NCBI GenBank assembly: GCA_964304625.1
Contig: OZ199839.1
Coordinates: forward strand, 8,075,885 to 8,139,884
Direction: 5' to 3'
DNA length: 64,000 bases
Source of the DNA: Kudoa neothunni
Lineage: Eukaryota; Animalia; Cnidaria
Part shown: positions 1-64,000 of the stretch, one piece after another
How the letters are laid out: every line of letters begins with the position of its first letter
Numbering within the stretch: the first letter of the stretch is position 1
The notes under the pieces: generated by a model
What the model saw: only the letters and a program-made list of their open reading frames with translations
Told to the model about the DNA's origin: nothing
Databases searched by the model: none
Program-made: the position numbers and the translations under genes

Positions 1-774
1 TTTATTATTGTTTTCATATGACACAGGAAATTTTTTAATATTCTTAAAACAACGAGGGTTTTTATGTTTTTAGTGGTTCGAGCTTTTCACCATTCATTGA
101 GGCACCTAACAAAATAGTTACTCGCTTCATAGATTGTTCGGTCCCTTTAAACTCCTCTTTGATGAAACTACAAAACCTTTACCTACAAAATAAATCAAAA
201 CGTTAAAAAAACTACATATACCTCTCTGTTGCTGGTAGAATAATTGCAGATTCGTCGATATTATATGTACAATCTGAATTATAATTTTCACATGTCTTTA
301 AGTTGTGGAATCCACTCTTCAACGACTGCAGAATCCACATCTGCGGCTTCGCCATGGAAATTAATTGTTCTTAGGTTTAAATCGCTTTTTAAAACCCTTA
401 AACCACCCAATTGTCCACACTTCTGGCTTCTTATTTTCAACATAAAGCTCAATTCTTTTGTTGATGATATCAGAGGGGGTGATTTCGATTTTTTTATCCC
501 TCATCAAACAGATCAAATCACAAATACCTTGATCATAATTAATGCTTGATACGTTATGAATGTTCTTTCTTTAATTTTATGCTAATCCTCCTTCAATAAT
601 AGAAATCATTTTCTCCTTCTTACGAAGAATCCCATTTAGGGTGGCAATATTCGTAATTTGGAAATGTTTTACTGTTGCTATTTGAGAATGTTTAAAGGGT
701 AAACTTTCGAAATACTTTATTATTTTGAATTTCTCTTCCAAAGTTCTAACAACTTTAGCATTAGTTCTTGCCAT
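1..774 (-). pseudogene. pogo/Tigger-like (CENP-B HTH + DDE_1) transposase, 5' part, frameshifted; runs off window start
   Basis: ORF 577-774 MARTNAKVVRTLEEKFKIIKYFE is a close copy of the + strand transposase starting at 42329. A matching TIR (AATCGGTTACCTACTG followed by TA) lies at 2021-2036. Confidence 0.85.
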
Positions 775-817
775 CTGTATTATTTAATTGATATCAAACA
801 AAAATTTAATCAACGAT

Positions 818-1290
818 TTTTTTTGTTTACAAGGTAAAACCCTTGACGCAACTTGTTAGGTTGAGGAATTCTGGTTGATCAGACCTCTTCCATTAACGCT
901 TTAGGCACCGCAGGACGTAACATGAAACCCCGTCGCTTATCTTTATGCGGTAGTGTGGGACTTTAACCCACAAAACATCCTCGTCTCAGGGCGACCACCA
1001 CCCCAAACCCTATCCCTTTAAGGACGTTGGCTCTGCGGGAACTGCAAATCATTTTGCCTTTCGATGGGTTCCGGAGATTTAAACTCCTATTCACGCTCAC
1101 CCCCACTTCACGCAAATCTGGCTGCCAGTGCATCCCACCCCACAGCGAGCGTACACGTTAATCACAGCTCCCAAATATGGGATAGAGACCCACCGACACG
1201 GAAGCAGTAGTCTGACCACCGGCGGATTCGAATGCATTACCTCAAGGTTCTGAGTCCGAGTGTCACACCAATGTGCTATCTGTCCACGGG
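818..1290 (-). mobile_element. tRNA-derived SINE-like insertion
   Basis: GC-rich island interrupting the Tigger 5' region. The minus-strand head has an A-box-like TAGCACATTGG and a B-box-like ATTCGAATCC (about 1215-1285). It ends in GGGTTTTACCTTG followed by an A-rich tail. Confidence 0.6.
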
Positions 1291-1329
1291 CTCTTCTCCT
1301 TTCTTATATTGGATGAAGACTGCACCAAT

Positions 1330-1837
1330 GTGGATATTAAAATAGAGACAATTAACTCTCGAAAACTCAAATCTTTTTTCCATAAATGATCCCGACAAAT
1401 TTTGATTCGATGTATCAGAAAAAGAATTGGCGATGTTCCTAAATATCCATTAATTTCAAAATTAATGATGAGCTTGCTCTCATTACCTTTCTTCTTCTGC
1501 TTGTTCCGAAAGAATAGTTTTCCAATTGAACATAATCAAAACGAAAAATAGATCATTATTGAAGATCGAAACATTAAACAGCTTGATTTATTCTAAAAGT
1601 TTATTTTATAATAAACTTTGTACAAAATGGAATCTGCCTGAAAATTTAGTAACATCGTTCATAGAGAGAAACCTTTACGACGATAATTGTAATTACACAA
1701 TTTCATTTTATATAAATTAAAAAACATTTTAAATAACTACATTTTTTTTACGTTTTAATCTCTTTTTTGCGGCGATTAACTGTTGATACATTTTACTTGA
1801 TTTCGGTACATTTTTCATAAATCTGCTGACAACCCTG
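1330..1837 (+). mobile_element. hAT transposon 3' remnant
   Basis: Frameshifted LP.SSACSER.FSQLNIIKTKNRS resembles the hAT C-terminal dimerisation motif. Ends in the hAT-like TIR GACAACCCTG. Confidence 0.65.
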
Positions 1838-2079
1838 GCTCGAGGGGACTCAACGGGTCGTGGGCACCTCGAACCCGATTCCTATTTTAGTGCTCACGGC
1901 CCGTCCGCCACTGTATTATTTAATGATATAATTTAAATAAAATGATTGTAGAATAATATCGTTGTATAAATTCGAAGGGACAAAATTTTTCCCTGCAGCG
2001 CTCGCGTGAAAAGTTCGAAAAATCGGTTACCTACTGTAGCACGCTCCCGAGGAAACCCGTAGTTTTCGTGCTAGTATTA

Positions 2080-2436
2080 CATAATTTAATAAAGTTATCA
2101 ATGTCAAAAGAATCACATATATTCTTTTCTTTTTGACTGTATATATGTGAATAGATATATATGGTGTGGAATAAATTTCAGGTCGATTTCCTTCTAATTA
2201 TAAAGAATGTGTCTAATTTCCGTGATATTCCTTTGAATTAATATTCAGGATAATAAAATTATTATCCTTCAAAATATTTGTTAAGATCAATTAATATTTC
2301 CGAAATATTTGTATTGATGTTTCATTGGGTTTAAAGCGAACATTAATTCTGTGTATATATGTATTAATTATAATCCGGTTAAAATTTTGATTTTTATATT
2401 GAACGAAAACTATCGTTATTTCTTTTGCAAAATATA
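2080..2436 (+). promoter_or_regulatory. conserved upstream/promoter region of family A genes
   Basis: About 350 nt of recognisable similarity precedes the ATG of all four A copies (e.g. GATGTTTCATTGGGTTTAA, AAATTTTGATTTTTATATTGAACGAAAACTATCGTT). No function is shown. Confidence 0.45.
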
Positions 2437-5293
2437 ATGAAAGACTCTGTTTACGTTTTAAGAATTTGTACTTATCTGACGTGTATATACACACAAACGG
2501 TCCTGGGAGGTGCTTCAAATCCAACTACTACTGAAACCCCTTTAATTTATAAACTTGTGGAAGAGAGCAATCAATTAAACGTTAATTTTATATTAAATGG
2601 AAATTATTATACTGGGGACAAGAAATGTCATATAAAAAAAGCTGATGATGATGGCACGAAACCTTGTTGAAATTGCTACATGCCCCGGTGATGCTTATAC
2701 AACAGATGGTGAAAAATGTGTTTGGACATGTTCAGGAAGTACCAATAAGCTAGCTTTTGACAAGTTCTCCCCAAAGACTAAATATATCGCTATCTTTAGC
2801 GATAATGACGCAGCGACCGCGGCTTCGAAAAATAATAATGGGATTGTATTTGGATTGGAATTTTGTAACTAAAGGATCTGTGTTCAGTAAATTTCCTTTA
2901 GCATTACTGGTGAATCCGCGAGTTTCAATAACAAGGGAGGGGAAAAAACTGAAATTGAGCACAAAAGCTTGTAACTCGGTGAAATGTCCCATATTTTACA
3001 AGGGCGTGATATATGATGAGGGAACAACTCAGAGAAGTGGCATTGCAAATATTGAAAGTGAAATGGAGTTTAATTTGATGATTCCACATTATGCAATGAA
3101 ATGCGATAATTATCCCAGTTTCTTTTACACCCTGCAAAATAAATACACTCTTTTTAACATAGATGTTTATCAACCACAATATTACGTGACCTCTAGTTCG
3201 AGTGCTCCAACGAAGTATATGCTAAAATTTACAAACAAATTTCCCTTCGAAACGTGTCTTTTCAGTATAAGAGAAGTGCCAACAGCAGGTAGTAACGGTG
3301 GATACACATCGAAATGTGGTTCAGCAGATAAATGTTATGCGCCATGTAATAATGTTGAACTTGAATTCACAGCATCCAAGTCTGTTGTTGAAATATCGAT
3401 TAAAACCAGACACGTACCACTGACCATCAATAACATCCCTTATATTGGGTATATTCAAAAAAAATATGGTAATCCAAAAACATTTTAACTATGATAATCT
3501 TCTTATAGTTGTCATCGAAACTACTGCTCCTACCTTATTGTCAGAGCATTCATCTACTGGTGTTAAGTTAAATGTTCCCTTGTTTCAATCACAAGCTGCT
3601 GTTAAATTTTCTGGATGTACTGTAACTTATTATGAAGCAGACAAACCAAAACCTGCTGACCTTGTTCCTGATGGGGCGAAATGTGGAACTGGTAAAACAG
3701 ACTGTGGCAACGAGTGCACGACTGCTCTAGAAATTACAGGATTGGATAGTGGAAAACCATATATTCTTGAAATTGCAGCTGGTAATAACGCTAGCCCTCT
3801 TCAAGATTTTAAAGAACGTGTATTCTTTCGAACAGGTACTATAATCGAAAAAAATATTCTTTTAAATAAATATATAGCAAAGAAATCTGATCCAACCTTT
3901 TCTGAAACAACTCCAACAGTAACGGATACAACCGCGTCTGTTAAAGCAATAGATGTAACTGGTACAATCACAAAAGACGACAAAACTTGTGCTTACTATA
4001 TAAGCCCTCATAGAAAAGATGTATATGTGTGTGCAATGTGCGAAGATAGTTATCCTTGCAGGGGTTTTTGCAAGGATTCTCAAAAAATTATTGGGTTAAT
4101 GCCTGGAACCGAATATGACCTAAAGGTAGTTGCACATGAGGATTATGGAGAAAAAGAACATAAAATCACAACGAGTATATAAATTGATGAATTCTAATTA
4201 TATAACTAATTATGTTTCAAGCTTTGTCAACGCTCACACTAAAATCGGAATTTATAGACAAAGGCTTTAAGGTGATAGGTGTACTTTCAACACCATATCC
4301 TACGGCTGTTTGTCACTATAAAGTAAACGTAAAAAAAGGGAGTGAATCCGAGTTGGTCTACCAATGCCCACCATTGGCTTCTACAGCAAACACTGGAGCA
4401 ACCTCTAAAGTATCCAAGACTACTAAAATAGCACTAGCTAGGACAACTAATGGACACCAACCACAGAACGTGCCGCCTCCAAATAAAAAACCAGAAATCA
4501 CTCCATGCACACAACCTCCATTGTGCACTGATATTATATTCAAAGAAGGATACGAAGCAGACAAGGAATATGTAGTTTTGGTTACTGCTGTCGGCAGATC
4601 TGCAGAAACTACCATCAAAATACCCATAAGTAATAAAAAATCTAATTCTAAATTCATATCGTTTATATTTTAATTACATTTTTAAAATTATATACATTAA
4701 TTTTTTATTATACTAAACTTTAATTTAGGCCCACAGTCCATCCCCACTAATATCCAATCAAATTAACTGTGGTGTTTACAAGAGAAGGCGAAAACCATAA
4801 AAGTTAAAAACTTCTCTTCCTACAGAGCGTTGATGAGCAGTCGTTATGCAAATGGGAATTGAAAAATTGGGATGATCCATCCAAACCAATCGTCCAAAAA
4901 TGCATGGCAACTGGTGAACAAGGTTGTTCAGCTTTTCCATCATGCAAGGAATTTTCAATTTCAAATGTGGATAACACCAACAATTATCGTTTGATGTTAT
5001 ATCATAGTACAGATAGCAACATCTCTGGTTTTGTCGAATCCAGAAAGGTACTTGAAAAAATGTTACTGGTCATTATTTCTGATAATTTGATTAGATGATG
5101 AATCAAACAAATCCATGTAACATCAAGTTGTTAAATTATAATTGATTTATTTTAGGTCAAAAAAATACAATGTACTTATTGATGGAGATATCTTGTTAAT
5201 CAATTATTTTAGAATTATTGCTGTAGTAGTTCCAGTGCTCATCATTGTTGTTGGTGTGGATTCTATTTCGGATACTGGAAAAATAAAAACTAG
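2437..5293 (+). pseudogene. A1: Cys-rich FN3-like multidomain type I membrane protein, frameshifted as given
   Basis: GT-AG introns at 2865-2901, 3469-3508, 3836-3877, 4175-4221, 4630-4728, 5048-5094, 5117-5155 and 5172-5212. Collinear with intact A3. Carries several 1-nt indels and lacks intron 1; some indels may be sequencing error. Confidence 0.8.
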
Positions 5294-6249
5294 ATTTTTA
5301 TTTATGAAGAATGCTTTCACAAGCTGACGTTCGATTTAGCGACCGTAATTAATATCATAGATATTAATTATCTATTGTATTTCTTCAGCTATAACTTTTA
5401 AAATCTGAATATGTATTTTCATGCATATTTATTATTTCGAAAATTGTTTCTGTCTTTATTCTATATCATTTATTATGGGACAACTAAATCCAATTTTTTC
5501 AATATTCGATTAATTATATTTAAATGTAATAATAAATCTTATTTGTTTAGGTTGTTTTATTTGACAAAAAGTTGAAAATCATTATACCAGTTAAAAGTAC
5601 CCATATTTAATCTTCAAAGTAATTTTTAGATATGTTAAAATATTTATCGTTTTTAAACTAGGCGATACGTTTACAAAGCTGTAATAATTGATGTTATGGA
5701 ACCAACAATTTATGGGCTAACATTAAATCTTTTTTATTGTCATTTAAAATTCAAGTGTTGTATCGAATATTATTTCATGTAGCACACGTGTGTCTTAAAA
5801 TGAGTAAATAGATAAATTTATCAATATGAGCACTCTCAATTGATTTTAAGTTTCTGGATAAATTATCTAGTCCAAGCATTTTTATATTTGGACAAAACTC
5901 TAAAACCTGATTAATAATTAATATTTTATTCATTCAAAATGAGGCTAAATAATTTTATCGCGTATTTTACACAACATGCATAAATCATTTAATACATTAT
6001 CAATATACATTATTAACTTACTTATCTCTTCAAAATTAATCCCATTTAATTTAGGCAGTGGCTATTACCACGCTAGCGTATAATCCCATGTCGAGGCTGT
6101 CAATTGCCACGAAAGCGAATTTCTCCTAATATTTTGATTTCTTAGACCTATAACTTTCATTACCACTTAAACATTTTTTATATTAAATTTTAAATTTTCG
6201 TGTTAAAATTTACCATCTAGATTTTACAATAAAGATCAATCTTTATGCT

Positions 6250-8480
6250 GGGTTTAACAAAAATCTGGGCTAAATTCCAGTCAGTGTCGCCAACCGTGTC
6301 CGATTTCGGACAAATTAGTCAAAATTGTCCAATTTTTTCCATGTCGTATTTTATCCGATTTTTAGTCTTGTTCTTCGAAAGTCTGAATAATCGCAAAACA
6401 AAGTTTCAAAGATTGGAGTTTTTGCAAATTCCCAAAAAATGGAATCTAATCGTTACTGATTTCATGACGAGAAATCTTCGAGTAGAAAATTTTATACTTG
6501 GAACAATGCTTTATTTCGAATTAAAATGCCTGCAATAGATGTTCACCAAACACAAGACACAGTTAAGAATTTTAATAAGTCTTAAAGCCCATGTAATACA
6601 AAATTGAGCTTAGAAAAACATGCCAAAAATTTATCAAAATGAACACATTTTTAAATTTTATGCTCCCGTTAAGACCAATATTTTGGATTTTTTACCATTA
6701 TCATTATTGACGGCAATACACCGTTTTATCATGACCATGAACCATTTTGGAATTATTACGAAGAGATTTTTGTGCTTGAATTTAAAAGACTCATGATGGT
6801 GATATCTAATTGTAAGTTATCATTACAAGTGTTTGTTATCAATTTTCAAAAAATTCCAATTTTAGGTATTACCTAAAAAAATGAAAATTTAACTAAATTT
6901 TAACTACTTGACTAATTTTTCTTAATTTTAATGAATGAATGGTCGCACATAAAAACGAAACCTCATCTGGGTATAGTTGTTACATGAAATTTAAAAGTTG
7001 GACGATAGACTGTAATAGAATTGTTTGAAATTAGAGGAATTTAATAGGTTAAAACAAGGTTTGTTAGACTAAATTATTAATAATCGCCTTTTTAGCCATT
7101 GTTTATCGGCAAATAAATTTTAATTCTATCGGAAAATACCACACATCTTTATTTCCCCATGCTCTGATCAACGCTTCTCCGGAAGCAGCACTTTCTCTTT
7201 TGGAATTATCGAACACATCAGAAGAAATAGAATGTTGTGCTCTACATTAGATAATCTTGTTCTAATGAGGAATTTTTTCAACACATTGACAAAATGATGC
7301 CATAAATTTGAGGTTTCTGAGTTAATTATAAATTAACGTAATATTTATACATATAATTAAATATTAGTTTCGTTTTTACAAAAAATCTGATTTGTCCGAT
7401 TTGCGTTGGCGGCACTGATTTCAGTGACTGCGACACGCTTCGGAGATATTAGTAACTGGTCGTTATATTTGTGGCGCGGCTAATCTTAACAAGAAAATAT
7501 ATACTTTCGTGAACAGTAACGATATCACTAATTTGGATTATGGTTATTTCCACGATGATTTAGATTATACAATAAAGACATTACAAAGTCTTGGATTGAT
7601 ACCAAGTTTTTCTAAATGTTTGTGTGGCGGTCAAAATTTTTTTGCTAAAAGAAAAGATACTGATGATTGATATCAGTATAAATACATTTTATGCAGAAAA
7701 AGATAGATTCAAAAGGGAACAATTTTTGAAATATCTAGACTTCTGTTGCGGAAGATCTTCATATTTATCGTTTCTATAATTCAGCACTCATCCATGACTT
7801 ATGAGGATATTCGAAAATATGTTAGAATATCATCAAATTCCACCATATGTGAATGGAAAAATGTAATATATGATTTTGTGACCTTTAAATTGGATGAGGA
7901 ATCTCCAAAAATTGGCGGACGGGGAGTTATCTTTCAAATTGATGAGACTGTCATATCTAAAAGAAAATACAACATGGAAAGGATTCTTCGTAATCAACAA
8001 TATTGGATGGTTGGTGGTATCGACGAGAATGGAAATTGTTTTTTACGCTTAACACAACCAAGAAATAAAGACATACCTGTAAGAATTATCCTTGACAACG
8101 TCGAAGAAGAGTCGATCATTTGGACGGACGGTTGGAAAGGATATAATAGCTTGACAATGTTGGGTTCTGTGCATGGGTAATTATTCACGGATGGAAGTTC
8201 GTTTCCTCCGAGGGAACACATTCTAATCCAATTAAACCTACTTGGGGAGCTTTTAAGCGTAAATATCGGAGCGCAACAAATAAAAACCCAGAGACTCTTC
8301 CTCACTATGTGGCCGACTTTAAGTATCGAAGAAAATATTCCGGCAAAGAATTATCATCATTATTTAAATATATAATGATTAACAATAATATATTTTAATT
8401 TTTACGATGTTTCTGAAGTTTGTCTATTTTACCCGAAACGAGCCACAGTCATTGTAATTTAGCCAAAATCTGTGACTTAA
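6250..8480 (+). mobile_element. Merlin (IS1595/ISXO2-like DDE) DNA transposon, decayed
   Basis: ORF 7746-8180 has KIGG.G..FQIDET..SKRKYN, WMVGGIDE and SIIWTDGWKGY. The right TIR at about 8432-8480 matches the left TIR (GGCTAAATTCCAGT|GACTGCGACACGCTTCGG) once the 6282-7417 insert is removed. Confidence 0.85.
6282..7417 (+). mobile_element. non-autonomous hAT element nested in the Merlin left TIR
   Basis: TIRs CAGTGTCGCCAAC / GTTGGCGGCACTG. 8-bp TSD ATTCCAGT/ATTTCAGT. Residual RRNRMLCSTLDNLVLMR near 7220. Confidence 0.8.
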
Positions 8481-9484
8481 AAATCTAAAATATCAGTTTA
8501 TTTATATAAAAAATATGGTCGTTTAAATAATTTTTGATTTTATTTTATCACAATTAAATATTTCTAGACTGTTTTGGGTCCTAATTCGATGATCTATCCT
8601 CAAATCGACTTAACTAAATCATATCTATTATAAGTACATAACCTGTATATGCATATATATACATTTTTTTGTTCATTAAAAGAAATCTAGTATCTAAATT
8701 TTTGGATTATGATATTTACCTGACTTTTTAGGGTACTTTAAAACGGATAACTCTAAAAAGGGTATTGGAGTGTTATGAAAATAAACTTACAAAACTTGTA
8801 ATACTTATAATTATGAATTATGTTTATATGTTATATTTAACATTAATGATTATAAATAATAAATAATTTTGCCGCACTTATGTGAATTTTTTTGATATTT
8901 ATAATATGCGAGAATAAGAAATAATATAAGGCAGTGCTGAGAATAATATCTTTTAAGTAGAAAGATTTATCTCGTTTCATCAACTAGAAGATTCTTTAAA
9001 GTCTTACGAAAAAAAATCACTATGTAACTTAATAGATAGAAATAAAAAAATTATTTATATCAAACGTTTTCTCTTCCAAAAAATTTAATGGGGAATTAAA
9101 ACACTGTTATATTTAATACATTTGTTATTTTGGCAACCATTATTGTAATAGAGCAAAGGGTGTAAGAGAGGCTAAAACATTGTGAGGCACCTGCCAGACT
9201 CATTTAGGTAGGAGTCAGTTCCGATGGAAAAAAACTTGAAGTAAAATTTTTACAACTAGCACATAACCACAGGAGAAATCGTGTTTTCTTCAAATGTGCC
9301 GCCACAACGCAAATTACACAGCAATAATAAATTAATATCAGAATTAATTTCTGTTTGCCAATGAAAGAATGCTGCCTGTCTAAAATACAAAAAGCAACGG
9401 GTGTAATAATTACTCTCAAGTCCATACATTACACGGAAAATATATTTTCATAACGTAATGGAATAAACTTTTTCTATAAGATTT

Positions 9485-11600
9485 TAACCCTCCTAAGTCA
9501 CATGAAAATTTATACCTTCCAAGTATAATTGGGGTCCAGAAGACCTCACATTTTTATTTGATAAAATAATAATATGTATTTTAGAAGTTTTTAAAATATT
9601 TGATAGATTATATCTTCGGTAATTTCATAAATGACATCATGTAAATTAACATGATGTAATATTGGTGTACGCATGTGGCAAATGATAAAGAAATATTTTA
9701 ACCACGGGCGTATGTATTACTTTCGAGATCGCATATGTTCTATAAACATAACTCAAAATTCAGCTCATGTAGTAAAATTAATTTTTTATATAATTTTCGC
9801 TTAAAGTGATCAAGAATATCATAATCCCGGCATAGACTATTGCATAAAACAGGTAAACGTAGAAACACAGGAAATTTTTCCTTAGGGCAGAAACGACGCT
9901 TAAAAAATCCACCTAAATATGCCATAGTTCAATCAACATGGAAACAATTACCGGACTGTTTTGTTATCTCAATATTTTCCATACCCAGGGGTCGGCAACC
10001 GATATGGCTGAAAGAGCCAATTATTGATGGTGCGAAAAATTTTTTTACTTCTGGAATCGCACATTCAGTTTAGGATCGAAAATAAAAATATTTAATTTTG
10101 AAATCAGGAATACATAACATTTCAGAAAAATATGGAGAAAAAATCCAATTAGTCAATTTACGCGTTTTTCGATAACTAATTAAACCTATTATTTTTATTA
10201 TTAGTATTTAAATGCAGGGAGAAATAATAAAAAACAAAAAAAGTATACACTTGAAATTTGTCTGATTATTTCAAATAATATTGTATTACGTTTTTGGAAA
10301 TTTCCCATTATGAAGAATTAGATATTTAACCATTGTCGTATATACAACAAATATACCATATAAAATTCACTTTCATGGATGTTATTGTCAAAAAAAAGAA
10401 ATTTCAACCATATAATTTAATCTTTTAAACTTGAAAGAGATACTTTTCTAGTGTATTTTCATGAATTTAGTTATTTTTACGACACGCTATATTGGGTTTT
10501 CTTCGCATTAAAACTAAAGAACGTTCATTATTACAAGAAAATTCTTTGTAATGGATAAAATTTAATGAAAACGTGTATAGCTACATTTTTATGTAAAAAA
10601 GTTGATTAAACAAAATTTTTAAATTGGAAAAACTATCCACACTTTTATGAGTCTAATTTAAAGATTTAAAAAAGTTGTGCATATAAACAAATAAGATTTA
10701 TTTGTATAATATTCGAAAATTTACTTTTAAATAGTTTCACTTTAATAATAACCTTTTTATTAGGGAAAAATGTTTATTAAGGACAAAATAATTTGTTGAT
10801 TTCAAATCATAGATAAAATTAAGAACATTTCGAGTTATTTTGTCTCGTTAATTATTGCATAAGCATAGGACGATGTTCTATGAGGAATTTAATGTTTATA
10901 TGTTATTTATTTTTGTTGAATCTTTCCTTTCTATATCTAACTTTTAAGTTGAAAATTAAGAGAATTAGTTCAAGTTGGTGAAACTGGAGTACCATACAAT
11001 CATTTCAATACTCATATTTTCATTAAAAATGATTTGTCTGATGAAAATTTAAAATTTGAACGCAATAATGAGTTCAACGACTAGGAATTACATAATACCT
11101 TCGCATTTTAACATTAGATATTGTAGTTTATATTATGTACGTAAGGTGGGGAGCCACAGGTTGCCAACCCCTGTTCCATACCATCAAAATGTGAAACTCT
11201 CGTTATATAGAGAAATTTATGTAGTGAGAATAAAGCACGATACATCTTTCCTTCTTCTAATCCAAATATCTCTTTAACCGATTCTCGATTATCCCTGTGA
11301 TATCCCATCAGAAATAAACATCTAATGAAACCCATCCAATTCGATGCATCTATCACCAAAATTTTTCCACCCATGTACTGGTATATTTTAACATAATGGC
11401 GTACATAACAGATCTAAATATTATTCGGAAAGTATAAATTGTATTTGTAATAAAAAAAACGGAAAGACACTAGGACGACTATTCATAATATTTGTAACAC
11501 TTGTTCTGGATGCCAACGACGGGTTCATCGACCATAACATTCAGTTCTTGTGTATTAGTGAGTTAAGTTGTATGTCTGTATCAATATCAAATTTTTCTAA
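9485..11600 (-). mobile_element. highly decayed piggyBac remnant
   Basis: TTAACCCT terminus at about 9484. Minus-strand fragments such as NVMVDE (about 11530) resemble piggyBac transposase. The other end was not found. Confidence 0.45.
9986..11173. mobile_element. non-autonomous hAT-like TIR element
   Basis: TIRs CAGGGGTCGGCAACC / GGTTGCCAACCCCTG, flanked by the direct repeat TTCCATACC. Confidence 0.85.
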
Positions 11601-11629
11601 CGATAAATAATCATGAAAAGAAGAAAATA

Positions 11630-12983
11630 AATTTTACTCTAAATACTCATCTCGTTTCGATGAAACACGTTATGGATGAACAAAATTTGCCCGAAAAACT
11701 AACTATAAAGATTTACTCTAATAAGGTAGTTAGTCATTTTTAATTATAATGAAGGACTAAAATTAAAAATCACATTAAACTTGATTTTTTAAAAATTTGC
11801 AACCCCATGATCCTTTGAAATCTTGGATCAATTTTAACAAATGAAAAAATATGGAATTTTGTAACCGAATATTTTAAACGAATCCAAATAATTCCATTTC
11901 ATTAAAAATTTCCGAAACTAATGAATATTTGTTTATTTACAAAATAAGAATGTGTACCTTCAACGGAAATTTTCTTTACATAAAACTTAAATTAGTTACA
12001 ATTAAATAAGAATAAAATGTTCCATATTTTCCATAGCAAATGTAGAAAACTTTGAGCTAAATTTTTTCAATGCCAATTTATTTGGAGAAACATAGATTAG
12101 GTGAGAAAAGTGTATTTTCATAATAAACTTTATTGATATTAAAGTAGGAAATATTTTATAAGATATTTTATCAGTTAAAATCATATTGTGGAGAAAGTCA
12201 CTCAAATCATTTTTTTTATATTTCGTTTGTATGCAAACTAGGAGATTAATTTTGAAGAGTAAAATAAGTTAATAATGTATATATGATAATGCGTTGAATG
12301 ATTCATGTAGGTTATATAAAGTATGTGATATAATTATTTAATTTCCTTTTGAATGAATAAACAAAATGTTAATTATTAATGAGGTTTTTAAAGTTATCCC
12401 CGAATCTAAAAATGTTTGGAACTAGGGAACTTATCTAGAAACTTAAAAATCAATTGAGAGTGTTCATATTGATAAATAACCTACTTAGTAATTGATGACA
12501 CACATGTACTGCATAAAATATATATTCGATACAATATTTGAATTTTCAATAGTAATAAAAAGATTTTATATCTGCTCATAAACTGTTGGTTCCATTGCAT
12601 CAATTATTGCGCCTTTGTAAACTTATTATCGTCTAATTTAAAAAAGATAAATATTTTGAAATTTCTAAAATTAATTTGGAGATTAAATATATATAATTTT
12701 AACTGGTATAATGATTTTCAACTTCTTGTCAAATAAAACAACCTAAACAAATAAGATTTATTATTAGATGTAAATATAATTATTCGAATATTGAAAAAAT
12801 AATATTAATTTTCTCACATAAAATAAAGAAATACAATTAAAAAAAATATGCGTGAAACTAAATAATTATGTTCCTAATAGTAATGAATGAAGAAATCTAA
12901 TAGATAGCTAAAATTTGTTATTTTATGAATACAATCACCAAATCGAACGGAAATTCGTGAGAGTATTCTTCTAAAATAAAAAT
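11630..12983. repeat. duplicated 3' flank of family A genes
   Basis: Directly similar to about 32750-34120. Its gene-proximal half is similar in inverted orientation to about 5294-6040. Confidence 0.85.
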
Positions 12984-15887
12984 CTAGTTTTTATTTTTCC
13001 AGTATCCGAAATAGAATCCAACGCCAACAACAATGATGAGCGCAGGAACTACTACAGCAATAATTCTAAAATAATTGATTAACAAAATATCTCCATTAAG
13101 AAGTACATTGTATTTTTCGACCTAAAATAAATTAATAAATAAGAATTCAAAATTTTTATTTTACATGGATTTATTTGATTCATCATCTAATCAAAAATGA
13201 GAAATAGCGACCAACAACATTTTTTTCAACTACCTTTCTGGATTTCGACAAAACCAGTGATATTGTTATCCGTACTATGATACAACATTTAAACGGTAAT
13301 TGTTGGTGTTATCCACATTTGAATTGTAAATTCCTTGCATGATGGAAAAACAGAGCAAACCTTGTTCACCAGTTGTCATGCATTCTTGGACGATTGGTTT
13401 GGATGGATCATCCCAATTTTTCAATTCCCATTTGCATAACGACTGTTCATCAACGCCTGTAGGAAGAGAAGTTTTAACTTTTATGTTTTCGCCTTCTCTT
13501 GCAAACACCACAGTTAATTTGATTGGATTATTAGTGGCGGTAGGTTGTGGATCTAAATTAAAATTTAGTATAATAAGAATTAATTTACATATTTTAATGA
13601 TTTAAAAATTTAATTAATTTAGAATTAGATTTTTTATTACTTATGGATATATTGATGGTAGTTTCTGCAGATCTGCCGACAGCAGTAACCAAAACTACAT
13701 ATTCCTTGTCTGCTTCGTATCCTTCTTTGAATATAATATCAGTGCACAATGGAGGTTGTGTGCATGGAGTTATTTCGGTTTTTTTATTTGAAGATGGCAG
13801 ACCTTGAGGTTGTTGTCTATTAGTTGATCTAGATAATCGCTATTTTAGAAGTTTTTGGTGCATTGGAGGATGGGCCAGTGTTAGTTGTTGATGACGGTGG
13901 TGGGCATTGATAGACCCAATTCGGATTCTTGTCCTTTCTTTACTTTTACTTTATATTGACAAACAGCTGTAGGATATGGTGTTGAAAGTACACCTGCCAC
14001 CTTGAGCCTTTTTCTATAAATTCTGATTGTAGTGTGAGCGTTGACAAAGCTTGAAACATAATTAGTTATATAATTCGAGATCAATTTATTTATATACTTG
14101 TTATAATTCGGTGTATCTTATCCCCATATTCCTCATGAGCAATTACCTTTAGGTCATATTCAGTTCTAGGCATTAACCCAATAATTTTTTGAGAATCCTT
14201 ACAAAAAACCCCTGCAAGGATAACTATCTTCGCATACGGCACACACATATACATCCTTTCCATGAGGGCTTATATAGTAAGCACAGGTCTTGTCTTGTGC
14301 GTTAAGTGGTCCAGTATCTGTTATTGCCTTAATTGATGCATTCGTATCCTTCACAATTGGTTTTGTTTCCGAAAAGGTAGAAGTGCCCTTTTTCTCTATT
14401 TATTCATCAAGAAATTTTTTTTCTATTGTGTTACCTGTACGAAAGAATATGTGTTCTTTAAAAACCTTGAAGAGGACTAGCGTCATTGTCTGCGGCAATT
14501 TCAAGAATATATGGTTTCCCATTATCAAGCCCTGTAATCTCCAGAGAAGCAGTACACACGTTGTCACAGTTTGTTTTACCAGTTCCACATTTGCCCTCCA
14601 GGAGTAGTAGATCTAGGTTTGTCTGCCTCAAAATAAGTTACAGTACAAGTAGAAAATTTAGGCTCATTTGTTGGTTGAAACAACTGAACATTTAATCTAA
14701 CACCAGTAGGTGAGTATGTTGACAATAATGGAGTGGCAATAGTTTCTGTGACAACTATGAGAAGGTTATATTTGAATAAATATCCATTAAATACCAAATT
14801 TTTTCTGAATATATCCTTCATACGTGTCTTCACTTTTGGCCAAAGATACATGTCTAGTTTGAATCAATACTTCAACAACGGACTTGGAATCGTCGAAAAT
14901 GAGCTCAACATTATTACAAGGTGCATGACATTTACTTGCTGAACCACACTTTGACTTGTATTCAACACTGTTATCGGCTGTTGACTTATCTCTTATACTG
15001 AAAAGACACATTTCGAAGGAAATTTGTTTGTAAACTTTAACATATACTTCGTTGTATCACTCGAAATAGAGGTCACGTAATATTGTGGTTGATAAATATC
15101 AATGTTTTAATAGAGTATATTTATTTTGCAGTTTGTAAAAGAAGCTAGGATAATTGTCGCATTTCATTTCATAGTGTGGAATCAATCAAATTAAAATCCA
15201 TTTCACTTACAATATTTTCTGTGCAAGCATTTTTAGCTTCTCCTTCCGCATATTTCACGCCCTTGTAAAATATGGGGCATTTCACCGGATTACATGTTTT
15301 TGTACTAAATTTCAGTTTTTTCACATTTTTCTCGATTGTAACCTGTGGGTTAAACCAATAATGCTAAATGAAATTTACTAAAAATATTCGATGCTTTAAT
15401 TACGCCATTCTAATCCAAACATCCAGCCCCCATCTTTATTTTTATTTGCAGCAGTCGCTGCTGAACTATCCGTAAAGACGGCAACATACTTTGTCCTCGG
15501 AGGAAACTTGTCAAAACCAAGATTATGTTCATTTCCTGAGCATGCCCAAACACATTTGCTATTATTTGCATCGTCAACGCGACCAGAGCAATCGTTAATT
15601 TCAACAAGATCCGTGTCTACATCATTAGATTTTTTGATGTGGCAACTTTTCTCCGTAGAATAGTCGCTCCCAGTTAAAATTAAACTTAACTTTAATTGAT
15701 TGCCCTCTTCCACAAGTTTGTAAATTAAAGGGGTTGCAGTAGAGACTGGGTTTGGAGCACCTCCTGGACAGTTTGCGTGTATATAAGTGAAAAGTAGGCT
15801 ATACGTTATTAGTAGCATTCTGTTGTAGTATGTGTATTTACGCAACAGAAAATTACAAATTCCTAAAAGGTAGATAAAGTCTTTCAT
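12984..15887 (-). pseudogene. A2: family A paralogue, frameshifted as given
   Basis: MKDFIYLLGICNFLL signal exon, same exon layout as A3, and TM exon ending GFYFGYWKNKN*. Multiple 1-nt indels split the ORFs. Confidence 0.8.
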
Positions 15888-16439
15888 TATATTTTGGAAA
15901 AGAAATAAACGATAGTTTTCGTTCAATATAAAAATCAAAAATTTGATAGATTATAATTAATATATATACACAGAATGAATGTCGCCTTAAAACCCAATGA
16001 AACATCGATATAAATATTCGGAAATATTAATCCATCTTAATAAATATTCTGAGGGATAGTAATTTATAACCCCTAAAATTAAATTAAAGAATACGATTAA
16101 AATTCGACACATTCTAACCAATATGAAGGAAGTTTAGACTAAATATTATTTCACATCGTAATGCTGATTTAAATATTTATAATAAAAAAGACAAGGGGAT
16201 ATAGGGCTTCCTTGACATTGATAATTTTATAAAATCTTGTGATATTAGGTAAGATTTTAAATATAATTAGATTGTTTTCGTATAAATAAAAATATTTGTT
16301 ATCATTTCTAGAATATAGATTCCATTAAATTATAGATTAACTCAAATGTTAAATGCAACGAAATTTATTTTCTCAAGCAAGAAATAATTTTACTTCTCTT
16401 CAAACGTTACTGATAAACCAATCAAAAACTATACATTAA

Positions 16440-19067
16440 CTCTTTCATGCCAAATGTCCACCCTGGTACCCCACAAATTATACATACCATAAACATGCAT
16501 TTAAATTTATTTAGATGATTTATTGAATTATTACATTTTTTTAAAAGTTAAATGTTTGTTTTCAGTAATGGCCAATTAGGTAAACTAAGAGATCTAGCAT
16601 TTATAATAAGTTAAATAGTAATCCTTACATAAAATCAACAAGGAATACAAAAAATTCAAATTTATACTCATGAGTCGGCTTTTTCTTATCAAGAAAAATT
16701 AAAATTACGAACATTAAAACGTGGTTCAATGCGCTATATTTCATAAGATATTTAGCAACCTATCAAAAGATAATGACCTAATCAACACTTGGGTACTAGG
16801 AAGGACATTTGGCATTCGTGGATCTCCGGCTTTCGAACACATGTATCACAATTTGGTTTTTAAATGTTCAAAAGAGGGAATCATAAAAACTGAAATTGTG
16901 ATATTTCCTGATCCAGAGGAATATGTTGAAGTCTTTGGAACACAGAATCTCGAACGAAGGGTTCTTGAAGCTTACACTGACAATAATCAAGATTCAGACT
17001 GTTCTGATGAGGAAGTTGTACCAATCTTTAACTGTTTAATAAGTGAAACCCTTGGAAATATGCCAAATATTCCGGAGACGGAAGATATTGTTTTTAGTGA
17101 AGTTACCGATCTCGTTTTACCGATAGATTATATCAACTTCTTTTTCAATGAAGACCTAATTCTGTTAATTATTGAAAAAATGAATTTATATTCAGTTCAG
17201 CAAAATTATAATTTTCAAGTTAGTAAAGAAGATATAAAACGTTTATAGGAACGTTGATTATCTTGGGAATTGTCAAAATGCGGAGATGTCGTTGCTATTG
17301 GTCTAAAATTCTGAATTATCCACCTGTTTCTGAGTTTATGTCGAGAACCCGCTTTGAAAATATTTCAAAATATTTACACTTCACTGATAATATGAAAATT
17401 ATCACAAATCCGAATTCTTCAGAATATGATAAATTTGCAAAGATTCGACCGGTTTTAGATTCTATTAGAGCAAATTGTTTGAAAGTTGAATGTTGAAGAA
17501 AGAATTCAATTGACAAGAAAATTATTCCATTCAAAGGTAGGTGTAAATTGAAACAATATGCTCAAAAGAAACCGACGAAATGGGGATTCAAAATGTCCGC
17601 GAGATGTGGAGTTAATAGGCTAATGCATGATTTTTATTTGTACGATGGGGAAAAACCTGATGTGGTTAAAAGTTGTGGTCTAGTATCCGGTGACTTTGTT
17701 AGAAAGTTGTGTGAAAGTTTACCCTTGTCCAAAATTTATTTTGTCTACTTCGACAACTGGTTTATATCCATTCCCCTTCAAATTTTATTAAAACAAAGGA
17801 GCATTTACTCGGTGGGAACCATTTGCAAGAATAAATTAAAGGGATGTCTATTACAGAATGAGACTGATTTAAAAATCCGGGGTCGAGGAGCATTTGAGAG
17901 TGTGCACAACGCTAATGATAATATTTCCATAACACGTTGGTTTGATGGATCTGTTGTAACTCTCTCATCTATTCATTCTTTGATCCAACCGAATAAAATT
18001 GCGAAAAGATTTGACCGCCCAAAAAATCATGAATGACATTCCGTGTCCTGCAGTTGTAGACGAATATAACCAAAATATGGGAGGAGTGGACCCTTCAGAT
18101 ATGTTGATGTCGCTCTACGTAACGAAACATAAATGTAAAAAATATTACATGCGAATTTTCTTCTGGGCTCTCAATACATGTATTATAAATGCGTGATTAT
18201 TACACAAACGAAATTGTAAGATTCAAAAAATTCCTAAGAGAGATAGAGTAGACTTGATGAATTTTTCGTTAATAATAGGCGAAAGTCTTCGTTACTACCA
18301 AATAGCAAGTGCTCCGAAAAAACATGATAGAGTGTCTCTTAATAATTCTTTAGAAAAAATTGATGATAAATATGGAAGATCTAAAATAAGAAAACATCCT
18401 CTCAGTAATCATATTCGAATGGATAACGTAGGGCATTTTCCTGAAATAGTGTGAGTTAAATTCAGATGTAGAATATGCTGTTATATCCTTCGAGATTAAG
18501 CAATAAACATAATTAATTTACCGCTCACTTTGAGGGATTATATAATATATTCTCCTAGTTATCGTATTTTGAGTTTACTCGTGCCTCTTTCTTAGCGTAA
18601 ATTTGCAATTATTTACATATGCCAACGAAAAACTCAATTTAAATGCACTAAATGCTATTCTTTTTGTTGTATTGTGAAAGATAGAAACTGTTTTTTAAAT
18701 TATCATAGTTCAAATATCTAAAGAATTTTCAAATTTATTTTGTTTGTTTTTGTGCGCAGTTTAATGCGCGAAATCGTTGTTTACCACCAATGCCAAATGT
18801 CCACCTCGGTATCCGCGCTAAAAACAGCTGAAATTATACTTTTAATCAATTTATATCTCAATAAAATCATTAAATATAGGATATTGAGTGCTGTAACAAT
18901 ACTACGCGTACATTAAACAGGGAGCGGCGGCTCTGTTGAACCACTAATAACCTATATAGTATTGAGTCATATTGGTGCATTTATTCATTGAGTATCTATT
19001 CGTTATAAGTGCCTGTAATATATTAAAAAAATCGTGAAATGAAATACAAAATTTGGGTACGAAAGGG
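16440..19067 (+). mobile_element. piggyBac transposon, decayed transposase about 16900-18720
   Basis: TTAA on both sides and TIRs CTCTTTCATGCCAAAT / ATTTGGGTACGAAAGGG. Motifs KQYAQKKPTKWGFK, YFDNWF and YNQNMGGVD. An empty site exists in the paralogous flank at about 61724. Confidence 0.92.
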
Positions 19068-19349
19068 TTAAAATATTCATAAACAGGGCCGAGAAAATTT
19101 TGGCTAATATCGCTTTACCAAAGTTTTCGGAGAATCCGATAAAACATTTTAAAGCTGAATATCTGATTAAACCCTGAGGGTTAACAATTTTTTCGACGGA
19201 GATTCATGATGAATTTAAACTATATTTAATTGCTGGTGTTGATATAATAATTAGCACTGCCAACCCAAATCGGACATTCGGCAAAAATTTTTCCGGACAA
19301 AATCTGACCAATCAGAATTTTTTATGAAAATAGAATTAATATTTAATTA

Positions 19350-22300
19350 CAGTCGGGTCTCGGTATTGCGTAATATTTTGGGACCGGGAAAAAATTCCGC
19401 AATATCGAACCACCTGCGCACGCACAGCAACGTTAATTTAACATTTCTTACAAAATAAATCATCTACTTGATATTTTTTATTTATTTATTGATAATTTCG
19501 CATGAGGCATACTTAAATTGATATACAGAAAATAATTTAATAGGATTCTCAATGACTCGTTTTTTCGCGGATTTATAAGATTTTATACTTGAAACGTTGT
19601 AACGATTTCATCATTGTCTATGAGATCAGGATCTTCACTCCAAAAAGTAAATTTACCTTGATCATCTTAATTTAAATGTAAAATTTCGTTTCTTCCAAAA
19701 AATAATATCATAATATATTATTATCTACACATATGAATATTGAAATTTTACTATCAATTACTGCATAATGTTATTTCATCATCACATTACTTTAAAATTT
19801 TGTCTTGCTAGTTTTTAAATAAAAAAGAAGAATAATCAATTATTTTGGTTGGAAAATAGGTGGCTTATTAGTTCAATTATTAATTTTTTAACACTATCCA
19901 TTCCCGAACCAATTTAAACGCATTTAAATATTCAAATAAGGCATATTTAAATATTTTTGGATCTTTCTCTCCGAATAGAACATTTATGCACATTATTTTT
20001 CTCTAATTGGGTGTTAAGCGATGAATTATTCCCAGATCAATTTGCCGCACCACACAAACATTGTTTTTGATAGAAATAGGAGCTGGTTGCTTTCGAAATA
20101 ATCGATAGATTAAGGACGATATGAGAAATGTTCTAATAAAGTTAAAACCTTTCTGTTTTCTTTAATGAATCTCTGGTTCATATATTTGAGGATATGATAA
20201 AATATAGATGAAGATAATAACGCATTCATTTGCGAATGACATTAAACTGAGAGCTCATTATTTCCCCTGAAACAGCGATTATTGTTAAAATTTTCTTATC
20301 ACGTGTAATTGCAATTTTTCTTCGGTCATTGTAGCAGTGATAAACATCGTAGCACGCTTTTGAATTGTTTTACACCCACACATTGTGCTAATTTTTAATA
20401 GTGGACGTACGCTGTATCATCTGTTCATAAAAGTGAACCCCTCTCATCCAAATTTAATATGTATTCCAGATTGTACCTTGACAAAATCTCGGTAAAATCT
20501 CCCATCTATTGATAAATATATTTAACCCTTTAAAGACGCAAAAAAAACTATCCTCATATAACATTAGGGTCAATATGACTCCAGATATTTATTTGGTAAA
20601 TTTTTGAAATTTATCTACCAGCAGATTTTCAAATAAAACGATAATAAATAATCAATTGATCCGCTTTTAGGACAGAAAATTACACATATATAATTTTTAT
20701 AGGAAAAATAAACTCTATAATTATATTCAAAAGAGAATCTAGGTAATAATTAATTCAAACAATTGCAACATTTGTTGGATGAGTGTACTCGGCAGTATGG
20801 TCTATTACAATTCGAACAACGAAGGAACGTTTTCTTATCATTTCCACTAGAACAATAACTACATCATGTTCTTTGGTTTTTTATTTGGGGAATATTTGTA
20901 ATTGGTTCGGGGAAAGGTGATTTTCTTTTAACAACTTTGCTATTATTCAAATTTAGATTGATAAGTGGTTGGTAAAGAGTTTCAGCGATTTCTTTTAGAA
21001 AGGTTCGACGGATTTTATTTTGGCTATTAAAAATATTCTTACTTAATGCCAAAGAATTAATCAAGAATAAGTCGAGAATATTGAAAAAAATTATCATTGG
21101 CCATCTGCGAAGAGAAACTGAGGCAAGCATTCGACCAATGGTGTCGACCTCATCCTTCGCTTTATTGTAGCATATGATCACTTCAAGCTTTTTTTTGTGT
21201 GAGGTATCGAGGATGTTAACATTGGAGGTTCCAGTTGAGATTAAAATGACAGCTTTATTTTTTTATTGACATACGACGTTAGCGTATTTTTCTCAAAAAA
21301 GGCAAAAGTTGCACTATATAATTCCCTTTTTTCGAAGCAAGCACGCAAGTTGGAAGTTCCCTTTTGTTGTGCCGAATAATACCCAAGTATGTCAATTTTG
21401 TTTGTAGCAGCTTTGATGCAAGTGGAAAAAAAGAAAAAAAATTATCAGCCACGATATTTCTTCCTGAATGATGTATTGGTTCAGAGAATGATAGGACGAT
21501 ACCTTCAGCAACATTTAGATTTTGTTCGATATTTTCATTTTTACCCAGGTATGGGGAGATATTTAAAACATACTTTTCGATTGGATTGACAAGTAAAAAA
21601 AATTTTAAGCCATATCTTGCTGATTTCAAAGGCATATATTGCTTAAGGGGACATCTTCCCTTGAATGCAACAAACTGCTCGTCAATTGTGACGTCTTGGT
21701 TTAGGTAGAAACATTTTGGTAGTTTTCTTGTCCATATTTCCCATACTTCACGTATTGGGAAAAATTTATCTGTGATTCTTCTCTCTAGACTAGTTTTTAC
21801 GTCATCAAAATAAACAGATCGTGAATTTGGTAAAATCTTGTCCTTGAAAAAATTGTTCGATAGATTTCTCTACCCTCAGACACACCGAACAATCCTGCCA
21901 TGGGCTCCTCCCGATCTTTATGAACAGAAATAAGGATAAGTACGCCTAAATATCCAATAAACTCCGTGGAGTCAATGTCAGTCCAATTTTCTTTAAAATG
22001 ACTATGCCCAAAAATATTTGTACATTCAATAATTCTTTGACGTATACTTGTAGTGAACATTATGGAAAGACAGTCCAAAATATCACGAACTCTCCGTAAA
22101 CAATAAAATGTCGGACCAGGATGAGAGCTCATGTTTTCAGCTGATGCTTTAGAAACAACAGGTTTGGTTAAGCTCCAGGTGATTCCACTTATATTAGTTG
22201 TAAAGCTATCGGTTTCAACAATTTCCGAAAGTTCATCTGACGATTTTAGAAATTTCAGACAAAACGTCTTCAAACTCGCTTCCTGACGATTCGTATCGCC

Positions 22301-23545
22301 AGTTGACATCTCAACACCACTCATCGTCCCGCGATAAAATTGCGCACAATATTGAGGTTGTTAATATATTACTATAATATAATGTTGAATAAAACAGGAT
22401 CATGGCTTTGTCAAATAATTTAGTATAGTTAAAATGTAATATGAAAAATATTTTCGTATTAACTCTTAAAACAAACACAACACTATTTTGTTAATCCAAC
22501 GGTAATGAGCGAAATGAAGATGAAGTAAACCGATGAAGATTAAATGGGATTAATTAACGTATTTAATATCGTTTTACTCGAAATTCAACCATTAGAATTT
22601 TTTTAATACTTTATCATTGTGATTATAAAAATTTATTACCCTAATTTATCAAATAAAAATCTGGGGTCATATTGACCCCAACATAATTTGAGGACAGTTT
22701 TTTATTAAATTTTCCAGTCATTATTTTTTATCATTTTTCGTTGAAATTACTACTACAAAAATATAGGAGAATAGATGGAATCTTGTGATGTAATGAAGAA
22801 TCCTAACCAAGTTACTGGAGAATTAATCAGGCTTTGGGGTCATATTAACCCCAATGTCTTTAGAGGCGTAAAATCAGCGCTTTCCTTCTCCGTGCAATTT
22901 GAGTTATTCAGACCGTAACGCCTCATGCAATTATTAAACTAACCCTCGCTTCCGTTAAAATCTTTTATTCAATTATCTTTGACAATAATAAAAGATTATT
23001 TGATCATTAAAATGTTAGATAGTAGCTTTTTCTCGCATTGAAACCATCCAATTGTAAAAATAATTTTAATATCTTTATATTTTCCGGGTTTGAATATTTT
23101 GAAATGTTTGAATCTATGGTTTCGTCTTGTTTAGAAAAACTTCTAAAAAGATTTAAATAATCTATTTTAAATTATCGAACAATACTGAAGTAAATATAAT
23201 TTGGTTAACCGAAACGCTTTATAGTAATATCATTGGCGCCACGTATAAACTTATAAAATTTTAGAATTCGATCATTTTTATTATATTCTCTTTAGTTATT
23301 TGAGAACTTACAATGCTTGTTTTAGCGCATCCATCAGACTAAAGGGATTTAAATTAAAAAAAATGAGGTACGCAATAGCGAGACACAAGGTTTTTCCTAA
23401 TTTGTTTGATATCCGCTTGTTCATAGTTTTGTTTTTTTATATAGTTACCCATTTAAGCATACTTAATATGATTATTATGTTTTGTTTAGTGAATTAAAAC
23501 GCATAATGCCAATAAAGCTAAGTTACGCATTATCGGGCACAACTA
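19350..23545 (-). mobile_element. pogo/Tc1-like element, decayed, host of a piggyBac
   Basis: TA-flanked termini CAGTCGGGTCTCGGTATTGCGTAA and TTACGCATTATCGGGCACAACTA. The same end recurs at 30223, 40575 and (diverged) 63910. Confidence 0.65.
20526..22867 (-). mobile_element. piggyBac transposon, decayed
   Basis: TTAA-CCCTTTAAAGAC and a degenerate GTCTTTAGAGGC end, with GGGGTCATATTGACCCC subterminal palindromes. ORFs contain MPLKSARYGLKF, RNIVADNFF, RRWPM and a Cys-rich C-terminus. Confidence 0.9.
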
Positions 23546-24036
23546 TAATTGTATTTATTCCATCCCTATTGTTAATTGAGATATCAAAGTTTTTACTTTT
23601 AGTTAAATTAGTAAATATTTATGAATAAGAAGCATTAAATCTCGAAAATGGACATTGACACGGATCATAATATCCTGGTGGGCATAGTTTTTACTGCATT
23701 AAATGCAGCAGAGTCCAAAAAATAAACTTTATAGGTCAACTGTAGATAGGAGTTGCCATATTGGATTAAAAACTTTCGTGTCAATACCTAATGCCTTACA
23801 TTATGTATATCCACTAAAATAATAGATTAAAAAACCTGAGGTTGAGTTAATGTTGCAATGATTTAAGAACAAAGTTGAAATATTTTGTGATAAAAAAGGT
23901 CTTGTCATTTTTAATAAACATTTTTTGGTCTTGACCACTCGTATTCAATTAACTCAATTCAGCTTTCTAATTAATATTATTAATTTCGTTAATCCTTATT
24001 GAATTTATTATTCATCATCGACGATAGTACAAAATT

Positions 24037-26045
24037 ATGAAATTAGTTTTTTTGTGCTTTACTCTACTTTATACAGGTAACCTAATTCAATATTGGTTTA
24101 TACATAATTTCGGGCGTAGTCCAACTTCATAGGTATTATATCGTGAGAAATAATGAGCTTCACAAGAATACCATTCATCTGAACTTAGAAGGAAATCCAA
24201 CTCATCTTTGTCGCATCAAATTATTCACCAAAGATGAGACTTCTTATTTTTATCGAGATGTTAATTGTGGGGGTCGAAATATTTGTGAAGTTCCCTGCAG
24301 TGGAGAGTACACTATTCACACCGACCACATAGCTCCTCATCATTTTCTTCAAATAGCCTCAAAGGCTAAAACAGACTACCTCAAAGTTGTTCACAGTATA
24401 TTCATGGTGAGTCATATTTTTAAGTGATACTGTTCTCTAGCCACTTCATCTGCTCCTTTCTCCTCATACCACTTTGATGATTCAAGTGTGATCTTTATCA
24501 CCAAGCATCTGTGCGAAGAGTCGCCTTTCGTTTGTCAGATTAGATCTGGACAGTTTACCGTTAAGAGTTACACTATTGATTCACAGCCTCGATGTGGTGA
24601 TGAATACTTGCTGAGCAGTTATTACAATATTTACAATAAACCGCTTGAACTATACTGCGGACCTCACAATCCAAAACTTTTCTTTGATAAAAATATGTTA
24701 CTAAATAACAAAGCAAACCTACTGAAAAGATTTCCTGTGAGAATCAAAAATAATACTGCCGCAAACAAAATGAACATCATATTCGATGAACCCATTCCCG
24801 ACACAATTTGTAAATTCGAAATCGCTAAAAAGACTGGTACTTTAGAATCTAAATGCGAAGTCACTAATGATGGTGCCTGTTACCAAATGTGCCAAAATGT
24901 TACAATGGAGACAAATTATATTACTACCGATAAAAATTTTAATGTTAAAATAACCACCAGGGATGGAATAACCGAATCATTGTTGATGTCAAGTAATTTA
25001 GTAATATTTAAACCTCTTTTATATTTTTATTAGACGAAAAAAATGATATTGAAATAAAGGATATAGGCAAGTATAAAGCTACTTTAGGGGTCGCCGCACT
25101 TCATGAGAATAGTGCTCAATGCAAGGTTGAACTATATTTACAAGCTAACTACGTAAAAATAGACTCAAAATCTGTAGGATTACAAGGGTATACAAATTTT
25201 GTAACATGTAATGCTGATATAACTATATTAAATCTTATGGCTGATACAAAATATGTTGTCAGCGTACAATATAAATCTTCTAGTAGTGAGGCTGCAGTGC
25301 ACATTAATAAAATTTTTAAAACAGGTAAATGAATTTATTTTATAGCAATTAACAATATTTATAAAAGCTAAAATTGGTGACGTTACCGCTGAAATCACAA
25401 CATACCCTCGAAATGTTGTTATTATTCCACAACAAATAGAACATGAAAATTATCAAGCAGAGTGCGTAATAATGCAAGCATTAAATGGCAACCAGGATTT
25501 TGTTCGATCAGTGTGTGAAGAATCACACAACTGCTTGGGGTTGTGCACCTCAACATTTACCATCACCAGGTTGAAACCGGATACCGAATATAAATTTAAA
25601 GCTGTTCCATTGAGTTTCTATGTGGAGACCGACGCTCTAACGAAAAGCGTTCGAACAGGTATTCATTGTTTGTAAATTTAAAATTGACAAACTTTTAGAG
25701 TCTTTATTCAAGAAGGTGGAGCTTGAATATAAATGGACGGAAAATGATTTGGAGATAACAGTAAAGGTGCAAGGTAGGAATGATGGAATTTGCGACTTTA
25801 CCTTTGTGGAAAAAACTGAAGGAAAGGAAACAAAACTACTTGCTGTACACGACCAAACAAACGGCTGGAATGAACCATGCAACTCCAAAATCACCTTTTT
25901 TGATGTTCCTGAGTACAAATCAGCCACAGTGATAGTCCAACGCAGATATGACGGTGAGCCAGTTGAGTTGGAACTCTTTATCACAGACCCAGAAGCTGTG
26001 ACTGCATCGACAACTGAAACAACTGCTACTCCTACAAGCACCTAA
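24037..26045 (+). CDS. B1: secreted Cys-rich FN3-like six-module protein with Thr-rich tail, about 598 aa
   Basis: Five phase-1 GT-AG introns (24077-24119, 24396-24440, 24993-25033, 25325-25367, 25659-25698) give an open 1797-nt CDS. Hydrophobic N-terminus, FN3-like motifs LMADTKY and LKPDTEY, and C-terminus TTETTATPTST*. Confidence 0.88.
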
Positions 26046-26398
26046 AAATACTTATTATAAACTCTTTAATTTTAGGTTACCTTATTTTTTAGTTATCGAT
26101 GAGATAATTAATACATTTTTTGAATTTATCTTTCTTATTTATAGTATTGTCTCTTTTTTTCAATGTAATATTATTTTTTACACTAATTAAAAAAATATTA
26201 AATTAATTTTTGTCTGAATAATAATGGAAAATATTATTTTTCTGCAGTATAAATTGATTTTTTATAATACAGAAATTAATATTATTCTATTAAAGCTATG
26301 GCAATATCAACATCTTTTAAAGAACTAATTTTGGCATAAAATATAATAATGATCTTTATTGGTAGTTCTAGATTTTTCAAAGGTTTAATAAGTATATA

Positions 26399-27558
26399 CA
26401 GTAGCGCAGGGTTATTACGTAGCAAGATTATTGGTTATTGCGCACTTTTAGAAATAGTGTGAAAAATTCAAAATATACGAATTATCTATAGATATAAATC
26501 GTGAGATAAGAGTAAAATACGTCGATTAATTTAATTAGAGAATTAAGAAACAATATTTCCGTTGGGAAAAACAGGAGTGCACACTTATTGCAAACTTCAT
26601 GATTATTACGCACCTGAGATTTATTGTTTGATTACATCGGCATGGTTAGTACGCAGTGGGAAAATAGGGAAAATTATTGCTTACTTGAAGAAAACATGTA
26701 GATTATTAAATAATTTGAAAAATTAGGGACCAAGAGTGGAAATAAAGTGAACATCATTAGGCGCTCCGGCCTTAAATCAATCACCCCATTGAATACAATT
26801 GTATCAATAAAATCAAAAATATTTTCAGACTTAATTTAAAGTGATTTAAGATTTTATCCCAAAACTCTTAAAAAAAATTCAAACTACTCGATATAAGAAT
26901 AAATGAATGGATCTAACTTTCGAGAACAAGAAATATAAAACTGTCCAGAGAGCACAATATAATTGGAAAATAAATTAGTCAATGGCATAAAGGACGACAC
27001 GAAAGACAGCACTCCTATAACTGCCGGTCGAGGACAGTTCCATGAGTTTCCTTCGAAAACAGTCTAAAAATGAACAGATTAAATATAAATCTAAAAGAAG
27101 GAAAGAAATTTTTCGTTTTGCAAAATATAATAAACTTTGTTTAAAACAAGAGAAATAACGAATTTCATGTTGAGAAAATAATTCTGTCTTAAACTACCTT
27201 ATTTATTTTCAAGATACTCTGAACAATAAAAAAATTATTACGAAAATTTTTCACATCTCTCTATTCAAGTTATTATTAATGCAACGAAAGTGTGGTGCCC
27301 CTTATATAATATAATAACTTCTATAGTATGATCGACCATCGTCGCGGGACAGGTATTATTAGTTTGCGAATTGTGGTTTTATCGCCTGCCACCGCTGCAT
27401 TAGAGAGGGAATAAATAAAAAACGCAGGAAAAGTGGTCGCGCCCCGCCAAATTTTCCCGTATATGCACAGGCGCTAAAGCATGGATATTAAATAGTGCAG
27501 GGATATTACGCACTCGAATTTTTGTCCCAAAAAAGTGCGTAATATCCCTGCATAACTG
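26399..27558. mobile_element. non-autonomous pogo/Tigger-like element
   Basis: TIRs CAGTAGCGCAGGG / CCCTGCATAACTG with TA flanks. Absent from the duplicated spacer at about 48820. Same TIR family as 38071-40067. Confidence 0.85.
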
Positions 27559-27866
27559 TATTTGATTTCTTAATAGGTAAATAGAAAAGTAGCTGATCAT
27601 GAATTAGCAACAAATATCTTTTTTTATCTAAGTGAAGCATTTGTACTTTAATATGATTATTTTTTTGTGACATTATTAGTAAAGTAGAAAAGTTTGTAGT
27701 TTTCGTTTTAATGCTATTTATCGGCTCTCAATTGTATTGTTGAAATGTTATTCAGTCTTATAGTTCGTGCTTCAATTACACAGTTTCGTACCTATTGTCA
27801 TCTAGAGTTATTCATTTGTATAATTATTATTAAAATTAATAACGCCGTTATAATTAAGAACCAAAA

Positions 27867-30128
27867 ATGTTGGTCATTGCATTGTTAATCATTTCTCTCT
27901 GCTACAATGGTGAAATAAGCTGGAAGTGGGATTATCTATAATAGATATATTTAGCCCACTCACACAAATACTACGTCCAACGAGATCAAACCGAATTAGA
28001 GGATACAATCCATTTAAAACTTGAAGGAGTTTCTGGAAGTAAATGCAACGTTCAATTGTTGGAAAGAAACGAATTTTTCTATCACTATATTGGGAGTGAA
28101 TCTGAAGGAAAACAACTTAAGGATGTCTCTTGTGTCGGGAAATACACTATTCCAACTGGAGCTGCTTTTCCATTCTATTATGTACAGATAAGATCCGAAT
28201 ATGCAACTGAAACTCTTAAAATAATCCATAGTAATTCTATTTTTTGAATATTTTTTCCTAATTTTCTTATAGTCACTGACAGTATTCCTCAAACTCAATT
28301 TAAAGTAAATGAAACTTCAATCGAATTCACCACTAAAAATGTCTGCAGTCATCCTCAAACTTGTAAACTAACAAGTGGTGACAAGGTCCTGGATGAGTTT
28401 ACTCCAACCTCTGAAACCGAGTGCAACACTGAAACCAAGCTCACCGGGTTTTTTGATTCAGTCGGTGATTCAGTCGAACTCTCTTGTGGTGTCAATCAGC
28501 CAAAAATACACATGTATAGAAAAAATAACAAGGCTATGGAATTCAGTCCTTTGGACAAACTTCCCTATCACATTGTTAAAGGAGATGCGGATAATAAGAT
28601 AAAAATCGTTTTCGATGAAGATATGAGAGACGAAATATGCAAATTTGAAATAAAAAAAGATGATACTAGTGCTGCTTATACATCAAAGTGCTCGGTTACT
28701 GGAGATGACACCAATTGTTATCAACTTTGCACTGACGTTGAAATGGAGTTAACATTTGCTGGCACAGAAAAAGATTTTAAAGTTAAAGTATCGACTAGAA
28801 ATCATACAGGAGCAGAGAAAATTTTAAGAAGTAAAATCCTTGTTTAAATAATTTTATTTAAATGTCAATTAGTTGACAAAAGTAACCTAGAAGTTACTCC
28901 GAAAGAAACTAATGCAACTCTTTCTATCGCGGCCCTTAAAGATACAGATTTGACCTCTGCATCTTGTTCCATTGAGTTGAGAAAGCAGGGATTTCCTAAA
29001 TTCAACATTGGCGTGAAATGCAATGCCGATTCAACTACAGCATGTCCAACAAATTGTGATGATGCTACCATTCTTGGTCTAGAACCGAATACAAAATATA
29101 TCGTCAAAGTGACTTATACTGGCACTGGTGAAAGTTCAAAAACATATAATGCAGAAAAGTTATTTAAAACAGGTAATAAATAAAAATTAATTTATCTAAA
29201 ATTTAATTAAGCTGACTACAATATAACGCAATTGCCTGAGATTAAAGCATATTACGAGCACGTAAAAATGACTGTAGCACCGAACGTGGCTCTGTTTGAC
29301 AGAGTATACTGTAAAATTCAACAAAAAATGGTGGGCGAAACTGCTTTCAGCCCATCTGAATGCGAAGAATCGGTTGATTGTTCAGGTTTATGTGGACAAC
29401 CACTCACTATTAAAAACCTTTTTCACGATACTGAATACGAATTTAAATATTTATTTGGAAAGTACGTTAGTGACCTTGATAAAAACAAGGTGACAGTATC
29501 GACAAGTAATGTACAATATTAATCTCTCAATAACATTTATTAAGTTGCAACGCTTCAAAAAATCAATGTTACCCACACATGGAATAACACCGATTTGATA
29601 GTCACAACGACAATGGAGCAGATGGACCCAGACCAAATTTGTGATTTTACATTTGCCCAAATAGTAGATGGAGTTGTCAAATATACTTACGGATTATATG
29701 ATAAAACTACTGGATGGGAGGGGAAATGCAACCAAGAAATAACCTTTTACAACACTGCTTCCTACAGAAGGGGCTCAATGAAAGTACAGGCCAGATACGT
29801 TAGTGAGCCGATCGTTGTGAGCCTTTGGGCTGGAGGAAATGAGGATAATTTTGATCCAAACTTTCCAGAAACTGGTAAACAAGGTAAATAATATTATATA
29901 AACATTAATTATAATCCATTTTAGGCACTTCGAATAGGTAAGATAGTTTATGTTAGAGTATTTAATTAACTACTAACTTTAATTTAGCGCTAATGTTGGT
30001 GGAACCAAAATTCTGTAATATTATCTGTTCCTATACAATTCTAATGATGATTTAGGTTGATTGTTGGTGGCGTTTTAATAGCATTGATGGTTTTTGCTAT
30101 TGTTTTCTTGGTTTTGACAAAGAAATAA
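27867..30128 (+). CDS. B2: Cys-rich FN3-like six-module membrane-anchored protein, about 640 aa
   Basis: Eight GT-AG introns (27910-27954, 28231-28272, 28831-28872, 29173-29211, 29506-29544, 29884-29924, 29938-29987, 30015-30055) give an open 1923-nt CDS. Signal MLVIALLIISLCYNA and C-terminal LLIVGGVLIALMVFAIVFLVLTKK*. Confidence 0.9.
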
Positions 30129-30222
30129 ATATCTCTCACTTTTCCATTGGATAAAACATTATTTGAATTTTTAGTTTAATTAGCTAAGAATGAGATTTAC
30201 GTTTTGTTAAAATAATTTTATA

Positions 30223-30630
30223 CAGTTGTGCCTCGATATTGCGTAATATGTAATATTTTGGGGCCGGGGAAAAATTACGCAATACCGAATCATCTGCGCA
30301 CTCATAATAACTTCTAATTTGACATTTCTTACAAAATTACTCATTTACTTTATAATTTTATATTAATTTATTAATTATTTCGCGTAAGACATCCTTAAAT
30401 TGATGTACAGAAAATAATTCAATAGGATTCTCAATGACACGTCTTTTCGCGGATTTATAAGATTTTGTACTCGAAGCGTTGTAACAATTTCTTCGTTGTG
30501 TATGAGATCAGAATCTTTACCCCAAAAAGTAAATTTACCTTGATTATCTTAATTTAAATGTAAAGTTTCGTTTTCTTCCAAATTCTCTGAGCATTTCATC
30601 ACGAGTTAGAAATTCCGTAGAGGTGTAGGT
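30223..30630. mobile_element. truncated copy of the 19350 pogo-like element end
   Basis: Directly similar to 19350-19700 and 40575-40878. Begins TA-CAGTTGTG. Confidence 0.7.
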
Positions 30631-30649
30631 ATATCAGAAAATAATAACT

Positions 30650-31620
30650 AATAAGCTTAAAAACTTCTCCTACTCTGTAAATTTAATTGTGAGAAGAGTT
30701 TAAAGAAACCTGAACGTCATCTGCGTAGTGTAGACATCTTTATATTAATTTAATTCTATTCTGGCTGAGTGCTCTCGTAAAATTTGGAAATCAAAATTAT
30801 CATCGCTCCAAACATAATCCATGTTTGTTAAATTAGATTTTCGATCTCCAACAAGTAATGTATTCAAATGAATGCCTCCAACTTACTCAAATCGAACTTT
30901 TCACAATTATGTCATCTTTGAAAATTCTGACAAATCTAAATTTTTGTTCTAAAGCAACCCATCTCCTAATAATTTATCTTTAATTATTAGGAAAAAGATT
31001 TAAGATCTCTTTTGAACATCACAAAGATGATTGACTTCATATTTTTCTTTAGTGATATCGTACTTCATTTTCTTCAAGAATAATCCAAATGGACTAACAA
31101 CCCACTCGAAGATTTTGCCATTGAGTTTTTTTAGGATATTTGTATTGAATAGCAATATTGATTTATTGTTTGTTTATTTCAGATGATTTAATGTCAAAGA
31201 GTCCGTAATTTTTCGAAAAAATTTATCACAACTGTAGTCAAGGCTGATGAGATTTGAACCGCTGCTATTGCAATGTAAAAATTCTTCAAAATTCATATCT
31301 AAAAATAATGCTGTAGGAACATAAAAATTATAGTAACAATATTGATTACTAGAGCTTAGCTAGACAAAAAAAGAAGTTATTGTTGATTTATGGTCACGGT
31401 AAGCTAACATGGCCTTACGCATAACACCTTAGAGTTAAACAGAGATATAAAATTCTTTAAAATAATAGTATATTTGCCTAATTTTTCTTCAGTTATATCA
31501 AATACTCATTAGTGAAAATTTATTTTATCAACGCTTGTATATTTCCTACATTGCGCTGGAGTTTTGGGGTGCCATTCATAAGATTGTTCAGCGTAGCTCT
31601 TTCATAGAATTAAAATAATA
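30650..31620 (-). repeat. decayed repeat, probably an hAT transposase remnant
   Basis: Directly similar to about 62510-63420 (e.g. GCTGCTATTGCA.TGTAAAA..TTCAAAATTCATATCT). Confidence 0.5.
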
Positions 31621-34120
31621 ATTTTTTTGTTAATTATTACAGTATGAACTAAAAGGGTTTATTACAAAATATTATATATTTCTTTGAAATACCATGTCTG
31701 TCATACAGTCGAAATGTTCTGAATCAGAAGATTTATACAGTCACATTTCACAGAAGACAATAATTTAACCAATAAGTATCGTAAATGCTCTGCCGTAAAT
31801 TCAAAAATTGAGTTGATGCTTGAAAGGAGAATTTTATTTCTTTAGAATATTCGGATAAATGGTAACCACTCTTCTTTGGAATGACTAGATATTTAAAAAA
31901 TATAACCCTGACTTCAAGTTCATATAAATATCGATAGGGAGTGTGGATGAAAAACAGCAGTTTCCATAGATGCATCGTTAACTTAATATCATATATAAAA
32001 ATTATTACATTTATATATAATTCAGTTGGATATCAAATAATGAACTAGTTTAATTAATCGGTTGCGGCCTATTCACAAATTATGAAAAAAGTATAATAAA
32101 TAGTTCATTTCAGACATAGTTTAACCTGGAGATAACTCAATCAAATCATTTTGAAGTGTTGGGTTTACTAAGGTAAAATGAGCTATAATTATTAGTTTTT
32201 TAATTTAAAATTGTTTATTCAATGTTTTATTTCAGTTTTATACACCTAATTCTATGAGGATCATAAGTAACACCGAAAAGTTATAGATAACTCAATATCA
32301 TTTGATGGTGTATTAGATTAAAATGTGTTTTACGTGCGAAAAAATTCTAGACAATCTAAGAATTATTTAAAGTGATCTAATCCTAGTCCGATAAAGACCG
32401 TAAAACAAATACATTAAGTTATAATTATTAAACATAAATGTCACAATTTTAAAAAAGCTGAACGTTTTCCTTCATAAATTGTTAATCTTTGGGTAACTAT
32501 ATTGTTAGTCATGAAGTGTATCTTTTTGTGATTATATTTACAAGGTGTAGTTTAAAATAGCTTTTAATTTAAATAGAAATTGGTATGGAATAATGCCATT
32601 TTATTTTCATTAGATGAGCCAATAAAATATCCTATTAATTAAACTTGAATCCCTTTATGACTGTAACGGTTTATAAAAATGAAAGCAGAAATAATTTTTG
32701 GTTCATTTTAAATGAACAATAAATACCCTAAATAACGAAGAATATAAATTTTAATCTAAATACTCATTCTTGTTTTGATGAAACACGTTATGGATTCTCA
32801 AAATTTGCCGAAAAACGAACTATAAAGATTTACTTCAATAAGGTAGTTAATTCATTTTTAATTATAATGAAGGACTAAAATTAAAAATCCACATTAAACT
32901 TGATTTTTTTGAAATTTGCAACCCCATGATCTTTTGAAATCTTGGGTCAATTTTAACAAACGAAAAAATTTGAAATTTTGTAACTGAATATTTAAATGAA
33001 TTTAAATACTTCCATTTCACTGAAAGTTTCCGAAACTAATGAATATTTTGTTTACTTACAAAACAATGAATGCGTATCTTTAACGGAAGTTCTTTTTATA
33101 TAAAATTTAAAATAGTTATAATTAAATAAGAATACTAAAGTTCCCTATTTTCCATAGAAAATGTAGAAAACTTTGCGCTAATTTTTTTATTGCCAATTTA
33201 TTTTCTAGAGACACAGAATTATGTGAGAAAAACGAATTTTCGTAATAAATTTGTCAAATATTAAAATAAGAAATATTATACGCGATATTTTATCAGTTCA
33301 CACAATATTATGACGTCACTATTGAAATTTAATTTATTAAACTTTGTTTGTGTGCAACTAAGAGATTAGTTTTGGGGAGACAAATAAGTTAATAATGTAT
33401 GTTGATAATGCATTGAATGATTCATGTAGGTTATATAAAATATGTGATATAATTACTTAGTTTTCTTTTGAATGAATAAACAAAATATTAATTTTTAATT
33501 AGGTTTTAAAGTTATCCCCAAATCTAAAAATGTTTGGAACTAGAGAATTTATCCAGAAACCTAAAAATCAATTGAGAATGTTCCTATTGATAAATATACC
33601 TACTTACTTATTTGATGACACACGTGTACCACTTAAAAATATATATTTAATACAACATTTGAATTTTAAATAATAATAAAAAGATTTTATATTAGCCCAT
33701 AAACTGTTGGTTCCATTGTATCAATTATTACGACTTTGTAAACATATTATCGCCTAATTTAAAACATAAATATTTTGAAATTTCACAAAATTACTTTGAT
33801 GATTAAATATGGGTACTTTTAACTGGTATAATGATTTTCAACTTTTTTTCAAATAAAACAATCCATTCATAGAAAAAATTTATTATTACATTTAAACATA
33901 ATTATTCGAATATTGATAAAATAATATTAATTCTCCCATATAAAATAATATCAAATAAATAAAGAAATACATTTAAAAAAATATGCGTGAAACTAAATAA
34001 TTATGTTTTATAAAGTAAGTAATGAAGAAATCTGATAAATAACTAATGCGTATGATATAATATTAATACTATTGCTGAATCGAACATAAATTTGTGATAG
34101 TATTCTTCATAAATAAAAAT

Positions 34121-37029
34121 CTAGTTTTTATTTTTCCAGTATCCGAAATAGAATCCAACGCCAACAACAATGATGAGCGCAGGAACTACTACAGCAATAA
34201 TTCTAAAATAGTCGATTAACAAAATATCTCCATCAATAAGTACATAGTATTTTTTGACCTAAAATAAATCAATTATAATTTAACAACTTGATGTTACATG
34301 GATTTGTTTGATTCATCATCTAATCAAAATATCAGAACTAATGAACACTAATATTTAATCAATTACCTTTCTGGATCTCGACAAAACCAGAGATATTGTT
34401 ATTGGTACTATGATACAACATCAAACGGTAATTGTTGGCATTATCCACATTGGAAATTGAAAATTCCTTGCACGATGGAAAAACAGAACAACCTTGTTCA
34501 CCAGTTGCCATGCATTTTTGGACGATTGGTTTGGATGGATCATCCCAATTTTTCAATTCCCATTTGCATAATGACTGTTCATCAACGCCTGTAGGAAGAG
34601 AAGTTTTAACATTTATGCTTTCGCCTTCTCTTGTAAACACCACAGTTAATTTGATTGGATTTTTAGTGGGGTTAAATTGTGGATCTAAATTAAAATTTAG
34701 TATTACTAGAATTAATGTACATATTTTTAATAATTTTAAAAATTTAATTAATTTAGAATTAGATTTTTTATTACTTAAGGGTACTTGGATGGTAGTTTCT
34801 GCAGATCTGCCGACAGCAGTAACCAAAACTTCATATTCCTTGTCTGCTACGTATCCTTCTTTGAATATAATATCAGTGCACAATGGAGGTTGTGTGCATG
34901 GAGTGATTTCTGGTTTTTTATTTGGAGGCGGCACGTTCTGTGGTTGGTGTCCATTAGTTGTCCTAGCTAGTGCTATTTTAGTAGTCTTGGATACTTTAGA
35001 GGTTGCTCCAGTGTTTGCTGTAGAAGCCAATGGTGGGCATTGGTAGACCAATTCGGATTCTTGCCCTTTCTTTACTTTTACTTTATATTGACAAACAGCT
35101 GTAGGATGTGGTGTTGAAAGTACACCTGTCACTTTGAAGCCCTTTTCTATAAATTCCGATTGTAGTGTGAGCGTTGACAAAGCTTGAAACATAATTAGTT
35201 ATATAATTAGAATTCAACTATTTATATACTCGTTGTAATTTTATGTTTTTTTTCTCCATAATCCTCATGTGCAACTATCTTTAGGTCATATTCGGTTCCA
35301 GGCATTAATCCTATAATTTTTTGTGACTCCTTGCAAAAACCCCTGCAAGGATAACTATCTTCGCACATGGCACACACATATACATCTTTTCCATGAGGGC
35401 TTATATAGTAAGCACAAGTCTTGTCAGTGGATGCAATTTCTTCATTCCCATCTATTGCCTTAACAGACGCGGCTGTATCCTTCACAGTTGGGGTTGTTGC
35501 AGAAAAGTTAGATTCAGATTTTTTATCTAAATATTTATTTAAAGAATATTCGTTTTCTTTTATATTACCTGTACGAAATAATATAATTTCTTTAAAACCT
35601 TGAAGAAGACCATTGGTATTCTTTGCTGCAATTTCAAGAATATATGGTTTTCCACTATCCAGACTTGTAATTTTTAGAGCAGTAGTGCACTCCGTTCCAC
35701 AGCTTGGACTGGCGTCTTCACATTCCGCCGTTACATCGGAAGCAGGTTTAGGTTTGTCTGCTTCATAATAGGTTACAGTACATGTAGAAAATTTGGGATC
35801 ATTTGTTGGTTGAAACAACGGAACATTTAATGTAACACCAGTAGGTGTGTGTTCAGACAATAAGGTAGAAGTTTCAGTTTCCGTGATAACTATGAGAAGA
35901 TTACCAAAGTTAAAATGTTTATGGAATACCAAATTTTTTCTGAATATATCCTTCATATGTAGTGCCACTTTTAGTTAACGATACGTGCCTGGTTTGAATC
36001 AATATTTCTACAACCGACTTGGAATCTTCGAATACAAGCTCAACATTATTACAAGGTGCAAAACATTTTTTGTTGTCCGAACCACAATTTGATTTGTAGT
36101 CTTCGGTATTTCCGGCTGCAAGTTCTGTTGACGGATCTCTTACACTGAATAGACACATTTCGAAGGGAAATTTGTTCGTAAACTTTAGCATATACTTCGT
36201 TGTAGCACTCGAACTAGGGGTCACATAATATTGTGGCTGATAAACATCAAATTTTGTAAGAGTGTATTTATTTTGAAGTTTATAGAAGAAACTGGGGTAA
36301 TTATCGCATTTCATTTCGTAATGTGGAATCATCAAATTAAAATCCACTTCACTTTGGCTATTTCCAGTGCAACTACCTCCAGCCGTTCCTCCATCATATT
36401 GCACGTCCTTGTAATACATGGGACATTTCACTGGTTTACAAGTTTTGGTGCTAAATTTCAGTTTTTGACCACTTTTCGCAATTGTAACTTGCGGATTGAT
36501 CAGTAATGCTAAAAGAAAATTACTGAAGATATTTGATGCTTTATATACGCAACTCTAATCCAAATACAGCCCCATCATTATTTTTTGTTGCAGCGTTCGT
36601 TGCGACAGTATCCGTAAAAACGGCAATATACTTAGTCTTCGGGGAAAAATTTCCAAGAGCGATTTTATTAGTATTTACCGAGCATGCCCAAACACATTGG
36701 TTAGTATCTGTTCCTTCAACACGACTAGGGCAATCACCAATTTCAACAAGATCCGTGTCTACATCATTAGATTTTTTGATATGACAATTTTTCCCCCCAT
36801 CATAATCTGCTCCACTTAATATCAAATTAAGTTTTAAGTCATGTGCCTCTACCACAAGTTTATAAATTAAAGAGTTTTCGGTAGCGGCTTGAATTGAACC
36901 ATCCCTCTGATCTCCATCGGTGTATATAAACGAAAAATAGGCTATAAATAATTTGTAATTTTTGTTGTAATTATTGTATATACTTGACAGAAAAGTACAA
37001 ATTCCTAAAAAGTAGACGAAGTGATTCAT
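34121..37029 (-). CDS. A3: intact Cys-rich FN3-like seven-module type I membrane protein, about 826 aa
   Basis: Ten exons with GT-AG introns (e.g. 36942-36983, 35527-35568, 34685-34774) join without frameshift. Signal-like N-terminus. FN3-like motifs FSPKTKY, LDSGKPY and LMPGTEY. TM IIAVVVPALIIVVGVGFYFGYW followed by KNKN*. Confidence 0.9.
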
Positions 37030-38070
37030 TATATTTTGCAAAAGATAAAAACGATAGTTGTCGTTCAATATAAAAATCAAAAATTTGATCGGATTATAAT
37101 TCATATATATATACACAAAATTAATGTTCGACTTAAACCCGATGAAACATCAATACAAACATTTCGGAAATATTATTTCATCTTAATCAATTATATTTTG
37201 ACAGATAGTAATCTACTGTCCTCAAAATTAATCTAAAGAAACATCATTAAAATTTGACACATTCTTAACAATTAGAAGGAAGTCCAGACTTAACATTATT
37301 TCACGTCGTAATACCGATTCAAATATCTACTAAAAAAGAGTGTATATGGTTCCTTTGACACCCATAATTACATAAAATTACAGCATATACATTAATACTT
37401 TTGATAACTTACAACAGATTTTGTATACATGAAACAAATTATTGTCCATTCTAAAGTATAGGATCCATTAGATTATAAAATAACTAAGATTTTAAATTCA
37501 ACAATATTTATTAGGGTTGCACCGATACCACATTTTTTAGAACGAGTACTCCAAATTTCAGTACTCGCCGATACCAGTACCGATTCCGATACCATGTTTT
37601 ACGCATGTCCACATTCTAAATTTCAATTATTTTAGACGTTTGTTGCATTCTAATGAGATTACGCCAAAATTTGTAATCAATAAAAAAAGTTTTATTTCTC
37701 TAAAATTTAATGATTTTGCTTAATAAGAGAACTTAACCGATTGTATTATGGGGCCGGTAAAATATTAATTTTCTCAAATAATGTTTTGATATCCACTACA
37801 TGGATAACTAGTTCATTTAGTAAGGCAAAGCAAATATTTAGTGCAAGATTGCTATTCTTTTTTCATGAACACATCAAATCATGAGTAATATATTTTATCA
37901 TATAATTAAATTGTTCGCTTGCCATATTTTGATAAGATACTAGCGTGAACTACCCAGCGTTGCATGGGGAAGATTTCGCATAGAGACGTTTCTTTAGAAC
38001 ATTAAAAAAAATATTATGTTTCAAATTGATTTACAGAAGCCGTCAAATTAAATTTTTTTTAAGCATCATA

Positions 38071-40067
38071 CAGTAGTGCAGGGATACTACACACTTTTTT
38101 GGGACGAAACATTTAGGTGCGTAGTACCCCTGCATTACGTAGTATCCATGTCCGCGCGCGCAAAATGAGAGAAAAATCTTAGTCGCGCGCCGCTGTATTT
38201 TGTATTTAACAACCGTATTTGCCCACCCATATTAATGGTAACTCGAATATATTTGGGAAAAATCAATAGTAAATACACGAAAAAATAAATATAAGGTGAA
38301 TAAACTATAATAATTCGAAATTATGCAGATTTTTTGAAATAATCGGTTATTTTATCGTATTTTGGGAACCGCGTCTTATGTTGCAAATAAAAAAGTCTAA
38401 TTTGGTTATATTTTCTAACATAGCTTGGTCATGAACGAAAAAAATTTCCTCAATTTATTTAAATGTTCGTAAATTCATTTATGGAACAAATAGTGCTAGT
38501 TTGTTCATAATTTTCATTAGAAGACGATTCATCCATTGTGTCGACTCCATTATTTATCAAGTTAACACATTCTTAATCAACGCAGTCTCTAAGTTGATTT
38601 CCTGGTAAATTCCTTTCAAACGAAGGGATGATGTCTGCTGAATCACAGTTATTAAAAAAGAATTATTTGTTAAAACAGCTTTTTATTGTTTTGTCAGTCA
38701 CTAATTGCCATGCTTCTTTAATCGTATACATAGCTTCAAGTAACTCTGAAGGATCATCACTTAAATTGTTATCGGAAACATCCGTGGAATTAGAAATGGC
38801 TTTATTTATAAAATAATTTGTCAGATGATTTTTGTAAATACATTTAAAACTGTTAATAATTCCCTGATCCAATTGCTGCAATACATTGGTTGTTTTGGAT
38901 GGGAAAAAACAGAGTTGGACGTTTGAAAAATTTAGTGTTGGGTGGGCTGGACAATTATCAACAAATAATAAGATACTTCTCTTGCATCGAGAAAGTTCAC
39001 GATTCCACTCCGTTAGTTATTTTGAAAAAATCAAGCTGGTCATCCAAGCTTTCTTATTTACGTAATAGGGAAGTGGGGGATCCTTAATCTTCCGAAAGCA
39101 ACGAGGTTTTTCAAAATTTCCAATTATTAATAACGGTCATTTTTCTCAAAACATCGAGAAAATGGCAAGAATAGTTACTCTCCTCTTTGATTTTTAGAAC
39201 CGTGCAAGTTTCCCTCCTTTTTAAATACGTAACCATACACCAAATTTCATATTGTGATACAAATTTAAAGTATATTTTATTTTTTCTTTGCTGATAAAAT
39301 AGCTCGGTCTCATTCTAATTAAAAATATCTTTTGGGTCATAATTGTCAATCAATTTTAACAGTTGATCTTTCCAAGAGGAAACTATTTCAGGACCGACAC
39401 TCTTAGACTCTCCTGTGAATTTGTTCCTCTTCAGCTCAACTCTTGAAGCAAAGCCTTGAAACCAACCTCTATTAACTTTAGAAGTTGTTTTTTAACTTCA
39501 AATGAATAGTCGTTGGCATTTTTAATTATATTATCCATTGATAACTCGATATTATTAGTTCTTATTAACTCAATCCACTCCTTAACTTTGGAATCTAACG
39601 TGGAAAAATTCCCTTTTCCTAAGGTTTTTCTGCTGTGATCTGGGTGTCCAGAGTTTAAATTGTTCATAATACCGCTCCTTTTTAATAATATGCTATTCAA
39701 AGAAGATATCGATTTGAGATTAAATTTCCCAGTGGTTTTAGTTTTTGAGCCATTGAATCCTTTTATTTCGTCGTAATAATTTATTATTTTAATCTTCTCA
39801 TCTAACGATCGATATTTTCTCTGATTTCTTAATTGCGTACTAACCATGTCGTTGGATTTAATTGGGGGATTTTTAATGCGCCGCAGTAAGCATGCGGCCA
39901 AATTTTCTCTGGTTGTGAGCAATAGTTTTAATAATAATTTTTCTTAATTGAACATTTTTAAGTTTATTGTACTATAAATAACAATATTATATATTATTAA
40001 TAGGAAACCATGCCATAATATCAAAAAGTGCGTAGTACCCCTGCTACGCAATATCCCTGCACTACTG
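38071..40067 (-). mobile_element. pogo/Tigger-like transposon, decayed
   Basis: TIRs CAGTAGTGCAGGGATA / TATCCCTGCACTACTG. ORF 39431-39922 has RSLDEKIKII (HTH-like) and ORF 38663-38881 has QQLDQGIINSFK (DDE_1). Confidence 0.9.
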
Positions 40068-40574
40068 TGCTTGTCGATTTTTATTTTGAAATTTAATATC
40101 CTTTGGCCCCGCATAAACTTTAATACGCTTATTTCGACAAACATTGAATTATTTTGTTTCTTTCTTAGTTATTAACGCCAAAGTTATTTGTTATTACTAT
40201 TTAGATTTTTTACTATTGATATATAACAATTTTATATAAACTAAATTTAAAAATAAACCTTTTGCAAATTTCTCAAAAACATCTCATTTTTCACTATAAT
40301 AAAAATACTTTATGAACTTTTAAATATAGATATTTATGTAGTAGGACTTGTTTTAGTTTATAATTTGTTTATTAAATTTTTTATTAGAAATTATTTAGTT
40401 TTTATTATTAAAATTCAGTATTTTTGTTTAAATGATAATATCAATTTTTATTACCTCGAAGTATGTGTGAAACATTGTTAAAAAAAAGTTAAATGTATTT
40501 TTTTTGTTTCATAAGTTTTTTATATGCCAAAATTTCCTAACAAAAAATTCAGGAAAATATACTGATTGTGAATA

Positions 40575-40878
40575 CAATCGTGTCTCAATATTGCGTAATA
40601 TTCTAGGACCGGGGAAAAATTACGCAATATTGAGCCATCTGCGCACACACGATAACTTCTAATTTAACATTTCTTACAGAATAACTCATCTACTTTATAA
40701 TTTGATAAAAAATTATTGATATTTTTTGTGTATGGCATCCTGAAATTGATATACAAAAAATAATTCAATACGATTCTCAATCACATACGTTTCTTTCGTG
40801 GATTTATAAGATTTTATGCTTGAAACGTTGTAACGATTTCATCGTTGTTCATGAGATTAGAATCTTCACTCCAAAAAG
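40575..40878. mobile_element. truncated copy of the 19350 pogo-like element end
   Basis: Similar to 19350-19650 and interrupted by the Merlin at 40879. Confidence 0.7.
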
Positions 40879-41934
40879 GGTTAATTTACAATTTAATGGA
40901 AATCATGAGGTATGCGCGGCCGCGCTCACGAAAGAAACAAATTTAAACGATAAACGTATTTTAATGTAAATATATTTCATTAATTGTTTTCATATACATC
41001 AAAAATGTATTCTTAGGGACTTTTTTCTTAGAATGGTACCCTGTGAGATAGGGACCAATTAATTTCGACTTTTTATGAGTTATATGTCGGTATTTTCTTT
41101 TTATTGCGCCTAAATTTCTTCGATATGGAATGTATGTACACCTTCCTGTGTCTTAAATTCAACCGAGTGATTTACTGTCTCATGACTATAGTAAATTGCA
41201 CCCAAGCTGTTGAAACCAGCCCAGCAATCTGTCCAAAGTATTGACCCGGGATGCACATTTTGAATAATTATATGTTCAAGTGTGGGTTGATTTCGAATGG
41301 TGGTTAGCACTTGAAATTATTACCATATGAGTCTATACCGCCAACGATCCATACGTTTTGATTTACCAAAACTCTTCCTCGGTGATACTTACTTTTCCAA
41401 ATCTGTGATTCATCAATTTGTACTACCACTACATGTCCTCTGATTCTTTCATTATGTAAATCAAAGTAGTCGATATAAACTTCTCTGATAAAATTCCTCC
41501 AGTCACAAATCATACTGTCGGAACCTATTTGCAGTTGTTTCGACAGCTGTGGATAGTGGATACGACATGTGGATATCATTGACTTCTATATACATCAATG
41601 CAAAGATTTGCCATAGCGTTAGTCTTGAACCTTCGAAAAATGTCCCTTTTCTAATTGAAATTTTTTTCTTACATATTGTACATTTGAACAAATATTTATC
41701 AATAATAGAATATTTTTTTAGCGACATTAACACATCACAATTATCGCACACTCTCTCTTTAGGTATAAGTTTAAGTTTTTTAAGAATGATATTTGTTTGC
41801 CTACGCCATTCTTCATTTCAAAGAGATTTTCCGGAAAAATATCATCGATATTTTCGAAAGTAAATTCTATTGCGCTATAAATTCCGATCGATGCTGGTAA
41901 GTAGCGATGAGTTCCACTTAATTGTAAATTTGCC
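40879..41934 (-). mobile_element. Merlin DNA transposon, frameshifted
   Basis: TIRs GGTTAATTTACAATTTAATGGAAATCAT / ATGAGTTCCACTTAATTGTAAATTTGCC. ORFs contain a CxxC-CxxC motif, SIRKGTFFEGS, VQIDES, WTDCWAGF, VNHS and GVHT..IE. Confidence 0.9.
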
Positions 41935-42123
41935 CCGAAAAACACATTTATGGTCCAGACTGCAAAATCTCTGGTTCACGTTGCGCACGCGGGGGAATTT
42001 TTTAGATTATCATTGAATTGTTATTGAAGGCTATGCATCAATTACGAAAACGACACGATGATAATTTATTTTAATAGTAGAGTCATAATTTTAGTTTATA
42101 AAATATTTGTGGATATATATATT

Positions 42124-44273
42124 TAGTAGGCAACCGATATTGCACACTTTTGAGAAAATTATTAGATTGAAATAAAATATATGTATAGGTTTTTAGCGTT
42201 TTAACTAAATATAAATAATTTCAAATAGTTAAAATGAGATAATAAATAGCACGTGACTCACCGATTTTTCACACTTTCCTCAACCATCTTTGATTAAATT
42301 TTTGTTTGATATCGGTTAAATAATACAGATGGAAAGAACTATTGCTAAAGTTGTTTGAACTTTAGAAGAAAAATACAAAATAATAAAGTATTTCGAAAGT
42401 TTACCCTTTAAACGCGCTAAGATAGCAACAGTAAAACATTTCCAAATTACGAATATTTCCATCCCGAATGGGATTCTTCGTAAGAAAGAGAAGATAATTT
42501 CTATTGTTGAAGGAGGATTGGCACAAAATAAAAGAAAAAACATTCATAACGTATCAAACATTAATTATGATCAAGATGTTTATGATTGGATCTGTTTGAT
42601 GATGGATAAAAAAATCGGAATCACCGCCTCTGATATCAAAAATAAAAGAATTGAGATTTCTGTTGAAAATAAGAAGCCAAGAAGTGTGACAATTTGGTGG
42701 TTTAAGGATTTTAAAAAGTGATTTAACCTAAGAAAAATTAATTTCCATGGCGAAGCCGCAGATGTGGATTCTGCGGTCGTTGAATAATGGATTCCACAAC
42801 TAAAAGACATATGTGAAATTAATAATTCAGATCGTATATATAATATCGACGAATCTGCATTATTCTACCAGCAACAGAGAGGTATATGTAGTTTTTTAAC
42901 GTTTTGATTCATTTTGTAGGTAAAAGTTTTGTCGTTTCATCAGAGAGGAGTTTAAAGGGGACCGAAAAATCTATGAAGCGAGTAACTATTTTATTAGGTA
43001 CCTCAATGAGTGATGAAAAGCTCAAACCACTAATAATCGGAAAACATAAAAACCCTCGTTGTTTTAAGAATATTAAACAACTTCCTGTGTCATATGAAAA
43101 CAATAATAAAGGTTGGATGAATAGTGATGTATTCTTGAGATGTATAATCAAGCTTAATCAATTATTTGAGAAAAGGAATAAATATGTGTTATTGTTTCTT
43201 GATAATACGTCCTGCCATTGTAAAAAAAATTTGAGGAATATAAAAATGGTTTTTCTCCCCAAAAAACTACGAGTGTTTTACAACCTCTTGAACAGGGGAT
43301 AATATATTCATTTAAATCTGCCTATAAAAAAGCTATGATTAAGCGATATATTGCTCGTGTTGAAGCAGGTATTGATCCCATCCCTCCGAACATAATAGAG
43401 GCAATGTTTCTTATAAGAGACGCTTAGGATATGGTTTCTCCAGAAACAATTAGAAATTGTCCTCTATAGCATTAGGCGGTGGTTTAATAATAAATAATGC
43501 ATCTAATTGAGCAAGCAATGATATCATATGCCCAGAGAAAATTAATGTCGAAATAAACGAAATGACTCAGGAGGAGGATGAAATTGGTTGCTTATATGAT
43601 GGCTATTCTACATTAGATTTAGATAGTAGAGATAATTTAGTGGATTTTATTAAGTATAGCGAAGGATCTGGTGAGGAATTGCTTGAAGATAAATCTGAGG
43701 ATACCCTATTCTGAATTTCAGAGGCTATTGATTCCATCAGCGAACTTAAAAAATTCTTTCTGAGAATGATGTTGATCGATTTAGAATTCTTTCAAATCTT
43801 GAGAACGACGCATACGATATCATGTGGAAAAATATTAAACTATCGAAAATAACAGATTTTTTCAAACGTTAGAATATAAATATGGTCTAGTTTACTAAAT
43901 TGCATCTCATCTTTATCCAAACATGTTACCTCGGCGATTAAGAGTTCAAATTTTACTTTTAAGTGTTAAAAATGTAATATTTAAATCAGAGACTCCCAAC
44001 TGGTTGTGCGAACTTTGGTCTCAGGTGGTGCGAGATCCGATCAAAATTGAAAATAATTTTTGATAAATTTCAAGCCAGTTACACCTTATCGTGTGCAAAG
44101 GGCTGAAAATTTCGTTTTGTCAAAAAATGGGGATGCGAGTCTAGTTTTAGTTGGGAAGCGCTGACTTAAATGGAGGTTGCGCATGCACAAACGTGTGTAA
44201 AATCGGTTCTGGATCGATTTCGCATTTTTTTTTCATGGTCCGGGAGGGATTATGCAAAATCGGTTGCCTACTG
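42124..44273 (+). mobile_element. pogo/Tigger-like transposon; transposase pseudogene about 42329-43872
   Basis: TIRs TAGTAGGCAACCGAT / ATCGGTTGCCTACTG-TA. Motifs YNIDESALF, KLKPLIIGKHKNPRCFK, GWM and LLFLDNTSCH. A probable short intron lies at about 42882-42919. Confidence 0.92.
43987..44163. mobile_element. 177-bp hAT-type MITE nested in the Tigger element
   Basis: TIRs CAGAGACTCCCAACT / AGTTGGGAAGCGCTG and 8-bp TSD ATTTAAAT/ACTTAAAT. Confidence 0.7.
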
Positions 44274-46253
44274 TATATAAGTTATACTAGCGAGGACAAC
44301 GCAAAAACATTAATTTAAGATAAAGTAGTTATAGACCCAACGTAGTCTGCGTGCGCATATTCTGAATGTGTGCAACCTCAACGCGGCTGTGCCATATTAA
44401 AATGATACATTCTGTATTCTAAAAAATGGATTATTGTTATTAATTTTTCTATAATTTCTTACCAATTTGGACATTATGAGCTGTACTAATAATGATGGTA
44501 AGAAAAACAAAGTAACAATGAGGAGTATTTTCCCAGGATTCTCCATAACGATATTTAGAATTTCTTCTTTAATTAAGACATGCCTTATTACATGAATTTT
44601 GTATTGATTAATGATTACACGACTCAATAAGACCTATAAGTGGTGATGTTATGGGAAAAACAGATGTGTGAACATTGTTGAATTGCGTCAACTCCATGGA
44701 TATATTGGTCCTACGAAGTCACTGCTAATTTGTGATTAAACAATCCTATAAATACCATTTTTTATATTATGTCACCCATGAAAAGATATAAGGGAATTTG
44801 TATTTACCCAACATTTATTCGTTCATCAGGAACGTGGTTGAATTTTGAACATAAAACACTAATTATCTACGCTATGCTATTTTTATTAATCAAACATAAA
44901 CTTAGGTTGAATAAATAACGGATGTATATGTTAAAAAAATAACTGTATGTGCCATTTTAACCTGGCACTAATCCAGACATCAAGACATTTTTATCCGAAA
45001 ATTCCAGCAAAAAGTTGTTTGGGATTGCGGTTGCTGAAGTTTCGGTTAAACGAAATGTTTTTATTTAGAATCTACATCATTTTCAAATGAATTTTAAAAA
45101 ATCATTCGGATAGCGCGATTTTCGGATAAACAGGGTTCGACTTTATATAAAAATGAGAATATTCCACACTTATAAATACTAAATTAGGTATCATTAATTC
45201 ATGTATCAATTAAAAAGTTGGTCAACAAAAATGTACATAATCTTTCTATGATGCGATTAGAATGATTTCACATATGTAGTTTTGCGGGGATAATATGCGT
45301 TCTATTGTGGGTAATAAAAGGAAATAACTTGTATCTACCCAACTATTCACACATTATTATGTATAAAGTGACTCAAATCAATAGTGAACGTTGTTATTTC
45401 TTTTTATCTGATGAGATAATTATTTGAGATCGTAATGGCTATTTGATAAATTATGAATATATATATTTGATTTAGGTTCAAATTTAATGGTCCAATATCC
45501 CAAAATAAAATTAAGAATTATAAACCATAAATTGTAGATAATTAATTAAATATTTATTAAGTAAAAAGTGATCACAGTCAAATAAAATAATTTTATTATT
45601 CAATTTCATAAATTCCATGTAATAAAATATTTCTTGCGCAAGCTCAATAAAATTAAATTTTATTGATATTGGTGTTTTTTAATTATTCCCATTAATTCTT
45701 CATTTGATAAAAATTAATCTGAGTACTACGAAACTCCAGGAAATCAAACGATTAATATAAATATAACTGTTATCAATTTATTTATTTCTTTTTATCAATA
45801 TTACGTCATATAAACAAATTTATAATAGTAAAATATTAGTTTCAATTAAAGTAATAAAAAACATTGGTTTCTTCCTATTTACTAGCATACCTATAATATA
45901 CTCTTTCAATTTTTAAAAATTATAAGATTTAATGTGACAAAAAATTATATTTATGATTATTTATCTCATAAATAACTCTATTTTTCATTTTTAAGAAAAA
46001 AAATAGTACAAAACTAATGTAATTTATTAAATCTTATGTGACACTAATTTTATTATTATCTTTGTTCAAATGATACAAATATTTGATAATATACTAAAAT
46101 TTACTATTGTAATTGATGCGCGTCTTTATATAAAATGCGATGAACATTTATTAGCCAATATATATCATTTTAACACAAACTTCAATCTCATTATCAACTA
46201 ATTAAACTAAAAATTCAAATAATGTTTTATCCAATGGAAAAATGAGATATAGT

Positions 46254-48518
46254 TTATTTCTTTGTCAAAACCAAGAAAACAATAGCGAAAACCATCAGTG
46301 CTATTAAAACGCCGCCAACAATCAACCTAAATCATCATTAGAGCTGTATGGGAACAGATAATATTACAGAATTTTGGTTCCACCAACATTAGCGCTAAAT
46401 TAAAGTTAATAGTTAATTGAATACTCTAACATAAAACTATCTTACCTATTCGGAGTGCCTAAAAAGGATTATTATTAATAGTTATTTAATAAAATTTACC
46501 TTGTTTACCAGTTTCTGGAAAGTTTGGATCAAAATTATCCTCATTTCCTCCAGCCCAAAGGCTCACAACGATCGGCTCACTAACGTATCTGGCCTGTACT
46601 TTCATTGATCCCCTTCTGTAGGAAGCAGCGTTGTAAAAGGTTATTTCTTGGTTGCATTTTCCCTCCCATCCAGTGGTTTTATCATATAATCCGTAAGTGT
46701 ATTTGACAACTCCATCTACTATTTGGGCAAATGTGTAATCACAAATCTGGCCTGGGTCCATCTGTTCCATTGTCGTTGTGACTATCAAATCGGTGTTATT
46801 CCACGTGTGGGTAACATTGATTTTTTGAAGCGTTGCAACTTAATAAATGTTATCGAGAAATTAATATTGTACATTACTTGTCGATACTGTCACCTTGTTT
46901 TTATCAAGGTCACTAACGTACTTTCCAAATAAATATTTAAATTCGTATTCAGTATCGTGAAAAAGGTTTTTAATAGTGAGTGGTTGTCCACATAAACCTG
47001 AACAATCAACCGATTCTTCGCATTCAGATGGGCTGAAAGCAGTTTCGCCCACCATTTTTTGTTGAATTTTACAGTATACTCTGTCAAACGGAGTCACGTT
47101 TGGTGCTACAGTCAATTTTACGTGTTCATAAAATGCTTTTATTACAGGTACTTGCGTTATATTGTAGTCAGCTTAATTAAATTTTAGATCAATTACTCAT
47201 TATTTATTACCTGTTTTAAATAGCTTTTCTGCAATATACGTTTTCGTACTGTCACCGTTTTTTGTGTAAGTCACTTTAACGATATATTTTGTATTTGGCT
47301 CGAGATCAAGGATGGTGGCATCTGAGCAATCGGTTGGACATGCTGTAGTTGAATCAGCATTGCATTTCACGCCAATGTTGAATTTAGGGAATTCTTGCTT
47401 TCTCAACTCAATAGAACAAACTGCGGTGTCCAAATCTGCATCTTTAAGGGCCGCGATAGAAAGAGTTGCATTGGTTTCTTTTGGTTCTACACTTAGGTCA
47501 CCTTTGTCAACTAATTGACATTTAAATAAAATTATTTAAACAAGGATTTTACTTCGTAGAGTTTTCTCTGCTCCTGCATGATTTCTAGTGGTTACTTTAA
47601 CTTTAAAATCTTTCTTTGAAGTATCACTAGTGTCCAAATCCATTACGACGTCAGTGCAGAGTTGATAACATTTATCGTCATCCGAGGGAGCAGAGCATTT
47701 TGAAGTATAAGTACTTTCATCTTTTTCTTTAATTTCAAATCGGCATATTTCATCTTGTATATCTTCATCGAAAACAATTTTTATTTTATTAGTTTGACCA
47801 CTGACTTTTTCGATGTGATAGGGAAGTTTGTCCAATGGACTGAATTCCATGGCCATATTATTTTTTCTATACATGTGTATTTTTGGCTGATTGACTCCAC
47901 AAGAGAGTTCTACTGAATCATCGATTGAATCAAAAAATCCGGTGAGCTTGGTTTCAGCGTCGCATTCGGTGTCAGCGGTCGGAGTGAACTGATCCAGGAC
48001 TCTATCTCCACTTGTTAGTTTACAAGTTTGAGGATGACTGCAGACATTTTTAGTGGTGAATTCGATTGAGGTTTCGTTTACTTTAAATTGAGTTTGAGGG
48101 ATAGTGTCAGTGACTACAAGAAAATTAGGGGAAAATTTCTAAAAATTGAATTACTATGGATTATTTTAAGAGTTTCAGTTGCATATTCGGATCTTATCTG
48201 TACATAATAGAATGGAAAAGCAGCTCCAGTTGGAATAGTGTATTTCCCGACACAAGAGACATCCTTAAGTTGTTTTCCTTCAGATTCACTCCCAATATAG
48301 TGATAGAAAAATTCGTTTCTTTCCAACAATTGAACGTTGCATTTACTTCCAGAAACTCCTTCAAGTTTTAAATGGATTGTATCCTCTAATTCGGTTTGAT
48401 CTCGTTGGACGTAGTATTTGTGTGAGTGGGCTAAATATATCTATTATAGATAATCCCACTTCTTGCTTATTTCACCATTGTAGCAGAGAGAAATGATTAA
48501 CAATGCAATGACCAACAT
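46254..48518 (-). CDS. B3: inverted near-duplicate of B2, intact
   Basis: Same nine exons as B2. Exon 2 appears identical, the C-terminal exons are nearly identical, and modules 2-4 are diverged. Confidence 0.9.
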
Positions 48519-49153
48519 TTTTGGTTCTTAATTATAACAGCGTTATTAATTTTAATAATAATTATACAAATGAATAACTCTAGATGACAATTGGTACGAA
48601 ACTGTGTAATTGAAGCACGAACTATAAGACTGAATAACATTTCAACAATGCAATTGAGAGCCGATAAATCGCATTAAAACCGAAACTAAAAACTTTTCTA
48701 CTTTACTAATAATGTCACAAAAAAATAATCATATTAAAGTACAAATGCTTCACTTAGATAAAAAAATTTTTTTTAAATTTATGATCGATTATTCTTCCAT
48801 TAGCCTATTAAGAAATCAATGTATACTTAATAATCCTTTAAATATTATAGAACTACAAATTAAGATAATTATTTCTATTGTCATAGCTTGAACATAATAA
48901 TATTAATTTCTTTTTCATAAAAATATTCAGTTTAATAAAAAATCAATCTATACTGCTTACAAATAATACTTTCTATTAATATTCAGACAAAAATTAATTA
49001 AAATTTTTTTTAATTAGTGTAAAAATAATATTACATTGAAAAACAGAGACAGTACTATAAATACGAAAGATAAATTAAAAAAACGTGTCAACTATTTAGT
49101 TGATTGTCAAAGAGAAAGATATTTGAAAACTAATTAAGTTTGCAGAAGTATTT

Positions 49154-49481
49154 CTAAGTGCTTGTAATGGTAGCAATTGTTTCGGTTATCACTACTGTGG
49201 CAAAGAGTTCCAGCTCAACTGGCTCACCGTCAGATCTGCGTTGAACAATCACTGTGGTTGATCTGTACTCAGAAACATCAAAACGGGTGATTTTAGAGTT
49301 TCATGGCTCATTCCAGCTGTTTGTTAGGCCGTGTACTGCAAATAGTTTTGTTTCCTTTCCTTCGGTTTTTTCCACAAAGGTAAAATCGCAAATTCCATCT
49401 CTTCTTCCCATATCTTTACTGTTATTTCCAAATAATTGTCCGTCCATTTATATTCAAGTTCCACCTTCTTAAATTGAGACT
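49154..49481 (-). pseudogene. B4: last-exon remnant of a B1 paralogue
   Basis: Reverse complement encodes GICDFTFVEKTEGKETKL and RSDGEPVELELF, ending TST* as in B1. The acceptor AG reads AA, there is a frameshift, and the upstream exons are missing. Confidence 0.85.
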
Positions 49482-51991
49482 TTAAAACAGTATTTCCCTA
49501 CAAATTTTACATCCCTATCCCCATCTTAATTTCCACGTTCACTTTGTATCCCCTCCTCCATGTGAATGTTAAGACTCAATTATACTTTTTATTTAAATGC
49601 GAAAATAATAATACCAATGAAAAATGTCTTAGAATTAAAATTTTTATTATTTTAGTTTATATTTAACTTCTAATTTCCCCTTCACGTCTAAAATAAATTA
49701 AAACCAAAATGTTTTGGTTAACTCAATTTGCTATGTATAATTGAAAAAGGATGACGTTATCTTTTCGCTCCTCATGATTTAACACCCAATGATTGGAGCT
49801 TTTATTCATTCCTGCTTATATATACTATTTTTATGTAAAGTAATAAATAATGTTATTAAAATTATTGCAGAATATTAGACTTAAAAAATAAATATAAACG
49901 TAATAATAAACTATGAAAGGTATGGTCCCATAATTAAATTCTATACATAAAAGTGAAAAATGAAATGAGTCAAATAAAAATAGCCAATTCGTATAGTTCA
50001 CAAGATACATTATTTCAAATAAATTCTTATTCAGTATTTATTTTATCTAGCGGTTCTCTAACTCCCGCTAGGTTTTCATAAGTAATTCAAAGCAGGACAT
50101 TTTGTAGGAATATGAAACATGAAAATCGTTGCCGGGGTTTAATGAATTCCGATACTTATTATTTGTATATAATGAAGTCGATAAACTTGCTTCATATACT
50201 ATCTTCTACAGAAAAACCTAGCAAATTCCTTTTTCTATATTGAATCATATTTTAATTTAAATTTTGGGGCAGTGGGTTAAGAAAAATTCCGAAAATTCAA
50301 AAAATAAGCCTTCTAAATATACTCGAGTAAAATAACTAATATATTGTTAAAATTGGTTTTCGTTTATTTATGTATATAAATGAATGCTTTGATCCTTGTT
50401 TTACCTATACTTTCAAGAACAATTTAACTTATATTTATATCAGAAGCAAGGTAAAAATTTGAAAGTAAAACTTAAAATGTAACATAATAAAAACAATGTA
50501 ATTAAATGATAGATCTCAAATTTAGACAGGAGACAAAGTTAAAACTACATCGTGGTTTTATTTTTATGGATATAGATTATTCCTAAGTAGATAAAAATGC
50601 TGACAACCTAAGTACAGCTAAAGCGCATAAATATGTTATTTTGAAAGATAACAAAGTAACTATTTTACATGAAAATAGCGATAGTTAGATTTTATACGCT
50701 GAACAGGCCTAATATAAACTATTACCTTACTGCGCTATTTCGTAGAACCAAACAGAATGAATTATAAATTAAATAAATTATCAAATCCCATATTTGAACC
50801 GATACTGATTGATATCAAAACAACCAAAAATATTACTATACGCATTACGCCCTTACATGATTTAATCGGGGACTAACGAACAATACTAATTGAATAAACT
50901 AAGATTAATTTTTAAATTTATTCTTGAATAACTCCCACACCCCTAACGATGGCTTTTCGTATCCCCTGTAAGGAACGCACTGGTCTAGAACTAAAGATCA
51001 TGGTATAACTTTCTTATACCAAAGCAATTATTACAATTACAAACGTATCATTCAGTTATTGTATTTTCCATGTACAATAATTTATTAAATAATTCATAAG
51101 TTTCTAATGTATTACAAATATAGGAAATATTATGGTCATAGTAATATCACTATATCTCGCACCATTAAAAAATAAACTACTAAGAAGATTAGATAAACTA
51201 AAGTTAGTTGGTTTTGACATTTCTAATCAACAAAACTTTTAATATTTAGAATTCAGTCCGGGAAAAAGTTAATTTAAATTCAAACAAATTATCTAAATCT
51301 ATTATTACTGACTACTGAGTTAGATATGGGTTTTACACACAAATGCTATAACGAAACTAGATAGGAGATAATAATCATCCCAAAGTTGTTTATATATGTG
51401 AAAACTTAGGGAAATACAGCATAACAAAGAGGACGCGCAAGTTGTGCGCGCGCCACGATAACGGCCGAAGCTATATTTTGCTTGATTTTTTTAAACTGAT
51501 ATTTTTAAACTTATATTTGTGATCAATCCATTTTAAAAAATGTAAACAGACGATTTATTATAAAATCAGAAGGGGGCGCGCACAAAAGACGGATTTTTAG
51601 AGGTGGATATTCCTGCATTACCGTTCGCACTAGTTAACGTTATTTGTTGAATTTTTTTATGTTGGAAAGCACCGAAAAATTATTAATTACGCTATATCGA
51701 AATCTTACTTTAATTTTTTAATGCTTTGCGATATAATGTAGTTCTCATTTTCATTATGAGCCATCATAATGAATTCTTCATTACCCAAAATCATATTAAG
51801 GAGGATGGAGATTTTCAGCTAAAATAATTGAGGATTTTAGGTTATCTATTTTTCCCATTGGACATTCTTTTATAATATGACGTTATATCTATTCTATCTT
51901 TCAAAGAACAAAAATTCTTGATTCTCTCCAAATGTTCACGACCCATCATTTGGACAATATTATTCTTAAGCTTAATGCTTACGACCCTTCA

Positions 51992-53085
51992 GGCTAAAGT
52001 TTAACACACCCGCAACACTTGGGATTGTTCGTTCTCGAATATCAACAAAACGCTACGCAAAACATAAAGACTGAAAACTGTACATTTTAACTCTCAAAAT
52101 TAAAAACTAATTTTGTTACATTTATAAATTCAGAAAATATTTAATTTTTGTGCCTTCTCTTAAAACACCACTCAGAAATATAGGATGAAATCATCTCTTT
52201 TTTCTTGTTTGTTATACTCCTACACTTACGTTTAAAGCTACCGACAAACTTCCAATTCTGTTAATGTGAATGCCAGTGGCATTGACGAATTCATACTTAC
52301 GAATCACTACGTCATGCTGGTATCCAATCCTATTCTAAGTTTTCGTAGGTTGGCCATCCATCGGTGTTGTATTATTGAACACTGATTAACATATTGAAGA
52401 ATAATCCCTTCTAATGTCCGCTGATCTCTAATTTCAGTTTGAAACCATGGAAACCTCTACGTTTTCATCAACACCCTCCAACAATCCATACACTTTGAAT
52501 TTGCAAAATCTTTCCAACATGAAACTTTCTTTTGCAAATTTGACTTTCGACAATTTGCATCTTTATTCCGGGTCCGCCTATTTTAGCGGGGTTCATGATA
52601 TAATAGCTCAGATATAAGCCTCGTATGAAATTTTTCTAGTCGTATCTTGCCCTGGTAGACTCTAGTCTGCATTCTTTCATGAGGTTACGTTGGTTCTGCA
52701 TTTAATTTCACCACAGATATATAATTTTTAAAATTTGATATAGTGAGAGTTTCGATTGATAAAAGAAACTATTATATCTGACAGATAGTTCTTTTAGGCA
52801 ACCACGATTATGGCATCTGAAACTGTATCCATCTGAATATCGTGGTCGAATCGCCATAACCATTCTACATCCACAATTTTATATTCCCTCTCTGGTAAAA
52901 GTCCAATTTCAATTAAAATTTTCAACAGTTCATCCTTCCTATCTTTGAAATATATTATTTCTTCAAAGTTTAGTTCATCTAGATTATCAGTTGATTAAAT
53001 AGCGGGAAGCATTCGTGGTTTATTGAGAGCCAAATGACCTAGGTAACCAAAAAACCCGAGTGTTGGGCTGTGGTAAACGTTAGCC
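51992..53085 (-). mobile_element. Merlin DNA transposon, heavily decayed
   Basis: Inverted repeats GGCTAAAGTTTAACACACCCGCAACACTTGGG / CCCGAGTGTTGGGCTGTGGTAAACGTTAGCC. Minus-strand fragments KIGGPG, TDG and GIHINRIG. Confidence 0.75.
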
Positions 53086-54244
53086 ATCCCCAGTAAAAAT
53101 ATGCCTTAGACAATTTTAAATCCTTCGGAGCCTACATAATGTAAACTATCATGAACATATATATTAATAGACGTTAACATTGAGAAATTGTTCTATCCTT
53201 TGTAATAAATAAAACGATAATATTGGCAAATACAATAAAGTGCAGCTACAAAAGCGTACAAACTAACCAATGATTTAAACCATATGAATGAATCAATCAA
53301 TATGGTCGTAACATACAAATACTTAATTATTAGCAAACATTGTTGCTTACGAGGAACATCACAAGTTCCTGGCCCTTCCTATTTTATCGGTATAATTGGA
53401 TTAAGTCTCCCCTGGTTTGGATCCACTTGTGCGTGAGTATTATAGCTAATTGCGGAAATAGAGTTGGTTTAAATTAAAGAATCGATATCTATTTGAAAAT
53501 GAAGGAGGGTTAAACACGCGATAATAATAGCAACAACAATAGGCTGAACTTAGGGGTATTTGTGGAGCGTGTGGCTCCCCAATTTTAGTGTTTTTTTACA
53601 ATTTTTTTTTCGTCAAAAATGGTCTCGAATAATCTTATATTTTATCATCATCTGTAGCGAATCAAAATTTCCTCAAAAATTTGAAGGACAAATTTTTCGT
53701 CTAGTCTCATACGTGATGGCGTAATAAACAATAATCCCCATTATGCATTTGAGGATGAGGGGCCTATACTAAATGTGATCCTAAAAGCTTCCTTAATTTT
53801 TGAAAAGTTTTTTTAATTAATTCAAGTAAAGAAGTTACCTCAACAAGCCAAAAACTTTATTCAAATTGGGACTGCGCGCAAGCCGCCAGATTAGTAAAGT
53901 ATTATCGAATTAACTTTGCTAAATACCCAATCAGTTTTACTTTGATGAAAACATGTTTTTTCTGGTTAGTGATATAGGAATTTTAATTATTAAATGATGT
54001 TAAAGTGTATATTAAATAGAAATATAAATTTGCGATACATTGTACATTATACAAGAAATAATTATTTCTCGATTTTCAGAAATGTATAATTTTTAGTTTA
54101 TAAAATTTCGAATACAATTTTTTTTGCTTAAATGAAAGCTTATAAGTTTGTAGGAGCATTCTAAAAATTCTCGTGCTTTGTGCAAAACAAAAAATATTTC
54201 TGTTGGGATATGGCAAATACCCCACCCCTGACAGGAAGGGTTAA

Positions 54245-56572
54245 CCCATTCCTGGTCCAATAATTTAAATTTCCTTAAAATTGGAAATATTCGTTTAAAA
54301 TAATCTTTTAATTGTCGTGTTAAAGTATTATTAATTAAAAATTAAATTTTTATAGGAAAACGGTAAAATTACCAAAAGGCCGTAAAGGGAACGAAAGCCC
54401 ACAGGCGTTAGATTTTCTGAATAAACGTTGTGTCACAAAACGTGCGAAAAAATAAACGGTTTCATATCGATAAGAGAGCAAATTATTGTTGATTATGAAA
54501 ATCTATCGAACATTTAGCACGAATATAATTTTGATAATCTTGACGAAAGTAGATGGTCTTCTTTTTTATATGCAACACATCTTCGTCTCGTTTTCTCAGC
54601 ATTAATACTCATCATAGGTCGACTACACACTGACGCAGCATGAGTATTTACGATGGATGATCGAGGGGTTTTTTTTCAGAATCATCTATATTGATTCAAA
54701 TTAGCTGCGATGTATCTAACGTTATTTAATAAGATGATTTTTTCTTGTCATTGGTAATTAAACATTCTTCATGAATTAACTGCTGCGAGTGATATCATAG
54801 TAGTAAAAAGAGACCAATACCAATTTTTCAAGCGAATTCATATTCTGTAGCAAGATAAGGAATTGTCTACGGTATAAACGCCACCCATATACTTGTACGT
54901 ACGACAAATTTGAGGCTTGCACGATCGATACACGGCGCCTTTTTGTTCAGCAGAAACGCTTCACATTTTGGGATTGTTTCAACAGTAAGCGAGTTACTAA
55001 GAAGAGTAACAGGATTCGTATCTTTCCATTGACTACAGTTGATTCAGTTTATAGAATATTTTAAATATTCATGATAGCCTCGGTGGTTTTTACTTATTAA
55101 TTACGGAGTCATCAAGGGACGGTTCGACGTTCGGTTCAACCTCACTGTTCCAGTAGCATTAACACCTCTTCTATTCAATTCAACCAATTATTTGTAAGAG
55201 ATGTAGAAATTGTCGAAGCAGACATGGGAAATACCTCTATCCTTTAGCTCATCGACAAAAATTTAGTACGAAGCTTCCACCTAGGCCAAAATTTTTGTTG
55301 TATATTTCAGTCTTACCTGTGTATACACTAAAACTATTCACATATTCATCAGAAGATGCCAAACCCACTGCTTGAAACCGAAACGGATGGGTTTTCCATT
55401 TATTTACATTTTTCAGGAATGGTGACCAGTATATGGAACCATCTGTTCATCAACAGACAAATTGTCGTGGAAATATCCAAATTTTCGTTCAATTTTCGAA
55501 TTATTGGACTTGAACAGCTTATCGTCTGTATCGTGTTTTGAATTATAATTAAAGTGGAGATGTCGTTTTATCAACTAGAATCTTTTATAGGTCATCAAAC
55601 CATTTTACGATTTCAACCCCCAGAATCCATTGAAGTTCCCAATACATATGTTGCCGAGATAATCGATTGTAGCTCGATAATAATAAAATACTAATAAAAA
55701 ATTGAAGTTCTTTTATGGTTAAGTGAAACGTGTGATCATTCTTTTGTTGTGCGTAATTATATGTCTCTAACAATATGTAAGAGCAAATTTTCATCGAAAA
55801 ATTTTAAGAATGTTTCGTAGGATTCATATCTAATGACTGAGTCATCGTGCATAATAGTATATTATTTTGAGGACTGGTAGGCATTCAGTGGTAATTACAG
55901 ATGAATCATCTGATTGAGATATTTTACACTATGTGGCACAAATATTATCATTTAATGGTTCATTATGAATATACGAGAAAGTTCTATTGCACCGCATATT
56001 TCTGGGACGGTTCTAATGTCAGTGTTGTCACAATCTCTTGAAATAAAGGGACCTTCTTCATCAGCCAAAATATCAACATTATCTGGAGGTAACGTCACCA
56101 TATCAATTGGGTTTAGAAAACCATCATCATTTTAATTATCATGGACGACATCAATTAAATTTGTGTATCTCATTATAACGTTGTATGTACAAAGCAAAGT
56201 GACAGATTATTTGAAATTTTGCACGATGGTGGTTCTTCGTTCCTTTTTCGGCACTGCACTATATTGCTTATGTTTCTTTCCCCCAATGACGATTTGACAA
56301 ATTTTGAAACAATATCATTTATCTAATCTTTTTGAATTATAAATTTTCTATTTTTAAGTAATTAGTCTTCTTTTTCTACCCCAGTATACCATAATTATTG
56401 TATAGTACGTAATCTCGAAAGATACAAATTTATAATTGGATCTTAATTTTTAATTACATTCCTAATGGATAATTACGTGATATATACTGAAATAATACTC
56501 ATCGACGAATTATTACCATTCTTAGAGAGACAACAATGAGGGGCTGAAAAGGGGATGAAAACCCGGAATGGG
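54245..56572 (-). mobile_element. piggyBac transposon, heavily decayed
   Basis: TTAA-CCCATTCC ... GGAATGGG-TTAA. Fragments FDNFY, QWKD and YMGGV, plus ORF 55585-55794 (LLLSSYNRL..YW). Confidence 0.85.
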
Positions 56573-56578
56573 TTAAGG

Positions 56579-57953
56579 CAGAGGTTCTCAACCATTTTTT
56601 TCAAATTTACCCCTTGAGTCTGATGAAAAATCGAAAATTACCCCCTAACTTGAAAGCCAAATTCATATTTACCTTAAAGCTGAGTTTCTCAACATGAGTT
56701 CCACGCCCTACCGGTGGGACGTGAAAAAATTTTGATGTGGCATCGAAATTTTTGAATGTTTAATGAAGCACTCTGGCGAAACGCGGAAAATCCTGAGTAT
56801 TGGTGTGACATGGATAGTGGTGAGATAATTTGGCAGTATGACGTACTTTAAAGCCAATATCGCGATTTTCGATATTGCTGATTATTGAGTGGCGATTAAT
56901 ATCATAAAAAATTATGAAATACAATGATCAATTATATACAAATGAATAATAATATTTAAAGTTCCCTTATCCGAATAGAATCAGAACGGTTTACACCTTA
57001 ATCTTGTCTCATTTAGAATCATATATCCATTTTTTTTATTAAACCTAATATAATATTGATTGATTTTGTATTTATACTATTTATTTTCGGCTCATTAGCT
57101 CTGTATACACCAAAGTATTTCTTAATGAAGGTTGGATTTCCACGAGTCTCACTTGATGCTGTTTTGGACGGAATGAGCAACTAAAGATGTTAATGCATTA
57201 GGTCCATCGATAAATCAACTCATATATGATCGAATACATTTTAATGTTAATGAGAAAAGATGTGTAAATATTAATTTCTTTCAAATTTTAATGTGATTGG
57301 AAGTTTTATTCAAAATTATCGTCAGTTTAAGTAAAAAATCAATACTTTTTGAAAGAGATTAGATGCTTAACTTCTTTTTAAGAAGTGGGGGCGCGATAAA
57401 AAAATTGAGAAACGCCGCCTTGAGGTTTTGTACTCGTTCAGATACAACAGAGTTTATTTGAGGGGTAAATTCTGGTCCTAAAAAACACGTATGCTTGCAT
57501 AATGACAATTTTTAATCCCATCAACTCACCCACAATCTGTATACAGATTTTATTCTTTAGATATTGCTAAATCAAATTAATTATTCCCCAATCCTTCGCT
57601 CTTACGGACTAGAAATAATTAAAAATAGTCAAAACTAACGACACATGAATATTATTTATCATGAGAATAGTCAATTTAAGTATTATTATTAAGCTACACC
57701 ACTAAAAGATAAACGAGGCGTTAAAAAGGACTGGGAATAATTTTATAAATAAATGTTAAGAACTTATTCCTAAAAAATAATTAAGAATTTTTTTCCCAAT
57801 TCTTATTGAGTTTAATTTCCCTGAATAATATAATTCGTGAGAAGTCTGGAAATACGTCACAAATCCATAATGCAAAAATTCACCCTGCCTAATTTTGATG
57901 TTATTTAATTTACTCCCTCTCATTTAAATTTTACCCCCGGTTGAGATCCCCTG
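56579..57953. mobile_element. non-autonomous hAT element with a second hAT-like element nested at about 56680-57417
   Basis: Outer TIRs CAGAGGTTCTCAACC / GGTTGAGATCCCCTG with TSD GGTTAAGG/GGTTAACG. Inner TIRs ..GTTTCTCAA / TTGAGAAACG.. with a 6/8 TSD. Confidence 0.75.
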
Positions 57954-58259
57954 GGTTAACGGATATCAGGATTTGAAACTAATAGTGAGATAAAATAACA
58001 CATCCAAAATCGTTGATTATTACAATTAAAAAAAGTATTAATATAATGAAAAAATAATATTAATTTTCCTTATTAAAAAATATAGAATAAAGAGAGAAAT
58101 ACAATCTCCGAATAAATAAATTTGCAGGTAACTAAATAATTATACATCTAAAAGTAAGTAATGAAGAAATATGATTGATAACTAATACGTATGATATAAT
58201 ATTAATCCTGTCTCTAAATCGAACATCAATTTGTGAAAGAATTCTTCATAAATAAAAAT

Positions 58260-61180
58260 CTAGTTTTTATTTTTCCAATATCCGAAATAGAATCCCACAC
58301 CAACAACAATGATGAGAACTGGAACCACTACAGCAATAATTCTAAAATAATTGATTAACAAGATATCTCTATCAATAAGTACATTGTATTTTTCGACCTA
58401 AAATAAATTAATAAATAAGAACTCAACAATTTTATTTTACATGGATTTGTTTGATTCGTCATCTAATCAAAATATCAGAAATAATGACCAATAATATTTA
58501 ATCAATTACCTTTCTGGATCTCGACAAAACCAGAGATATTGTTATTGGTACTATGATACAACATCAAACGGTAATTGTTGGTATTATCCACATTTGAAAT
58601 TGAAAATTCCTTGCATGATGAAAAGCTGAACAACCTTGTTCACCAGTTGTCATGCATTTTTGGACGATTGGTTTGGTTGGATCATCCCAATTTTTCAATT
58701 CCCATTTGCATAACGACTGCTCATCAACGCCTGTAGGAAGAGAAGTTTTAACTTTTATGTTTTCGCCTTCTCTTGTAAACACCACAATTAATTTGATTGG
58801 ATTATTAGTGGCGGTAGGTTGTGGATCTAAATTAAAATTTAGTATAACTGGAATTAAATGAACATATTTTTAATAATTTTAAAAATTTAATTAAAATATA
58901 AAAGATATGAATTTAGAATTAGATGTTTTATTACTTATGGGTACTTTGATGGTAGTTTCTGCAGATCTACCGACGGCGGTAACTAAAACTTCATATTCCT
59001 TGTCTGCTTCGTATCCTTCACTGAATATAAAATCAGTGCATAATGGCGGTTGTGCGCATGGAGTGATCTCGGTTTTTTTATTTGAAGGTGGCAGACCTTG
59101 TGGTTGATGTCCATTAGTTGGCCCTAGATATCGCTATTTTAGAAGGTTTAGATGCTGCAGAGGGTGTCCCAATCTTTGTTGTAGAAGCCAATGGTGGGCA
59201 TTGGTAGACCAACTCGTATTCATTCCCTTTTTTTACGTTTACTTTATAGTGACAAACAGCTGTAGAATATGGTGTTGACAGTACACCTATCACCTTAAAG
59301 CCTTTGTCTTTAAATTCCGATTTTAGTGTGAGCGTTGAAAATGCTTAAAAGAAAATTAATTATATAATTCGAGGTCAATTATTTATTTACTCGTTGTAAT
59401 TTTGTGTTTTTTTTCTCCATAATCCTCATGTGCAACTACCTTATAGATCATATTCAGTTCCGGGCATTAACCCAATAATTTTTTGAGAATCCTTGCAAAA
59501 ACCCCTGCAAGGATAACTATCTTCGCACATGGCCACACACATATACATCCTTTCCATGAGGGCTTATATAGTAAGCACAAGTCTTGTCTTGTTGCGTTGA
59601 GTGTTTCGCTATTATCTATTGCTCTAATTGATGCAATTGTATCCGTTACTGTTGGATTTGTTTCAGAAAAGGTGGATTCAGGGTTTTTAGCTATATATTT
59701 ATTTTATAATTATTTCTTTTTATTATATTACCTGTTCGAAAGAATATATGTTCTTTGAAGTCTTTAAGAACACCATTGGTGTTGGTTGCTGCAATTTCAA
59801 GAATATATGGTTTTCCATTAGAAAGCTCTGTAATCGTTGTTAGCAGTGCATCCTTCTCCGCATCCTCCACTGGTTCTCCCACATTTCACATCTTCAGGAG
59901 AAGTTGGTTTAGGTTTATCTGCTTCGTAATACTTTACCGTACATCCATCAAATTTATGATCCTTCTCTGGCTTGAACAACAGAACATTTAATGTAACACC
60001 AGTAGGTGTGTCGTGTTGACAATAAGGTAGAATCAGCAGGTTCCGTGATAACTATAAGAAGGTTACAAATAAGTAAATATCCATGAAATACCAAATTTTT
60101 TCTGAATATACCCAGGATACGCAGCGCTATTGATGGTCATTTGGTACGTGTCTAGTTTGAATCAATATTTCAACAACAGACTTGGATGCTGTGAATTCAA
60201 GTTCAACATTATTACATGGCGCATAACATATATTTGTTGAACCACACTTGGATGAGTAGACATTGTTAGCGCCAGTCGTTGGTACTTCTCTTATACTGAA
60301 AAGACACATTTCAAATGGAAATTTGTTTGTAAACTTTAGCATATATTTTGTTGTAGCACTCGAAGTTGAGGTCACGTAATATTGTGGTTGATAAATATCA
60401 ATGTTTAGTAGAGTAAATTTATTTTGCAGTTTGTAAAAGAAACTAGGATATTTATCACATTCATTTCATACTGTGGAATCATCAAATTAAACTCCAATTC
60501 ACTTTCAATATTTTCGGTGCAACTTCCCCTATCTGTTCCCTCCTGGTATTTTACATCCTTGTAAAATATGGGACAGTTTACCGATTTACAAATTTTAGTG
60601 CTCAATTTCAGTTTTTGACCACTTTTTGCTATTGTAACTTGCGGATTGACCAATAATGCTAATAAAAATTTACTGAAAATATTAGATGCTTTATTTACGC
60701 AACTCTAATCCAAATACAGCTCCACCATTATTTTTATTTGAAGCGTTTGTTGCGTCATCATTTGTAAAGACAGCAATATACTTTGTGCTCGGAGAAAAAT
60801 TGTCAAGACCTAGTTTATTGGTGCTTTTTGAGCATGTCCAAACACACTTGCCACTAGCTCCGCCTCCTTCACTATCAGGACATGTAGTAATTTCAACAAG
60901 GTTTGTTTCATCGTCATTTGATATTTTGATATGACACTTTTTGATCCCCGAGATAGTCATTTCCATTTAATAATAAATTAACATTCAATCGGGTCGAATC
61001 TTTCACAAGTTTGTATGTTAAAGAGTTCTCAGTAGTAACTGGATTTTGAGTATCTCCCTGACCTCCTTGGGTGTATATAAGCAAATAAGGGGCTATAAGT
61101 TATTATTAATATGTCTTTGGAAATTGGATATATACATGACAATGAAGAACAAATTCCCAAAGGTAGACAAAAGCTTTCAT
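58260..61180 (-). pseudogene. A4: family A paralogue, frameshifted as given
   Basis: Full-length and collinear with A3 from MKAFVYLWEF to GFYFGYWKNKN*. Many 1-nt indels. Confidence 0.8.
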
Positions 61181-61918
61181 TATAATTTGTAAAAAAAAAC
61201 GATAGTTATCGTTAAATATGAAACTCAAAAATTTGATCGGATTATAATTCATATATATGAATTAATGTTCGCCTTAAACCCAATGAAGCATCAATTACAA
61301 ATATTCCGGAAATATTAATTCATCTTAACAAATATTTTGACGGATAGTAATTTGTTTTCCTGAATAATAATTCGAAGGAATATCACGGAAATTAGATACA
61401 TTATTTATAATCAGAAGGAAATCGACTTAAACATTATTCCACGCCACATATATCCGTTCACATACTTTCAATCAAAAATAAAAGAGAATGTGTGTTTTCC
61501 TTGGCATTGACAATTTATTTAAGTTATATAATCCTTTGTAAGATTTAAAATAAAGTTAAACAGGGTTTGAACATTTAAAACCATTTATTGCCATTTCTAA
61601 ATTATGGGATCCATTAGATTACAGAATAACTCAATTGTTGAACTCAGGAAATTTATTTCCTTACGAGGGTAAAATTGAACGTTTGTTCCAATGTTACTGA
61701 TAAAATGACTTAAAAACAATCTATTAAAATATTCATAAATGGGACACGGAAAATGTTGACCAATATCGCAATACCAACGTTTTTGGAAAGTCCAAGAAAA
61801 TTTTTTAAAACTGAATATTTCACTAATCCCTGAGGAATAATAATTATTTGACAGAGATTTCTGATGAATTTAAAAAATATTTAATTTGTTGGTATTGGTG
61901 AAAATTAACATAATAATT

Positions 61919-63420
61919 AGCGTTACCAACCCAAATTGGACATCCGGCTAAAAAAAGACAAATCAGAAAGTTTTTTTAAGAATCAAACGAATCTTTAATT
62001 AAATATATATGATATGTAAATTTATAATTGACTCAGAAATTTCAAAGTTATGACAAAACTTGGTCGATTTGTTGAAAAATTTCCTCATTCGAGTTCCATC
62101 TAATGTGGGACACAACATTCTATTTCTTTTAGTGATACCGTCTACCTAGAGACTACGTTATAACGTGTCTTGAAATAGAGGAATCGAAGTAAATCAGCTA
62201 TCTAATATGGCGTTTCTTATAGAGCCTAATATTGGCTTCATTTGATTCGACAATGTTACACTTTGAGATGAATTATCTATTGTAAGAATTCTAACTTTGG
62301 GAGTAGCAGTAGACACTCCCATCTTTAAAATATGAAACATGTTTGAATTCTTCATATTGAAAATTTTAATTGTCTTCTTTGCAGGCTATGAAAGTATGTA
62401 TCGCTAAAATACACATTTTCATCAAAATTCTCGGAGTAAATAATCACTTGTCGTATATTCCATAGGAATGCGGTATTTCAAAAACTTGGAATTGATACGT
62501 TAAGAAAAATTTTTAATTTGTAAATTTCATCTTTAAAAAATTTAAAGAAACTGGCATGTCATCTGCTTAATGTAATATATTTTTAGTAGTTCAATCATAC
62601 TATGTCTGACTTTTCTTTTACAAATAGGAAATAAAAATTTATGGTAATCTTAAATTAGATTTTTCATCCAAAAATGTAGGCTAATTTGTGCTCTAAACTA
62701 ACATAAATTGAGTTATTTGAAAATTCGGTTGGAATTATTATGTTTATTTGTAAAAAGTAATATATCATTTCATAGTTCATCTATAATATAGAGACACAAA
62801 ATTTTAAACTACATTTGAACATTTTTTCAAAATTGATTCCATATTTTTCTTGAACAATACCGTGTTTCCTTTTCGTCAGCGATAGTCCAGTTGGATTTAA
62901 AACCCACTCAAGTCTTTCACTGCGTAATTTTCTTTTCTAAATTTCATCTAGGCTGACAATTACATCATGTTCTTAATCTATTAAAAATGATTTTGTATCA
63001 GAGAAGATGTTATTTTCCGACAGAACGTATCACAATTTGAATCCGAAACTGACTTATTCTGAAGTTAACGAGAATGGATCGCTGCTATTGCAGTGTAAAA
63101 GGTTTTCAAAATTCATATCTGTCATTAATATTATAGAAAAGCAAAATATATAACAATGAAAGTAATTACTAAATCTTAGCTTAGCACAAGAAAAAGTTAT
63201 ATTTTATTAAATCGCGCGAGGTTAAATTGACCCAACGCCTGCTCTAGAAAGTTAAATAAAATATAAATTATTTAATATATTATCTTATTGCTAAGTTTTG
63301 TTAAATTAAGTAAAATATGCTTTATGTAGAATTTATTGTATTAATGTTTGTATATTCCTTGCATTGCGTTGAAGTTTTCGGGAGTGCTATTCCTAAGATT
63401 ATTTGGCTTAGTTTTTTTCG
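61919..63420 (-). mobile_element. decayed hAT element related to 6282-7417
   Basis: End TAGCGTTACCAAC. 61950-62130 is similar in inverted orientation to 7223-7400 and encodes TKRNRMLCPTLD. The same end is found at about 19252. Confidence 0.6.
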
Positions 63421-64000
63421 TAAACTGGACGTAGTAATATTTTGTTTATTTGGAAAAGATATGAACTTAAAGGCTATATTTTAATATATTTAAAAACATT
63501 AATTTCTGAATATATTGATTAATGCAACTAAAATTATGAGGAGGATAATAGTTTAACTATTAAAAATCCTAAAAAATCTATCAAAAATTTCAACATAAGT
63601 TTTAAACTGGAAATGGGTAGTATATTGAGCAGAATATTGATACGAATACTAGTAGTTATTCTCAAAATGTCAAAATATTATAAATATACGTATGACGAAA
63701 ATTCTCTTATGGCGGTGTATAAATGTATTGATACAATCAAGACATTTAAATGAAAAATTAAATAGTTAAACTATATCTGTTACAGTTTCCAATTATATAT
63801 TCTGGAAATTATTTCTAAATTCAAGGTAACAACCATAATTGGAGGCATTTTTCAGTTTGTTATATTTTGAATTTTTAGCTTAATTTGGATTTATAAGGAA
63901 ATATTTATACAGTCGAGATTGGTTATTGCGTGGATTTTTTGGGACCAGCAAAAACCACGCAATAAAAAGTTTTTACGCAATGTCCACTTTGTGTGTGCGC

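What the first reader, a model, noticed from the sequence alone, without database searches (positions are those of the whole stretch)
2437..61180. Candidate variant surface antigen locus: eight clustered genes of a Cys-rich FN3-like protein superfamily
Seen: four A genes and four B genes or fragments built from roughly 95-aa modules, each with a C..C-x(3-7)-C-x3-C insert and an FN3-like L-x-P-x-T-x-Y end. They have a signal peptide and either a TM with a 2-5 residue tail or no anchor. A and B are homologous: A KFPFETCLFSIRE..YTSKC..CYAPCNNVELEF aligns with B DEICKFEIKK..YTSKC..CYQLCTDVEMEL, and A CEDSYPCRGFC..GLMPGTEY aligns with B CEESHNCLGLC..RLKPDTEY. Established: tail-less, Cys-stabilised, loop-variable paralogue arrays in TE-rich regions typify parasite surface antigen families, and taeniid EG95/45W are FN3-type antigens. 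Inference: this is an uncharacterised host-interacting or immune-evasion family; I do not recognise it as a named gene.
Basis: partly seen in the sequence, partly recalled or inferred. Interest (0 to 1): 0.9.

Follow-up and report, generated by a model that had tools for sequence, protein, structure and literature searches.

The report
Huge Kudoa variable surface protein family
A tuna-muscle parasite related to jellyfish (Kudoa neothunni) carries at least 275 copies of an undescribed gene family for surface and secreted proteins, and in the copies compared here they differ most in one small disulfide-pinned loop region, as expected of a variable coat facing the host, though no expression or function has been shown.

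Summary
The genes are real. The genome matches the myxozoan Kudoa neothunni (PMC12239612), so the tapeworm EG95 comparison is only an analogy. The window holds four intact genes (A3 826 aa, B1 598 aa, B2 640 aa, B3), three full-length A copies whose 1-nt frameshifts look like assembly errors, and one B1 remnant. They are a small part of a genome-wide family: at least about 275 loci (hand count), against 5,316 annotated genes. AlphaFold models of five modules give FN3-type sandwiches. Module-level dN/dS is 0.11-0.56, so selection is purifying. Near-identical duplicates on three chromosomes differ mainly in module 3, and all 18 B2 copies compared have a different Cys-pinned double loop in a fixed frame. 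All 14 unanchored B1-type genes or remnants sit directly upstream of an anchored B2 gene. One outside homologue was found, an exon in an ENA metagenome. No named family fits and the papers searched do not describe it. Best reading: a variant host-facing surface repertoire (0.6). Expression, localisation and switching are untested. First readers in this scan already flagged the same family on other windows of this genome.

The parts
2437..5293 (+). Gene A1: full-length A-type copy, 8 one-base indels in the assembly (2659, five at 4749-5038, 5257 and one more), no substitution stops; intron 1 is deleted in frame
12984..15887 (-). Gene A2: full-length A-type copy with 15 one-base indels; probably consensus errors at least in part
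   Evidence: record 12 matches 14393-14613 with 0 substitutions but 3 gaps
24037..26045 (+). Gene B1: 6 exons, 598 aa, signal-peptide-like exon, six modules, Thr-rich end, no TM exon (predicted secreted)
   Evidence: paralogue 3' ends
27867..30128 (+). Gene B2: 9 exons, 640 aa, signal-peptide-like exon, six modules, 13- and 27-nt micro-exons, TM, tail TKK
28620..28745 (+). B2 module 3 hypervariable double loop inside the fixed DEICKFEI..SKC..CYQLC frame (approximate bounds)
34121..37029 (-). Gene A3: intact, 10 exons, 826 aa, seven modules, two micro-exons, TM, tail WKNKN
   Evidence: fold of modules 4-5
46254..48518 (-). Gene B3: intact B2-type gene, same nine exons; module 1 identical to B2, module 3 about 20% different
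48822..49511 (-). 3' remnant of a B1-type gene (last module and downstream DNA) directly upstream of B3
58260..61180 (-). Gene A4: full-length A-type copy with 12 one-base indels and no substitution stops

Best explanation
A Kudoa multigene family (at least about 275, probably 300 or more loci) of type I surface and secreted proteins that forms a variable repertoire facing the host. SHOWN: each gene is a signal-peptide-like exon followed by six or seven FN3-type modules in phase-1 exons, then micro-exons, a TM and a 3-5 residue tail with no room for a signalling motif (or no anchor, in B1). The scaffold is under purifying selection. In B genes, copies of one clade are nearly identical in modules 1, 5 and 6 but differ by 15-25% at synonymous and non-synonymous sites alike in module 3 (and often 4), where two loops pinned by conserved Cys differ in all 18 B2 copies compared. 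In A genes the distal modules vary and the proximal ones are near-constant. INFERRED: gene conversion homogenises the scaffold while selection keeps module 3 different between copies; the Cys form disulfides that present these loops; the repertoire lets the parasite show different epitopes or bind varied host molecules, probably a subset at a time; B1 is a soluble partner co-expressed with, and possibly bound to, the B2 downstream of it.
For: Gene models with open frames and conserved splice sites. 150 matches at E<=7e-41 for one exon, the scoring cap, nearly all in an open frame; 152 and 140 for other exons. AlphaFold pLDDT 79 for modules 1-3, all-beta with about seven strands each; best matches are FN3 and cytokine-receptor domains; module 4 Z 9.6, rmsd 2.6 over 88 residues to an FN3. 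dN/dS 0.11-0.56. Module 3 has the highest pN in nine of ten pairs and is exceeded only by module 4 in the tenth. Differences cluster beyond all 500 shuffles in eight comparisons, with identical tracts up to 838 nt beside blocks 20-27% different. Loop pN/pS 0.77 (B2) and 1.23 (B1) against 0.06-0.62 in most other segments. B1-B2 linkage 14 of 14 in an exhaustive search. Antigenic variation is reported in myxozoans with the mechanism unknown (bioRxiv 10.64898/2026.02.11.705288).
Against: No transcript or protein evidence: two host-labelled RNA runs gave no reads (not a test) and the assembly paper says few RNA reads mapped. No segment shows dN/dS clearly above 1; synonymous sites are partly saturated and loops are only 8 codons. 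The same homogenised-except-one-domain pattern occurs in protocadherin clusters, which serve cell recognition (PMC1852091). Kudoa lives long inside host cells, which shelters it from antibody. Some tandem near-duplicates could be uncollapsed alleles of a diploid sequenced at about 7x. The detailed analysis covers B genes; most of the family (A-type) was counted, not analysed.
Confidence: 0.6

Rival explanations
1. A parasite self/kin recognition or adhesion code: module 3 sets homophilic or B1/B2 pairing specificity between the parasite's own cells (cell-in-cell development, sporogony, mating), as EC2-EC3 do in clustered protocadherins and Alr proteins do in Hydractinia.
For: Same pattern of homogenised proximal domains and one protected variable domain as protocadherins. 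Cnidarians have a clustered Ig/FN3-like allorecognition family (PMC9546547).
Against: Tails of 3-5 residues cannot carry the ITAM/ITIM-type motifs of Alr. About 300 genes is a lot for an animal with a few cell types (inference). Alr FN3-like domains lack the EF-loop Leu and strand-F Tyr that modules 4-5 keep.
Confidence: 0.15
2. A library of decoy or capture receptors for host molecules (cytokines, immune receptors, matrix), diversified for ligand range rather than antibody escape; B1 and B2 form a two-chain, cytokine-receptor-like binding site.
For: Top structural rows include a poxvirus interferon-gamma-binding protein complex (Z 8.5) and cytokine receptor chains (Z 7-8.2). Soluble plus anchored pairing is fixed.
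Against: Those Z-scores are tied with many unrelated FN3 and Ig-like folds and show no function (note). No WSxWS motif in A3, B1 or B2. A decoy for a fixed ligand should conserve its binding loops, yet module 3 loops differ in every copy.
Confidence: 0.15
3. A mostly passive expansion of a structural coat or spore protein, spread by transposon-driven duplication, with variable loops merely tolerant of change.
For: Genome is 45.6% repeats; transposon fragments lie between the genes; remnants exist; no loop has dN/dS clearly above 1.
Against: Relaxed constraint does not explain raised synonymous divergence confined to module 3 in otherwise identical duplicates on three chromosomes. Purifying selection holds in every module, and most copies keep an open exon 3.
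Confidence: 0.1

Closest known systems
Taeniid EG95/EM95/45W oncosphere antigens
   Same: Parasite multigene family of FN3-type extracellular proteins (PMC4836691).
   Different: Cestode, five relatives in E. multilocularis, GPI-anchored; one or two FN3 domains (own knowledge). Here a cnidarian, 6-7 modules, Cys-pinned inserts, TM anchor, about 300 genes; no EG95-like protein was recognised among the search results.
Giardia VSPs and the VSP-like genes of Sphaerospora molnari
   Same: Signal peptide, Cys-containing ectodomain, single TM, very short basic tail, multigene family.
   Different: VSPs have more than 10% Cys and more than 5 CXC/CXXC motifs. These have 3.4-3.8% Cys, 0-1 such motifs and FN3 folds. 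S. molnari has 18 such genes.
Hydractinia allorecognition (Alr) family
   Same: Cnidarian, clustered, highly divergent single-pass proteins, one domain per exon, FN3-like domain with disulfides, some secreted forms (PMC9546547).
   Different: [quoted passage not shown] Here all folded modules are FN3-like, modules 4-5 keep the L..Y signature, tails are 3-5 aa and genes are on all three chromosomes.
Clustered protocadherins (as an evolutionary pattern)
   Same: Regional gene conversion homogenises most ectodomains while one or two stay diverse (PMC1852091).
   Different: Cadherin fold, shared signalling tail, neuronal role; no homology.
Fibronectin type III superfamily, including cytokine receptor ectodomains
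   Same: Seven-stranded sandwich; EF-loop Leu and strand-F Tyr in modules 4-5; weak Pfam fn3 hits.
   Different: Below Pfam's cut-off (23.8 against 25 bits). The C'-strand region is Cys-pinned and variable; none of the 150 best public FN3 proteins has the four-Cys pattern.

Membership tests
FN3 superfamily | Seven-stranded FN3-type beta-sandwich | tested here: met
   Predicted models of modules 1-5; module 4 Z 9.6, rmsd 2.6, 88 aligned; modules 1-3 Z 7.2-8.5. Modules 6-7 were not folded.
FN3 superfamily | Pfam PF00041 at gathering score | tested here: not met
   Best 23.8 bits against 25; 12 of 47 module sequences match at E<=0.01.
FN3 superfamily | EF-loop Leu and strand-F Tyr | tested here: met
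   Near-invariant in modules 4 and 5 only; absent from B modules 1-3 and 6.
Taeniid EG95/45W | Cestode origin, small GPI-anchored FN3 antigen | tested here: not met
   Genome is myxozoan; 6-7 modules with TM or no anchor.
Giardia/S. molnari VSP | More than 10% Cys and more than 5 CXC/CXXC motifs | tested here: not met
   3.4-3.8% Cys, 0-1 motifs (definition).
Giardia/S. molnari VSP | Signal peptide, single TM, short tail | tested here: met
   Hydrophobic first exon and TM exon with 3-5 aa tail in A and B2; by hydropathy and inspection, not SignalP.
Hydractinia Alr | V-set/I-set Ig domains and ITAM/ITIM-bearing tails | tested here: not met
   FN3-type matches dominate and tails are 3-5 aa.
Hydractinia Alr | Direct sequence or structure homology to Alr domains | not testable with these tools
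   No Alr sequence could be fetched by name.
Class I cytokine receptors | WSxWS motif and signalling tail | tested here: not met
   No WSxWS in A3, B1, B2; tails 3-5 aa.
Variant surface antigen systems (as a kind) | Large paralogue repertoire with localised hypervariability and segmental exchange | tested here: met
   size; variation.
Variant surface antigen systems (as a kind) | Diversifying selection (dN/dS above 1) at exposed loops | tested here: inconclusive
   Loop pN/pS 0.77 and 1.23 on 8 codons, synonymous sites partly saturated.
Variant surface antigen systems (as a kind) | Surface exposure, exclusive or switching expression, recognition by host antibody | not testable with these tools
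   No parasite RNA available.

The most novel reading that the evidence does not exclude
Kudoa runs a true antigenic-variation or combinatorial recognition system on an FN3 scaffold: about 300 genes whose disulfide-pinned, CDR-like module-3 loops are shuffled by segmental conversion and expressed a few at a time, with B1 and B2 forming a soluble-plus-anchored two-chain receptor. It would be the first such system defined at gene level in Kudoa and one of the largest in any animal parasite relative to gene count.
Probability: 0.3. Interest if true: 0.9.

Novelty: new variant of a known kind. Interest (0 to 1): 0.74.

Why it matters
Myxozoans are known for losing genes, yet this one keeps a family equal to about 5% of its annotated gene count, which the genome paper does not mention and homology-based annotation could easily miss. 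Antigenic variation has been seen in myxozoans without a known molecular basis. This family gives a concrete candidate, with a defined variable region and constant regions, for a genus that spoils farmed and wild fish flesh. It makes the question directly testable by single-parasite RNA-seq and serology, and the constant modules are obvious diagnostic or vaccine candidates.

Tried and rejected
Single-exon and B-profile searches of 5.8 billion proteins: nothing. The HMMER scan of 1.84 billion representatives was swamped by long multi-FN3 proteins; best single-domain score 22 bits, none with the four-Cys pattern, so a true relative with few modules could sit below the listed 150. ESM Atlas by features and by structure: only weak Ig-like or FN3 leads. 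JGI metagenomes: no relative. Literature: no description found. Rejected: EG95 and VSP membership; a single fused B1-B2 gene (B2 has its own conserved ATG and signal exon, and I saw no conserved phase-1 donor at the end of B1); old pseudogenes for A1, A2, A4 (0, 1 and 0 substitution stops in about 775 codons each, the one beside an indel). A GPI-like tail for B1 in another frame was tested and is unresolved. Left out: the joined spliced proteins were not searched or folded; all searches were by exon or natural open frame, and two folded frames include a 14-codon intron. The broken copies were described, not mended.
Full report
Organism. The window is C2:8075885-8139884 of a 40,260,978-base assembly in four contigs. 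The three large contigs are 17.15, 12.04 and 11.05 Mb; the fourth is 18,219 bases with divergent cox1-like frames. These figures match the curated Kudoa neothunni assembly of PMC12239612: 40.2 Mb, N50 12.0 Mb, three chromosomes, circular mitochondrion, GC 30.4%, 5,316 predicted proteins, 45.6% repeats, k-mer coverage about 7, QV 48.5. The identification rests on that match, not on a sequence comparison. K. neothunni is a myxozoan (parasitic cnidarian) of yellowfin tuna. The paper never mentions fibronectin, surface, secreted or immune genes.

Gene models. B2 (27867-30128, +) has nine exons and 640 codons in one frame; B1 (24037-26045, +) six exons and 598; A3 (37029-34121, -) ten exons and 826. 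B3 (48518-46254, -) keeps all nine B2 exons with their splice sites. Every intron between modules is phase 1 and 39-47 nt, except one of 90 nt; phase-1 modules are typical of Ig and FN3 exons (own knowledge). Each gene starts with a 13-15 codon hydrophobic exon conserved in paralogues. A and B2 end in two micro-exons and a TM exon with a tail of three to five residues; these splice sites are invariant across 12 B2 copies and the TM exon is shared by 7 A-type copies. B1 stops after a Thr-rich stretch.

What the modules are. AlphaFold of a B2-type frame with modules 1-3 gave mean pLDDT 79 and three all-beta domains of about seven strands. Foldseek and VIA matches are FN3 arrays and cytokine receptor ectodomains, Z 7.2-8.5 and tied among themselves. 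A3 modules 4-5 (pLDDT 68) match FN3 domains, Z 9.6 for module 4 and 7.9 for module 5. Sequence agrees weakly: Pfam fn3 at E 5e-5, below the cut-off, and PDB profile hits to titin and fibronectin through the E-F strand signature. A and B are homologous at modules 3, 4 and 5 (97, 90, 95%), modules 4 and 5 partly to each other (77%), the rest not detectably. Modules 6-7 were not folded, and disulfides were not read from the models; they are inferred from invariant Cys pairs in an extracellular protein.

The broken copies. A1, A2 and A4 are full length but carry 8, 15 and 12 one-base indels against A3. Across about 775 aligned codons each, with about 300 differing, they show 0, 1 and 0 stop codons made by substitution, the one lying beside an indel; 4.9% of random point changes would make a stop. 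A contig from the same sample matches A2 at 14393-14613 with no substituted letter but three gaps, where the assembly has frameshifts. Both point to consensus errors at low coverage, at least in part; a near-identical intact twin elsewhere is not excluded.

Family size. One B2 exon gave 140 matches, A3 exons 4-5 gave 152, the listed ones at E<=9e-27, and an A-type exon 3 gave 150 at E<=7e-41, with 466 candidates and nearly all in an open frame. Each search stops at 150 scored candidates. Merging the coordinate lists by hand gives about 275 distinct loci on all three chromosomes, mostly in clusters; the overlap between lists suggests 300 or more. That is about 5% of the annotated gene count. 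A-types are the bulk; B2 has 20 copies and B1 14, remnants included. Of the first 234 loci counted, 65 lie within 1 Mb of a chromosome end (28% against 15% of the DNA), but clustered copies are not independent and this window is interstitial.

Outside the genome. A profile of A-type exons found one protein, P0151, E 2e-49, on a 610-base contig of ENA assembly ERZ795007. It is genomic, has the same exon borders and is 74% identical to its best match in this genome, so it probably comes from another Kudoa; the sample's identity is unknown to me. Nothing else was found. Length limits and the scarcity of myxozoan proteins in the databases make these blanks weak.

Selection and mosaicism. dN/dS per module is 0.11-0.56 in B1 and B2, so these are working genes. 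Divergence is uneven. L013 and L016, 15 kb apart on C3, differ by 0-3 bases per 100 over most of a 5-kb B1+B2 cassette but by 21-27 in B2 module 3 and 10-18 in B1 module 3. L014 and L015 on C1, and window B2 against B3 or L004 on C2, show the same, with identical tracts of 315-838 nt; no shuffle of 500 reached the observed clustering in any of eight comparisons. Module 3 has the highest pN in nine of ten pairs, module 4 in the tenth, and synonymous differences rise with it (pS 0.27-0.43 against 0-0.12 in modules 1, 5 and 6 for the first three clean B2 pairs and B3). That fits old variants kept or exchanged as blocks, not fast point mutation. Module 3 trees have long tips where module 5 and 6 trees have almost none, while the main clades persist. 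All 18 B2 copies have a different pair of loops in a fixed Cys frame, and B1 of L007 shares one loop with L006 and the other with the window copy. pN/pS in the inter-Cys loop is 0.77 (B2) and 1.23 (B1): raised, but not proof of positive selection. A genes show a distal-to-proximal gradient, pN 0.17-0.26 in modules 1-4 and 0.04-0.10 in modules 5-6. Some tandem pairs may be uncollapsed alleles; the variation would then be allelic, still centred on module 3.

The B1-B2 pair. A search in which all 40 candidates were scored found 14 B1-type last modules. Each lies directly upstream of a B2 gene on the same strand, on all three chromosomes; six B2 genes stand alone. Pairs persist across clades about 35% apart in protein. 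Co-duplication explains the linkage; its persistence suggests co-expression or a complex, which is inference.

Mechanism. Shown: an extracellular FN3 stalk under purifying selection, an anchor with no signalling tail, hundreds of copies, and variation confined to Cys-pinned loops by escape from homogenisation. Inferred: the loops are the exposed, selected surface; the repertoire faces the host and is used a subset at a time (0.6). Rivals are a self-recognition code (0.15; protocadherin clusters show the same conversion pattern, and Hydractinia Alr is a cnidarian precedent), a decoy-receptor library (0.15) and passive expansion (0.1). No RNA test was possible: two host-labelled RNA runs gave no reads, which says nothing unless the parasite is in them.

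Comparison and verdict. It works like a variant surface antigen family but is not a member of EG95/45W, VSP, Alr or the cytokine receptors; each fails a defining feature tested here. Candidate variant surface genes have been proposed for another myxozoan, S. molnari (18 VSP-like, 27 RIFIN/STEVOR-like), with the mechanism unknown; I found no description of this family. First readers in this scan noted other clusters of it in the same genome; those notes are not independent support. Verdict: real, undescribed, a new variant of a known kind; interest 0.74, held down by the lack of expression and function data.

Noticed in passing
window 25998-26038 and 26039-26088: In B1 a 41-nt GT..AG stretch inside the Thr-rich end is kept in eight copies. 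Splicing it out would open a gap-free hydrophobic frame of about 16 codons that resembles a GPI signal. It is 46% GC, unlike local introns, is absent from L014/L015, and the codon test did not single out that frame.
   Followed up: partly
window 2437-2500: A1 lacks intron 1 and a few codons of exon 2, apparently by an in-frame deletion between two short direct repeats.
   Followed up: no
window 34685-34774: A-type intron 6 is 90 nt, twice the usual length, with an internal donor-like site at 34720; possibly a nested intron or a hidden micro-exon. It is about half as long in L020 copies.
   Followed up: partly
window 48822-49511, L009:3332-3493, L010:3420-3796: A similar 3' remnant of B1 precedes three B2-type genes, suggesting one truncation that was then duplicated.
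   Followed up: partly
L021:2900-5800: A divergent, apparently low-copy member with modules 4-5 in one open frame and a different, longer C-terminal region; a candidate for the family's conserved ancestor-like gene.
   Followed up: no
L002:1970-3470 (C2 about 5,426,750): The 18S rRNA copy is cut at model position about 1158 and continues into AT-rich DNA that seems to encode zinc-finger-like motifs; possibly an rDNA-targeting retroelement or a rearrangement.
   Followed up: no
window 7400-8400, 16700-18450, 20870-22360, 38670-39940, 41300-43300: Fragmented DNA transposons: IS1595/Merlin-like, two piggyBac (DDE_Tnp_1_7) and pogo-type (DDE_1); 1-817 is a 90% inverted copy of 42286-43110.
   Followed up: partly
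L024:1-610: ENA metagenome assembly ERZ795007 holds a genomic exon of this family, so that sample probably contains Kudoa DNA.
   Followed up: partly

Follow-up and report, generated by a model that had tools for sequence, protein, structure and literature searches.

A segment of exon 6 measuring 202 nt or more has very probably been transferred from the lineage of gene copy A1 to its paralogue A3 by non-crossover interlocus (non-allelic) gene conversion in Kudoa neothunni, a myxozoan parasite of tuna with a published genome assembly (PMC12239612). A3 lies 30.5 kb from A1 in inverted orientation. The two belong to a family of 15 clustered copies spread over 210 kb, four of which (A1 to A4) are located in the window, i.e. 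the whole stretch of 64,000 nucleotides that we analyzed. The comparison of A1 and A3 is based on one assembly of one isolate.

The identical tract in exon 6

Positions 4353-4554 of A1 (forward strand) match the reverse complement of positions 34850-35051 in A3, which is encoded on the minus strand, at 202 of 202 sites, exactly as originally predicted, and the first mismatches on either side are at 4352 and 4555. Outside the tract, A1 and A3 have 27 mismatches in the preceding 374 nt and five in the following 100 nt. The two copies had been described as otherwise strongly diverged, which is true of the N-terminal modules (2800-3984, 285 differences in 1200 positions) and of the 3' flank (5377-6100, 182 differences in 744 positions), but not of the near surroundings, since 3979-4654 without the tract is about 93% identical.

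Within exon 6, the four copies of the window change partners. All ten informative sites in 4242-4352 (4242, 4259, 4268, 4276, 4316, 4328, 4334, 4341, 4343, 4352) group A1 with A4 and A2 with A3, and all 16 sites in 4386-4493 (4386, 4411, 4418, 4422, 4433, 4434, 4437, 4466-4470, 4475, 4479, 4491, 4493) group A1 with A3 and A2 with A4, with no conflicting site among the four copies in either block. This switch, as well as the peptide motifs quoted for the exon, had been part of the original prediction and both are present. The pairing of A2 with A4 derives mostly from the sub-block 4466-4493; otherwise, A2 has a long branch in the tree of the tract. Alignment combined with recombination tests, as had been proposed, bears out the exchange: the run shared by A1 and A3 spans 49 consecutive polymorphic sites, a length reached in none of 20,000 site permutations (Sawyer-type test), and the PHI statistic for exon 6 alone (z = −11.5) was as low in none of 1000 permutations (p ≤ 0.001). 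For the region 2800-5600 the PHI statistic reached z = −59, and over the whole gene all six pairs among A1 to A4 were significant by site permutation.

Exon 6 of A1 (4222-4629, forward strand) is a phase 1-1 exon with splice sites taken from the sequence itself; it is preceded by intron 5 (4175-4221) and followed by a donor GT at 4630, and its frame is open. Its product is a single FN3-like domain, in which four cysteines are invariant and an insert takes up about 45 residues. The exons served as separate queries. A search of Pfam with exon 6 gave no family match, whereas exon 5 has FN3-like features, a score of 23.5 bits for fn3 (PF00041; gathering cut-off 25) and a further weak match to DSCAM-FN3. 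An AlphaFold model of exon 6 contains seven strands (residues 3-11, 14-22, 29-38, 41-47, 104-106, 115-123 and 127-132), with a pLDDT of 63-80 in the core, a mean of 58.8 overall and low values for residues 53-89. When this model was used as query against PDB, the best matches were all FN3 domains (Z-scores 8.2-9.4, about 85 aligned residues), and so were nearly all of the top 50 (Z-scores up to 9.4, rmsd 2.1-2.7 Å, 81-88 aligned residues); the predicted fold is a seven-strand β-sandwich superposable on solved FN3 domains. The FN3 domains of animal receptors resemble exon 6 in this predicted sandwich and in being encoded by a single phase 1-1 exon, but differ from it in that exon 6 lacks a Pfam match, has the four invariant cysteines and carries the insert between strands C' and E, a part modelled with low confidence.

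The tract covers residues 44-110 of exon 6, namely the last part of strand C', Cys48, the entire variable insert, Cys95, Cys101 and strand E, and its sharp 5' end falls inside the conserved motif ELVYQC. As the whole variable insert is contained in the tract, A3 would now display the loop of A1.

The reading frames of the copies differ. In A3, exon 6 (34775-35182, minus strand) is intact, and of the four copies in the window A3 alone is free of indels that break the frame; it has no private indels. Exon 6 is frameshifted in A2 (13641-14049, minus strand) and in A4 (58935-59343, minus strand), the latter owing to one inserted nucleotide behind A1 coordinate 4443. A1 itself is broken in exon 7 (4730-5047, forward strand), the next cysteine-bearing module, which is 90-99% alike across the cluster copies, by private 1-nt indels at 4751, 4795, 4806, 4826 and 5037. 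Further private 1-nt indels of A1 are located at 5159 and in a G-run near 5257. Frame-breaking indels are also found in the copy L008. The private 1-nt indels, which are biased towards insertions and occur in several copies, may be consensus errors.

Three other sources of the observed pattern were considered and rejected. Constraint is not the source of the identity, as no part of the exon varies more than the tract (9-19% difference in the other copies) and its synonymous sites are identical as well. GC-biased replacement is not apparent from the 14 weak-to-strong and 12 strong-to-weak changes. Diversifying selection on the exchanged segment is not indicated by the mean pairwise dN/dS, which is below 1 both in the insert (0.43) and across exon 6 (0.35), values that average over sites and leave room for a few selected ones.

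Lineage of the tract and of its flanks

Compared with copies beyond the window, A3 is a patchwork. In A1 coordinates, it follows L008 in 3985-4195, L012 in 4196-4357 and A1 in 4353-4554, and then continues into a 3' flank similar to L011 and L012. The L008 segment (A3 35209-35419, minus strand), which comprises the end of exon 5 and intron 5, has one difference in 212 positions and constitutes a further converted patch; its identical runs measure 166 and 96 nt and extend to A1 coordinate 4246. The L012 segment (A3 35047-35208, minus strand) is an identical run of 162 nt, and the corresponding run with L011 measures 140 nt. As the L012 segment overlaps the A1 tract by 5 nt, the 5' breakpoint lies within 4353-4357.

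Comparison by segment places the A1-type tract on a backbone of the L012 lineage. Between A3 and L012 there are no differences in the 157 positions of 4196-4352, 30 in the 202 positions of the tract (30 also for L011) and 26 in 731 positions of the 3' flank (3.6%; A3 about 33700-34300). The equivalent values between A3 and A1 are 15 in 157, none in 202, and 24% for the 3' flank. A1, in turn, is similar on both sides of the tract to its sister copy L002, located outside the window, with 12 differences in 1188 positions of the N-terminal modules and 29 in 729 positions of the flank. The N-terminal modules of A3 (about 35450-37150) are unique, being 22-25% different from every copy. The 3' boundary of the tract is fuzzy: in 4555-4654, A3 has the letter of A1 and not that of L012 at six sites, but departs from A1 at five, and from 4655 onwards it is of the L011/L012 type. 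The copied length is thus at least 202 nt, and up to about 300 nt (4353-4654) if these five differences are allowed. Segment trees mirror this change of affiliation, in that A3 is identical to L011 and L012 in 4222-4352, whereas A1, A3 and L002 form a clade in 4353-4554 (support 99/97). Tract, trees and unchanged flanks support the prediction that the inverted copies recently underwent segmental gene conversion.

The same comparisons point to a direction. L002 carries the tract type with two differences, at 4386 and 4422, and no further copy in the genome has it, the next-best match to exon 6 being 91% identical. Because the type is present in the sister of A1, parsimony makes A1 the likely donor and A3 the likely recipient. 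At the two differing sites, 4386G and 4422A are derived, common to A1 and A3 but not L002, and found in almost no other copy, which dates the conversion after the split of A1 and L002.

Ectopic gene conversion in clustered families is a textbook process. Here, a break in A3 was presumably repaired by homologous recombination with A1 as template, for which synthesis-dependent strand annealing and short-patch heteroduplex repair are candidate routes, and the event would have taken place in the germ line rather than somatically. The parental arrangement is kept, with A3 being of the L012 type and A1 of the L002 type on both sides.

The switch of partners had been taken for one reciprocal event, a reading that does not hold once all 15 copies are compared; it looked reciprocal because only four of them were in view. 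The 5' and 3' groupings have separate sources. The former combines an older two-type polymorphism at 4304-4352 with a short, probable patch of L004/A4 type in A1 (4227-4285, forward strand), where six sites differ from L002 and match L004 and A4; in the tree of 4222-4352, A1 accordingly joins L004 and A4 (support 85/94). The latter combines the A1-to-A3 tract with a separate block common to A2, A4 and L008. The apparent switch is therefore the sum of the A1-to-A3 event, at least two other patches, a shared block and an older polymorphism, the other patches being L008 into A3 and, probably, the L004/A4 type into A1. In addition, A1 and A2 share an identical tract of 119 nt (4500-4618, forward strand; about 13652-13770 in A2, minus strand), which overlaps the 3' end of the A1/A3 tract.

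Alternative explanations

Mis-assignment of paralogous reads during correction or consensus building could have produced the tract in A3 or A1 artificially. The assembly was built with hifiasm-meta from HiFi reads of a Thunnus albacares individual, roughly 27,000 of them from Kudoa, at a parasite k-mer coverage of only about 7x (PMC12239612), and the insertion-biased private indels could be errors of this kind. Nevertheless, we consider an artefact improbable. A1 and A3 are inverted and about 24% different in their flanks, so that long HiFi reads of the two loci would not be expected to overlap, and the text of the genome paper does not mention polishing (PMC12239612). In one sample, contigs from four short-read runs agree with A3 32000-37900 at ≥99%; these are short unitigs (Logan), which do not display linkage across the tract. 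They contain no alternative letters in 33000-36400, including exon 6 of A3, although such contigs drop rare variants. Moreover, A3 is free of private indels and is back in its own lineage within 200-300 nt on either side, which is unlike a mis-join, and similar patches occur in 22 of 105 cluster pairs.

Gene conversion could also be part of a dedicated diversification system similar to antigenic variation, in which the silent or broken copies A1, A2, A4 and L008 serve as an archive of donors from which the variable loop would be rewritten, repeatedly, in A3 and other expressed genes. This would fit the observation that what was moved corresponds exactly to the variable insert flanked by conserved cysteines, and that the recipient is the only intact copy in the window, its partners A1 and L008 being broken by indels. 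Myxozoans have been reported to show antigenic variation, the mechanism of which is not known (bioRxiv 10.64898/2026.02.11.705288). Such a system is quite improbable, however, as neither an expression site nor a boundary motif was found, the read contigs show no variant letters at A3 (with the above caveat on rare variants), and the mean dN/dS of 0.43 in the insert and 0.35 in the exon gives no signal of diversifying selection. Furthermore, introns and conserved 3' modules are homogenised as well, as in ordinary concerted evolution, and the frameshifts may be consensus errors.

It is very improbable that the tract is the remnant of a recent duplication of the whole A1 gene into A3, the rest of which was overwritten by later conversions. 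Overwriting does occur, given that at least three other copies are represented in the patchwork of A3, but its 3' flank is homologous to L011 and L012 and far from A1, its N-terminal modules are distant from every copy, and many more events would be needed than for one short conversion.

A single crossover between A1 and A3, the alternative allowed for in the original prediction, would agree with the inverted orientation and the sharp 5' change of partner, but it would swap the flanks and invert the intervening 30 kb, whereas the similarity to A1 stops within 202-302 nt and both copies keep their own lineage in both flanks, which leaves this explanation extremely improbable and, for a single crossover, in effect excluded.

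Exchange across the gene cluster

The preferred reading, a short non-crossover conversion, places the A1/A3 tract among many of its kind, and within the cluster it is unexceptional. In the variable part of the gene, identical tracts of at least 100 nt connect 22 of 105 cluster pairs and none of 105 pairs of a cluster and a dispersed copy. The longest measures 645 nt, and comparable tracts of 607, 334, 302, 256 and 245 nt were found between copies that are 80-90% alike. The pairs with long tracts are in direct as well as inverted orientation, at distances of 24-117 kb, and conversion homogenises introns and conserved 3' modules too.

The cluster encodes an undescribed family of FN3-like type I membrane proteins that is lineage-specific in K. 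neothunni. A search of 1.84 billion representative proteins gave five relatives, all weak or fragmentary, and an exact look-up of the 277-residue open frame of A3 in other assemblies had no match. The genome paper of the species mentions neither gene families, paralogues nor surface proteins, and identifies the fourth contig, by length, as the mitochondrion (PMC12239612). In the first 10 kb of this contig, a tRNA and Rfam search had no match. Nuclear-receptor zinc fingers are present in the genome, which points to an animal, and an 18S locus was found. Profiles for Wnt and innexin had no match, a negative that carries no information because their controls could not score either.

Mechanistically, exchange in the cluster does not differ from interlocus gene conversion in other clustered families, as detected by Sawyer/GENECONV-type tests and PHI. 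It shares with them short identical tracts in diverged paralogues, disagreement between tract and flank trees with unchanged flanks, and limitation to clustered copies in both orientations, and tract lengths of 100-650 nt fit. As far as our literature search shows, the process is new for this family and for a myxozoan. Parasite antigen families such as the trypanosome VSGs evolve by duplication, point mutation and gene conversion (PMC3472502), and the VSG families with their mosaic genes (PMC3472502, PMC3708902) resemble the cluster in being large, clustered and of surface type, with some broken frames and segmental mosaics. Yet the FN3-like fold is unrelated and dN/dS is below 1, and the Kudoa cluster gives no indication of mono-allelic expression, an expression site, somatic switching or immune exposure. 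The ves genes of Babesia bovis (PMC7485966) also combine short patches from several donors in one gene, as does A3, where 600 nt hold patches of L008, L012 and A1; in Babesia, however, the exchange proceeds somatically and rapidly and is targeted to an active locus, in contrast to a fixed germ-line state in one assembly.

For annotation and phylogeny, our results imply that single-gene trees of this family are meaningless and that comparisons of four copies mislead. There is a slim chance that the 15 copies form a working repertoire, in which short conversions move the cysteine-bounded insert from broken donors into a few intact, expressed genes. If so, segmental gene conversion would allow an animal, Kudoa, to vary a surface protein that faces the host, and the antigenic variation reported in myxozoans would have a molecular mechanism. 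The A1-to-A3 conversion indicates, with polarity, that in K. neothunni one paralogue can pass the variable loop of an FN3-like module to another in one piece, and the locus offers a place to ask whether this exchange is evolutionary only or somatic too.

The shared tract in exon 6 and the mosaic structure of A3

The FN3-like membrane-protein family to which A1 (forward strand) and A2, A3 and A4 (reverse strand) belong has at least 25 full-length copies of exon 6 in the genome, and 15 exon 6 copies lie at 7.96-8.17 Mb of contig C2, in both orientations; the window is C2 8075885-8139884. In an alignment of 23 copies that took in 1.5 kb of flank on either side of each, the nearest relative of A1 is not A3 but L002, a copy outside the window, 49.6 kb upstream of A1; the two differ at 12 of 1188 positions in the N-terminal modules and at 29 of 729 in the 3' flank. 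Within exon 6 (A1 4222-4629), all 202 nt of A1 4353-4554 match the reverse complement of A3 34850-35051, and mismatches at 4352 and 4555 bound the tract. The background identity of A1 and A3 beside the tract is about 93%, with 27 mismatches in 3979-4352 and 5 in 4555-4654 (ungapped register).

The original prediction held that the four window copies switch partners within this exon, and their informative sites do so exactly as claimed: all 10 sites between 4242 and 4352 group A1 with A4 against A2 with A3, all 16 between 4386 and 4493 group A1 with A3 against A2 with A4, and neither set contains a conflicting site. The peptide motifs that it quoted were likewise found in the copies. In a Sawyer-type test, which permutes the order of polymorphic sites, the A1-A3 run of 49 concordant sites was matched in 0 of 20,000 permutations, and over the whole gene six of six pairs of window copies were significant. 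Our own implementation of PHI gave z = −11.5 when restricted to exon 6 and z = −59 over 2800-5600 with the 15 cluster copies. Gene conversion between A1 and A3 is favoured, and the observation behind it is real and well supported.

The supposed reciprocity of the switch is not supported once all copies are aligned, the pattern being a composite of four components. The first, at 4304-4352, is an older two-type polymorphism, with one type in A1, A4 and the further family copies L002, L004-L006 and L008, and the other in A3, A2, L007, L009, L011 and L012. The second, at A1 4227-4285, is probably a short patch of L004/A4 type, where six sites depart from L002 and match L004 and A4. The third is the putative A1-to-A3 tract at 4353-4554, and the fourth a block common to A2, A4 and L008 at 4466-4493.

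A3 is a patchwork of several copies. In A1 coordinates, its closest copy is L008 over 3985-4195 (1/212 differences), L012 over 4196-4357 (0 differences, a 162-nt identical run), A1 over 4353-4554 (0/202, against 2/202 for L002 and 30/202 for L012) and L011/L012 from 4655 onward and in the 3' flank at 5377-6100 (26/731, against 182/744 for A1). The segment tree of 4222-4352 places A3 with L011 and L012, from which it does not differ there, and joins A1 to (L004, A4); in that of 4353-4554, A1, A3 and L002 form a clade with 99/97 support.

The gene, its product and its relatives

Exon 6 reads from the sequence as phase 1-1, and four cysteines of its product (C30, C48, C95 and C101) are invariant. 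Modelled by AlphaFold from 18 paralogue sequences, this product is a seven-strand sandwich in which residues 53-89 form a low-confidence insert; when the model was compared with solved structures, the 50 best matches were almost all FN3 domains (Z up to 9.4). Pfam gave no match in exon 6 and only a sub-threshold fn3 match in exon 5, whose language-model features point to FN3. Exon 6 is followed downstream by another conserved module with cysteines and by an exon for a transmembrane segment and a tail ending KNKN, from which the product, its exons being read separately, is predicted to be a type I membrane protein. A 17-nt intron deletion from 4655, common to A3, A2, L011 and L012, removes a stop, so that intron retention would be in frame in these copies. 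At A3 34362-35198 (reverse strand) the exon 6 frame runs on without a stop across intron 6 and into exon 7, over 279 codons.

Among 1.84 billion representative proteins exon 6 has five relatives only, weak or fragmentary, the best of which come from one metagenome assembly (ENA ERZ28624939). There, two short contigs (L033 and L034) contain relatives at 34% and 59% identity, the remaining public relatives being three weaker matches (P0003-P0005). Each contig has three or four ORFs in succession on the same strand; these are presumably exons of a homologous gene belonging to a related myxozoan. The genome paper mentions no gene families, paralogues or surface proteins (PMC12239612), and a literature search returned no paper on fibronectin or gene conversion in Kudoa or Myxozoa.

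The mean pairwise dN/dS, 0.43 in the insert and 0.35 for the whole exon, gives no indication of diversifying selection. A dedicated variation system behind the exchange is improbable.

Direction, boundaries and mechanism of the exchange

The tract type is carried by A1 and L002, which are sisters along the entire duplicated unit, and is lacking in L011 and L012, the sisters of A3. A single conversion from A1 to A3 would account for this distribution; the opposite direction would require at least two events. Inside the tract A1 and L002 differ at two sites, 4386 and 4422, and A3 has the A1 state, otherwise nearly unique in the family, at both, which would place the event after the A1/L002 split. 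The 0 differences between A1 and A3 in 202 nt, against 1-4% between A1 and L002, point to a recent event.

The 5' switch falls in the conserved motif ELVYQC, between 4353 and 4357, where the L012-identical and A1-identical runs overlap. The 3' boundary is less sharply defined: over 4555-4654 A3 shares the A1 state against L012 at six sites but departs from A1 at five (4555 and 4626, private to A3; 4573, of the common type; 4617 and 4620, of L013/L014 type), so that the A1-derived segment should span at least 202 and at most about 302 nt. The 17-nt deletion marks A3's return to its own lineage.

The genome of 40.26 Mb is made up of pieces of 17.15, 12.04 and 11.05 Mb and one of 18,219 bp; it has (TTTAGG)n at one chromosome end, and its nuclear-receptor zinc fingers identify it as that of an animal. 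The published assembly (40.2 Mb, N50 12.0 Mb, three chromosomes, telomere motif (TAAACC)n, the 18,219-bp contig being the mitochondrion) was built by hifiasm-meta out of HiFi reads of Thunnus albacares, with a k-mer coverage of about 7x (PMC12239612). The window's words occur in some runs labelled with a species of much larger genome and are missing from other runs of the same label, which fits a parasite sequenced together with its host. Positions 1-10000 of the 18,219-bp contig (C4; L026) have a GC content of 42-45% and, between 2 and 8 kb, a strong excess of A over T; ARAGORN (bacterial settings) detected no tRNA in them, and Rfam gave no match.

That the tract is an assembly artefact seems very unlikely. 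The low coverage speaks for it, as do the 6-12 private 1-nt indels in each of A1, A2, A4 and L008, possibly local consensus error; however, A3 is among the seven of 15 cluster copies with none, both sides of the patch revert to its own lineage, the genome paper names no polishing step (PMC12239612), and the A1 and A3 loci are inverted with flanks about 24% diverged, so that long reads from one should not be mistaken for those of the other. In four runs of one sample, probably the same fish as the assembly, Logan short-read contigs cover A3 32000-37900 at ≥99% with no alternative letters within 33000-36400; among the pieces listed, none bridges the tract. Linkage across the tract apart, A3 is supported at base level. 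The private indels are bimodally distributed, the other counts being 1 each in L005, L007 and L013, 2 in L002, 6 in A1 (4751-5260), 7 in L008, 9 in A4 (57900-61800) and 12 in A2 (12400-16100). With about 28 insertions against 6 deletions they are strongly insertion-biased, and they could be real pseudogene decay or consensus error of an assembly at this coverage.

A single crossover between the inverted A1 and A3, the alternative originally entertained, is excluded because both flanks of either partner keep their own lineage; the event is best read as a conversion without crossover or, in formal terms, a double exchange.

Exchange across the cluster

Within the variable region of the gene (2800-4700), identical tracts of at least 100 nt occur in 22 of the 105 cluster pairs and in 0 of 105 cluster-dispersed pairs, where the maximum is 68 nt. 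The longest over 2800-5600 (645, 607, 334, 302, 256 and 245 nt) join copies only 80-90% alike overall, direct and inverted, 24-117 kb apart. Homogenisation of the cluster copies is polar along the gene: the 3' part at 4740-5300 (membrane-proximal module, introns and transmembrane exon) is 90-99% alike in all 15 copies, and the N-terminal modules are 20-30% different. The likeness of the 3' part, introns included, is the outcome expected of concerted evolution by conversion.

The start of A1 exon 7 (4725-4850) is 96-97% identical to L012, L005 and L011, against 91% to its sister L002, with indels as its only differences from L012, and appears to be another converted patch. It holds four of A1's private 1-nt indels in about 75 nt, a cluster that could stem from mutagenic repair synthesis or consensus error. 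In a second gene family of the window, long stretches of 27612-29949 recur in inverted orientation in 46434-48773 (1185 nt at 92%, 642 nt at 98% and 341 nt at 90%), and their uneven identity suggests that they too have exchanged sequence in this way.

Mechanistically the case is one of ordinary non-allelic gene conversion within a clustered family, and its moderate interest stems from the gene family and the organism. A3 is the sole A copy in the window free of frame-breaking indels; the A1 frame is open through exon 6, and its private indels lie in exon 7 and the transmembrane exon. If these are real, a loop would have passed from a broken copy to an intact gene.

Follow-up and report, generated by a model that had tools for sequence, protein, structure and literature searches.

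In a 64,000-nt stretch of chromosome 2 of the myxozoan Kudoa neothunni (hereafter the window), four paralogous gene copies, A1 to A4, appear to pair in every possible way within positions 5048-5293, and an earlier note attributed this patchwork to repeated short-tract recombination. The question is whether the pairings record such exchanges and, if so, with which partners. Self-comparison of the window delimits the four copies as follows:

2071-6041, plus strand: A1, paralogue of ~4 kb
16439-12244, minus strand: A2, paralogue of ~4 kb
37512-33364, minus strand: A3, paralogue of ~4 kb
61727-57956, minus strand: A4, paralogue of ~4 kb

These copies belong to a cluster (family A) of at least 15 close copies in both orientations at C2:7.958-8.170 Mb, about 215 kb of chromosome 2. 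The cluster is internal, ~8 Mb into a 12-Mb chromosome. About five more copies are dispersed in the genome at 80-84% identity, and the clustered copies are 86-92% identical in their 3' part. The comparison set comprised an alignment of 20 genome copies (15 clustered and 5 dispersed). The genome amounts to 40.26 Mb in four contigs, three large ones, with C2 at 12.04 Mb, and a small one carrying COX1 with TGA read through; the published assembly spans 40.2 Mb with an N50 of 12.0 Mb, has introns of ~49 nt and includes a mitochondrial contig of 18.2 kb (PMC12239612). The window itself is AT-rich (~30% GC), with introns of ~40-90 nt. A model of A3 built on splice sites common to at least 13 of the 15 clustered copies gives the following gene copies:

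2437-5293, plus strand: A1 gene with start and stop codons, its 10 exons placed by projection of the A3 model
12984-15887, minus strand: A2 gene copy
34121-37029, minus strand: A3 gene, 10 exons, 826 aa, the sole intact copy within the window
58260-61180, minus strand: A4 gene copy, frame broken by private indels

The frame of A1 is also broken, by several 1-nt indels and by a 19-nt deletion common to A1 and the clustered copy L036. All 15 clustered copies are full length, each with a start codon and a signal-peptide exon, and the upstream 300 nt are 84% identical across them.

The modeled A3 product would have a signal peptide, a multi-module FN3-like ectodomain, a TM helix and a six-residue tail, with two juxtamembrane micro-exons (22 and 15 nt) preceding the TM exon. 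Protein searches used single exons or ORFs as queries, not the joined protein. Two Pfam families scored below threshold, PF00041 with 23.6 bits where 25 are required and PF25059 with 26 of the 39 required. The AF2 model of exon 4 reached a pLDDT of 64, and its best PDB matches, weak ones with E of at least 0.03 and TM-scores of 0.45-0.65, were nearly all FN3 or related cytokine-receptor modules. A comparison with 1.84 billion representative proteins yielded just 24 weak hits at E<=1e-3, the best being short metagenome-assembly fragments with 47-62% identity; an 852-aa match (P0004) proved to be an unrelated tandem-repeat ORF and was discarded. By these predicted features, the copies form an orphan family of FN3-like type I membrane proteins, putatively located at the surface and limited to close relatives.

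The patchwork lies at the 3' end of A1. Its limits are placed correctly, position 5048 being the first base of intron 7 and position 5293 the last base of the stop codon in the TM exon:

5048-5094, plus strand: intron 7 of A1
5095-5116, plus strand: juxtamembrane micro-exon E8, 22 nt, 96% identity across the cluster
5117-5155, plus strand: intron 8 of A1, 39 nt, class I
5156-5171, plus strand: micro-exon E9 of A1, 16 nt in A1 and 15 nt in other copies
5172-5212, plus strand: intron 9 of A1, 41 nt
5213-5293, plus strand: TM exon E10 of A1, stop codon at 5291-5293, with a private 1-nt deletion near 5257

The extra nucleotide of E9 is a private A in the A run at 5159-5165. In the four-copy alignment, all three pairings (12|34, 13|24 and 14|23) are present, as had been claimed. 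The 5' half of intron 7 has the form AAAAAATGTT in A1 and A2 and the form ATTAAATATT in A3 and A4. Intron 8 is identical over 39 nt in A1 and A3, whereas A2 and A4 carry the form GTAAAATAAAA, 43 nt long, which includes a 4-nt indel. In the TM exon, A2 and A3 read CCTGCG...GGCGTT and A1 and A4 read CCAGT...GGTGT. The alignment contains 261 informative sites, split 68/91/102 among the partitions, and these fall into 113 runs compared to 172.8±7.5 expected, a value that none of 10,000 site shuffles reached. Around the patchwork, a 12|34 run spans 4975-5062 (5 sites), a 13|24 run 5121-5160 (8 sites) and a 14|23 run 5192-5326 (5 sites).

Extending the comparison to the 20 genome copies shows two multi-site haplotype classes in each of the three segments, with all four combinations of intron 7 and intron 8 classes present, also among the copies without indel noise (see below). 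In the 5' half of intron 7, class I comprises A1, A2, L032, L038, L044 and L045, and class II comprises A3, A4 and others. In intron 8, class I is found in six clustered copies (A1, A3, L031, L032, L035 and L039), and the 43-nt class II in A2, A4 and seven other clustered copies. Since the marker bases of class II also occur in most dispersed copies, this class is probably the ancestral form, and class I probably spread to six clustered copies. The CCTGCG haplotype of the TM exon is shared by A2, A3, L031 and L039. The three pairings are therefore a partial view of a larger network, as the window holds four of at least 15 clustered copies; the pairings among A1 to A4 are incidental, and donors or partners are mostly copies outside the window.

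Recombination across the cluster was assessed with several tests. For the 15 clustered copies, with 1123 informative sites, the PHI statistic is 0.386 compared to 0.610±0.003 after permutation (z = -70). Restricting the analysis to 11 copies without indel noise yields z-scores of -58 (whole gene), -30 (4000-5560) and -10 (4900-5330). The four-gamete check proposed in the earlier note indicates at least nine recombination events (Rm) within 260 nt at the patchwork among the 15 copies; this density is not above that of the rest of the 3' part, so that no recombination hotspot is seen at 5048-5293. The overall Rm is 266, a value to which recurrent mutation in the diverged 5' part has certainly added. 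Comparing copies pairwise, 75 identical tracts are longer than any found in 300 site permutations for their pair, and identical tracts span up to 212 consecutive polymorphic sites. The 37 strongest tracts have a median span of 158 nt (range 55-643) and join partners 7-178 kb apart, 20 of the 37 linking copies in inverted orientation.

These results bear on one alternative, that parallel mutation or chance at hypermutable AT-rich intron sites created the pairings. The introns are indeed short and AT-rich, and recurrent mutation does contribute to the Rm of 266. Against this, the haplotype classes rest on 4-8 linked differences plus the 4-nt indel, the permutation tests keep the site patterns and still give z-scores of -10 to -70, and recurrent mutation would have to account for identity over as many as 212 successive polymorphic sites. 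We regard the probability of this alternative as close to nil.

Trees inferred along the gene lead to the same picture. Maximum-likelihood trees of four segments conflict, with clades at 93-100% support: A1 groups with L036 (100/100) in 2100-4000 and with L032 (100/100) in 4560-5260. A2 switches its partner from L045 to L044, and A4 from the pair L035 and L038 to L032. In AU tests, each clade is rejected on the data of the other segments, with p-values from 0.0135 down to 8e-63. The genes are mosaics of statistically incongruent segments, and the single consistent tree along the gene that would have spoken against recombination was not recovered.

The partner changes of A1 can be followed in detail along the window:

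1-4011, plus strand: A1 and its upstream flank, ~99% identical to L036
4012-4293, plus strand: patch with 27 substitutions in 280 nt between A1 and L036, the nearest copy being A3 (17 differences)
4587-5322, plus strand: A1 tract nearest to L032, with 12 substitutions to L032 vs 55 to L036
6050-12200, plus strand: intergenic DNA separating A1 from A2, 93-95% identical to and collinear with C2:8032355-8041348

The stretch containing L036 starts at C2:8026294, 49.6 kb upstream of A1, and window positions 1-2070 correspond to C2:8026294-8028367 at 99% identity. A1 and L036 are 99% identical over 2100-4000 and only 94% identical over 4000-5400. The L032-like tract of A1 covers the whole patchwork, and L032 lies 114 kb away. 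Because the flanks are collinear (window 1-2070 and 6050-12200), A1 and L036, as well as A2 and L037, are positional homologues in a segmental duplication. The intergenic identity of 93-95% is the neutral baseline of this duplication. The A1/L036 pair lies above it, with 99% over 4 kb, which makes their exchange younger than the duplication, and the A2/L037 pair lies below it, with 75% in the 5' part and 89% in the 3' part. A haplotig duplication as the origin of the A1/L036 similarity is ruled out by these same values, the neighboring A2 and L037 being only 75-89% identical and the flanks 93-95%.

The other copies show the same behavior. A2 shares long near-identical tracts with L044 (A1 coordinates 3008-3574 and 4022-4242); downstream, its flank matches the L037 flank, upstream it is homologous to the flank of L045, and past A2 the collinearity passes to the inverted flank of L045. 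A2 thus marks the junction of two duplications, an arrangement suggesting that crossovers within genes also rearrange the cluster. A3 has tracts in common with L044, L039 and A1, and A4 with L039, L031, L032 and L033. Some of the tracts differ at 0-1 positions per 100 nt on a background of 10-30%.

Alternatively, the patchwork could be old, inherited by the copies as recombinant structures that a handful of unequal crossovers left while the array expanded, without any ongoing short-tract conversion. Duplication breakpoints inside genes, as seen from the flanks of A2, and the fact that many tracts differ by a few per cent rather than being identical agree with such a history. However, both ends of a tract fall within a single gene, so that each patch implies two exchanges, and a minimum of nine events within 260 nt among 15 copies has to be explained. 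The near-identity of some tracts and the recent exchange between A1 and L036 inside an older duplication also speak against it. We therefore consider an exclusively old patchwork very improbable.

The earlier note had also argued that protein selection cannot be the cause, and this is borne out by the neutral sites. Introns I5-I9 are 86-91% identical within the cluster vs 74-79% for I1-I3, and at 73% identity exon 2 shows no greater conservation than the introns on either side (74% and 79%). Among intact copies, dS is 0.39-0.50 in exons E2-E5, 0.21 in E6 and 0.14 in E7. As introns and synonymous sites are homogenized toward the 3' end, protein selection cannot explain the patchwork. The dN/dS ratio is 0.2-0.7 across exons, with the maximum (0.5-0.7) in E2 and E4, and no exon of the intact copies has a ratio above 1 that would indicate positive selection. 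In the tree of the 3' segment, the clustered copies group together to the exclusion of the dispersed ones, and in the trees of the 5' segments the dispersed copies nest among the clustered ones. Trees and identities thus display the signature of a 3' part evolving in concert within the cluster and of 5' modules keeping old, diverged lineages. No sign of GC-biased conversion was detected, derived W->S changes not being at higher copy number than S->W changes (p = 0.92 in 4000-5560), and the trend in the 5' part is opposite to a GC bias. Rad51-family genes are present in the genome. MutS-family genes are present as well, and loss of mismatch repair was accordingly rejected as the reason for conversion between diverged copies.

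Taken together, the runs of informative sites, the PHI and four-gamete tests, the identical tracts, the segment trees, the AU tests and the neutral sites support the reading as repeated short-tract recombination. The explanation is very probably pervasive interlocus (non-allelic) gene conversion within an orphan type I membrane-protein family of at least 15 copies. The data demonstrate the mosaic structure, the incongruence, the involvement of neutral sites and the 5'-3' polarity; the repair mechanism, the non-reciprocity and direction of transfer, and any benefit to the parasite are inferred from one haploid assembly. In the proposed course, a double-strand break in one copy would be repaired by homologous recombination with another copy as the template. 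Each repair would copy ~50-650 nt, occasionally several kb, from exons and introns alike, and repeated events with different partners would produce mosaic genes with a new nearest relative every few hundred bases; now and then, a crossover inside a gene would rearrange the cluster. In this reading conversion is more effective at the 3' end (the stalk, the micro-exons and the TM exon), where it is either more frequent or better tolerated; that end is thereby homogenized within the cluster, and the 5' ectodomain modules retain diverged lineages.

Such a conclusion depends on the quality of the assembly, which hifiasm-meta produced from HiFi reads of Thunnus albacares at a k-mer coverage of ~7 and for which very few parasite RNA reads are reported (PMC12239612). 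Read evidence was sought for window positions 3800-5600 at 99% likeness, a threshold that leaves out unitigs with a 1-nt indel. Logan unitigs of one run (X1), 61-86 nt long and thus too short to link the three segments, match A1 exactly in 21 of 30 bins. One of them (3988-4065) crosses the junction at ~4012 exactly, with a sequence present only in A1 among the 20 copies. Another (5091-5164) continues as if the A run of E9 had six A's, not seven. Three raw runs (one of RNA) filed under the same species label contain no parasite reads at 99% likeness, since the label is probably that of the host, and the relation between unitig depth and copy number is too noisy for use.

Possible signs of consensus error are uneven among the copies. 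In A1, A2, A4, L039 and L049, private 1-nt indels are as numerous as private substitutions, and ten other clustered copies have almost none; elsewhere in the window, the neutral ratio of 1-nt indels to substitutions is 0.02-0.06. Eight of the nine private 1-nt indels of A1 fall inside its L032-like tract. The density of 1-nt indels is ~0.1% before 4557 and 0.5-1.2% from 4587 through the intergenic DNA and A2, the noise in A1 thus starting at ~4590, where its nearest relative switches from L036 to L032. This excess looks more like stretches of low-quality consensus (e.g. single-read support at 7x) than like pseudogene decay, and the private 1-nt indels of A1, A2 and A4 may be consensus errors.

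Could hifiasm-meta have joined or over-corrected paralogue reads, so that some mosaics are not real molecules? The low HiFi coverage and the coincidence of the indel rise at 4587 with the partner switch of A1 are compatible with such an artefact, as is the A-run length implied by the 5091-5164 unitig. Between the L032-like tract and L032 itself there are 12 substitutions and 9 indel columns and, outside a 105-nt sub-patch, 3 substitutions vs 8 single-base indels. However, patches of 50-650 nt are far below the length of a HiFi read, and the donors, often inverted and as much as 178 kb away, have non-collinear surroundings, leaving no read overlaps through which they could be joined. The window is free of N gaps, the unitig seen only in A1 among the 20 copies spans the ~4012 junction without mismatch, and the same signal is present in 11 copies without indel noise (PHI z = -58). 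Random consensus errors, moreover, cannot yield substitutions common to other copies. An artefact as the general cause is therefore improbable, and a local assembly join is conceivable at the ~4590 junction of A1 only. Since random indel errors create no shared substitutions and the noise-free copies agree, the conclusion of pervasive gene conversion stands.

The process at work is ordinary interlocus gene conversion, well known in itself, in an undescribed surface-protein family of a myxozoan. In the literature searched, no report of paralogue gene conversion was found for this family or for myxozoans, and the terms "fibronectin" and "gene conversion" between paralogues are absent from PMC12239612 and bioRxiv 10.64898/2026.02.11.705288; the process is textbook, and within that scope the family and the animal group are new for it. 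Myxozoans are economically important fish parasites whose host interface is almost without a molecular picture. With a variable distal part on a homogenized membrane-proximal part, and as a lineage-limited, surface-type family evolving by conversion between paralogues, family A is a candidate for host interaction or immune evasion. It is possible, though rather doubtful, that the cluster acts as a working diversity generator in which conversion reshuffles FN3-like ectodomain modules on a homogenized stalk and TM anchor, with some copies perhaps silent. If so, Kudoa could vary its surface repertoire to evade immunity or recognize host cells, and the antigenic variation that serology has reported in other myxozoans would have a molecular basis. 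For annotation and phylogeny, the lesson is that a tree of these genes varies with the segment chosen and that the low-coverage assembly may contain frame errors.

Interlocus gene conversion and concerted evolution in clustered families have been described for Caenorhabditis paralogues (PMC3966223) and teleost duplicates (PMC10503786). The Kudoa cluster seems to resemble those cases in its short non-allelic tracts, its partner switching, the homogenization of introns and synonymous sites, and the dependence on sequence identity and proximity. It seems to depart from them in being an undescribed myxozoan orphan family with at least 15 partners, in tracts between copies that are 10-25% diverged, in its strong 5'-3' polarity and in that half of the strongest tracts join inverted copies.

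Mosaics of surface antigens produced by ectopic recombination are known from the var genes of Plasmodium, the VSG genes of Trypanosoma and the MSG genes of Pneumocystis. Like these, family A is a large clustered family in a parasite, with a signal peptide and a TM segment, with chimeric genes drawing on multiple donors and with a distal ectodomain that varies above a conserved membrane-proximal part; unlike these, its cluster is not near a chromosome end and gives no sign of a single expression site. In chicken Ig V genes, Borrelia vlsE and Anaplasma msp2, diversification is templated by pseudogene donors. The likeness here lies in short tracts copied into an intact gene, A3 sharing tracts with the frame-broken A1, L039 and L044. 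However, the Kudoa "pseudogenes" are full length and retain a signal-peptide exon and a conserved upstream region; consensus errors may account for their frame breaks, and copying goes in every direction. A single expression site fed by donors without promoter or 5' end does not describe this cluster, in which 15 of 15 copies are full length and which is chromosome-internal.

Closest in lineage are the VSP-like and other lineage-specific surface families of Sphaerospora molnari, which have been proposed to serve antigenic variation (bioRxiv 10.64898/2026.02.11.705288). The predicted Kudoa architecture is one of FN3-like modules, not of CXXC-rich VSPs, but like the S. molnari families it would be a myxozoan lineage-specific set of cysteine-bearing type I surface proteins and a candidate for immune evasion.

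Segmental duplications of the cluster break within family-A genes, and the A2 gene itself forms a junction, with one flank homologous to that of L037 and the other to that of L045, both being further family-A copies of the same cluster. Two such duplications involve the window and the chromosome-2 contig of the assembly (G000:C2):

1-12200, segmental duplication with G000:C2:8026294-8041348
16440-24000, inverted segmental duplication with C2:8154534-8166541

At 2483-2490 of A1, and at the equivalent site of L036, a family-A copy upstream of the window, most of intron 1 is absent and both copies share the loss of 19 nt where exon 2 begins, so that the first splice acceptor is missing in each. 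This lesion was copied together with the tract of 99% identity.

Dispersed repeats that recur dozens of times across the genome make up the flanks of the A genes, and the intervals between the genes hold transposase remnants, one ISXO2-like (a weak, sub-threshold match), two piggyBac-like (DDE_Tnp_1_7) and one pogo-like (DDE_1):

7746-8180, 17548-18036, 21797-22324 and 42904-43302, transposase remnants

Family B, a second repeated unit, occurs twice in opposite orientations, the two being 91% identical with very few indels:

27562-30216 and 48819-46164, family B, inverted pair

Single-base indels are dense (0.5-1.2%), with few private substitutions, in two stretches of the window:

4587-16400, 3' part of A1, A1-A2 intergenic DNA and A2
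57956-61727, A4

A3 and the repeats at 27.5-30.2 and 46.2-48.8 kb are free of this excess. Because the excess may reflect consensus error in low-coverage HiFi data, it is doubtful whether A1, A2 and A4 are really 'pseudogenes'.

The small fourth contig of the assembly carries COX1 (G000:C4:2716-3945) with eight in-frame TGA codons; it is therefore the mitochondrial genome, whose code reads TGA as sense.

The large protein search returned an 852-aa ORF (P0004, locus L051, ENA contig ctg142351) with an E-value of 1.5e-18 to the query, which proved to be a false lead: it consists of a unit of about 60 residues repeated perfectly in tandem and is unrelated to the family.

Exon 4 encodes an FN3-like module present in all copies:

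35889-35569, minus strand, exon 4 of A3

In every copy, four invariant cysteines frame hypervariable stretches that lie between conserved strands, and the dN/dS of this exon (0.6-0.7) is, jointly with that of exon 2, the highest.

What the first reader, a model, noticed from the sequence alone, without database searches (positions are those of the whole stretch)
35569..36941. Cassette-like dimorphic blocks in the variable N-terminal modules of family A
Module 1 alternates in blocks of about 10 aa: TPLIYK (A1,A2) vs ENSL.YK (A3,A4); KSNDVDTDLVEI.DC and CVWAC (A2,A3) vs NLVEI.TCP and CVWTC (A1,A4); FDKF and ATAA (A1,A2) vs L.NF and ATNA (A3,A4). Module 3 pairs A1/A4 (REVPT, ELEFTASK) vs A2/A3 (RD.ST, YEGYIQKKF). 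Module 4 pairs A1/A2 (KCGTGKT.C, ASPLQ) vs A3/A4 (NTNG). Loops between cysteines are unique in every copy, while the distal half of module 5, module 7 and the TM are nearly invariant. This suggests combinatorial shuffling of old variants anchored on conserved stretches.
Basis: partly seen in the sequence, partly recalled or inferred. Interest (0 to 1): 0.8.

Follow-up and report, generated by a model that had tools for sequence, protein, structure and literature searches.

The report
Patchwork copies of parasite surface-protein genes
The alternating shared blocks are real, but they come from ordinary copying of short patches between about fifteen neighbouring copies of a very large, apparently undescribed surface-protein gene family in a fish parasite (most likely Kudoa neothunni), not from a two-variant cassette system.

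Summary
Region 35569-36941 is exactly exons 2-4 of an intact 10-exon, 826-aa minus-strand gene (A3). It encodes a type-I membrane protein built of seven FN3/Ig-like beta-sandwich modules.

Across exons 2-4 the three possible pairings of A1-A4 cluster beyond chance (61 runs against 81.4±5.1, p=5e-5). Module 1 alone is not significant (p=0.07).

"Dimorphic" is a sampling effect. With 17 further copies of the subfamily, each block has 6-20 variants. The nearest relative of A3 changes 21 times over 31 windows, among 14 copies.

The mosaic is DNA-level, non-reciprocal gene conversion:
- It reaches introns.
- It links inverted copies.
- It is confined to one 220-kb cluster.
- It ignores module boundaries.
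- It is strongest in the 3' half (dS 0.21 against 0.61).

Variation sits in loops (omega about 1; framework about 0.3). Nothing shows programmed shuffling.

The genome matches the published low-coverage HiFi assembly of Kudoa neothunni. The frameshifts in A1, A2 and A4 are probably consensus errors.

The scan has noted and followed up this family before, on other DNA of the same genome.

The parts
36984..37029 (-). A3 exon 1 (ATG at 37029; start of signal peptide), ends in phase 1
   Evidence: GT-AG intron 1 of 42 nt
36549..36941 (-). A3 exon 2 = module 1, the N-terminal FN3-like beta sandwich with four conserved Cys; the most variable module
   Evidence: AF2 pLDDT 82.6. The best VIA matches are cytokine-receptor FN3 domains (Z 5.2-7.3). 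At least 150 matches in the genome.
35930..36508 (-). A3 exon 3 = modules 2 and 3, two tandem beta-sandwich domains; the best-conserved exon across the superfamily
   Evidence: pLDDT 77.7. Foldseek matches cytokine-binding two-FN3 regions at E=2.6e-5. 432 first-look candidates in the genome.
35569..35889 (-). A3 exon 4 = module 4, FN3-like with hypervariable Cys-bounded loops
   Evidence: Pfam fn3 E=6.1e-5, 23.6 bits, just under the 25-bit cut-off. Atlas features point to fn3. Entropy profile.
35230..35526 (-). A3 exon 5 = module 5 (variable start, near-invariant Cys-rich distal half)
   Evidence: weak match to FN3_DSCAM-DSCAML_C
34775..35182 (-). A3 exon 6 = module 6; carries a 201-nt tract identical to the inverted copy A1
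   Evidence: (A1-A3 35051-34851)
34367..34684 (-). A3 exon 7 = module 7, nearly invariant within the subfamily
   Evidence: (dS 0.21)
34298..34319 (-). A3 micro-exon 8 (22 nt), conserved in all 21 copies
   Evidence: needed to keep the TM exon in frame
34244..34258 (-). A3 micro-exon 9 (15 nt), conserved in all 21 copies
34121..34202 (-). A3 exon 10: transmembrane helix, a cytoplasmic tail of about six residues, and the stop codon
   Evidence: CDS 2481 nt = 826 aa with a single terminal stop
2437..5293 (+). Copy A1. It lacks intron 1. It is 99-100% identical to an outside copy (L013, 50 kb away) through exons 1-5 and mosaic after that. It has several 1-nt frame breaks.
12984..15887 (-). Copy A2, full length with about 14 one-base frame breaks. 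Exon 3 to the start of exon 4 is identical to outside copy L015 apart from homopolymer indels.
58260..61180 (-). Copy A4, full length with about 11 frame breaks; a mosaic of L012/L014, L010, L009 and L024-like stretches

Best explanation
The stretch is exons 2-4 of an intact gene. The gene encodes a type-I membrane protein: signal peptide, seven FN3/Ig-like beta-sandwich modules, one TM helix and a six-residue tail. It belongs to a lineage-specific family of several hundred genes in a myxozoan fish parasite, most probably Kudoa neothunni.

The alternating pairings among the four copies in the window are footprints of ordinary germline, homology-driven, non-reciprocal gene conversion. This acts among about 15 paralogues clustered in 220 kb, on top of gene and segment duplication.

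Shown:
- Patches are short (median about 110 nt, up to about 640 nt).
- They ignore exon and module boundaries.
- They include introns and synonymous sites.
- They join copies in opposite orientation.
- They are frequent enough in the 3' half to homogenise it.

In exons 2-4 only older, shorter, decayed patches remain (apart from recent tracts such as A2-L015). Loop residues there change at about the neutral rate while the beta-strand framework is conserved.

Inferred: higher divergence of the 5' modules suppresses conversion there, and/or converted tips are selected against. The protein is a surface-exposed molecule with a variable tip (adhesin, receptor or coat). Its role is unknown.
For: Gene model: 10 exons, GT-AG introns of 39-90 nt, internal exons in phase 1-1.

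Four-copy analysis:
- Over the whole gene, 220 informative sites split 86/76/58 among the three pairings. They form 89 runs against 145.8±7.0.
- Intron 3 shows the same pairing pattern as the exons: A1-A3 88% and A2-A4 82% identity, other pairs 62-70%.

21-copy analysis:
- PHI for exons 2-4 is 0.690 against 0.752±0.004.
- There are 67 globally significant identical fragments, 59 of them downstream of the region.
- All 48 pairs involved lie inside C2:7.95-8.17 Mb. None involves the six dispersed copies. 23 of the 48 pairs are in opposite orientation.
- Tract ends are not at exon borders.
- The nearest-copy painting of A3 switches 21 times in 31 windows, among 14 copies.
- Each named block has 6-20 variants.

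Substitution rates:
- dS falls from 0.61 in exon 2 to 0.21 in exon 7. dN/dS is 0.50, 0.28 and 0.59 for exons 2, 3 and 4, and 0.27-0.35 for exons 5-7.
- Across subfamilies and in a related metagenome scaffold (L002), exons 6-7 are no better conserved than exon 2. The 3' constancy is therefore specific to the subfamily.

Fold and location of variation:
- The modules are beta sandwiches of FN3 type.
- 26 of 28 hypervariable positions in exon 2 and 24 of 28 in exon 3 lie outside strands.
- Loop patches have omega 0.6-2.2 and the framework about 0.3.

Family size: at least 150-182 scored matches per exon, with 264-432 first-look candidates.

Species: the genome is 40.26 Mb in three large contigs plus an 18-kb one. 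C2 is 12.04 Mb. GC is about 30% and introns are 40-47 nt. (TAAACC)n sits at one chromosome end only. Unique k-mer depth is 2-7. There are 3 zf-C4 and about 12 homeobox hits. This matches PMC12239612: 40.2 Mb, N50 12.0 Mb, three chromosomes plus a mitochondrial contig, GC 30.41%, intron 49 bp, k-mer coverage about 7, the same telomere motif at one end.
Against: At about 28% divergence, part of those pairings may be homoplasy.

Among A1-A4 themselves no single tract in exons 2-4 passes the global test.

The assembly is low-coverage HiFi of a diploid parasite taken from host data. Some 'paralogues' could be retained haplotigs; the blocks L011-L012-L013 and L023-L014-A1 look like a duplicated segment.

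There is no RNA evidence that any copy is expressed, and no population data. The direction and timing of the conversions are not resolved.
Confidence: 0.75

Rival explanations
1. Programmed combinatorial antigenic variation. Silent donor copies (the frameshifted A1, A2, A4) feed cassettes by somatic gene conversion into an expressed gene (A3) during infection, as with VSG, vlsE, msp2 or chicken pseudo-V genes.
For: There is one fully open copy beside three frame-broken full-length copies in the window. The genes are mosaics with variable surface loops. Myxozoans are reported to show antigenic variation (bioRxiv 10.64898/2026.02.11.705288).
Against: The 'silent' copies are complete genes with start codon, signal-peptide exon and conserved 5' flank.

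Most family members elsewhere are open exon by exon.

The frame breaks are homopolymer-length indels. They occur at about 1 per 100-130 nt even in tracts with no substitutions. No stop codon has arisen by substitution in any copy. Read-derived contigs specific to A2 differ from the assembly by indels only. Together with about 7x HiFi coverage, this points to consensus errors.

Conversion is busiest in the constant half, not in the variable tip.

The locus is about 4 Mb from the chromosome end.
Confidence: 0.07
2. No exchange in the variable modules. The block pairings in exons 2-4 are chance homoplasy and shared ancestry among saturated sequences, and recombination is limited to the 3' half.
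For: Exon 2 runs test p=0.07 and PHI p=0.19; exon 4 PHI p=0.24. The three pairings are near-equal, as a star tree with multiple hits would give. No A1-A4 tract in the region is individually significant.
Against: The region as a whole is significant (p=5e-5; PHI 0 of 500 permutations).

There are clear recent tracts inside it: A2-L015 36402-35821, L012-L015 35676-35579, and A1-L013 at 99-100% through exons 1-5.

The 5' end of exon 2 is 91% identical between A3 and L015, and 92-96% between A4 and L012/L014, with abrupt switches.
Confidence: 0.08
3. Ancient balanced dimorphism. Two old allelic lineages per block are kept by balancing selection and reassorted, as in Plasmodium MSP-type dimorphic blocks.
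For: Among the four copies each block shows two states, and intron 3 shows the same pairing.
Against: With 21 copies every block has 6-20 variants. For six of the ten blocks, at most 5 of the 17 outside copies carry any variant seen in A1-A4.
Confidence: 0.03
4. Assembly artefact. The mosaics arise from haplotype switching or chimeric consensus in a low-coverage meta-assembly.
For: Coverage is about 7x, the assembly was purged of haplotigs and curated by hand. Unique depth over A2 is 0-7, and the assembly and the reads disagree on indels.
Against: Patches are 50-640 nt, far below HiFi read length. They are shared between loci 10-200 kb apart and between inverted copies. Read-derived contigs reproduce A2-specific sequence with no substitutions (records 6, 12, 13, 21, 22). 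Conserved single-copy genes are intact.
Confidence: 0.07

Closest known systems
Concerted evolution by interlocus gene conversion in clustered multigene families, for example segmental conversion in Babesia ves1 (PMC4066756, abstract only) and MHC or other receptor clusters (general knowledge)
   Same: Short non-reciprocal patches between neighbouring paralogues, also between inverted ones. Introns and synonymous sites are homogenised. Exchange is restricted to the cluster. Genes are mosaics.
   Different: Here the protein family is an orphan one of FN3-like modules in a myxozoan. No link to expression switching is known. Homogenisation is polar (3' more than 5').
Cassette-type antigenic variation (trypanosome VSG, Borrelia vlsE, Anaplasma msp2)
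   Same: Mosaic surface-protein genes assembled from family members, with variation in exposed loops.
   Different: There is no dedicated expression site, no truncated promoter-less donors, no evidence of somatic change, and the locus is not subtelomeric. Donors and recipients are equivalent complete genes.
Hydractinia Alr immunoglobulin-superfamily genes of the allorecognition complex (Huene et al. 2022, cited in PMC11792419; my knowledge of details)
   Same: Cnidarian lineage. A clustered family of type-I membrane proteins made of tandem Ig-like beta sandwiches, with the most variable domain at the tip.
   Different: Homology was not tested here. This family has a six-residue tail without signalling motifs, hundreds of copies, and FN3-like rather than V-set-like top matches.
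Class I/II cytokine-receptor ectodomains (tandem FN3 modules)
   Same: Best structural matches of module 1 (IFNAR1, IL-9Ra, IL-2Rb; Z 6-7.3) and of exon 3 (common gamma chain, IL-7Ra, gp130; Foldseek E=2.6e-5). Exons are phase 1-1, mostly one module each; exon 3 holds two.
   Different: Sequence identity is 4-13%, no WSXWS-type signature was sought or seen, Z is below 8, and TM-scores are 0.3-0.43. This shows a shared fold class only, not membership.
Giardia-type VSPs and RIFIN/STEVOR-like families reported in Sphaerospora molnari (bioRxiv 10.64898/2026.02.11.705288)
   Same: Expanded membrane-protein families in a myxozoan, proposed to act in immune evasion.
   Different: VSPs have more than 10% Cys with CXXC motifs. 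A3 has 3.6% Cys (30 of 826) and a beta-sandwich module architecture. It is a different family.

Membership tests
Fibronectin type III domain (Pfam PF00041 / FN3 fold) | Sequence match above Pfam's gathering score | tested here: inconclusive
   The ORF spanning exon 4 scores 23.6 bits against a cut-off of 25 (E=6.1e-5). Exons 2, 3, 6 and 7 give no Pfam hit. Atlas features rank fn3 clusters first at 0.94, with recognition below the reliable level.
Fibronectin type III domain (Pfam PF00041 / FN3 fold) | Seven-strand beta-sandwich fold matching solved FN3 domains | tested here: met
   Module 1 model has pLDDT 82.6, and its VIA top 50 are almost all FN3 domains (Z 5.2-7.3, rmsd 2.6-3.6 over 74-88 residues). 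In exon 3, residues 82-192 match fibronectin FN3-1 at Z 7.0, and the pair matches cytokine-binding regions at Foldseek E=2.6e-5. All but two matches have Z below 8 (the exceptions are the Ig-like domain of RgpB, Z 8.3-8.7, over exon-3 residues 1-78), so this shows fold class only.
Interlocus gene conversion / concerted evolution | Phylogenetic incongruence clustered along the sequence | tested here: met
   Runs tests, PHI, 67 globally significant identical fragments.
Interlocus gene conversion / concerted evolution | Acts on DNA irrespective of coding: introns and synonymous sites are homogenised | tested here: met
   Intron 3 pairs as the exons do and introns 5-6 are 77-96% identical. dS drops from 0.61 to 0.21 from 5' to 3'. 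Tracts run through introns.
Interlocus gene conversion / concerted evolution | Non-reciprocal short patches, also between inverted repeats; dependent on proximity | tested here: met
   23 of 48 pairs are in opposite orientation. Median tract is 112 nt. None of the 48 pairs involves copies outside the 220-kb cluster, although half of all possible pairs do.
Cassette-type programmed antigenic variation | Incomplete silent donors plus a distinct expression site | tested here: not met
   All 21 copies are full-length genes with ATG, signal exon, TM exon and similar flanks. The frame breaks look like consensus errors.
Cassette-type programmed antigenic variation | New mosaics arise somatically during infection; one copy expressed at a time | not testable with these tools
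   RNA run X10 gave 0 reads. The assembly paper reports very few parasite RNA reads.
Dimorphic-block antigens (two ancient allelic forms per block) | Only two sequence types per block across the gene pool | tested here: not met
   6-20 variants per block among 21 copies.
Giardia-type VSP | More than 10% Cys with many CXXC motifs | tested here: not met
   A3 has 30 Cys in 826 residues, 3.6%.
Hydractinia Alr-like IgSF | Sequence or profile homology to Alr ectodomains | not tested
This is a resemblance of architecture only.

The most novel reading that the evidence does not exclude
The several-hundred-member FN3-like family is a germline repertoire of variable surface molecules. A myxozoan would use it for immune evasion or for host or self recognition, with local gene conversion continually producing new tip combinations. 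That would be the first such system described in a metazoan parasite. It has been missed by homology-guided annotation (5,316 predicted genes).
Probability: 0.2. Interest if true: 0.8.

Novelty: new member of a known kind. Interest (0 to 1): 0.4.

Why it matters
For this finding, a striking 'dimorphic cassette' pattern turns out to be an artefact of looking at four of about 21 copies. The real process is ordinary local gene conversion.

For the genome, Kudoa appears to carry hundreds of intact genes for an orphan, modular, loop-variable surface protein. The assembly paper (PMC12239612) does not mention them in its text and may have counted them as repeats. If they are expressed, they are prime candidates for the host-parasite interface of an economically important group of fish parasites.

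The 5'-variable, 3'-homogenised polarity is a clean natural example of how conversion and divergence shape a receptor-like family.

The indel analysis also warns that 'pseudogene archives' in this low-coverage assembly should not be taken at face value.

Tried and rejected
- The word-index protein search with the exon 4-5 ORF found nothing. Its length window excludes full-length kin.
- The exhaustive search gave only 22 hits. The best are unnamed metagenome fragments at 47-62% identity, and the rest are generic FN3 proteins.
- Foldseek on module 1 gave no match at E<=0.001. VIA-wide was used instead.
- Read laying on A2 (3,201 letters): the contigs are 90-250 nt, and in the conserved half they come mostly from paralogues. 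Indel rows there cannot be assigned to A2. Only the A2-specific records were used. RNA run X10 gave no reads, so there is no test of expression.
- Searches for Wnt, arthropod cuticle and nematode cuticle-collagen families were negative. Their controls rang nowhere, so they are weak evidence.
- A test of 'anchoring on conserved stretches' was dropped as circular.
- Omega for sites chosen by entropy (1.27) is biased by the way the sites were chosen and is not used as evidence of positive selection. Contiguous loop patches reach 1.66 and 2.18, but these would not survive correction for 13 patches, by my rough estimate.
- Two literature searches for a described Kudoa or myxozoan FN3 family found none.
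- All database searches and folds were made exon by exon, by reference. The joined CDS was only translated locally to check frame and length.
Full report
WHAT IS THERE

The window is AT-rich (about 30% GC) and eukaryotic. Region 35569-36941 is exactly exons 2-4 of a minus-strand gene, A3. I modelled A3 as 10 exons: 37029-36984, 36941-36549, 36508-35930, 35889-35569, 35526-35230, 35182-34775, 34684-34367, 34319-34298, 34258-34244 and 34202-34121. All introns are GT-AG and 39-90 nt long. The CDS is 2481 nt, giving 826 aa with a single terminal stop.

The two micro-exons (22 and 15 nt) are conserved in all 21 subfamily copies. They are needed to bring the transmembrane exon into frame. Exons 2-7 all start and end in phase 1. 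Each encodes one module, except exon 3, which encodes two.

The product has a signal peptide, seven beta-sandwich modules, one TM helix and a tail of about six residues. It has 30 Cys (3.6%).

All searches and folds were done exon by exon, by reference. The joined CDS was only translated locally.

tblastn and a MAFFT alignment give four full-length copies:
- A1 at 2437-5293 (+)
- A2 at 12984-15887 (-)
- A3
- A4 at 58260-61180 (-)

Over the whole gene, 220 quartet-informative sites support the three possible pairings 86/76/58. They are strongly clustered, with 89 runs against 145.8±7.0.

Exon 2 alone gives p=0.07. The stretch downstream of the region gives z=-7.3.

Intron 3 shows the same pairing pattern: A1-A3 88%, A2-A4 82%, other pairs 62-70%. 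The signal is therefore in the DNA, not only in the protein.

THE WIDER FAMILY CHANGES THE PICTURE

Searching the window's own genome, with only 150 candidates scored per search:
- The exon 6 peptide finds at least 182 matches, from 310 first-look candidates.
- Exon 2 finds at least 150 matches, from 264 candidates.
- Exon 3 finds at least 150 matches, all at E<1e-51, from 432 candidates.
- Nearly all matches are open.

About 21 copies form subfamily A (at least 70% identity in exon 6). Fifteen of them lie in C2:7.95-8.17 Mb. I fetched 17 and aligned all 21.

The results are:
- The ten 'dimorphic' blocks have 6-20 variants each.
- In 90-nt windows over exons 2-4, the nearest copy to A3 changes 21 times in 31 windows, among 14 copies. 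It is one of A1, A2 or A4 in only 4 windows.
- A1 is 99-100% identical to L013 (50 kb away) through exons 1-5, then mosaic.
- Exon 3 of A2 is identical to that of L015.
- PHI is significant for exons 2-4 (0.690 against 0.752±0.004), exon 3 and exons 5-7. It is not significant for exon 2 (p=0.19) or exon 4 (p=0.24) alone.
- A GENECONV-like scan gives 67 globally significant identical fragments. The median is 112 nt and the maximum 643 nt. 59 lie downstream of the region and 7 inside it.
- All 48 pairs involved lie within the cluster, and 23 are in opposite orientation.
- Tract ends do not fall at exon borders: 19 of 134 against 22 expected.

MECHANISM

These features are the signature of non-reciprocal interlocus gene conversion between neighbours:
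- DNA-level patches run through introns.
- Patches are shared between inverted copies, which unequal crossing-over cannot do without inversions.
- Exchange is restricted to the cluster.
- Breakpoints bear no relation to modules.

Synonymous divergence falls from 0.61 in exon 2 to 0.21 in exon 7. The 'constant stalk' is therefore homogenised rather than merely constrained.

Consistent with this, exon 6 is no better conserved than exon 2 across subfamilies. For one C3 gene the identities are about 47% (exon 6), 44% (exon 2) and 65% (exon 3). In a related gene on an independent metagenome scaffold (L002), exons 4-5 are 59-63% identical to A3 but exons 6-7 only 41-42%.

SELECTION AND STRUCTURE

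Exon-wide dN/dS is 0.50, 0.28 and 0.59 for exons 2, 3 and 4, and 0.27-0.35 for exons 5-7.

AlphaFold models built on 54-56 paralogue sequences:
- Module 1 is a beta sandwich (pLDDT 82.6). Its best matches are cytokine-receptor FN3 domains (Z up to 7.3).
- Exon 3 forms two beta sandwiches (pLDDT 77.7). Foldseek matches two-FN3 cytokine-binding regions at E=2.6e-5, and fibronectin FN3-1 matches at Z 7.0.

Most of these Z values are below 8, the level the tool's notes treat as common (only the RgpB Ig-like domain matches to the first exon-3 domain reach 8.3-8.7). I therefore claim fold class only.

Hypervariable positions lie outside strands: 26 of 28 in exon 2 and 24 of 28 in exon 3.

Tree-based counts on 120-nt partitions give omega of about 0.3 for the framework and 0.6-2.2 for contiguous loop patches. 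The Cys86-Cys98 loop gives 1.66. None of these would survive correction for 13 patches, by my rough estimate, and parsimony undercounts saturated synonymous changes.

Loops therefore evolve at about the neutral rate. Positive selection is possible but not shown.

THE ORGANISM

The genome is 40,260,978 bases in four contigs: 17.15, 12.04 and 11.05 Mb plus about 18 kb.

Further observations:
- Four HSP70 genes are intact. The best identity is 78%, to many animals.
- There are three nuclear-receptor zinc fingers and only about 12 homeodomains. This points to a strongly reduced animal.
- (TAAACC)n occurs at a single chromosome end.
- Unique k-mer depth in the source runs is 2-7.

Weber, Paulini and Blaxter 2025 (PMC12239612) describe Kudoa neothunni extracted from yellowfin tuna HiFi data. 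Their figures are 40.2 Mb, N50 12.0 Mb, three chromosomes plus a circular mitochondrial contig, GC 30.41%, median intron 49 bp, k-mer coverage about 7, and (TAAACC)n at one end. I take the genome to be that assembly or a near-identical one.

That paper predicted 5,316 genes from protein hints. Its text holds none of the words 'surface', 'paralog' or 'orphan', and so makes no mention of this family. Two literature searches found no description of such a family in myxozoans.

K. neothunni is a muscle parasite of tuna.

THE FRAME BREAKS

A1, A2 and A4 have about 8, 14 and 11 one-base frame breaks. None of the 21 copies has a stop codon created by substitution.

Further points:
- In tracts where A2 and L015 have 0-1 substitutions, A2 still has an indel every 100-130 nt. 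Intact pairs have none over about 1 kb.
- All the single-base indels in these tracts are homopolymer-length changes.
- Read-derived contigs specific to A2 match it with 0 substitutions but 2-3 gaps per 160-220 nt (records 12 and 22).
- Coverage is only about 7x HiFi.

I judge consensus error the likelier cause (about two in three). The 'silent archive' reading should wait for better data.

VERDICT

The 'dimorphic cassette' reading fails. This is a new, very large, orphan FN3-like surface-protein family evolving by duplication and ordinary local gene conversion. Variation is concentrated in loops. No system of programmed shuffling has been shown.

Earlier follow-ups in this scan (s1-701596, s1-701629) reached the same kind of conclusion on other DNA of this genome. 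My tests were made independently on this locus.

Noticed in passing
window 12984-15887 (A2), 58260-61180 (A4), parts of 2437-5293 (A1); also L024: The one-base frame breaks are homopolymer-length indels. They occur at about 1 per 100-130 nt even in tracts with no substitutions relative to another copy. No substitution-made stop codon exists in any copy. Consensus error in a roughly 7x HiFi assembly is the likely cause.
   Followed up: yes
window 34298-34319 and 34244-34258: Two micro-exons (22 and 15 nt) between module 7 and the TM exon are conserved in all 21 copies. Without them the TM exon is out of frame.
   Followed up: yes
window 2437-2500 (A1) and L013: A1 and L013 lack intron 1 together with 13 nt of adjoining coding sequence, and read through in frame from the ATG. 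This is an intron loss shared by two copies 50 kb apart.
   Followed up: partly
window 24488-25033 (+), 28512-29501 (+), 46882-47874 (-): A second, more distant family ('B') of the same superfamily, 22-25% identical to the A3 exon 4-5 ORF, is interleaved with the A copies.
   Followed up: no
window 7746-8180, 16721-18036, 21279-22324, 42904-43302: Transposon remnants. Pfam scans support a PiggyBac-type DDE_Tnp_1_7 (17548-18036), a pogo-type DDE_1 (42904-43302) and, weakly and below the Pfam cut-off, an IS1595/Merlin-like transposase (7746-8180). The ORFs at 16721-17248 and 21279-22324 were not scanned against any family library.
   Followed up: partly
G000 C2:7.99-8.08 Mb (L011, L012, L013 and L023, L014, A1): Gene order and similarity suggest a duplicated three-gene segment of about 45-50 kb (L011~L023, L012~L014, L013~A1) with very uneven identity. 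It could be a segmental duplication later patched by conversion, or a retained haplotig.
   Followed up: partly
L002 (ENA ERZ28624939 scaffold_9927, 1343 bp): An independent metagenome scaffold carries collinear homologues of exons 4-7 with introns of about 45 nt (59, 63, 42 and 41% identity). The family therefore exists in at least one other, unnamed organism.
   Followed up: partly
G000 C2:12039536-12040069: A (TAAACC)n telomere array sits at one end of C2 only, as reported for the Kudoa neothunni assembly. The A cluster lies about 4 Mb from it and is not subtelomeric.
   Followed up: yes
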